A DNA stretch of 31,503 nucleotides from Deltaproteobacteria bacterium (GTDB lineage: Bacteria; SAR324; NAC60-12): contig JAYOTF010000039.1 of assembly GCA_038150265.1 (NCBI GenBank), positions 1 to 31,503 of the forward strand, read 5' to 3'. A model generated the notes under the pieces. The model was not told the origin of the DNA. It did not search any database and worked only from the letters and a program-made list of their open reading frames with translations. Positions 1 to 31,503 of the stretch are shown piece by piece. Both the position numbers and the translations under genes were made by a program. The stretch's first letter is position 1. Each line of letters opens with the position of its first letter.

Positions 1-152
1 ACTGTTCAGCAGAGAAGCTCAGGCGGCGAACTCAAGGGGGAGTTCTTTTCCGAGAAAGAGGCTTTCGAACGTCAAGCATCAGGCTCAACATAGGCCGCGT
101 CCGCGCGGGTCATGTTGTGGCCCTGGATGCTCTTGTTGGCCTGTTCGATCTT
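1..152 (-). mobile_element. Possible insertion-sequence remnant (frameshifted transposase-like C-terminus plus terminal-repeat-like end), tentatively IS66/ISBst12-like
   Basis: The minus strand reads KIEQANKSIQGHNMTRADAAYVEPDA* (152-72) and, in another frame, LTFESLFLGKELPLEFAA* (75-19). Both have coding-like GC-rich third positions and neither has a convincing start. They are followed by GCTGAACAGT at the window edge, which I recall as resembling the ...CTGAACAGTTAC ends of IS66-type elements. The family call is from memory and was not searched. Confidence 0.3.
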
Positions 153-274
153 TTGACTGGAGATTTTCGCTCGTATGACTCAAACGCCTTGTCAGGCAAT
201 CAGAGGGCGATACTTATGACTGGAGATTCGCGCTCGTATGACTCAAACGTTTTGTCGTTTTGTCAGGCAACCAG
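146..274. repeat. Imperfect tandem duplication of a ~60-nt unit
   Basis: 154-186 TGACTGGAGATTTTCGCTCGTATGACTCAAACG vs 217-249 TGACTGGAGATTCGCGCTCGTATGACTCAAACG match at 31/33 with period 63. Similarity extends left (CGAT(A)CTT) and right (TTGTCAGGCAA at 189-199 and 260-270). Confidence 0.9.
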
Positions 275-555
275 CCTGATTGACAGACAACAGAGGTTAT
301 GCCTAGTGAAATTTTTGAAAACATAGCACTCGACATAAAGAGTGTCAACCCCCATTTCCATGCCTCATGTCCCCTAATCGAACATCCATCAATTGGCAAA
401 ATTGGAACACCCGTTTTGAGCACTCAACGCGCCTTTAAATGGGACAAAAATTTTACCGATTTCCCCTTTAAAATACGGTAGTTGAGGGATACCCGGGACA
501 AAAACCAGGGGACGAGAGAGGGAGGAGATTGGAGCAGAAGGGGAGAGGGCGAGCC

Positions 556-581
556 GCGCAAAGCGTGGAGACGCTCTGCGC
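556..581 (-). terminator. Hairpin just downstream of the nagA stop, followed on the minus strand by a C-rich, G-poor tract (possible terminator or Rho-loading region)
   Basis: GCGCAAAGCGT-GGAG-ACGCTCTGCGC stem-loop lies 6 nt past the stop at 588. The plus strand at ~505-550 is almost all purines. There is no clean U-tract. Confidence 0.35.
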
Positions 582-587
582 AGTGCC

Positions 588-1610
588 TCAGTTGACTGAG
601 ACGGTCCAGTCGCCGAGGGTGACTGAGGTCAGGTCAGGACCCGTTGGGCCAAGGGTCCAGGTCAGGTGTTCAGGAAGGGGAGCGACAGGTGGCAGGCCAA
701 GGAGTGCCTTGGGCTGGGTGGAGGCCCAGCTGACGGCTTCTTCAAGAGGGACCTCAAACCAGTTCACCACGTTCCGGACGCACGCGGAAAGGGTAATCGC
801 GGAGCCAGCGGGGCTGGAGGTTCCGGGCAGCACCACTTTCGGTGCTTCCAGGCGTTCGATGGCAACCGGTCCCAGGCGGTAGAGCCCCGGAGGCGCAGCA
901 CATCCGGCCGTCCCATCTGTTACCAAAATGGTCCGAGCCGATTGCTTGGCCCGGAGGTAGATGCCCAACACCGACGCCGGAATGTGAAAGCCGTCGGCAA
1001 TGAAGCTGGCCTGAAGGCCGTCTTCCGCGAGCTGATGGAAGACCGGGTTGCCGGACTTCTGGAGCAGCTGCACGGTTCCGTTTCCGAGGTGAGTGGAGAG
1101 GGTTGCGCCCGCGGCTGTGGCTTCGCGGACCTGCTCCAGGCTTGGGTTGCAGTGTCCGAGCGCCACCGTGACGCCCTGCTCCCGCCACTTTGGAATCAGG
1201 GCCATCACCCCAGGTTGTTCGGGCGCCACCGTGATCAGGCGGATGCGCCCCCCGGCCGCCTCCTGCAGGCGCTCAAAGTGGTCCCATGTGGCCGGGGTCA
1301 TGTGTTCTGCCGGGTGCACCCCCCGGTAGCCTTCTTCCGGATTGAGGAAGGGGCCTTCGAGGTGGTAGCCGGGCACCATCGCCTGAGCCAACGGGGACGC
1401 GGCGCGGGCGGCCTCCAGGGCACGCAGGCAGGCGGCCTGGTGCAGCTCACTGCTGGTAATCACCGTCGGCAGGCACCCCGTCACCCCAGTCTGCAGCATC
1501 ACCTGCAGAGACGCCTCAAACGCGTCAGGCGTGAGCGCGGCATCGTTGTAATCGACCCCGGCAAAGCCATTGACCTGGAGGTCGAAGAGCCCCGGCGTGG
1601 AGACCGTCAC
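588..1610 (-). CDS. nagA: N-acetylglucosamine-6-phosphate deacetylase (amidohydrolase family)
   Basis: Motifs DLQVNG, HLEGPF..GVHP, ITVAPE, LGH, THLGNG, IADGFH and LVTD. GTGA overlap with the upstream GFA gene. Confidence 0.85.
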   Translation of the reverse strand: MTVSTPGLFDLQVNGFAGVDYNDAALTPDAFEASLQVMLQTGVTGCLPTVITSSELHQAACLRALEAARAASPLAQAMVPGYHLEGPFLNPEEGYRGVHPAEHMTPATWDHFERLQEAAGGRIRLITVAPEQPGVMALIPKWREQGVTVALGHCNPSLEQVREATAAGATLSTHLGNGTVQLLQKSGNPVFHQLAEDGLQASFIADGFHIPASVLGIYLRAKQSARTILVTDGTAGCAAPPGLYRLGPVAIERLEAPKVVLPGTSSPAGSAITLSACVRNVVNWFEVPLEEAVSWASTQPKALLGLPPVAPLPEHLTWTLGPTGPDLTSVTLGDWTVSVN

Positions 1611-2017
1611 TGCTTCCCCCTCTCAAACTGAGCCGTCTCCGGATCCAGCGGTGTGCAGGAAAAGGCTCGGGAGGTCCAGACGTTGAACTGCGGCTTGAGC
1701 CACTCCGGATCCTCCAGAGAGCCGGCATAGACCGAGACCACGCCCTCGCGTCGGGAGTTGCTGCCAAAGAGCAAGGAGCCGCAGTCGGGACAAAAGGCCT
1801 TCGTCATCTGGCTGCCGCTGTCTGCCACATGCTCAAAACGCTTCGGTGTTCCGGAAAGCAGCTCAAACTGAGCCTCCTTGAAAAACGCGATGGTCGCATA
1901 ACTCGCTCCCGTGGCTCGCTTGCAGTCGCTGCAGTGACAGTTTCCCTGCATGGCTGGCTCGCCGGTGACCTGAAACGTGATGGTGCCACACAGGCACTGT
2001 CCCTGAGTTTTCGTCAT
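1607..2017 (-). CDS. GFA/CENP-V family zinc-binding protein
   Basis: GQCLCG...CHCSDC...FCPDCGS cysteine pattern. ATG at 2017 is preceded by a GGAGA RBS (the ORF track starts at 2035). Confidence 0.9.
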   Translation of the reverse strand: MTKTQGQCLCGTITFQVTGEPAMQGNCHCSDCKRATGASYATIAFFKEAQFELLSGTPKRFEHVADSGSQMTKAFCPDCGSLLFGSNSRREGVVSVYAGSLEDPEWLKPQFNVWTSRAFSCTPLDPETAQFERGKQ

Positions 2018-2068
2018 GGTTGCTTCTCCAGTCAAGGTGACGGCCCCTGTGGGCCAGAATGCATTGGC

Positions 2069-2839
2069 TCAAGGCCAGTTGTAATCAATGATCAGCGGGG
2101 CATGGTCTGAAAACCGGGGCTCGCGATGAATGGACTCCGCCACCGCCTGCGCAGCAATTCCGGGGGTTGCGATCTGGTAGTCGATGCGCCACCCGACGTT
2201 CTTGGCCCACGCCTGCCCGCGGTTCGACCACCAGGTAAACTGGTCCGGATGCGGGTTGAGCTGGCGGAACACGTCCACCCAGCCCAGCTCGTCAAAGAGC
2301 CTGGTCAGCCAGGCCCGCTCCTCTGGCAGAAACCCGGAGTTTTTCTGGTTGCCCTTCCAGTTCTTGAGGTCCACCTCCTGGTGCGCAATGTTCCAGTCCC
2401 CACAGATGATGCACTCCCGCCCTGTCTTCTGGAACTCCACCATCCACTGCTCCAGGCGGTCCATGGTTTCGTACTTGAACTGCTGCCGTTCGTCCTTGCT
2501 GGTTCCGGAGGGCAGGTAGAGGGAGACCACGCTCAGGTTCCCCCAATCGGCTCGGAGGAACCGCCCCTCGGCATCAAAGGCGTCCCAGCCCAGGCCCGTT
2601 TGCCACGCATCCGGGGCCTGACGCGTCAGGAGCGACACTCCGGAGTACCCGGGCTTTTCGGCAAAGTGAAACCGCCCCGTCAGCCCCCCGGGCGCCTGCA
2701 TGGCGTCGGTCAGCTGATGAGCCTGAATGCGGGTTTCCTGAAGGCAAAGGACGTCAGCCTGTTGCGCGTCCATCCACTCCAGGAAGCCCTTGCGCGTTGC
2801 CGCACGGAGTCCGTTGCAGTTGAGGGTGATGACCTTCAT
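2069..2839 (-). CDS. xth: Exodeoxyribonuclease III (AP endonuclease)
   Basis: Motifs LNCNGLR, LCLQET, GYSGV, YLPSG, CGDWNIAH, SGFLPEER, GWRIDY and SDHAP. Confidence 0.95.
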   Translation of the reverse strand: MKVITLNCNGLRAATRKGFLEWMDAQQADVLCLQETRIQAHQLTDAMQAPGGLTGRFHFAEKPGYSGVSLLTRQAPDAWQTGLGWDAFDAEGRFLRADWGNLSVVSLYLPSGTSKDERQQFKYETMDRLEQWMVEFQKTGRECIICGDWNIAHQEVDLKNWKGNQKNSGFLPEERAWLTRLFDELGWVDVFRQLNPHPDQFTWWSNRGQAWAKNVGWRIDYQIATPGIAAQAVAESIHREPRFSDHAPLIIDYNWP

Positions 2840-3534
2840 GAAAGGAGGGGGAGGGATTTTTTGAGGGTGGCCGTGAAGTTGAGGGAGACCAGGAACTTCT
2901 GGTTTTCGGCGAGGCCGGTGTAGCCCTTGAGGACCATCAGGCTCTTCTCGACCTTGGTGCCCGGGAAGCGCTTGATCGTCTGGATGATTTCCTCGCGGAT
3001 TTCTCCGCCCTTGAAGACGTGCAGGAGCGCCTCCGGTTTACGCAGGTTGGTGGTCCAGAACACCAGGTCCTCCAGCGGCGCGACGGCTCGGGCGGTGACC
3101 ACGTCAAAGCGCTGGCGCCAGGGCCGGACCTTTCCCAGCTCCTCGCCACGGCCCACCACGGTCTGAGCGTTCTTGAGCTGCAGGGCATCGATCATCTCCT
3201 GCACCACGGAAATCTTCTTCTGCCGAGAGTCCAGCAGCGTCACCCGCAGGTCCGGACGCGCAATTGCCAGCAGCAGCCCGGGCAGGCCGCCTCCGGTTCC
3301 GAAGTCACACAGGTCCGCCCCTTCCGGAAGGTCCCGCAGCGCCACCAGGGCCAGGCAGGGCAGGGCATGGCGCTCCCACAGCAGGTGCGCCTCCTTGCGG
3401 GAGATCAGGTTGACCTTGTGGTTGATCTCCTGAATCAGGGTCGCCCACTGTTCCAGCAGGGCCCACTGCGGGTCAGCAATGGCAAAACCGTTTCGGTCCA
3501 GTACCTGCCGGACCTCATCAGGAGTCAGGCCCAC
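2836..3534 (-). CDS. rsmG: 16S rRNA m7G527 methyltransferase
   Basis: NLIS, ERH, SAM motif DFGTGGGLPG, LLDSRQKK, GRGEE, FDVVTARAVA and FKG. ATGA overlap with xth. Confidence 0.92.
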   Translation of the reverse strand: MGLTPDEVRQVLDRNGFAIADPQWALLEQWATLIQEINHKVNLISRKEAHLLWERHALPCLALVALRDLPEGADLCDFGTGGGLPGLLLAIARPDLRVTLLDSRQKKISVVQEMIDALQLKNAQTVVGRGEELGKVRPWRQRFDVVTARAVAPLEDLVFWTTNLRKPEALLHVFKGGEIREEIIQTIKRFPGTKVEKSLMVLKGYTGLAENQKFLVSLNFTATLKKSLPLLS

Positions 3535-3563
3535 GGGTTCAGGAGGAGGGGTTGGGGAAGCAG

Positions 3564-4412
3564 TCAGATCAGCTCACTTGGAGGAAGGTTGGCGGTTGGG
3601 TTCTGGGCAGCCACGGCAGCAGCCTGGTGTCCCACTTTTTTCGAGGCCTGCTGCTTGATCCGTCCGGAGTGCCCCAGGATCAGGTTCCGGCCGGACTCCT
3701 GAAAGCTGAGAATGGGCGCCGAGAACCCGAAGTGCTGGGGCCCCCGGACCACCTGGCAGAGCAGCTCCCGGGCTCCTGCCGGAAACTCAAACCCGTCCGG
3801 AAGCTCGGCCAGCCAGCAGACTTCATGGTTGTCCAGCACCGAGGTCCGGAAGGTGAAGGCCTTCTCTCCCTTGCCCAGGCGACAGTTGAGCGGAGTTCCG
3901 GGCTCCAGCATCCGGGTGTCATTGAACTCGTTCTGGACGTTGGAAAAGCCAAAACCGAGCGCCACCCGCAGGGAGTAGAGGGTGGTCAGGTCCGGATCCC
4001 CTCCGTCCCGCTCCTCTCGGAAGCGCTGGGCCGCGTCTTCGAACTTCTGGCGGGTCTTGGCGTAATGCAGCTGCGTGCGGGCATTCGGGCCTGCCAGTTG
4101 CTGCAGGAGGGCCTTCTGCGCAGGGGAGATTTCCAGTGCTCCCAGGAAGGTGTCGAGGTCCATGGACGCCCGCTTCTCACTCAGGTTCCGCAGACGCTGC
4201 ATGCGGGTCCGGCGCCGGTACCACACCAACCCGGAAATGAGGAGCGCCATGAGCACCGCCAGGGCGGCGAGGTAGGGGAGCAGCTGCTGCAGCTGCCAGA
4301 GGTTCTGCATGGGACGAGGCCGGAAGTCCTGCACCTCAATCTTGGGATCCGCGCCCAGGCTCAAAAGCGCAAGCAGAAGAAACGTCAGACGAACCAGGAG
4401 AGACGAATGCAT
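3564..4412 (-). CDS. Membrane-anchored hypothetical protein with a flagellar-brake/PilZ-N-like C-terminal domain
   Basis: N-terminal signal-like segment, a second TM helix followed by RRR, a helical domain, then DTRMLEPG..FRTSVL..FGFSAPIL..LILGHS. This resembles the N-terminal portion of membrane-anchored PilZ proteins (recognition by eye). Confidence 0.5.
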   Translation of the reverse strand: MHSSLLVRLTFLLLALLSLGADPKIEVQDFRPRPMQNLWQLQQLLPYLAALAVLMALLISGLVWYRRRTRMQRLRNLSEKRASMDLDTFLGALEISPAQKALLQQLAGPNARTQLHYAKTRQKFEDAAQRFREERDGGDPDLTTLYSLRVALGFGFSNVQNEFNDTRMLEPGTPLNCRLGKGEKAFTFRTSVLDNHEVCWLAELPDGFEFPAGARELLCQVVRGPQHFGFSAPILSFQESGRNLILGHSGRIKQQASKKVGHQAAAVAAQNPTANLPPSELI

Positions 4413-4501
4413 GCTGAACCAATCAAAACAGGGTAACGTGACTCACACTTCTCTGTGGAAAAGCTCCTTTTTCTGCGCCGTTCCAAGAGCCAGAAGCGCC
4501 A

Positions 4502-4530
4502 ATCATACTCGGGCAGGTGGGGGGATTCAA
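4502..4530 (-). promoter_or_regulatory. Putative sigma70 promoter for the 4412-3564 gene and the downstream rsmG-xth-GFA-nagA block
   Basis: Minus strand TTGAAT (4530-4525), 17-nt spacer, TATGAT (4507-4502). Confidence 0.55.
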
Positions 4531-4580
4531 TCCTTTAGGGCCACCGCCGAGTCTTTCTTCAGAAAAACGCGTTTTCAGCG

Positions 4581-5000
4581 TCAGGCCAGGGCCACCACCG
4601 CTTCTGCCACCAGGGTCTGGGCCTGCGGGGTTTCGGCAAACAGCTCCACCCGGACGCGCTGCTCTCCCGCCTCCTCAAACTTTTCTGCCACCTTTCCGGT
4701 GCAGGTGACGGTGTCACCGATGTGAGTCATGGCCGTGAAGCGGGTCCGGTAGGTCCGGACCTGAGACTGCGGCACCCAGTTGGTGAGCATCCGGGCCAGG
4801 TAGCCCATGGACAGCATCCCGTGGGCAATGACGTCGTCCAGCCCTGCTGCTCGGGCATAATCGAGGTCCACATGGATGGGGTTGTGGTCTCCAGAGGCGC
4901 CACAGTAGAGCGCCAGGGTGTGTCGGGTAATCGGTTCGGTGGTCAGCGCCGGGAGCGCGTCTCCCACCTGCACCTCATCAAAAGTAGGCATACTCCTCAC
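4581..5000 (-). CDS. MaoC-family (R)-specific hydratase/dehydratase, catalytic hotdog subunit
   Basis: Catalytic motif ASGDHNPIH and IAHGML. Start is GTG 5000 or ATG 4991. Confidence 0.9.
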   Translation of the reverse strand: MRSMPTFDEVQVGDALPALTTEPITRHTLALYCGASGDHNPIHVDLDYARAAGLDDVIAHGMLSMGYLARMLTNWVPQSQVRTYRTRFTAMTHIGDTVTCTGKVAEKFEEAGEQRVRVELFAETPQAQTLVAEAVVALA

Positions 5001-5003
5001 GGC

Positions 5004-5450
5004 TCAAGCGTTACGAAAAACATAGTTGGTCCGGCTCTCGGCACAGAGCACCCCGTCCTGATTCGTCAGGGTGTTGTCGGAGATGACAAACTCCAGGGCG
5101 CCGTTCTTCTTGTCAAAGATCTCCGTCAGCGTCTTGACGAAGGTGATTTCGTCTCCGGCACAGATGGGCTGGTGGTAGGTGTAGCTTTGCTCGGCATGCA
5201 GGAGGCGCTTCAGGTCCTGCCCCAGCGCCTCACAGAAGGCCCGGAGGTCCAGGGCATCGGCCTCCAGCATGAACGGAAAGGTCGGCGGCGCCGGCAGGTT
5301 CCGGTATCCGGCGGCCTGAGCCACGGCCACATCGGTGTAAACCGGATCCGTCTGCCCCAACGCCTTGGCAACAAAGCGGAGCCGCCCGGCTTCCACCGGA
5401 AGCACAACCGGGTCAAAGCGGTGTCCTATGAGGTTCTTGTCAATCATCAT
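5004..5450 (-). CDS. MaoC dehydratase N-terminal-type hotdog subunit (HadA-like partner)
   Basis: Motifs VEAGRLRF, DPVY..A...GY..LPAPPTF and LLHAEQSYTYH. Likely start is ATG 5450 or 5447 (ORF track gives 5477). Confidence 0.88.
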   Translation of the reverse strand: MMIDKNLIGHRFDPVVLPVEAGRLRFVAKALGQTDPVYTDVAVAQAAGYRNLPAPPTFPFMLEADALDLRAFCEALGQDLKRLLHAEQSYTYHQPICAGDEITFVKTLTEIFDKKNGALEFVISDNTLTNQDGVLCAESRTNYVFRNA

Positions 5451-5696
5451 GCACTCAGTTGAAGCATCCGGAAGCACACGGGGCCTCCCAGATGGGTTGC
5501 TGCCTCAAGCCACCGGTCCAGGGGGCTCAGGCAAAAGAGGCTTAGCGTACACCGGTTTCCGGGGATGGTCCAGTTGCTTCCGGACGGAACGGCACGTTGG
5601 AGGATCCTCGGCGTTGAGCTTTGTGGGCGCCTTCACTAAGCTGAAGAGGAAACCCGTTTGCTGCCGGCCTCTTTCGCAGGCCCGACCTTCTCCCTC

Positions 5697-6440
5697 ATGA
5701 GCCCCATGCCGCTGACCCCTCCGTCTGACTGTGATGACACGTCCATCTGGAATTTTGCCATCGGCTCCAACCTGCATCCGGAGAAGCGACAGGGCCGGGC
5801 CAACCTCTGCATCGATGAGGTCGTCCCCGGAAAGTTGCAGGGCTGGCGGCTCGCCTTCAACCTCAAGAGCATCCGCTGGCTGGAGCCCTCCATGGCCGGC
5901 ATTGAGCCTGAGCCCAACAGCACCGTCCACGGCGTCCTGCTCCGGTTTCGGCCAGAGGAGTTTCAGAAGCTCGTGCAGAGCGAGGGAGACGGGCACGCCT
6001 ACACGCTGGAGGAGGTGGAGGTCGAGGCCTATGATGGCCGCCGCTTTCCAGCCAAGGCCTTCCGCGCCCTGCCGCACCGGACGCTTCCGGAAGACGTCCC
6101 GCCGTCGCTGCGGTACCTGAACATCATCCGGGAAGGCGCCCGCCTCAGTCAGTTGGACCCGGCCTACATCCAGTGGCTGGACGCCTTGCCTCATACCGAA
6201 AAGCCTCCGTGGCTGTGCTGGATTTCCCGGACGCTCATCTCGACGGTGATGTGGGTTGGGCGGCTCGGGTGCCCCAAGTGCGGGTCGCTGCTGCTGCGGG
6301 CTCTGCGGTGGGTGGATGAGCTTCCGGAGCCCCTGCATCTGCTCCGGGTGCCCTGCAATGTGCTGCTGCTGGCGCCCGTGCTGCTGCTGGGCAGCCTTCA
6401 CAACCTGTTTCAGACCCTCCGGCCGCAGCGCGACTGCTGA
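5697..6440 (+). CDS. Gamma-glutamylcyclotransferase-like protein with hydrophobic C-terminal extension
   Basis: WNFAIGSNL (cf. YFAYGSNL), GWRLAF, VHGVL, LVQSEG (catalytic Glu position) and PSLRYLNII..GA. Start uncertain (5658, 5697 or 5706). Confidence 0.8.
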   Translation: MSPMPLTPPSDCDDTSIWNFAIGSNLHPEKRQGRANLCIDEVVPGKLQGWRLAFNLKSIRWLEPSMAGIEPEPNSTVHGVLLRFRPEEFQKLVQSEGDGHAYTLEEVEVEAYDGRRFPAKAFRALPHRTLPEDVPPSLRYLNIIREGARLSQLDPAYIQWLDALPHTEKPPWLCWISRTLISTVMWVGRLGCPKCGSLLLRALRWVDELPEPLHLLRVPCNVLLLAPVLLLGSLHNLFQTLRPQRDC

Positions 6441-6443
6441 CCC

Positions 6444-7700
6444 TCAGGCGCCTGCTGGCGTTCGCTGCCCCAGGGGCACTTCCTTGACCGGGAGGTGCAC
6501 AATGGCAGAAAACGCGCCGACTCCCACGCCCACCCACCAGACCAGGTCATACGAGCCATAGAGGTCGTAGAAGATGCCTCCGAGCCACACCCCAAGGAAG
6601 CCCCCCAGCTGGTGGGAGAGGAAGACGATTCCATACAGCGTCCCCATGTACTTGAGGCCATAGATGTGGGCCACCAGCCCAGACGTCAGCGGCACCGTTG
6701 CCAGCCAGAGCGCCCCCATGGTCACCGAAAACAGCACCACTGAGTCCGGAGTCATCGGCAGCATGATGAAGAGCGCCGCCGCAATGGTCCGGCCCACGTA
6801 GATCAGCGAGAGCAGCCCCTTCTTGGAGTGATTCTTCCCCAGCGCCCCCGCGGTGATGGTGCCCACCAGGTTGGCCGCCCCAATCACGGCAATGGAGAAG
6901 GCGCCCAGCGCGGAAGTGGACGCCACGCCCATGCTCCGCAAGACGCTGTTTTGTGGAATCGTGCTGCACATCTCTGTCACAAACGCCGGAAAGTGCGCCG
7001 TAATGAAGGCCAGCTGGAAGCCACACGAGAAGAACCCGAGGAAGATCATCGTGTACGAAGGGTCACGGAAGGCCTTCTTGAGGACCTGCCCCATGCTCTC
7101 TTCAAGCTCCTTCCGGGTGGCCGGGGTGCCGCTATTGAGAAACGGCAGCACCACCAGCACGGCCAGGATCGCTACGGCAAACACGAAGAAGACTCCGGAC
7201 CAGTGCATGGACGAGAGCAGGAAGTCTGCTGTGGGAGGCCCGACAATCTGACCCGCTGAGCCCGCTGCGGTCGCAATGCCCAGGGCCAGGGAACGCTTCT
7301 CGTCTGAGGCCGCCCGTCCCACCACCGCCAGAATGACGCCAAAGCCGGTTCCGGCCACTCCAAAGCCCACCAGGACCTCCAGCAGCTGATGCGCGCCCGG
7401 GCTTTCGGCAAAGCCGCTCAGGATGAGGCCTGCGGCATACAGCACCGCCCCCAGGATGACCGCCAGGCGATCTCCAAACTTTTCCGCCAGGGCGCCAAAG
7501 AGCGGTTGCCCCACCCCCCACGCCAGGTTCTGGATGGCAATCGCCAGGGAGAACTCCGCGCGCGGCCAGTCAAACTCCTGAGCAATCGGAATCTGAAAGA
7601 CCCCAAAGCTTGCCCGGATGGCAAAGCCCACCAGGAGGATGAGGCACCCTGAAAACAAAACAGGGAGCAGCAGCCGGTCCGAAGACGGAGAAGCAGTCAT
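6444..7700 (-). CDS. MFS transporter
   Basis: About 12 hydrophobic helices; motif-A-like GALAEKFGDR; GFFSCGFQ, LWLATVPLT and SHQLGGFLG typical of a widespread MFS_1 subfamily. Confidence 0.92.
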   Translation of the reverse strand: MTASPSSDRLLLPVLFSGCLILLVGFAIRASFGVFQIPIAQEFDWPRAEFSLAIAIQNLAWGVGQPLFGALAEKFGDRLAVILGAVLYAAGLILSGFAESPGAHQLLEVLVGFGVAGTGFGVILAVVGRAASDEKRSLALGIATAAGSAGQIVGPPTADFLLSSMHWSGVFFVFAVAILAVLVVLPFLNSGTPATRKELEESMGQVLKKAFRDPSYTMIFLGFFSCGFQLAFITAHFPAFVTEMCSTIPQNSVLRSMGVASTSALGAFSIAVIGAANLVGTITAGALGKNHSKKGLLSLIYVGRTIAAALFIMLPMTPDSVVLFSVTMGALWLATVPLTSGLVAHIYGLKYMGTLYGIVFLSHQLGGFLGVWLGGIFYDLYGSYDLVWWVGVGVGAFSAIVHLPVKEVPLGQRTPAGA

Positions 7701-7747
7701 GAACGTGTCTCAACAACAGGAACGCCGGGAGCGGCGGAGGATGCGCG

Positions 7748-8440
7748 TCACCGGGGTGACGCTGAGGGCAGCACGAGGGTCCGGGCCAGTTCGTGGTTCG
7801 GAAAGGCGGCCTTGAGCTGCTGCCAGACCACCACCTGCTTGTCCCGCTCCCCGAGGTTCCCGAAGGCAACCCCCAGCTCATAAAGCGCGACAGGCACCAG
7901 CGTGCTGTCCGGATGGTTCTTGATGAGGGTGCCCAGGTAGTACGACGCCTGGCGCTCCTTGCCGGCGAAGAGCAGGGCGTGTCCCAGCGCCGCCAGCAGC
8001 TCCGGAAGCGGAATCTGCGAGGAGGGCTCATTGAGCAGCGAGCGGCTGAGGTCGGCAGCCGCCTCCGGATTCCCCGATTGCAGCAGCAGCATCGCCTGCA
8101 GCATCACGGGCCAGTCTGTTGGAGAAAGCGCTGCCTGCTGCCGCTGCTCCAGCCCTTCAATGCGGGCCTGCAGGTCGGTCTGCGCCGCCTCCAGGTTCTT
8201 CAGGGAACGCATCAGGTTGTCCAGCAGGTCCACCGGAGGCTGCGCGGTTTCCAGCTCCTGAAGCTGCACCGCCTGATTGGCTACCACGCCCTGCAACGAC
8301 CGCAGCCGCTGGCCCTGACGCTCCACCGCCTGCTGCAGGTCCGCCAGCTCATCGGCCCCGACCGGCTGAGCCAGCCCCATGAGGAGGCACCCTCCCAACA
8401 GCCCCAGGCCCTGGGGGATCCGTTTCCACCACCTGCGCAC
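7748..8440 (-). CDS. CpoB/YbgF-like coiled-coil plus TPR periplasmic protein
   Basis: Signal-like N-terminus, Q/L/E-rich coiled coil, TPR-like C-terminus (HPDSTLVPVALYELG...FPNHELA), directly downstream of tolB. Likely GTG start at 8440 (ORF track gives 8455). Confidence 0.7.
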   Translation of the reverse strand: MRRWWKRIPQGLGLLGGCLLMGLAQPVGADELADLQQAVERQGQRLRSLQGVVANQAVQLQELETAQPPVDLLDNLMRSLKNLEAAQTDLQARIEGLEQRQQAALSPTDWPVMLQAMLLLQSGNPEAAADLSRSLLNEPSSQIPLPELLAALGHALLFAGKERQASYYLGTLIKNHPDSTLVPVALYELGVAFGNLGERDKQVVVWQQLKAAFPNHELARTLVLPSASPR

Positions 8441-8442
8441 CG

Positions 8443-9699
8443 TCAGCGGCTCCAAACCGGATTGGTTTCTGCCACCTCCGGAGGGTTCGTGGTGACACGC
8501 ACCAGCCGGCCCCCATAGGCCGAGAGGTAGTAAAGCTTGGGGGTGCCCGTCTTCCGGGAGCTGATGACCAGCTGCTGGCCATTCGGAGACCAGTCGGGCT
8601 TCTCGGAGTCGTACCGCCCAAACGTCAGCTGCTGGTGCTGCTTGCGCTCCAGGTCGTACTTGAAGATCTGGAAGTACCCGCGCTGCTTGCCTTCGTAGGC
8701 GAGCTGCTTGCCATCGGGAGACCAGCGGGGCGAGCTGTTGTAGTGCCCCTTGAAGGTCAGGCGCTCCTGAGTCCGGGTCCGGGGCGTGTAGAGGTAAATC
8801 TGTGGCTCATTGGCCTTGGCCTGATCCGACACGTAGGCGATCCGAGAGCCATCAGGCGACCAGACGGGTGAGGTCTCCAGCCCCTTCCCCGTGATGAGGG
8901 GGCGCAGGGTTCCGGTTTCCAGGTTGTACTGGTAGATGTCGGAATTGCCCTGGTGCACGAGCGTGATGAGCAGGTTCTGCTGGTCAGGGCCCCAGTTGCC
9001 TCCGAGGGGCTGAAACCGCGACGGAAAGGTCAGGATCCGGGCTTGCAGGCGGTGGGCCGGCTGAAGCTGAAGCTGGGCGCTGGAGCGGGTGAAGGTCACG
9101 TAGAGGAGCTGGCTGTTGTCAAACGACCACTGGGCGAGGTTGTTGGTGCCCAGGTTGTAGGAAAAACGCTGCTGGAGGGTGCCATCGTACTGAATGAGCA
9201 TGATGTTCTTGCGACCTCGGTCCGTCTGGGCCGTAAACGCCAACTGCGACCGCGTCACCCCCGGAAAGCCCAGGGTGGTCCGGATGAACAGCTCGGCGGC
9301 TTCCAACCCGAGGTCCCGCAGCTCCTGTTCCGGCTGCTGCAGCCACTCCTGGTCAATCAGAGGCTGCTGGCGCCCCCGCTCCCAGGCGATCATCCGGAGG
9401 AGGCGCGGCTGTGTGGCTTCCACCAGGAGCTTGATGTGAAACGCCGGCCCTGCGGTCCGTTGCAGGTCCTGGGCTTCTGATGCCTCCAGGGTGAAGAACA
9501 TGCTCTGCTCAATGTTGTTCTTGAGCACCGCCTGCAGGTACAGCGCTTCCACCGAGGTGGCCGGTTGCGACTCAATGCCCACCCGGAGGGGACGGAACTT
9601 GGGGTTGGTCACCTCAAAGTAGTCCAGGGCCCAGGCTCCGGCAGGAAGCGCCCAAACCACAGACAGGCAGATGAGGACTTTGAGTAGGCGGCAGATCAC
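8443..9699 (-). CDS. tolB: TolB-like periplasmic beta-propeller protein
   Basis: Signal peptide, divergent N-terminal domain, repeated PD40 motifs (PVWSPDG, PRWSPDG, PDWSPNG, GNSDIY) and terminal PVWS. Confidence 0.85.
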   Translation of the reverse strand: MICRLLKVLICLSVVWALPAGAWALDYFEVTNPKFRPLRVGIESQPATSVEALYLQAVLKNNIEQSMFFTLEASEAQDLQRTAGPAFHIKLLVEATQPRLLRMIAWERGRQQPLIDQEWLQQPEQELRDLGLEAAELFIRTTLGFPGVTRSQLAFTAQTDRGRKNIMLIQYDGTLQQRFSYNLGTNNLAQWSFDNSQLLYVTFTRSSAQLQLQPAHRLQARILTFPSRFQPLGGNWGPDQQNLLITLVHQGNSDIYQYNLETGTLRPLITGKGLETSPVWSPDGSRIAYVSDQAKANEPQIYLYTPRTRTQERLTFKGHYNSSPRWSPDGKQLAYEGKQRGYFQIFKYDLERKQHQQLTFGRYDSEKPDWSPNGQQLVISSRKTGTPKLYYLSAYGGRLVRVTTNPPEVAETNPVWSR

Positions 9700-9710
9700 G
9701 GGGCGTGCGT

Positions 9711-10511
9711 TCAGAAGGCAATTTGGTTGGGACTGAACCGAACCCCAAACGAGTAGGTTGATTCAGGATAGGAATCTGGCAAGGCTGGCAAAAATTGCAA
9801 GCCATTCAGCATCTGTTCCACTGAGCGATCAAAACGCTGATTTCCGGAGGATTCGTCCAGGTGCCACCGGAGCACTTCGCCGCTTTTGCGGATCTCAAAG
9901 CGGGCAGTGGCCCGGAACCGTTGCTCCGCCTGGTGCAGGGGCACAACCCAGCGCTCTTCAAAAAACTGAGAGATGCGCATCCGGTAGATCTGGGCCTCCT
10001 GCTGACTGAGGCGCAGATCGACTTCCTGCTTTTCCTCCTCTTGCTTCTCAAGGTCCACCAGGTCCAGATCGGAAAAAAGCCCCTGAAGCGACTGAGCCAG
10101 CTCCGTTCCCGCTTGAGGCGCGGGCGCTGCCAATGGGCGTTGCCGGGGTGCCGTCACCTCTCCAAGAATGCTCTGCAGGCTGGGCGGAGCGGGGGCAGGT
10201 GCTGGCGGCGGCGGCTCCGGAGGGGGCTCCGGTTCAGGCTCGGGAACTTCCGGCGGCGGCGGGGCCTTTGGACGAGGAGCCGCGCCTGCCAGCAGCACCT
10301 GCGGGGTTTCATCGGGAAGCAAGAGGGGTTCCGTGCGCTCGCGTGCCGACTCCGGAACCAGCGAAAGGCCCATCACCTGCGGGCGCAGGGCAGCCGACGC
10401 GGGAGTGCCTCGCACCTGCAGCAGCCCATAGACCAAAGCGGCGTGGAGGCCAATGGACAGCACGGCAGCGCCTCCATACGGCACCATCTGTCGCCACGTC
10501 CGTTTCACCAC
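9711..10511 (-). CDS. TolA/TonB-family energy transducer
   Basis: TM anchor with SIGLH (SHLS-type), Pro/Glu-rich linker, and C-terminal domain Y..RI....W..P / SSGNQRFDRSV. Located upstream of tolB. Confidence 0.8.
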   Translation of the reverse strand: MVKRTWRQMVPYGGAAVLSIGLHAALVYGLLQVRGTPASAALRPQVMGLSLVPESARERTEPLLLPDETPQVLLAGAAPRPKAPPPPEVPEPEPEPPPEPPPPAPAPAPPSLQSILGEVTAPRQRPLAAPAPQAGTELAQSLQGLFSDLDLVDLEKQEEEKQEVDLRLSQQEAQIYRMRISQFFEERWVVPLHQAEQRFRATARFEIRKSGEVLRWHLDESSGNQRFDRSVEQMLNGLQFLPALPDSYPESTYSFGVRFSPNQIAF

Positions 10512-11329
10512 GAAAGCCGGGAGAAGAGGTTGTGGAAGAAGTAGTTCGGCTCCGGAAACAGCAAGCGGGCCCGCCGGTTCGACTCCCGGATGTGGACCTC
10601 TTCGTCAATGTTCAGCGGAATCTTGTTCTTGCCGTCCACAGACAGGTAGATCTCATGCTCACGCGTGTTGGCCCCCACCTTCAGGCGGATGCGCGAGTCT
10701 CCGGTCACCACGAGCTGCCGGGCCCGGAAGTCGTACTCGTTGAGGCCACTGACGATCATGCAGCGCAGCTCCGGCATGACGATTGGGGACCCTGCGGCCA
10801 GTAGGTAGGCGGTGCTGCCGGTTGCCGTCCCCACGATCACGCCGTCACCCCGGATCGTCCGGATGGGCTGATCGTTGATGTTCAGCTCCACCGTGATGAG
10901 GCGGGTGGCGCCCTTGACCACGATCTCGTTCACCGCAAACGTGGTCCCCTGCGGGTGAATGCACTCCAGCATGGACCGTTCGCTGATGATGTAACGTCCC
11001 TCCAGCAAGCAGGCCAGCACCTCCTTCAGCTCGTCCCGGTCGCCTGCTGTCAGAAACCCCACCGTCCCGTAGTTGATCGCCAGCACCGGGGGAGTGGGGT
11101 AATTCACCAGTGCCGACAGCACCGAGCCGTCTCCTCCGAAGACGATGTTCAGGTCCACCGGGGTCTCGGTTCCGCCACTCCATTCAAGGGGGATGACCTC
11201 AATCCCATGGGGCTGCGCCCACGCCTCCATGTGTGCCAGGAGTTCCGCTTTTTCAGGAGCATTGGTGAAGATGCCAAGGCGCTTCAGGCTCAAGGGAGAG
11301 GCGTCAGAGTGGGACACGAAGGAGTCCAT
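10505..11329 (-). CDS. nadK: NAD kinase
   Basis: Motifs GGDGS, INYGTVGFL, NE and GDGVIVGTATGSTAY. Confidence 0.93.
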   Translation of the reverse strand: MDSFVSHSDASPLSLKRLGIFTNAPEKAELLAHMEAWAQPHGIEVIPLEWSGGTETPVDLNIVFGGDGSVLSALVNYPTPPVLAINYGTVGFLTAGDRDELKEVLACLLEGRYIISERSMLECIHPQGTTFAVNEIVVKGATRLITVELNINDQPIRTIRGDGVIVGTATGSTAYLLAAGSPIVMPELRCMIVSGLNEYDFRARQLVVTGDSRIRLKVGANTREHEIYLSVDGKNKIPLNIDEEVHIRESNRRARLLFPEPNYFFHNLFSRLSW

Positions 11330-11450
11330 GGTTGAAGGGTGGGGCAGCCCGCCATGGGGGCGGGTGCAGGAGTTGATGACCCGTGGTCGCAGGGGCCGCC
11401 GGGAGAACCGGGCGTTTGCTTGCCATTCCCCTGTAAATATGGAACGATTT

Positions 11451-11459
11451 TGCTATGAT
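11451..11459 (+). promoter_or_regulatory. Putative extended -10 promoter element for the ftsH operon
   Basis: TG-C-TATGAT in the AT-rich part of the divergent nadK/ftsH intergenic region, about 115 nt before the ATG. Confidence 0.45.
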
Positions 11460-11574
11460 TTTGGGAAAACAGCAACTGTGCCGAACGCTCCGGATGCAGA
11501 ATCCGGGTTTCAGGAAATTTTCGGTCCCCCTGTGGCGCGGTGGCCTCTAACCTCTTTTTTGAAAACCCCACCCC

Positions 11575-13371
11575 ATGAACTCATTTGTGCGCAACATGGG
11601 CATCTGGCTCGTCATTGGCCTCGTGATGCTCCTGCTCTTCAATGTCGTTGGCAACCGGCCCACGGCCGATCGGCAGATTCCCTTTTCTGATTTCCTCACT
11701 CAGGTCGACTCCGGAGGCATCCTCGAAGTGGTGGTCCGGGGGCAAACCCTGATTGGCCTCAGCGAAAACAACGGGCGCTTCCAGACCCAAACCCCTCACT
11801 ACCCGGAACTGTACCAGATTCTTGATGAAAATCAGGTCCGCATCCGAGTGGAGCCCCCCGACCAGGGAAGCCTCTTCCTCGCGATTCTGAACAGTTGGCT
11901 GCCGATGCTGCTGATCATTGGCATCTGGATCTTCTTCATGCGCCAGATGCAAGGCGGAGGCGGCCGGATGATGAGCTTCGGCAAGGTCCGGACCCGCATG
12001 CTCGAAAAGAAGGACAACCCCATCATGTTCTCGGATGTGCAAGGGGTGGACGAGGCACGTGAGGAGGTTTCGGAAATTGTCGACTTCCTGTCCGATCCCC
12101 AGAAGTTTGAGAAGCTGGGAGGCGAAATTCCGCGAGGCGTGCTGCTGATGGGAGACCCGGGAACCGGAAAGACCCTGCTGGCCAAGGCCATTGCCGGAGA
12201 AGCCGGGGTGCCGTTCTTCAGCATCAGCGGCTCCGACTTTGTCGAGATGTTTGTCGGCGTGGGCGCCAGCCGGGTCCGGGACCTGTTTGAGCAGGGCAAG
12301 AAGCATGCACCCTGCATCATCTTCATTGACGAGATTGATGCGGTGGGGCGGAGCCGAGGCGCCGGACTGGGCGGAGGCAACGATGAGCGCGAGCAGACCC
12401 TCAACCAGCTGCTTGTGGAGATGGATGGCTTTGCGCCCAATGAAGGCATCATCGTCATCGCCGCCACCAACCGTCCGGACGTGCTGGACCCGGCGCTCCT
12501 GCGTCCCGGGCGCTTCGACCGGCACATCATGGTGCCCAAGCCGGACATCCTCGGACGGGCTGCGATCCTCAAGGTGCACACGAAGGAGATCGAAATGGCC
12601 GAAGGCGTGGACCTCCAGGTGATTGCCCGAGGCACCCCCGGCTTCACAGGGGCCGACCTTGCCAACCTCACCAATGAGGCGGCGCTTTGGGCGGCACGGC
12701 AGGGACACGACAAGGTCACGCTTTCTGACTTCGAGTATGCCAAGGACAAGGTCCTCATGGGGGCTGAGCGCCGGAGCATGCTGATCACCGAAGACGAAAA
12801 GAAAACCACCGCCTACCATGAGGCCGGCCATGCCCTCGTCGCAGCGGCCATCAAGGAAGTCGACCCCGTCCACAAGGTCACCATCATTCCACGCGGACGG
12901 GCGCTGGGAGTGACCATGCTCCTCCCGGAAGAAGACCGCCACAGCTACAACCGGCGGGGCCTGCTGGGGCAGATTGCCATGATCATGGGAGGACGCGCCG
13001 CCGAGGACCTGATCTTCAAGCGCTTCACCACCGGCGCCAGTGATGACCTGAAGAAGGCCACCGAGCTGGCCCGCAAGATGATCTGCCAGTGGGGCATGAA
13101 CGAGCAGCTCGGTCCGGTCGCCTACACGGAGGGAGGCCAGATGTTCCTGGGCCGGGACCTCCAGCAGCACCGGAACATCAGCAATGAGACCTCCCGGACC
13201 ATTGACTCTGAAGTCCGCAAGCTGCTCAACGAGTGCTATGAGCGCGCCTGCACCATTCTGAAAACCAACGCCCAGGCGCTGGATCAGGTGGCCGCCAAGC
13301 TCATTGAAAAGGAAACCATTGACGGTGAAGAGGTGGTGCAAATTCTGCAACACTGCAAGGGAGTGGCTTAA
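11575..13371 (+). CDS. ftsH: ATP-dependent zinc metalloprotease FtsH
   Basis: Two TM helices, Walker [18 protein letters not shown], Walker [32 protein letters not shown] and HEAGH. Confidence 0.98.
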
Positions 13372-13429
13372 TCAGCGTGAATGCGCTTACTTCCTTGCAC
13401 CCGACCGTTGTCGTTTCCGTAGTTACCCT

Positions 13430-14314
13430 GTGGGGTCAGAACTGAGTTTATTTTTTGAAAATGCACAGCTGCGCTGGCAGGACCTCCTGGACATCACGCT
13501 CCTGTCTGTCATTTTCTACCGCATCCTCATCCTCATCAAAGGCACCCGCACGATCCCCATGCTCATGGGGTTCGTGCTCCTCCTTGCCCTCTACCTCGTC
13601 TCCGCCTACCTGGAGCTGGACGCCACCCGGCTGCTGCTGGACAACCTGGCCAGCTCGCTGGTGCTGGTCCTCGTCGTGCTCTTTCAGGCAGACATCCGCA
13701 ACGCCCTGGCGCACATTGGGCTCTTTACGCTGTTCCGGGACAACGACCAGGAGCAACGGACCGCCGTGGAGCAGATCCTCCAGGCGTGTCGGGTGATGGC
13801 CCGCCAGCGCATCGGAGCCCTCATTGTTCTGGAGCGCGAATTGGGACTCCGGAACTACACCGACCGGGGCACCATGCTCAATGCCCAGGTCAGCGAAGGC
13901 TTGCTGCTGAGCATCTTCCACCCCACCTCACCGCTCCACGATGGCGCGGTCCTGATCAGCCGCAAGGGCGAGCTGGTGGCAGCCCAGTGCCTGCTTCCGG
14001 TTTCCATGAACAGCCGCATCAGCTCCATCCTCGGAACCCGACACCGGGCCGCCATCGGCCTGACCGAGGAGACCGACGCCCTTGTCCTGGTCGTCTCTGA
14101 AGAACGCAAGGAGATCAGCATTGCCCAGCGGGGCCAGCTGTTCCGGGGGACTCCGGAGCAGATCCGCAACGGCCTGTTTGAAATGCTCTCCGGACGTCCG
14201 CCTTCCGGGCTGCAAAACAGCTTCCCCCTGGACCGTCCGGATGAAGACGCCACCGACTCGCCCAAGGCTGCTGCCGAGGCGCCGGAAGGCACCCCCGCCC
14301 CGGAGGCCTCATGA
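13430..14314 (+). CDS. cdaA: Diadenylate cyclase CdaA/DacA (c-di-AMP synthase)
   Basis: Three N-terminal TM segments with IKGTR; DAC domain motifs IGALIV, SPLHDGAV, GTRHRAAIG and VVSEE are intact. Probable GTG start at 13430 (the ORF-track start overlaps ftsH). Confidence 0.93.
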   Translation: MGSELSLFFENAQLRWQDLLDITLLSVIFYRILILIKGTRTIPMLMGFVLLLALYLVSAYLELDATRLLLDNLASSLVLVLVVLFQADIRNALAHIGLFTLFRDNDQEQRTAVEQILQACRVMARQRIGALIVLERELGLRNYTDRGTMLNAQVSEGLLLSIFHPTSPLHDGAVLISRKGELVAAQCLLPVSMNSRISSILGTRHRAAIGLTEETDALVLVVSEERKEISIAQRGQLFRGTPEQIRNGLFEMLSGRPPSGLQNSFPLDRPDEDATDSPKAAAEAPEGTPAPEAS

Positions 14315-15255
14315 AGCGGGAAAATCTGCAGTACAAGCTGATTGCCATCGGCATGGCGATCTTTGTGTGGAGCATCGCCAAGCAGGTCGCGGATCCGATC
14401 CAGATGAGCTTCTTCACACCGGTCGCCTTCAAGAACGTGGGTCCGGAGTACCAGGTCACCGCCGACCCGCCTCAGGTCAACATTGCGGTGGAGACCCAAA
14501 GCCGCGGCAGCGTCCTCAACCCCTTGGAAATTCAGGCCATCCTGGACCTGACCAATGCCGTGGAGGGCACCCTGGACTACACCCTGACCGAGGCCAACAT
14601 CCAGGCGCCCAGTCACGTCCGGGTCGCCCGCATCAATCCGGCTCAGGTTCAGCTCACCATTGAAGAGCTCGTCCGCAAGGAGCTGCCGGTCCGGGCCCGG
14701 TACCAGGGACGGGTGGCCAAGGGGTACCTGCTGGATACCGTCACCGTCAGCCCGGAGGTGATCACCGTCCGGGGCACCCGGGCCGAGTTGGAGCGCCTGG
14801 AAGAGGTGATGACCTCTGAGATCGACCTCCGGGGGCTCAAGGAAGACGCCGACTTTACGGTGCAGCTGGACCTTCCCAAACGGAACCTGCAGGTGGTCGA
14901 GCCCAAGGTGGAATCGTTCGTGGCCCATGTCTCGGTCAAGGGGGTGCCCATTAAGAAACGGTTTGACAATGTGCCGATTTACCTTAGAAATACCGCATAC
15001 GTGAGCCTGCTCAACCCGTCCAAGTTCAACGTTTTTGTTGAGGGTCCTGCGAACCTCATCGACACGCTCTCTTCCCAACAGGTCTATGGGGTGGTCGATG
15101 TGAGTCAGTATGACCCCGGGAGCTATAAGGTCATTCCGCAGGTGGTGCTTCCTGAAGAAATTACCTTGTTGCAGCAGTGGCCTACGGTATCCTTATGGGT
15201 GAAGACTGAGCGTCTGACTGAAATGCGGGACGAGTCCCTGCCTGATAACCCCTGA
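14311..15255 (+). CDS. cdaR: CdaR/YbbR-like regulator
   Basis: N-terminal TM (KLIAIGMAIFVW), about three YbbR-like repeats (P..V.V.G, A.lDl, id..g), and ATGA overlap with cdaA. Confidence 0.85.
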   Translation: MKRENLQYKLIAIGMAIFVWSIAKQVADPIQMSFFTPVAFKNVGPEYQVTADPPQVNIAVETQSRGSVLNPLEIQAILDLTNAVEGTLDYTLTEANIQAPSHVRVARINPAQVQLTIEELVRKELPVRARYQGRVAKGYLLDTVTVSPEVITVRGTRAELERLEEVMTSEIDLRGLKEDADFTVQLDLPKRNLQVVEPKVESFVAHVSVKGVPIKKRFDNVPIYLRNTAYVSLLNPSKFNVFVEGPANLIDTLSSQQVYGVVDVSQYDPGSYKVIPQVVLPEEITLLQQWPTVSLWVKTERLTEMRDESLPDNP

Positions 15256-15268
15256 GCCTTGAGGTGTT

Positions 15269-15997
15269 GTGATTTCCTTGCATGTCAACATTGACCACGT
15301 GGCCACCATTCGCCAGGCCCGTCGAGGCAGCGAACCCGACCCGCTCGCCGCAGCGGCGCTGGTTGAGTTGGCCGGAGCCCAGGGCGTGACGGTTCACCTG
15401 CGGGAAGACCGGCGCCACATCATCGACCGAGACGTTCGGCTCCTCCGGGAAACGATCCAGACGGTGATGAACCTGGAGATGGCCGTCACGGAAGAGATGG
15501 TCGAACTAGCGCTGAAGACCCAGCCTGAAGTCGTCACACTGGTTCCGGAGCGCCGCGAGGAAGTCACCACGGAAGGCGGCCTGGAGGTGGTCCGGGCTCC
15601 GGAGCTGCTCCGGACCAGCATTGCCCGGCTCCAGGAGCAGGGCATCCGCGTCAGCCTCTTCATTGACCCAACGATTGACCAGATTGAAGCCAGCCACGCC
15701 AGTGGTGCCACCGACATTGAGCTGCACACCGGAAGCTACGCCAACGCCCGAGGCGCCGCCGTCGAGCAGGAATACGAGCGCCTCCACGCCGCAGCGGTCC
15801 GGGCCCATGAGCTGGGCCTGCAGGTCAATGCCGGACACGGCCTCAACTACCAGAACACGCGTCGCATCTGCGCGCTTCCGCATGTTCATGAGCTGAACAT
15901 CGGTCACAGCATCATCAGCCGAGCCGTCTTCACCGGACTCTCCTCGGCGGTCAGGGACATGCTGGACCTGATCCGTGATGCCACCCCGACGGCATGA
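15269..15997 (+). CDS. pdxJ: Pyridoxine 5'-phosphate synthase
   Basis: Motifs [40 protein letters not shown] and ELNIGH; GAGG RBS. Confidence 0.97.
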
Positions 15998-16038
15998 TGC
16001 CGCGGCTTCACCTTTAGCAGGCAAGGGACTGCCCCAAC

Positions 16039-17523
16039 ATGGCGAAAGACATTATCGTCAACTACTCTCCCCACGAAACCCGTGTGGCGGTCATGGAAGG
16101 AGGAATGCTCTGTGAGCTCTTCCATGAACGTGAACGCGAGCAGCGGCTGGTGGGAAACATCTACAAGGGCAAGGTGCTCAAGGTCCTTCCGGGGATGGAG
16201 TCCGCCTTTGTTGACATCGGGGTCGAGCGAGCGGCCTTCCTCTACATTGACGACATCCTCAACCACCGCGAGCTGGTGGACGAAGACGACGAGGACCGCC
16301 CCTCCAAGAAGAAGCAGAAGGAACAGAACATCGAGCAGATCCTCAAGGAAGGGCAGGATGTGCTGGTTCAGGTCTCCAAGGGTCCCATTGGCACCAAAGG
16401 CGCCCGCATCACCAACCACATCTCGCTGCCGGGACGCAACCTCGTCTACATGCCAGCGTCCACCACCCTCGGAGTCTCACGCCAGATTTCCGAAGAGAAG
16501 GAGCGGACGCGCCTGAAGAACCTCGTCAACGAGCTGCGCCCGGAACAGGGAGGCTTCATCATCCGGACCGTGGCCGAGGGCCGGAGCGAGGAAGACCTGC
16601 ACTCCGACATCAACTACCTTGCCTCCCTCTGGGAAGACATCCGCAAGCGCTACCGAGAGACGGAAGCGCCGGCTCTCTTGCACACCGACCTCAATGTCAT
16701 CTTCCGGACGATCCGGGACATGTTCTCCACCGATGTCCGGAGGCTGGTGCTCGACCACAGCACGCGCTACCAGGAAGTTCGGCAGTTCGTCAGGACCTAC
16801 CTGCCCCGTTACGCGTCCATGATTGAGCTGTTTGACCGCGAGTTGCCCATCTTCGACTACTATGGCATCGAAGCCGAGATCGACCGGGCCCTCAGCCAGA
16901 AGGTGTGGCTGCGGTCCGGAGGGTACCTCATCATCGATCAGACGGAGGCCCTCACTGCCATTGATGTCAACACCGGACGCTTTGTCGGCAAGGAAAGCCA
17001 CGAAAAGACGATCCTGCGCACCAACCTGGAGGCCGCAGAGGAGATCGTCTATCAGCTCCAGCTCCGCAACATCGGGGGCATCATCATCATCGACTTCATT
17101 GACATGGAGTCGTCTCAGCACCGGCAGATGGTCTACCAGACCCTCAAGGACCACCTGCGGAACGACAAGGCTCGGAGCAAGATCCTCCAGATCAGTGAGA
17201 TGGGCCTCGTGGAGATGACCCGCAAACGGGATCGGGAAAACCTGAGCCGGTACCTCTGTGATCCCTGCCCCTACTGCGACGGGACGGGGCAGATCAAGTC
17301 GTCCCAGACCGTCTGCTACGAAATCTTCCGGGAGATCCAGCGCAGCTGCCAGGTCAATGGCAAGGGGTCCATTAGCATTTATGTCCATCCGGACGTTCTC
17401 AGCTACCTCCAGGCAGAGGAGCAGGAGGCGCTGCAGGAGCTGGAGCAGGAAATCGGGCAGCCCATTGTCCTCAAGGTCTCCGAGGCGCTGCACCACGAAC
17501 AGTTCGAGGTTTATGAGTACTGA
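16039..17523 (+). CDS. rng: Ribonuclease G (Rne/Rng family)
   Basis: S1 domain GNIYKGKV..VLPG..AFVDIG, KGARIT, TEALTAIDVNTG, GGIIIIDFIDM, GLVEMTRKR and CPYC; length ~494 aa. Confidence 0.93.
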   Translation: MAKDIIVNYSPHETRVAVMEGGMLCELFHEREREQRLVGNIYKGKVLKVLPGMESAFVDIGVERAAFLYIDDILNHRELVDEDDEDRPSKKKQKEQNIEQILKEGQDVLVQVSKGPIGTKGARITNHISLPGRNLVYMPASTTLGVSRQISEEKERTRLKNLVNELRPEQGGFIIRTVAEGRSEEDLHSDINYLASLWEDIRKRYRETEAPALLHTDLNVIFRTIRDMFSTDVRRLVLDHSTRYQEVRQFVRTYLPRYASMIELFDRELPIFDYYGIEAEIDRALSQKVWLRSGGYLIIDQTEALTAIDVNTGRFVGKESHEKTILRTNLEAAEEIVYQLQLRNIGGIIIIDFIDMESSQHRQMVYQTLKDHLRNDKARSKILQISEMGLVEMTRKRDRENLSRYLCDPCPYCDGTGQIKSSQTVCYEIFREIQRSCQVNGKGSISIYVHPDVLSYLQAEEQEALQELEQEIGQPIVLKVSEALHHEQFEVYEY

Positions 17524-18238
17524 CGTCACGAGTTTGGCAGCACACAACTTTCAGGCCCACCTGTCCAAAACCTACCCGGGACGAGGAATCGTCATTGGAC
17601 GGGCCGATGCCGAATCGTGGATCATCGTCTACTGGATCATGGGACGCAGCGCCAACAGCCGCAACCGAGTGTTTGTCTGGGAAGACCAGCAGCTCCGGAC
17701 CCAGGCGGCAGATCCAAGCAAGGTGGAAGACCCGTCTCTGATCATCTACCACGCCGTCCGGCCCCTCTCCAGCGGCTGGGTCGTCAGCAACGGCACCCAA
17801 ACCGACACCGTGGTCGAGGGCATGTCGCGTGGCTTGAGCTTCGAGCAGTCCCTCATCAGTGAGCGGCATGAGCCGGATGCGCCGAACTTCACGCCCCGCA
17901 TCACGGGCCTGCTTGACCTGGATGCGGCGCATCAGCCCGTCTGCCTGTCTCAGATCCGTCGGTCGGCATGGGGCGACCAGTCGGAACACTGCTACTACCA
18001 CTATCCGGACTTCCCGGCCGGCGTGGGCGTGGGCATCAGTACCTACGAAGACGATGGCGATCCACTCCCGAGTTTCTCCGGTGCGCCCTTGCTGCTTCCG
18101 GTCACCGAAAGTCCGGAAGCCACCGCCCAGCGCTACTGGGAGGCCCTGAATCCAGAAAATCGTATTTCCTTGGCAGCGCTGCGTCTGCATCCGCTGAAGC
18201 CCCCTGAAGTGTCGCTTCTCAATCGTTTTCCCGGTTGA
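17513..18238 (+). CDS. IMP cyclohydrolase-like protein (PurO/Ntn-fold type, PF07826-like)
   Basis: Motifs YPGRGIVIG, YWIMGRSANSRNR, DPSLIIY, SNGTQTD, EPDAPNFTPRITG and TY..DGDPLPSF. ATG at 17513 overlaps the rng 3' end and has a GAGG RBS. Confidence 0.85.
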   Translation: MSTDVTSLAAHNFQAHLSKTYPGRGIVIGRADAESWIIVYWIMGRSANSRNRVFVWEDQQLRTQAADPSKVEDPSLIIYHAVRPLSSGWVVSNGTQTDTVVEGMSRGLSFEQSLISERHEPDAPNFTPRITGLLDLDAAHQPVCLSQIRRSAWGDQSEHCYYHYPDFPAGVGVGISTYEDDGDPLPSFSGAPLLLPVTESPEATAQRYWEALNPENRISLAALRLHPLKPPEVSLLNRFPG

Positions 18239-18347
18239 ATCGCCGATGACGCTTGCCGAAAGCTTTACTCCGACCGCAGATGGTGGTAAAGCTAGTTACC
18301 TTATGCCAAACGGGCACAACTCCTGACTCCTTCCTCGAATAAAATCC

Positions 18348-19313
18348 ATGGGTGCCGAACGACGACAATTTCTCCGAGTCCTCTTTGAAGAAACCATCGA
18401 AATCCGCACAGCAGAGTGGTCGGACCCCGTGGCAACCGGGTTGGACGTTTCGTTGAATGGGGTTCGCTTTCACTGTGAAAACTCACTCTCAGACGGAGAG
18501 ACCGTCACCATCGGTTTCCGTCCGGATTTTGAGCTGGAAGGCAAGGTGCGCTGGTGCTGGCCCATTGAGTGGTACTACCAGGCAGCCGTCCAGTTTGTGG
18601 AAATCACGCCCGATGAGCAGGAACGCCTGCGCGACTACATCATGTCGGTAACCGGGGAAGACTACCCTGTGGACGACGACGACTCGGCTCCCGAGCCCGA
18701 GCCCGCTGCTCAGGAAGAGTACCTGGAGCTCGACCAGCAGGCTCCTGTGCTGGCCACCGAATTTGCACCCGGTGACCTCTCTCCGATGGCCTATGCCGGA
18801 AAGATTGTCATGATCATGAGTGAGCAGGAGGAGCAGGCCAACACCCTGAGGCGCTACTTCACGGAGCGGTGTGGCTTTGAGTCGGAGGTGATGAGCAAGA
18901 AGCACAGCCTGTGGCGCATGATGAAGCTGGACGCCGCTGATGTCGCTGTCCTGTCGTGGGATGCCAATGACCCTCAGGAGTCCATTGACACCATGCTGCA
19001 GACGAAGGAGCAGTTTCCGGAAACGCAGATCATCTTCCTCGGTGGGTCGGTTTCCCTTGAGGCCCGGCTGCACGCCCTTAACCAGGGCGCCACCGACTTC
19101 CTGACCCAGCCGGTCAGCCTGGCGTCTGTTGCTCAGAGTGTGCTCAAGGCCCTGGCCCAGCAGCCCGCTCCCGACCTGCAGGAGACGGATGCAGTTGCGG
19201 CGACCATCGCGGCCACCCCGCTCTTCTCAGAAGAGGAGCTTTCGGAAAACGACCTGCTGGAAGATGACTTTGACCTGGGAGATGAGCTGGAACTCATCGA
19301 CGAGGATTTTTAA
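18348..19313 (+). CDS. PilZ domain plus atypical receiver domain protein
   Basis: N-terminal ERRQFLR (RxxxR) and DVSLNG (DxSxxG), GKVRW, an acidic linker, REC-like fold (IIFLGG..ALNQGATDFLTQP) and a very acidic tail. Confidence 0.85.
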   Translation: MGAERRQFLRVLFEETIEIRTAEWSDPVATGLDVSLNGVRFHCENSLSDGETVTIGFRPDFELEGKVRWCWPIEWYYQAAVQFVEITPDEQERLRDYIMSVTGEDYPVDDDDSAPEPEPAAQEEYLELDQQAPVLATEFAPGDLSPMAYAGKIVMIMSEQEEQANTLRRYFTERCGFESEVMSKKHSLWRMMKLDAADVAVLSWDANDPQESIDTMLQTKEQFPETQIIFLGGSVSLEARLHALNQGATDFLTQPVSLASVAQSVLKALAQQPAPDLQETDAVAATIAATPLFSEEELSENDLLEDDFDLGDELELIDEDF

Positions 19314-19349
19314 GGCAGGCGATCGTCACTCAGACAATCGAAGGAAGAC

Positions 19350-19388
19350 AAAGGGAAGTTGGTGGACCCCACCAGCTTCCCTTTTTTT
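19350..19388 (+). terminator. Intrinsic terminator, possibly bidirectional
   Basis: AAAGGGAAGTTGGTGG-ACC-CCACCAGCTTCCCTTT continuing into a T7 run, located between convergent genes. Confidence 0.85.
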
Positions 19389-19392
19389 ATGC

Positions 19393-20964
19393 TCAGAAGC
19401 GCTCAGCCGACGCTGCGTGCCAAGCCCGCGCAAACGAAGGAGGCGGATCGTTCAGCAGCACTCCGGGCTCCAGGAAGTCGTAGATCTCGGAGTAGTTCCG
19501 GATCTCCGTTGGGCCCGTCCGGCGCATGAGGTGCCACGGTCGGACTTCATCCGTTCCCGCCAGTCCCATGGCGCCCAGCATTTCGGAAACACTGACCTCG
19601 GTGTTGCGGTGGAAGTTGTAGACCCGTTGGGCCTTGTCTTCCACGACCAGCCCTTCGGCATAGCGCGGATCCTGGGTAGCGACTCCAACCGGGCAGGCGT
19701 TCGTGTTGCACTTCTGGGCCTGAATGCAGCCCAGCGCCATCATCATGCCCCGAGCGGTGTTGCAGGCATCAGCGCCCAGCGCCAGGCGCTTGATGACGCC
19801 AAAGCCAGAGGTGACCTTGCCGCTGGAGATGATCTTGATCCTGTCCCGGAGGCCGCAGCCCAGCAGAGCGCTGTGGACAAAGATCAGGCCTTCCACCAGC
19901 GGAGTGCCGATGCTGTCTGTAAACTCGGTCGGCGCCGCTCCGGTTCCACCTTCCCCGCCATCCACAGTAATGAAGTCCGGGGTGATGCCCGTCTGCAGCA
20001 TGGCCTTGCAGATCGCCAGGAATTCCCGACGCTTCCCGACACACAGCTTGAAGCCCACCGGCTTGCCGCCTGAAAGCTCACGCAGTTGGGCAATGAACTC
20101 CACCATCTCCAGCGGGTTGCTGAAGGCCCGGTGTCCGGGAGGCGAGTTGACGTCATGGCCCATCGGGACATCCCGGATTTCCGAAATCTCCTTGGTCAGC
20201 TTCGCCGCTGGCAAAATGCCCCCGTGTCCCGGCTTTGCCCCTTGAGAGAGCTTGATCTCGATCATCTTGACGTTCTCATGCGTGGCCCGCATCTGAAACG
20301 TCTCCGGATTGAACTCGCCTTCATGAGTCCGGCACCCGAAGTACCCGGTTCCAATCTGCCAGATCAGGTCGCCCCCCTGCAGGTGGTAGGGGCTGATGCC
20401 CCCCTCCCCCGTGTTGTGGGCAAACTTGCCCATCTTGGCTCCCAGGTTGAGCGCCCGGACGGCATTCGAGCTCAAGGCTCCAAAGCTCATGGCCGAGACG
20501 TTCAGGATGCTCGCCGAGTAGGGCTGCTTGCAGTCGGGTCCGCCGATGTCGATCCGCATGTCCTTGAGGTCAATGTGCTTGGCCATCAAGGAGTGGTTGA
20601 CCCACTCGTATCCCACCTCATACACGTCACGCATCGTTCCAAACGGAATGGTATCGCGTGCATTCTTGGCACGAGCATACACCACACTGCGCTGCTGGCG
20701 GTTGAAGGGGGCTCCATCGGTATCGGACTCGACAAAGTACTGGTGAATCTCCGGGCGAATCTCTTCCAGCAGGAACCGGAAGTGTCCCAGCACCGGGAAA
20801 TTTCTCAGAATGGTGTGCTGCTTTTGGGCCATATCCCGGTAACCCAGCAGGATGATGGGGCCCAGCACCACCAGGGACCACAGAATGGCGGGGGTCCCCA
20901 GTGCAGCAATGATCCCGTTGGCGGCCAGGACCACCACGGTGAAGGTATGAAACATCTTGCGCAT
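19393..20964 (-). CDS. FMN-binding glutamate synthase family protein (stand-alone, membrane-anchored)
   Basis: Motifs SAMSFGALS, NTGEGG, QIGTGYFG, IEIKLSQGAKPGHGG, DGGEGGTGAAP, and 3Fe-4S motif GCIQAQKCNTNACPVG. N-terminal TM helices, no amidotransferase domain, GGAG RBS. Confidence 0.93.
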   Translation of the reverse strand: MRKMFHTFTVVVLAANGIIAALGTPAILWSLVVLGPIILLGYRDMAQKQHTILRNFPVLGHFRFLLEEIRPEIHQYFVESDTDGAPFNRQQRSVVYARAKNARDTIPFGTMRDVYEVGYEWVNHSLMAKHIDLKDMRIDIGGPDCKQPYSASILNVSAMSFGALSSNAVRALNLGAKMGKFAHNTGEGGISPYHLQGGDLIWQIGTGYFGCRTHEGEFNPETFQMRATHENVKMIEIKLSQGAKPGHGGILPAAKLTKEISEIRDVPMGHDVNSPPGHRAFSNPLEMVEFIAQLRELSGGKPVGFKLCVGKRREFLAICKAMLQTGITPDFITVDGGEGGTGAAPTEFTDSIGTPLVEGLIFVHSALLGCGLRDRIKIISSGKVTSGFGVIKRLALGADACNTARGMMMALGCIQAQKCNTNACPVGVATQDPRYAEGLVVEDKAQRVYNFHRNTEVSVSEMLGAMGLAGTDEVRPWHLMRRTGPTEIRNYSEIYDFLEPGVLLNDPPPSFARAWHAASAERF

Positions 20965-21063
20965 GATGTAATGCTCCGTAGGAGGTTGCGAACGACAAAA
21001 GCCTCAATGTAATGCCACGATTTCACCGAAGACACACGCTCTTTTTTAGAAGCCCTTCAACTT

Positions 21064-21987
21064 TCAGGAAGGGGCCTCAGCCGTGAGGGGCCGTGAATCA
21101 TCAAAGTAAAAAAGGGCCTCCTTCAAGGCCATTCCCAGCATCTGGACGCGCTGTGGGTTGAAGCACTGTCCAAGTTGCTGGAAAATCTCAATGGCGGGTG
21201 TGAGCACCTCCGCCTGGTGTGGGCGAAGCTCCCAGCGCTCCATGCGGTCAGAAACCGACAGGGCCAGCAGCCGGGTGGACGCTTCCAGAAACTCAGGCCA
21301 GGTCAGGGCCAGATCGATGCCGGCAGGGGTGCCCGGAAGCAGCTCTGGCAAAAGGCGTCCCAAAACCTTGGCATTTCCTCCGGTGAGCAGCAACTCCTCG
21401 CACGCCGAGGGACCCGCCTTCCACGTCTCCAGCGCCCCCTGCAGGGGCTCGCGTTCCAGGGTCCGGAGGGTGCCGTGCTCCAGGCTCACCTGCTCGCAGA
21501 TCTGCCGGTGCTGCAGCCGCGTCAGCTCCAGGCTTCCGCCCCCCAGGTCGGCCACCACGGCGTCCTGCAGCCCAGTCGGGTAGCGGACGAGCAGCCCGCG
21601 GATCATCGCCTGTGCCTCTTCCGCCCCACTCAGAATCCGCAAGGGCGCCTGCATGGCCTGCTCCACGCACCGGGTGAGTTCCTGCTGATTGCTGGCCGAT
21701 CGGACGGCGCTGGTGGCATAGATCTTCAAGCGCGGCGGGGGCGTCCAACGGACCAGCTCCTCATGCAACTCCTGCAGCGCCTGCTTCAGCTCTTCGAGAA
21801 TGAAGCCCGAAACCTGGCCTCTCTGAAACACCGCCTGCCCCAACCGGACGTGTCGGCTCCACTTCTGGTGCACCTCCACGGCTCCAGAAGCATCCAGCTG
21901 CCCAATGACCATCCGGATGGCACTGCTGCCCAGCTCCAGAATCGCGTCTTCAGTCGAGGCAGGCACGGATCTGTGCTCCAACTGCAC
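21064..21987 (-). CDS. Ppx/GppA-family phosphatase, short divergent form without HD domain
   Basis: Motifs ELGSSAIRM, VRLG, ATSAVRSASN, ILSGAEEA and DLGGGSLE. Confidence 0.82.
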   Translation of the reverse strand: MQLEHRSVPASTEDAILELGSSAIRMVIGQLDASGAVEVHQKWSRHVRLGQAVFQRGQVSGFILEELKQALQELHEELVRWTPPPRLKIYATSAVRSASNQQELTRCVEQAMQAPLRILSGAEEAQAMIRGLLVRYPTGLQDAVVADLGGGSLELTRLQHRQICEQVSLEHGTLRTLEREPLQGALETWKAGPSACEELLLTGGNAKVLGRLLPELLPGTPAGIDLALTWPEFLEASTRLLALSVSDRMERWELRPHQAEVLTPAIEIFQQLGQCFNPQRVQMLGMALKEALFYFDDSRPLTAEAPS

Positions 21988-22351
21988 TCATCTCGCCCTC
22001 AGCGTAGGTCACCTGATCGCGACGGGAGCTTCCCGGCGGACGGGGGATGATGTGAAAGTGGACATGCAGCACCTCCTGCCCCGCGTCCGGTCCATTGTTG
22101 AGGACCACGTTGTAGTCCACCCCCTCCTGGGCGCGCGTCACCGCTGCTGCCACCCGCTGCAGGGTCTTCATCAGCGCGGCAGCCTCCTCCGGAGGCAGGT
22201 CTTCCAAACGCGACACTTCCCGCTTCGGCACCACGAGGGCGTGCCCCCTGGATTTGGGGTTGATGTCCAGAAACGAAAACTCGGAATCCGTCTCAAGCAG
22301 ACGTTCACAGGGGATCTCCCCCTGGATGATTTTGGTAAAGATGGAAGCCAT
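21950..22351 (-). CDS. HIT (histidine triad) family nucleotide hydrolase
   Basis: Motifs SIFTKII.GEIP, FLDINP..GHALVVPK and AGQEVLHVHFHIIPR. Confidence 0.95.
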   Translation of the reverse strand: MASIFTKIIQGEIPCERLLETDSEFSFLDINPKSRGHALVVPKREVSRLEDLPPEEAAALMKTLQRVAAAVTRAQEGVDYNVVLNNGPDAGQEVLHVHFHIIPRPPGSSRRDQVTYAEGEMSAVGAQIRACLD

Positions 22352-22444
22352 GAGCGTGGGAAAGTCGATTTGGGGTTGTTTGTTGAGAAAACCAAGGCTA
22401 GGCTCTAGCCCAAATTACCTGAGCCGCCATTCAACAACCTCACT

Positions 22445-25252
22445 GTGCTCGTGAATTCGACGACCTCGAGGGGCCTGTTTCTGCTAGCCCTCCTCTTCCT
22501 CCTCGTGTTGCCTCTGGACGGAATCGCGTCTTCACTGAAGACCGTTCCTTCCTACCGGATCCAGGTGGAATACGACCACGATCAGAAACGGCTTGAGGCT
22601 AAAATGCAAGTTCGTTTTCCGAGCGATTCTCCCCCAGCAAGCGAGCGGATTTTCCTCCTGCCCATGAACCGCTTCCGGAAGCCCGACTCCCGGGGCATCC
22701 GTCGGCACCGGCTCGTGCCCGTCTTTGCTCAAGACCGCTTCACCGACAACAACCAGGACCCCCTCTTCCCCACAGGATTCCACTCTGGAGGAACCCTCAT
22801 CCAGGCCGTCCGGAATGCCCAGGGCCAGGCCCTGCCCTTTGAACTGACGGCCAACCCTCAGGTGGAAATCGGCTACTCCCCTCAAGAAGGGCTCCTGCAC
22901 GTGTTTCCAGCTTCCGGACACACGACCGTGGACGCAGAGCTGGAGATTGAGTTCACCACCCTCTTTCCGGAACGCCTGATGGAAGGCGTGGTCCGCGATC
23001 AGCTGATGGCGTCTCTCTGGTACCCCCTGGTTCCTCCACGAGAAGGCGCCACGGAGGTCCGGACCCTCGACTTGCTGCAGCCGGCTCACTACTCCGTCAC
23101 CTGGACCTCTCGGCAACCCGGGCGCCTGATCCTTCCCGACCAGGACCAGAGCCTCCTTCATGGGGAAACCCTCGACTCCGCTCCCGATCAGCTGCTGCTT
23201 CGGTTTCCCGTGGTGTTTTCTCCACAACTCAAACCCGCGTGGGTGGAAGAAGACACCTCTCAGCGGCCTCGGCTGACCTTTCAGGTCCGGCAGGGAGAAG
23301 CTCACCGGACCCGGCTCCTCGCCGAGACCGTCCGCTCCTTCCTGGCGTTCTGTGAAGAGCGTTACCAACTCAAGCTTCCCTGGGACACCCTCCACCTGAT
23401 TGAAACACCCGCCTCCTTTGAAGAGGTCCGGGTGTACGGAAACCTCGTCCTCATTCCCACCGCAAACCTCCAGCGCTCCGCCTTTCTCGACCGGCGGGCG
23501 GTTTCCTTTCTGACCCGTGCCCTCGGGCAGCTCTGGTTTGGAGAGTGGCTTCAGGCCGATACCAACCGGGACCTCTGGCTCCGACTGGGCTTCCCGGCCT
23601 TTCTCGGGCTCCGCTACTTTGAGGACCGCTACGGCACCGATGCGACGATCTTCGACTTCTGGGACTGGCTCAACCCACGCTACCGGGAGCATTTCTACGA
23701 GCTCCCCGTCCGCAGCATCCGGAACGAGCTGCTCCGCCCCATCGCCACCGCATTCCGGAGTGCTCCGGCGTCTCAAGACTTCCTCCGGATTGTGACCTAC
23801 AAGACCGCGTTGGTGCTCTCCATGCTTGAGTCCGTCCAGGGGCCTTCTCACTTTCAGGAGGGGCTGCACCGTCTGCAGGTGGAGCCCTCTCGTGTGCAGA
23901 CGCTTCCGCAGCTGGAAGCCGCCTTAACGCCTCCGGGAGAGGATTGGCACTGGTTCTTTGAGCAGTGGTTCCGAACGAACCGGACGCTTGACTACGCGCT
24001 GGGGGAGGTGGCGGTGGAGGAGCTTGCTGACGGACGCTTCCGGACCGATGTGGAAGTCCGGCGCCTGGGCACCGGGCGCATGCCCATCGACGTTCAGCTC
24101 TACCTCGCTTCCAACGAGCAGCAACGGCGGCGCCTCTCCGGACGTCCTGCCCATGAGTCGATCTCGTTCTACAGCAACACCGCGCCAGACTGGGTCTCGC
24201 TGGATCCCGATGAAACCCTGCTGGAGGAATCGCGCATCAACAACCACTCCCGGAACTTCCTGCGTGTTCGGTTTGCCTTTGACTGGAAGAAGCAGCGCGA
24301 GCAGCTCATTGCCCTCATCCCCGGCATCTCCAGCAATGCCATTGACGGCAACTCCCTTGGCATCGGCATCCGCCAGCGATTTGACAACAACGAGCTGGTC
24401 CTGGCTCCGGGTTACGGTTCCCGGAACCACCGGTTCATCTACCTGGCCCAGTTCACCCGCAAGCACTGGCTCACAGAAGGTGGGGAGCTGTTTCTCAACG
24501 CCTCCGAGTATGCCGGCATCCGCTCGCAAGGCGTGGGAGTGGGGTACAAGTCTCCGGGATACGAGGATCAGATCAACCATGAAGTCCACCTGAACCTCCA
24601 GCAGGAGCTCCTTCTGCAGGTGCAGGAAGGCGCCGAGAGCGTCCCGGAAGAAACCGGAAACCTGAGCACCCTGCAAGTGAGCTATACCGGCACCTGGAGG
24701 CGCCCGTCTCTGCTGGAGCTGGAAGGGGAAGGCCTGTACGAGCAGACCCTGGCCGGCGCACAATCCGACTTCGACTACCGGATCTGGCGCGGGCAGCTGC
24801 TGCAGAGCTGGACCCTCGGGTTTCAGGTGGAATTCTGGCTGCAGGGCATCCGGGGCACGACTGATGGGGTCACGCCACTCCAGAAAAAATTTCAGCTCGG
24901 CTCTCCGGAAGTGCTGCGTGGTTATCCACAGACGACGGAGCTCCGAGACGACGAACTGCAGGCGTGGCGGGGGGACTTTCGGTTTCCACTCACATTGAAA
25001 ACGTGGTGGGCGGACGTCAGCGCCTATGACGTCCAGGGCATTCTTTTTTATGATCAGGGAAAAATCTGGGCCCGCGACGAGTCTCCGGCAGGGCGCCCCC
25101 TCCGGCAAAACATTGGCGTTGGGATTGAGTGGATGCTGGACACGGTTTCGCTGTTTCAGGTGCCGCTGAAGCTCGAACTCGCGGTGCCGATTCACGATGA
25201 CGAGTACCAGCGTCCGCAGCTCGTTCTCCTCGGTACCCTCACGGGGAGCTAG
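22445..25252 (+). CDS. Exported M1-aminopeptidase-like protein with degenerate zinc site, fused to an Omp85-like beta-barrel
   Basis: Signal peptide. M1 scaffold motifs WYP, QLWFG, WL..GF, YKTALVLSML, WFFEQW and DPD..L.E....NN. C-terminal amphipathic strands with LGSPEVLRGY, FYDQGKIW, IGVGI and LKLELAVPI. Confidence 0.72.
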   Translation: MLVNSTTSRGLFLLALLFLLVLPLDGIASSLKTVPSYRIQVEYDHDQKRLEAKMQVRFPSDSPPASERIFLLPMNRFRKPDSRGIRRHRLVPVFAQDRFTDNNQDPLFPTGFHSGGTLIQAVRNAQGQALPFELTANPQVEIGYSPQEGLLHVFPASGHTTVDAELEIEFTTLFPERLMEGVVRDQLMASLWYPLVPPREGATEVRTLDLLQPAHYSVTWTSRQPGRLILPDQDQSLLHGETLDSAPDQLLLRFPVVFSPQLKPAWVEEDTSQRPRLTFQVRQGEAHRTRLLAETVRSFLAFCEERYQLKLPWDTLHLIETPASFEEVRVYGNLVLIPTANLQRSAFLDRRAVSFLTRALGQLWFGEWLQADTNRDLWLRLGFPAFLGLRYFEDRYGTDATIFDFWDWLNPRYREHFYELPVRSIRNELLRPIATAFRSAPASQDFLRIVTYKTALVLSMLESVQGPSHFQEGLHRLQVEPSRVQTLPQLEAALTPPGEDWHWFFEQWFRTNRTLDYALGEVAVEELADGRFRTDVEVRRLGTGRMPIDVQLYLASNEQQRRRLSGRPAHESISFYSNTAPDWVSLDPDETLLEESRINNHSRNFLRVRFAFDWKKQREQLIALIPGISSNAIDGNSLGIGIRQRFDNNELVLAPGYGSRNHRFIYLAQFTRKHWLTEGGELFLNASEYAGIRSQGVGVGYKSPGYEDQINHEVHLNLQQELLLQVQEGAESVPEETGNLSTLQVSYTGTWRRPSLLELEGEGLYEQTLAGAQSDFDYRIWRGQLLQSWTLGFQVEFWLQGIRGTTDGVTPLQKKFQLGSPEVLRGYPQTTELRDDELQAWRGDFRFPLTLKTWWADVSAYDVQGILFYDQGKIWARDESPAGRPLRQNIGVGIEWMLDTVSLFQVPLKLELAVPIHDDEYQRPQLVLLGTLTGS

Positions 25253-25652
25253 GACGCAGCTGCAGGCGCCGGGTGGCGTGGTGCACCGTCACCGTCTCAG
25301 CGGTCAGGCGCTCCACTTCCCAGCCAGCCACCACGTCTCCCTCTTGCACCCACCGAGGCAGTCCCGCTTGCTGCAGCAGCGCGTATGCCCCTTCGTTGGT
25401 TTTCAGAATTGCCTGCACGGTGAAGGGGACCTCTGGAGGAGGAGCGCTCGGCAGAGGTGGCGCTTCTGGCGATAACGACGATGGAGGCGGGGGAGAAGGG
25501 GCCGGGGGCTTCGGGGGGTCCGGAGGTGGATCGGGAGCCACCACAGGCGGGGGTGCCGCGGGAAGGAGGGAGCGAAACGGATTACCGGGCTCCGCAACCA
25601 CAGTGCTGGCAATCAGCACGCCGAGCCCTCCCCCAATCACCTCAAGGCGCAT
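25239..25652 (-). CDS. PilP/GspC-like proline-rich exported protein
   Basis: Short hydrophobic N-terminus, NPF motif, poly-Pro linker and beta-domain YALL....WVQEGD...WEVERL...VTV. Overlaps the upstream pilO-like gene. Confidence 0.55.
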   Translation of the reverse strand: MRLEVIGGGLGVLIASTVVAEPGNPFRSLLPAAPPPVVAPDPPPDPPKPPAPSPPPPSSLSPEAPPLPSAPPPEVPFTVQAILKTNEGAYALLQQAGLPRWVQEGDVVAGWEVERLTAETVTVHHATRRLQLRPSSP

Positions 25653-26169
25653 CTGGAGGAAGCTCCAGGAGGCTCAGGGTCACGTCCATCTGCAGGGCCG
25701 GATTCTGTTCCTGAGGCTTGGGGTTCTGAAGGTGCAACGCCTTGATCGGCATGCCCGGAGGCTTCTGCCAGTCTTGCCAGACCTGCTGCAACGCCAGCCA
25801 ATTCCCGGAAAGCTTCAAGGACAGCTCACGTTCCCGGAGCCCCTCTTGCTCCTGCACGGGTCCCTGCTTTTGCTCCAGGAGGGTCACGTCGCCCTTGTTG
25901 AGCGCTCGGACGAGGCGATACTGCGTTTCGGTCGAGTTCCAGTGGTGTTCCTGAAGCACCGGTCGCGCTTCTGGCACTGCAGGGGGAGCCTCCAGCAGCG
26001 GCAGTTGGGCCAGTGCCGCTTGTGCCGTCTGCAGCTGCTGCTGACGCTGAGCCTTGGCCTTGATCCGCGGTTGCAGCACCTGCCACTCCAGCAGCACGCC
26101 TCCGGCCACCAGCAGGAGCAGGATGCCCAGCAGGCGGAAGTGCCTCCCGGCCTCAGCCCCCGGACTCAT
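25642..26169 (-). CDS. PilO/GspM-like inner-membrane protein
   Basis: One TM helix, short coiled coil, and ferredoxin-like C-terminus (LSLKLSGNW..L.....I..L.L...LQMDVTL). Confidence 0.5.
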   Translation of the reverse strand: MSPGAEAGRHFRLLGILLLLVAGGVLLEWQVLQPRIKAKAQRQQQLQTAQAALAQLPLLEAPPAVPEARPVLQEHHWNSTETQYRLVRALNKGDVTLLEQKQGPVQEQEGLRERELSLKLSGNWLALQQVWQDWQKPPGMPIKALHLQNPKPQEQNPALQMDVTLSLLELPPDAP

Positions 26170-27167
26170 GCGCCCTCAGGCCGGTTGCTCAGCCGCGTTT
26201 TCCAGAACACCAGCACCACCAGAACCAGCGCGGCCAGCACCACCAGCGTCACCACCACATAGACCTGAGGCTGCACCGCAATGCCACGGACAGTCAACTC
26301 TGCAGCGGTTGAGGTGCCAGCCTTGCCCTTCCAGACGCGAAACTGCGTGCCCCCCATCGACTGCTCACCCGTGTACTCCAGCTGGTCGGACTGAATCGTC
26401 AGCTCGTCCAGGGACGTGAAGGCACTCAGCAGCTCCAGGGAGTGCTTCACGGGTCGCACAACGGTTGCCTGACCAAAGAAGGCCGGCAGCTGGTACTGGT
26501 AGAGCACCTGCATCCCTCCGGGGGGAAAGAGGCGGGTGATGGAAAGCTCATTGCCAGAGAGCCGGTAATCGGTTCCTTCCTGAGCCTCCAGCATCCGGAA
26601 GTTCTCGAATCCGTCCGGAAGCTCCACCGTCAGGGGTTTTTCCGAGGTGTCAATCCGGTCCTTGGTGGCGTTGCTGATGCTCAAGACCTCGGTCATCTGC
26701 AGCAGCCCAATGCCGCCTTCAAAGACGAGGGAGGTTTGCTCAATGTCCAGCTTCTCGGTGTCAGTCGAGGTGGTCGGAGGCTCAATGTTCACCTGAAAGG
26801 TCACCCGATCAGGAGACATGAAGAACAGTTCCGAGCTGATGAGCTCCCCATTCACCCGGGACCCCAGCCGGTACGCGGCTCGCATTTCACGCGGAACCTG
26901 CTCAAAGCGGAAGTTCCCCTGGGCATCGCTCTTGATCCGGGCGACGGGCCCGGTGGTGTTGACGTTGCCCTGGGCATCGACGACAAACTTCAGCAGCACC
27001 ACATCCAGTCCCTCGGGGGGAATGGCGCTGGCGTCTGCCTGCACCTGTCCTTCCACATTCACGGTGGGAGAGGCCGCGGGCCCCTGTTGCGGAGCGGGCA
27101 GTTCCTGAGCCGAGAGGAAGGCGCCAGAGAGCAACAGCAGCAGGCCTGTTCCTAAAGCTTTCATCAT
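26166..27167 (-). CDS. Exported beta-rich hypothetical protein with C-terminal membrane anchor
   Basis: Signal peptide, prealbumin/carboxypeptidase-regulatory-like N-domain (SDAQGNFRFE), second beta domain (EVLSISN..LTVELPDG), and C-terminal TM followed by KTR. Start at 27167, 27164 or 27179. Confidence 0.7.
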   Translation of the reverse strand: MMKALGTGLLLLLSGAFLSAQELPAPQQGPAASPTVNVEGQVQADASAIPPEGLDVVLLKFVVDAQGNVNTTGPVARIKSDAQGNFRFEQVPREMRAAYRLGSRVNGELISSELFFMSPDRVTFQVNIEPPTTSTDTEKLDIEQTSLVFEGGIGLLQMTEVLSISNATKDRIDTSEKPLTVELPDGFENFRMLEAQEGTDYRLSGNELSITRLFPPGGMQVLYQYQLPAFFGQATVVRPVKHSLELLSAFTSLDELTIQSDQLEYTGEQSMGGTQFRVWKGKAGTSTAAELTVRGIAVQPQVYVVVTLVVLAALVLVVLVFWKTRLSNRPEGA

Positions 27168-27504
27168 GTTCGGGTTCAATGGAGTCAGAGGGTGTCAAAA
27201 GTCGACCAAACGTCAACAGCCGTTTCGGAGCCGGGGCGTCTTCCGGATGGCGAATGAAGATGGTCCTCTAGCATGAACGGAATCGGAGCCCGTTCAAAGA
27301 CGAAATTTGTCTCAGCTCCACGGTTGCTCACCCGTCCCTTCCGGAAGCGTCTGCCGACACACGGGTCGTGCTTGTTCGCTCCCGGGCATTCGAGTATGCT
27401 GGAACCTGCACCCTGGCTGTCCGTTCAGGGAAGTCGTCTCTTTCAGGCTCCGGATGCTGAATCCGGCGCGCCTTCCTTTTGCCTTCAGACCCAAATACGC
27501 CACC

Positions 27505-29265
27505 ATGCCCACGCTGCTTCCTGATTCGACCCTGGCCTCCCTGGGGCTCGACGCCTTTCTCTTGAGCACTGCTGACGAGCACCTGAACGAGTACACGCCC
27601 CTCCACAACCGACGGCTGGAAGCGGCCACCGGGTTCTCCGGGTCGGCCGGGACGGTCATCTTTGTGCACCAGGGCACGCCACAGCTGTTTGTGGACTCTC
27701 GCTACCACGTTCAAGCCGACCAGCAGTGTGCGGAGAGCTTCCGGGTGCAGAAGCTCGGCAACGAGGGGGTTCCGGAACCACACGAGTGGCTGGCGCAGCA
27801 GCAAGGCGCCTGGAAGATCGGGGTGGATCCGTTCCTGATGAGCCCACGCGCCTGGAAGCGTGTGGAAGCCGCTCTGGCGGCAACCCCGCACCAGCTGGTG
27901 CCCATCACGCCCAACCCCGTGGATGCCCTCTGGCTCGACCGTCCGGCTCCTGCGAAAAGCCGCCCTTACGCCCTGCCGCTGGAATGGACCGGAGTCTCTG
28001 CCGAAGACAAGCTCGCTCAGGTCCGGAACGCCCTGCAGCAGCAGCAGGCGGAGGTGCTGCTCCTGACGATGCTGGATGAGATCGCCTGGCTCCTGAACCT
28101 CCGGGGGAGTGATGTGACCCACACGCCGGTGTTTGAGGCGTATGCCGCCGTTTTTGCCGAGCAGGCCATCTGCTTCTGCCATCACCCTGAGGAAATGCCG
28201 GTGTGTCCGGGCTGGGAGTTCCGGCCTTATGACGACTACTTCCCGTTCCTCAAGACCCTGACGGAGTTGAAACAGGTCTGGCTCGACCCATCCGGAGTGA
28301 CCGTGGGGACCCAGCAGGCGTTCCGGAAGGACCAGCTGCTCGCACGCGAGAGCCCGGTGGTGCTGCCCCGCGCCCTGAAGAACCCGGCAGAGCTGGCCTG
28401 CATCCGGACGGCCCACCAGCGAGCGGCCTGTGCCCTGGTCCGTAGCTTCGCCTGGCTTGAACGCTCCCTTGCCGCAGGAGAGGCCCTGAGCGAGAAGGCC
28501 TTTGCCGACCACCTCTACGACCAGTATGCTCAGGAAGAAGGCTTCACCGACCTCAGCTTTGGCACCATCGCTGGCGCCGGCAGCAACGGGGCCATCGTTC
28601 ACTACGGCACCCCAAGTGCCGACAAGGCACTCGTTCCGGAAGAGATGCTGCTCGTGGACTCTGGCATCCAGTGCGCTGGCGGCACCACCGACTGCACCCG
28701 GACCGTTTCCCTGGGCACGCCCTCGGACGCCCAGCGACACGCCTACACGCGAGTCCTGCAGGCCCACCTGCGGCTGGGGCATCAGGTCTTTCCGGAAGGC
28801 ACCAACGGCACACAGCTGGATGCGGTGGTCCGCTCCGGGCTCTGGAATGACGGCATGGACTTCGGGCACGGCACCGGACACGGCGTTGGCGCCTTCCTCG
28901 GCGTCCACGAGGGGCCGCAGCGCATTGCCCCACAGTCTCATGAGGTCGCCTTTCAGGAAGGCATGGTCGTTTCCAACGAGCCCGGGTTCTACCGTTCCGG
29001 ATGGGGCGGCATCCGCATTGAAAACCTCTGTGCCGTCACCGGCGTCTCGCAAGCAGGCTTCCCGGCTCACCCGGGCGGACGACGCTGGTTGAGCCTTGAA
29101 ACCCTGACCCTGGTGCCCTACGACCGGCGGCTCATTGCTCCCGAGTTGCTCAGCCCTGACGAACAGCGCTGGCTGGAAGCCTACCACCAGCGCGTCTACG
29201 CGGAAATCCACCCCTTCCTCAACTCTGAGGACCAGGAGTGGCTCCGGCAGGCCTGTGGCGTCTGA
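27505..29265 (+). CDS. Aminopeptidase P (Xaa-Pro aminopeptidase, M24B, long form)
   Basis: DEHLNEY, TGFSGSAG, DSRY, IAWLLNLRGSD; metal ligands DSG, GTTD, HGTGHGVG, HEGP, SNEPG and IRIEN. Likely ATG at 27505 (ORF track gives 27307). Confidence 0.93.
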   Translation: MPTLLPDSTLASLGLDAFLLSTADEHLNEYTPLHNRRLEAATGFSGSAGTVIFVHQGTPQLFVDSRYHVQADQQCAESFRVQKLGNEGVPEPHEWLAQQQGAWKIGVDPFLMSPRAWKRVEAALAATPHQLVPITPNPVDALWLDRPAPAKSRPYALPLEWTGVSAEDKLAQVRNALQQQQAEVLLLTMLDEIAWLLNLRGSDVTHTPVFEAYAAVFAEQAICFCHHPEEMPVCPGWEFRPYDDYFPFLKTLTELKQVWLDPSGVTVGTQQAFRKDQLLARESPVVLPRALKNPAELACIRTAHQRAACALVRSFAWLERSLAAGEALSEKAFADHLYDQYAQEEGFTDLSFGTIAGAGSNGAIVHYGTPSADKALVPEEMLLVDSGIQCAGGTTDCTRTVSLGTPSDAQRHAYTRVLQAHLRLGHQVFPEGTNGTQLDAVVRSGLWNDGMDFGHGTGHGVGAFLGVHEGPQRIAPQSHEVAFQEGMVVSNEPGFYRSGWGGIRIENLCAVTGVSQAGFPAHPGGRRWLSLETLTLVPYDRRLIAPELLSPDEQRWLEAYHQRVYAEIHPFLNSEDQEWLRQACGV

Positions 29266-30100
29266 GCCGGTCCTCCGGGTCCAGACCCCGGCGAAGATCA
29301 ACCCGGTGCTGGACATTCTGGAGAAGCGTCCGGACGGGTTTCATGAGCTGTTCATGCACATGGTCCCGGTCAGCTTCTACGATGAACTCAGCCTCTCGCC
29401 GGCTCCGGAGCTGGTGCTGGATGTGGAAGGCGCTGACTTTCAGGGACCCGTTGAGGACAACCTGGTCTTCCGGGCCGCCCAGCGGTTTGGAGAACGCAGC
29501 GGTCAGCCCGTGAACTGGCACCTGCGCCTGCACAAACGCATTCCCTCCGGCGCTGGCCTGGGCGGAGGCAGCTCGGATGCGGCGGCCACCCTCCGCGCCC
29601 TGAACCAGCTCCACCAGCAGGTGCTTCCGGAAGCGGTGCTGCAGGAGTTGGCACTGGAGTTGGGTGCCGATGTTCCGTTTTTCCTCGATCCGCGTCCCTG
29701 TGTGGCGCAAGGGCGAGGGGAGCGTCTGACGCCCCTGCCCCACTACCCGGAAGCAGAGATCCTGCTGATCACCCCGCCCTTCCCGATTGCCACCGGACCG
29801 GCTTACCGGGAGTGCCAGCCCCTGCGGCTTCCGGCGCCCCCGGTTCCGTCGACCCTGGCGGAGTTGGCACAGGGGCTCCGGAATCGCTTTGAGGTGACGC
29901 TGCTGGACGCCTACCCTGCGCTCCGGACCCTGAAAACCCTGCTCGAGCAACATGGCGCAATTGGTGCATCCGTGAGCGGAAGTGGCTCCACCGTGTTTGG
30001 AGTCTTTCAGGATGGACAGACGCGAGACCAGGCCTGGCAGGCCCTCAGCTCCCAGAACCTGGGACGGCTCCAGGGGTGTCGCCTCCTGTCCTCAGGCTAA
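29255..30100 (+). CDS. ispE: 4-diphosphocytidyl-2-C-methyl-D-erythritol kinase
   Basis: Motifs PAKIN, DGFHEL, DNLV, KRIPSGAGLGGGSSDAA, GADVPFF and SGSGSTVFG. GTG start at 29255 overlaps the aminopeptidase P stop. Confidence 0.95.
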   Translation: MASEPVLRVQTPAKINPVLDILEKRPDGFHELFMHMVPVSFYDELSLSPAPELVLDVEGADFQGPVEDNLVFRAAQRFGERSGQPVNWHLRLHKRIPSGAGLGGGSSDAAATLRALNQLHQQVLPEAVLQELALELGADVPFFLDPRPCVAQGRGERLTPLPHYPEAEILLITPPFPIATGPAYRECQPLRLPAPPVPSTLAELAQGLRNRFEVTLLDAYPALRTLKTLLEQHGAIGASVSGSGSTVFGVFQDGQTRDQAWQALSSQNLGRLQGCRLLSSG

Positions 30101-30127
30101 AACCCAAGCAAAGGATGCATCAGTACC

Positions 30128-30823
30128 GTGTTGTTCCGAAAGCTGTCTTTCCCCCTCCTTCTGACCGTCTTGGCCCTGTTGATCGTCGGCTGCGGCGCCC
30201 CCGCGCGGATGCAGACGGCTGAGCAGTATGGCATCAAGGACAACAAGCCTCAGGTTTGGACCCAGAGCAATCCCAGGATCCGGGCCTACGTGAAGCGCTA
30301 CAGCAAGAGCAGCCACGTCCGGGTTTGCCTGGAGCGCGCCAATGACAACGATTATCTGCCCTACATTCACCGGGTCTTTTTCAAGTACCGCCTGCCTCCG
30401 GATTTGGCGCTGCTGCCCATTTTGGAGTCTTGCTTTGACACCAAGGCTGATTCTGGACGTGCTCGGGGGATGTGGCAATTCACCAAGGCCACGGCTCAGG
30501 ACTACGGGTTGCGAGTGGGGTGGCTTTCTGATGACCGCCTGAACTGGCGCAAGTCCACGCACTCGGCAGCCAAGTACCTGAGTGTGCTGGGGAAGCGCTT
30601 CAACTACAACTGGGAGTTGGCCCTGGCCGGCTACAACGGGGGCCCCAACTACCTGGACAAGCAAATGAAGAAGCAGCGGACCTGGAATTTCTGGGAGCTG
30701 GACCTCCGGGAGGAGACCGCAGAGTACGTTCCGAAATTCATTGCGATGCTTCAGGTCGCCCGCAAGTACTACCCGGAGTTGTACTTTGAGGGAGGCCCTC
30801 GGTTCTGGAAGAGTGCCAGCTAG
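30128..30823 (+). CDS. Lytic transglycosylase (MltD-like SLT domain), probable lipoprotein
   Basis: Lipobox-like IVGC; LPILES (catalytic Glu), ARGMWQF, DDR, LALAGYNGG and ETAEYVPK. No LysM domains. Confidence 0.9.
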   Translation: MLFRKLSFPLLLTVLALLIVGCGAPARMQTAEQYGIKDNKPQVWTQSNPRIRAYVKRYSKSSHVRVCLERANDNDYLPYIHRVFFKYRLPPDLALLPILESCFDTKADSGRARGMWQFTKATAQDYGLRVGWLSDDRLNWRKSTHSAAKYLSVLGKRFNYNWELALAGYNGGPNYLDKQMKKQRTWNFWELDLREETAEYVPKFIAMLQVARKYYPELYFEGGPRFWKSAS

Positions 30824-30946
30824 GTTGGCCTCGGAAACATGGCTTGATTCTGGGGACCTCTGCTGATAGGTTCAGCGGTTGTTCCCGGAACCTTAATGGA
30901 GACGCCCGCTCTCACGAACAGCAGGGCGCCTCTGGAACTTCAAAAC

Positions 30947-30966
30947 TGATATAATTGACGAAGGAG
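30947..30966 (+). promoter_or_regulatory. Extended -10 element and RBS of fliL
   Basis: TG-A-TATAAT (30947-30955), AAGGAG (30961-30966), ATG at 30972. Confidence 0.55.
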
Positions 30967-30971
30967 ATCGC

Positions 30972-31478
30972 ATGGCGGAAGAAGAAGGCGGCGGCGGCGG
31001 CGGCGGCGGTGGTAAGAAGAAGCTGATCATCATCATCGTTGCCGTTGTCCTGCTTCTGGTCATTGCCATCGTGGCGTTTCTCCTCCTTTCCGGTGGAGAT
31101 GAGGAGGCCGCATTACCTGAGGAAGAAAAACCTGTGGCCGTCGAGGCGGAGCCTCTGGCAGCGCCGATCTTCCTATCGTTAGACAGCTTTGTGGTCAACC
31201 TCAAAGACGGACGCCGGTACCTCAAGACCTCGATGCAGCTCATGATGAGCGATCCGGCCGCGAGTGCCTACCTGACCACCCGTCTGGTTGAGGTGAAGGA
31301 CGTCGTCCTGACCGAGCTCCAGGAGCTTTCGGCCGAGGATGTCAGCCAGGCTTCGGCTCGCGAAGCCCTGAAGCAACGCCTGATTACCTCAATCAGCAAA
31401 CTCTTCCCTCCCAAACCGGAATGGGAGGATCCGGAACCCATCAAGAAGGTTCTCTTTGAGGAGTTCGTCATCCAGTGA
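30972..31478 (+). CDS. fliL: Flagellar basal body-associated protein FliL
   Basis: KKKLIIII TM anchor, FVVNL...RYLK, VKD, LK..L..I and IKKVLFEEFVIQ C-terminus. Confidence 0.9.
   Translation: MAEEEGGGGGGGGGKKKLIIIIVAVVLLLVIAIVAFLLLSGGDEEAALPEEEKPVAVEAEPLAAPIFLSLDSFVVNLKDGRRYLKTSMQLMMSDPAASAYLTTRLVEVKDVVLTELQELSAEDVSQASAREALKQRLITSISKLFPPKPEWEDPEPIKKVLFEEFVIQ
30987..31013 (+). repeat. (GGC)7(GGT)2 triplet repeat encoding Gly9 in the FliL N-terminus
   Basis: Read directly from the sequence. Confidence 0.9.
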
Positions 31479-31503
31479 CGTTCGAGGCTGACAATACGGG
31501 GGT

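Follow-up and report, generated by a model that had tools for sequence, protein, structure and literature searches.

We show here that the 6-bp palindrome TCCGGA is hyperabundant in this SAR324 genome and that the excess is independent of coding. The copies are phased at 10.5 bp, conditional on the encoded protein, and evenly spaced; they turn over between relatives and follow a clade distribution. A weak genome-wide pressure at the DNA level, acting through a putative TCCGGA-specific protein and maintaining a phased, HIP1-like array, is the explanation that we tentatively favor, while regarding it as somewhat short of an even prospect.

TCCGGA tops all other hexamers of the genome

An exact count found 92 copies of TCCGGA in the window, by which we mean the whole stretch of 31,503 nucleotides that was analyzed, the first at position 773 and the last at 31430 to 31435. 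Dinucleotide-preserving shuffles of the window (n = 100) contained a mean of 11.12 copies (standard deviation, 3.20), at most 20, and none came up to the observed number. A preliminary description of this DNA had put the number at about 90, roughly 1 per 350 bp, with 10 to 11 expected by chance. These estimates agree with the count, with the genome-wide density of 1 per 349 bp (9711 copies in 3,393,712 bases, or 3.39 Mb), and with the shuffles (11.1 ± 3.2 versus 92), and all 14 positions that it listed hold the word.

The gene list for the window comprises 30 open reading frames (ORFs), 20 supported by Pfam and 10 from ORF scoring, and all gene-based figures in this work refer to genes called by crude ORF scoring. 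The array spans a housekeeping region with, among others, the genes for RsmG, an MFS transporter, a TolB-like protein, NAD kinase, FtsH, CdaA, YbbR, PdxJ, RNase G, PurO, a GltS-like protein, Ppx/GppA, an M24 peptidase, a GHMP kinase, and an SLT domain protein. Within the window, 44 copies read xxT-CCG-GAx, 30 read xTC-CGG-Axx, 14 read TCC-GGA, and 4 are intergenic (5579, 11489, 25519, and 27242). The array and the copies discussed individually are as follows.

773-31435, unstranded: TCCGGA array of 92 copies, mean spacing ~340 bp (exact count, shuffles, and Pfam)
5579-5584, unstranded: intergenic TCCGGA between ORFs 5004-5477 (minus strand) and 5658-6440 (plus strand)
11489-11494, unstranded: intergenic TCCGGA in the divergent promoter region between the NAD kinase gene (10505-11329, minus strand) and ftsH (11575-13371, plus strand)
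11710-11715, plus strand: TCC-GGA (Ser-Gly) in ftsH, frame example
12474-12479, plus strand: xxT-CCG-GAx (CGT-CCG-GAC, Arg-Pro-Asp) in ftsH, frame example
13848-13853, plus strand: xTC-CGG-Axx (CTC-CGG-AAC, Leu-Arg-Asn) in cdaA, frame example
25519-25524, unstranded: TCCGGA outside the gene list, of uncertain coding status, with competing ORFs 25239-25652 (minus strand) and 25273-26262 (plus strand)
27242-27247, unstranded: intergenic TCCGGA between ORF 26166-27179 (minus strand) and the M24 peptidase gene (27307-29265, plus strand)
28291-28327, unstranded: TCCGGA pair three helical turns apart (28291/28322, d = 31, from coordinates) in the M24 peptidase gene

The preliminary description had claimed occurrence in all three codon frames, and its examples at 11710, 12474, and 13848 are exact; those that it gave as noncoding (5579, 11489, and 27242) are indeed intergenic. 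Its remark that the word forces T-ending codons against the GC3 bias is borne out, for example, by the CGT-CCG-GAC at 12474 in ftsH.

Genome-wide, the observed/expected (O/E) ratio of TCCGGA was 8.67 to 8.69 under a Markov model of order 0, 7.57 at order 1, 3.95 at order 2, 2.39 at order 3, and 1.22 at order 4. The last value is near 1 because 54% of all TCCGG in the genome is part of TCCGGA, so that the null absorbs the signal and becomes circular. TCCGGA is by far the top hexamer and is followed by hexamers that overlap it (O/E, 4.88); among palindromes, CTGCAG ranks second (O/E, 3.16). Near-matches, described earlier as abundant, are raised, but only mildly, with other NCCGGN words at 2.26 or below. 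In the flanks of TCCGGA, a mild sequence preference is limited to the three positions on either side (-3 to -1 and +1 to +3), with background composition farther out. A dispersed repeat of the REP or MITE kind, in which conservation extends past the core, does not fit these flanks.

The excess is independent of coding

To separate the word from the proteins that it encodes, we used a synonymous shuffle that preserves both protein and codon usage (n = 20). The genome contains 8181 coding copies, compared with 1936 ± 31 in the shuffles (4.2-fold), and the excess was present in every frame (4.24-, 3.42-, and 6.17-fold). Ser-Gly pairs were written TCC-GGA in 1918 of 5625 cases genome-wide, with 453 expected; xxT-CCG-GAx occurred 4029 times and xTC-CGG-Axx 2234 times, with 653 expected for each. 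The dependence crosses codon boundaries. In Pro-[DE] pairs genome-wide, CCG was used in 78.7% of cases after a T-ending codon versus 46.8% otherwise, and xTC was followed by CGG in 53.5% of cases when the next codon began with A versus 31.3% otherwise.

Among positions where the protein permits the word, 8179 of 19572 (41.8%) hold it, versus 9.9% in the shuffles, an odds ratio of ~6.5. In strict intergenic DNA (689 segments), TCCGGA has an order-0 O/E of 7.85 and is the top nonhomopolymer hexamer; a single strength thus fits both compartments. Occupancy per gene was uniform (chi2/df = 0.98 across 1723 genes) and was unrelated to GC3 and to codon bias. The earlier proposal of a DNA-level process that makes or keeps TCCGGA regardless of coding is upheld by the synonymous shuffle, the cross-codon dependence, and the equally strong intergenic excess. 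Neither of the two outcomes that had been named as refuting it, an O/E of about 1 under a dicodon-preserving or higher-order Markov null and an excess confined to one frame, was found. Depletion in acquired islands, also raised earlier, was not seen among the scored genes, a weak test in that genes with atypical codon usage were excluded.

TCCGGA copies are helically phased and evenly spaced

The genome-wide spectrum of distances between TCCGGA pairs peaks at 10.5 bp, with preferred distances of ~9 to 10, 20, 31, 41 to 42, 52, and 62 to 63 bp. Within the window, two further pairs lie near whole turns (23754/23784, d = 30; 26594/26614, d = 20). When occupancy was computed given an occupied neighbor, the power was 0.793, versus 0.028 ± 0.017 (maximum, 0.070) in 30 class-preserving shuffles, and the permissive positions themselves are unphased (power, 0.023). 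The period is 10.47 to 10.53 bp (10.50), and phasing is detectable to ~540 bp. Power over noise was 63.5 for TCCGGA. None of 14 control hexamers exceeded 7.7, and comparable phasing was not found among them (CCCGGA, TCTGGA, and CCGGAA included). No WW/SS periodicity at 10.5 bp was present around the sites (standard deviation, 0.003 to 0.004; top periods, 19.5 and 12.8 bp).

At distances of 11 to 17 bp, the occupancy ratio falls to 0.20 to 0.48, a footprint-like exclusion. Spacing is more even than expected, with a gap coefficient of variation of 0.984 versus 1.023 ± 0.009 and 4.8% versus 5.6% of gaps longer than 1000 bp (z = -4.7). In-phase and out-of-phase pairs number 129 and 52 in this genome (G000), 67 and 39 in G002, 36 and 7 in G005, and 29 and 7 in G012. 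The congeneric G001 is enriched 7.7-fold yet avoids in-phase distances (22 versus 57), with a period of ~10.9 bp, which a simple model of binding to the same helix face does not predict.

The word is clade specific and its sites turn over

TCCGGA is enriched in several SAR324 genera with sampled GC contents of 42 to 61%, and the persistence of the excess in relatives sampled at 41.6 to 60.1% GC further supports a process at the DNA level. In other SAR324 lineages the word is nearly purged (no copy in 88 kb of G083; O/E, 0.17 in G017). Since a type II-like 6-bp palindrome is purged in these other lineages, proteins specific for TCCGGA probably circulate in the phylum.

Sites turn over between relatives. 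Within the genus, the probability of finding the word opposite an occupied site was 0.539, versus 0.196 opposite an unoccupied one, at a 4-fold-site identity of 0.50. At the family level, positional conservation was not seen: the odds ratio was 1.06 in the comparison with G005 and 1.76 in that with G012, falling to 0.58 and 0.87, respectively, for the commonest frame. Selection on individual sites is thus not seen at that level, and the same lack of conservation would also be expected from continual neutral replenishment, for example by biased repair. The amino acid context is not protected at occupied sites (19.5% versus 19.0% lost in G002).

Methyltransferase, repair, and reader genes

The assembly of this genome is 97.8% complete, in 87 contigs. 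Profile searches for a C5 methyltransferase (PF00145) and Vsr (PF03852) gave 0 matches in these 87 contigs, which does not prove absence, and tblastn with the C5 methyltransferase and Vsr proteins of relatives gave nothing below an E value of 0.3. Vsr was not found in G001 or G002 either. The Dcm-Vsr pairs of relatives are mostly ~21 to 29% identical to each other (62% between G009 and G011) and do not track enrichment.

The search for a methyltransferase and Vsr that the preliminary description had recommended did yield two SPPY-type DNA methyltransferases (C51:248-1387 and C45:2844-3620), neither of which tracks enrichment cleanly. The first, an orphan, is a candidate of the kind that had been suggested. 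Families f1 and f2 inherit it vertically, and the five strongly enriched genomes that entered its tree group together there. However, it is also present in nonenriched genera (7 of 9 genomes of genus g2, plus G006 and G010), its motif IV is degenerate in two enriched genomes (RPPL in G005 and APPA in G004), and it was not found in the moderately enriched G011. SeqA (PF03925) and MutH (PF02976) gave 0 matches in this assembly, and a reader protein was not found; like the failure of the orphan methyltransferase to track the trait, this weighs against the explanation that we favor. The preliminary description had also suggested a site for a nucleoid or uptake protein, and the protein-site part gains from the helical phasing, which it had not seen. 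Overall, its interpretation is partly supported.

A proposed explanation and its alternatives

In the explanation that we favor, the pressure would act on the whole 6-bp word, multiplying its odds by ~e^2 alike at synonymous and intergenic positions, and would maintain a population of sites, fixed in density, evenly spaced, and in phase with the helix, rather than particular sites. A putative, probably dimeric, sequence-specific protein would read the palindrome and contact neighboring copies that lie on the same helix face, and synonymous and noncoding positions would drift toward an in-phase array. The logic would be that of GATC with Dam and SeqA, in which a mark is needed every few hundred base pairs; a 6-mer could supply such a density only if enriched ~8-fold. 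We infer that TCCGGA is read by a protein and that the pressure reflects selection on the array instead of a bias of repair. More speculatively, the conserved orphan SPPY-type methyltransferase (G000:C51:248-1387) might write a methyl mark on the word.

A bolder reading, which we consider unlikely, is that TCCGGA is the address word of a new bacterial chromosome organization, a protein lattice on ~10,000 copies per genome along one helix face. If true, phase coherence would extend over ~50 turns, the system would be clade specific within SAR324, and two species of one genus (G000 and G001) would follow opposite phase rules. Sister lineages would purge TCCGGA with restriction enzymes, so that the word would double as a mark of lineage identity.

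The alternative that survives best, although still doubtful, is that a site-specific enzyme biases mismatch repair or gene conversion toward the TCCGGA strand, with the word accumulating as a neutral by-product. The enzyme could be a Vsr-like nuclease or, as in Elhai's ratchet, a methyltransferase that works together with a methyl-directed nicking enzyme; its footprint and cooperativity would account for the phasing and for the exclusion at short range. Consistent with this are the turnover of sites without positional conservation at the family level, the equal strength in coding and noncoding DNA and uniformity over genes irrespective of codon bias, the unprotected amino acid context, and the presence of two DNA methyltransferases. 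The more-even-than-random spacing is what a saturating ratchet predicts (PMC4390886). However, C5 methyltransferase, Vsr, and MutH were not found in this 97.8% complete genome. As described in the same source (PMC4390886), Elhai's ratchet requires G-meC in the word; TCCGGA has no GC dinucleotide, so the rule cannot apply as written. Among G000/G002 one-off variants, there was no C-to-T excess at either C (56 of 957 at the inner C and 19 of 370 at the outer C, versus 100 of 957 T-C exchanges at positions 1 and 6), and the deamination neighbor TCTGGA/TCCAGA is raised, not depleted (O/E of TCT-GGA, 1.62). Extra assumptions would be needed to explain why phase coherence extends to ~540 bp and why it is reversed in G001.

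It is improbable that TCCGGA is instead an uptake signal favored by the competence apparatus, with molecular drive (biased uptake plus recombination) building up the copies. The genome does encode ComEC (C42:23128-23949) and DprA (C1:105307-105921), but these genes are near-universal and were found in 10 and 11 of 14 control genomes, respectively. Like DUS of Neisseria and USS of Pasteurellaceae, which number thousands of copies inside and outside genes, TCCGGA is dense, fairly evenly spaced, and present in all frames and intergenic DNA; it turns over, its lineage-specific distribution resembles their dialects, and accumulation by drive is possible without benefit to single sites. Known uptake signals are, however, 9 to 12 bp long and not palindromic, and a 6-mer enriched 8-fold discriminates poorly. 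TCCGGA is also phased, to 540 bp, and we know of no uptake signal with helical phasing between sites. A receptor for the word was not found in this genome.

Slighter still is the chance that intrinsic DNA mechanics are responsible, with phased TCCGGA as a bend or twist element shaping supercoiling or compaction without a dedicated reader. The 10.50-bp period matches the repeat of relaxed B-DNA, and the coherence is long range. Against this stand the lack of WW/SS periodicity around the sites, the lack of comparable phasing in control hexamers, the flipped sign in G001, and two traits typical of protein recognition, namely the strict need for all six letters (other NCCGGN words reach at most 2.26-fold) and the palindromic form.

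That the excess simply follows from GC content or from the usage of codons, dicodons, or peptides has a negligible probability. The order-4 ratio of only 1.22 and the placement of about half of the coding copies in one frame (xxT-CCG-GAx) might speak for this reading, but it is already refuted by the synonymous shuffle (exceeded 4.2-fold overall and 3.4- to 6.2-fold per frame), the dependence across codon pairs, the same excess in 689 strict intergenic segments, the enrichment kept at 41.6% GC in G012 (order-0 O/E, 7.0), and the circularity of the order-4 null.

Comparison with known systems

In Escherichia coli, GATC, the word of Dam, SeqA, and MutH, is a palindromic methylation word that occurs every few hundred base pairs, and SeqA needs two GATC sites on the same helical face. 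An array of TCCGGA would follow the same logic of density and phase. In contrast, SeqA and MutH were not found here, and GATC, as a 4-mer, needs no enrichment. In the Dcm-Vsr system, very-short-patch repair is coupled to a methyltransferase and alters the frequencies of CCWGG-related words genome-wide; this genome, by comparison, has no detected C5 methyltransferase or Vsr, and the deamination neighbor is not depleted. With restriction-site avoidance, TCCGGA shares the form of a 6-bp type II palindrome, which other SAR324 lineages avoid classically, but the sign is opposite in this genome, with an 8.7-fold excess rather than depletion.

The closest likeness is to HIP1, and the analogy drawn in the preliminary description is apt. 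Both are short GC-rich palindromes, each the most over-represented word of its genome with about one copy per few hundred base pairs, in excess at the DNA level in all frames and in noncoding DNA; both are lineage specific, with related lineages lacking the word, and a methyltransferase is suspected as partner. Elhai 2015 does not mention TCCGGA, which also occurs 0 times in the accessible text of Xu et al. 2018. It is a different word, of 6 bp, without a GC dinucleotide and in the phylum SAR324. Elhai 2015 describes a methyltransferase specific for the HIP word or its core as encoded in the genome; the candidates here are the two SPPY-type enzymes. The fold excess of TCCGGA is lower (8.7-fold, versus 15- to 300-fold for HIP1 according to PMC5861425). 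Selection on individual HIP1 sites has been argued from their conservation between genomes relative to controls (Xu et al. 2018), whereas conservation of TCCGGA fades to nothing at the family level. Finally, the periodicity reported for HIP1 is at 10 to 90 kb, and that of TCCGGA is at 10.5 bp.

TCCGGA is over-represented in the window and across the genome

The preliminary description counted by eye about 90 copies of the palindrome TCCGGA in the window, and an exact count gave 92, from position 773 to position 31435. In 100 dinucleotide-preserving shuffles of the window, the word occurred 11.12 ± 3.20 times (maximum, 20), and none of the 100 reached 92. The window is the entire contig C39 of a draft genome of 87 contigs and 3,393,712 bases (61.2% GC; estimated completeness, 97.8%), and ordinary housekeeping genes fill it. 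Among named records, its RNase G locus is nearest to those of MAGs labeled Proteobacteria bacterium (73%) and SAR324 cluster bacterium (68%). The window also carries the gene for PurO, an archaeal-type IMP cyclohydrolase (PF07826; 17573-18238, + strand), and a CdaA-YbbR pair for c-di-AMP synthesis (13304-15255, + strand); the same genome has TolB-, TPR-, and Omp85-like envelope genes. An Rfam search of the window gave no match.

When all hexamers were counted genome-wide, the check that the preliminary description had proposed, TCCGGA was present in 9711 copies, one per 349 bp, or 8.69 times the zero-order expectation. The next-ranked hexamers, CCGGAA/TTCCGG (4.88x), overlap TCCGGA, and the second palindrome, CTGCAG, reaches 3.16x. 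Because all other NCCGGN words stay at or below 2.26x, the unit is the six-letter TCCGGA; at its flanks, a pyrimidine is mildly preferred at position -1 and nothing more, and TTCCGGAA has 1129 sites in the genome. Under Markov models, the observed/expected ratio was 8.67 (order 0), 7.57 (order 1), 3.95 (order 2), 2.39 (order 3), and 1.22 (order 4), the last value being circular because TCCGGA contains 54% of all TCCGG. At the other extreme, CTAG-containing words are very rare in this genome (CCTAGG, 38 copies; ACTAGT, 12; TCTAGA, 27; 0.03 to 0.06 of the zero-order expectation), as are several AT-rich palindromes.

The excess is independent of coding and uniform along the genome

Genes were defined as ORFs scored by an iterated codon model rather than by a standard gene caller, which limits all gene-based, phase, and turnover figures; 2635 ORFs covered 85% of the genome, and the 2346 with a score of >25 were used. 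The occurrence of the word in all three reading frames, first noticed in the window, holds genome-wide (1918 TCC-GGA, 2234 xTC-CGG-Axx, and 4029 xxT-CCG-GAx), with respective excesses of 4.24x, 3.42x, and 6.17x over the expectation from the proteins and independent codon choice. Against a protein-preserving null of 20 within-gene synonymous codon shuffles, there were 8181 coding copies versus 1936 ± 31. At permissive positions, where the encoded protein allows TCCGGA, the word was present in 41.8% of 19,572 cases versus 9.9% in shuffles (odds ratio, ~6.5). The combination CTT-CCG was chosen in 684 of 1240 occurrences of Leu-Pro-[Asp/Glu], with 52 expected. Usage of xTC-CGG was 53.5% before a codon starting with A and 31.3% otherwise, and the share of CCG among Pro codons that precede Asp/Glu was 78.7% where the codon before ended in T and 46.8% where it did not. 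Both usages shift with the neighboring codon, a dependence that extends across codon pairs. The excess cannot be attributed to codon or peptide usage.

The excess suspected in noncoding DNA was also borne out: 689 short spacers between high-scoring genes (92,178 bases) held 208 copies, 7.85 times the zero-order expectation, with values of 7.1 for divergent, 7.9 for co-directional, and 11.0 for convergent spacers. The coding odds ratio of ~6.5 is near this noncoding value, and therefore a single pressure of ~e^2 acting on the entire word would fit both compartments.

Per-gene occupancy showed no over-dispersion (chi2/df, 0.98, for 1723 genes with at least five permissive sites) and neither GC3 (rho, -0.02) nor codon score (-0.04) correlated with it. 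In 10-kb bins, counts were near-Poisson (mean, 29.0; variance, 33.2), and the sole dip in density lay at start codons (~1.65/kb from -50 to +50, compared with ~2.7 to 3.0/kb elsewhere). The depletion in acquired islands that had been proposed did not appear, in that none of the 1723 scorable genes belonged to a low-occupancy island, a weak result given that atypical genes were pre-filtered.

Neighboring copies keep a helical phase

Distances between copies of TCCGGA peaked at ~9 to 10, 20, 31, 41 to 42, 52, 62 to 63, and 72 bp, and the 10.5-bp spectral peak of these distances was as high as the codon peak. To condition on protein sequence, we computed the occupancy of each permissive site given an occupied neighbor, normalized by class. 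The 3-bp signal was then gone, while the 10.5-bp signal remained, with a power of 0.793 versus 0.028 ± 0.017 (maximum, 0.070) in 30 within-class occupancy shuffles. The permissive positions themselves had a 10.5-bp power of 0.023. Because the conditioned power stays and the permissive positions are unphased, the phase lies in synonymous choices and not in protein periodicity. At 11 to 17 bp from a neighbor, occupancy fell to 0.20 to 0.48 of expectation. The period was 10.47 to 10.53 bp, and phasing was strongest below 117 bp and still 4 to 11 times noise out to ~540 bp; its power/noise ratio was 63.5, whereas none of 14 control hexamers exceeded 7.7. A nucleosome-like WW/SS periodicity around the sites was absent.

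Compared with 100 shuffles in which permissive sites were occupied at random, spacing was more even than random (coefficient of variation of gaps, 0.984 versus 1.023 ± 0.009), with fewer gaps of <30 bp (4.1% versus 6.4%) and of >1000 bp (4.8% versus 5.6%). The arrangement TCCGGA-NNN-TCCGGA (distance, 9) occurred 45 times, compared with 14 to 22 times for distances 6 to 8 and 10 and 3 to 12 times for distances 11 to 17, which suggests that this composite is a favored double site.

Individual sites turn over

Proteins of the genome (2346 queries) were aligned to sampled stretches of the congener G002 and of two other SAR324 genomes, G012 and G005, taking the best hit per gene at a coverage of at least 60% and an identity of at least 60% (G002) or at least 45% (G012 and G005). 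This gave 287, 160, and 119 aligned genes, with 4-fold-site identities of 0.50, 0.24, and 0.34, for G002, G012, and G005, respectively. The retention of syntenic sites, another point raised in the preliminary description, was evident in G002, where 393 of 729 sites occupied in the genome under study carried the word (0.539) versus 205 of 1046 unoccupied ones (0.196), but faded beyond it: the site-sharing odds ratio was 1.76 in G012 and 1.06 in G005 and, in the commonest frame, 0.87 and 0.58. The TCC-GGA frame kept some correlation (3.96 and 2.26). Amino acid context was lost equally at occupied and unoccupied sites (19.5 and 19.0% in G002, 53.8 and 56.2% in G012, and 52.2 and 53.1% in G005). 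Because the odds ratios fade and context is equally lost, individual sites are not kept, while density and phase are.

Enrichment, avoidance, and phase vary among relatives

SAR324 is a marine phylum that is globally abundant and uncultured. Among 20 relatives counted, the congeners G001 and G002 had 8293 and 7726 copies, and G005 and G012 had 4063 and 3922 copies compared with 483 and 377 of the reversed control word; others were at the control level, and three were depleted. Sampled GC content ran from 41.6% (G012; 7.0 times the zero-order expectation) through 53.4% (G005; 4.0) to 60.1% (G002, 6.8; G001, 7.7). In the G012 sample (stretches L121-L129 and L150-L169; 41.6% GC), CTGCAG stood at 6.7x beside TCCGGA at 7.0x; it was ~3.1 to 3.5x in the genome under study, G001, and G002, and its excess may be a codon effect, GCAGCA and CTGCTG being high too.

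We mapped TTCCGGAA against its reversed control in 88 SAR324 genomes. Genus g11 had a ratio of at least 9x in 15 of 18 genomes (maximum, 62x) and at most 1.9x in the other three, and genera g19, g4, and g1 reached 23 to 48x, 4 to 17x, and 3 to 11x. All nine genomes of genus g2 were near 1, and five genera of family f7 lay at 0.01 to 0.09. In the avoiding lineages (families f2 and f7), five genera had 3 to 30 copies of the TTCCGGA A-type octamer versus 228 to 333 of the reversed control. Genome G083 held no TCCGGA in 88 kb (L230-L239), and the observed/expected ratio in G017 (L240-L249) was 0.17. The near-absence of the palindrome from other SAR324 lineages has the classical look of restriction avoidance. 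AGGCCT was considered as an alternate iterated palindrome in the avoiding lineages and rejected, as it reached only 3.2x in the 88 kb of G083.

Phase also differed among the enriched genomes. Pairs at 41 to 43 versus 46 to 48 bp numbered 129 and 52 in the genome under study, 67 and 39 in G002, 36 and 7 in G005, and 29 and 7 in G012. In G001 the whole-genome counts were reversed, 22 and 57 (binomial P = 1e-4), despite its 7.7x enrichment. In an 800-kb sample of G001 (L190-L229), the period was ~10.9 bp, with minima where the genome under study has maxima, and its power was matched in 4 of 2000 Poisson simulations; in G001, the base just before the word (position -1) is preferentially C. Pair counts showed no phase preference in the SAR324 genomes G004, G007, and G011.

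Methyltransferase and repair gene candidates do not track the enrichment

Of the methyltransferase and Vsr-like repair gene suggested at the outset, C5 methyltransferase and Vsr had no match in family searches of the assembly, nor did N6_Mtase (PF02384), SeqA, or MutH, and tblastn with the Dcm and Vsr proteins of relatives found nothing. Vsr was not found in G001 or G002 either, and the C5 fragments of G002 and G012 are unrelated to the enzyme of G005. We therefore rejected a C5 methyltransferase with Vsr as the cause, neither having been found here and the pairs of relatives being mostly mutually unrelated and not tracking enrichment; the type I/III-like N6_Mtase was dropped because it was not found. 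A hypermutable methylated C was likewise rejected, as one-off variants between the genome under study and G002 showed no C-to-T excess at either C.

Two DNA methyltransferases are encoded in the genome, on contigs C45 and C51, and in both motif IV reads SPPY, as is typical of N4-cytosine enzymes. The best PDB match of one of them was a cytosine-N4 methyltransferase, at that motif only. Their loci are as follows.

L098:35-3159 (contig C45, outside the window): three-gene operon of a retron-type reverse transcriptase, an SPPY methyltransferase, and a 311-aa protein
L102:451-2643 (G002, contig C16) and contig C51:2-1387 of the genome under study (truncated by the contig end): C51-type orphan methyltransferase

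The reverse transcriptase matched PADLOC RT_XIII at 234 bits and NCBIfam retron St85 at 200 bits, below the cutoff of 235. The C45 methyltransferase (258 aa, beta-class) has a 4-base overlap with the preceding reverse transcriptase gene, and the 311-aa protein had no family match. The enzyme occurs in this genus alone, with 71% identity in G001 and as a fragment in G002, and so cannot explain enrichment in other genera.

The C51 type has no adjoining nuclease gene. Its N-terminal tail is ~330 aa with EDRPRR/YEDRSRR-like charged repeats in genus g1, G002 included, and shorter and K/E-rich in G012. Apart from the genome under study, 32 of 44 family f1 genomes and 15 of 19 family f2 genomes carry it, compared with 0 of 24 elsewhere, and the five strongly enriched genomes included in its tree group together (support, 80/87). 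However, 7 of 9 genomes of the non-enriched genus g2 carry it, it was not found in the enriched G011, and its motif IV is RPPL in G005 and APPA in G004, both enriched. In genus g11 it was found neither in three non-enriched genomes (51 to 57% complete) nor in three enriched ones. Its presence in genera without enrichment, together with the degenerate catalytic motif of two enriched genomes, G005 and G004, led us to reject it as a presence/absence determinant.

Possible explanations and comparison with HIP1

What these facts require is a pressure at the DNA level that is ongoing and uniform, acts on the palindrome as a whole, and also registers where neighboring copies sit on the helix. A putative TCCGGA-specific protein would be the root cause. 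Our tentative preference is for weak selection that favors having the sites of such a protein arrayed in phase, which leaves the phase reversal of G001 unaccounted for. Bias in repair or conversion, directed by the putative protein, is a possible but doubtful second choice; the turnover of sites and their uniformity do not separate it from array selection. Compared with either, a DNA uptake signal and protein-free DNA mechanics are improbable.

The contrasts among genomes should allow the responsible gene to be tracked down by phylogenetic profiling: genera with 20 to 60x TTCCGGAA, congeners at no more than ~2x control, one inverted-phase congener, and TCCGGA-avoiding sister families. The methylation question is answerable from long-read metagenomes. 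The word also distorts codon usage and k-mer signatures, imposing codons that end in T or A on a GC-rich genome. This distortion has a bearing on binning, codon bias studies, and inference of horizontal transfer in the SAR324 phylum.

In the library searched, no paper combined TCCGGA and SAR324, and among the papers retrieved none was on bacterial over-representation of TCCGGA, other matches being primers or unrelated; Elhai (2015) does not mention the word. TCCGGA is an independent case of a highly iterated palindrome, in a phylum unrelated to the cyanobacteria in which HIP1 was described. Its protein-independent 10.5-bp phase, equal coding and noncoding strength, site turnover, and natural contrast set are features without report in the HIP1 papers. 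HIP1, as reported by Xu et al., differs from TCCGGA in this genome, whose density and phase persist while the sites turn over.
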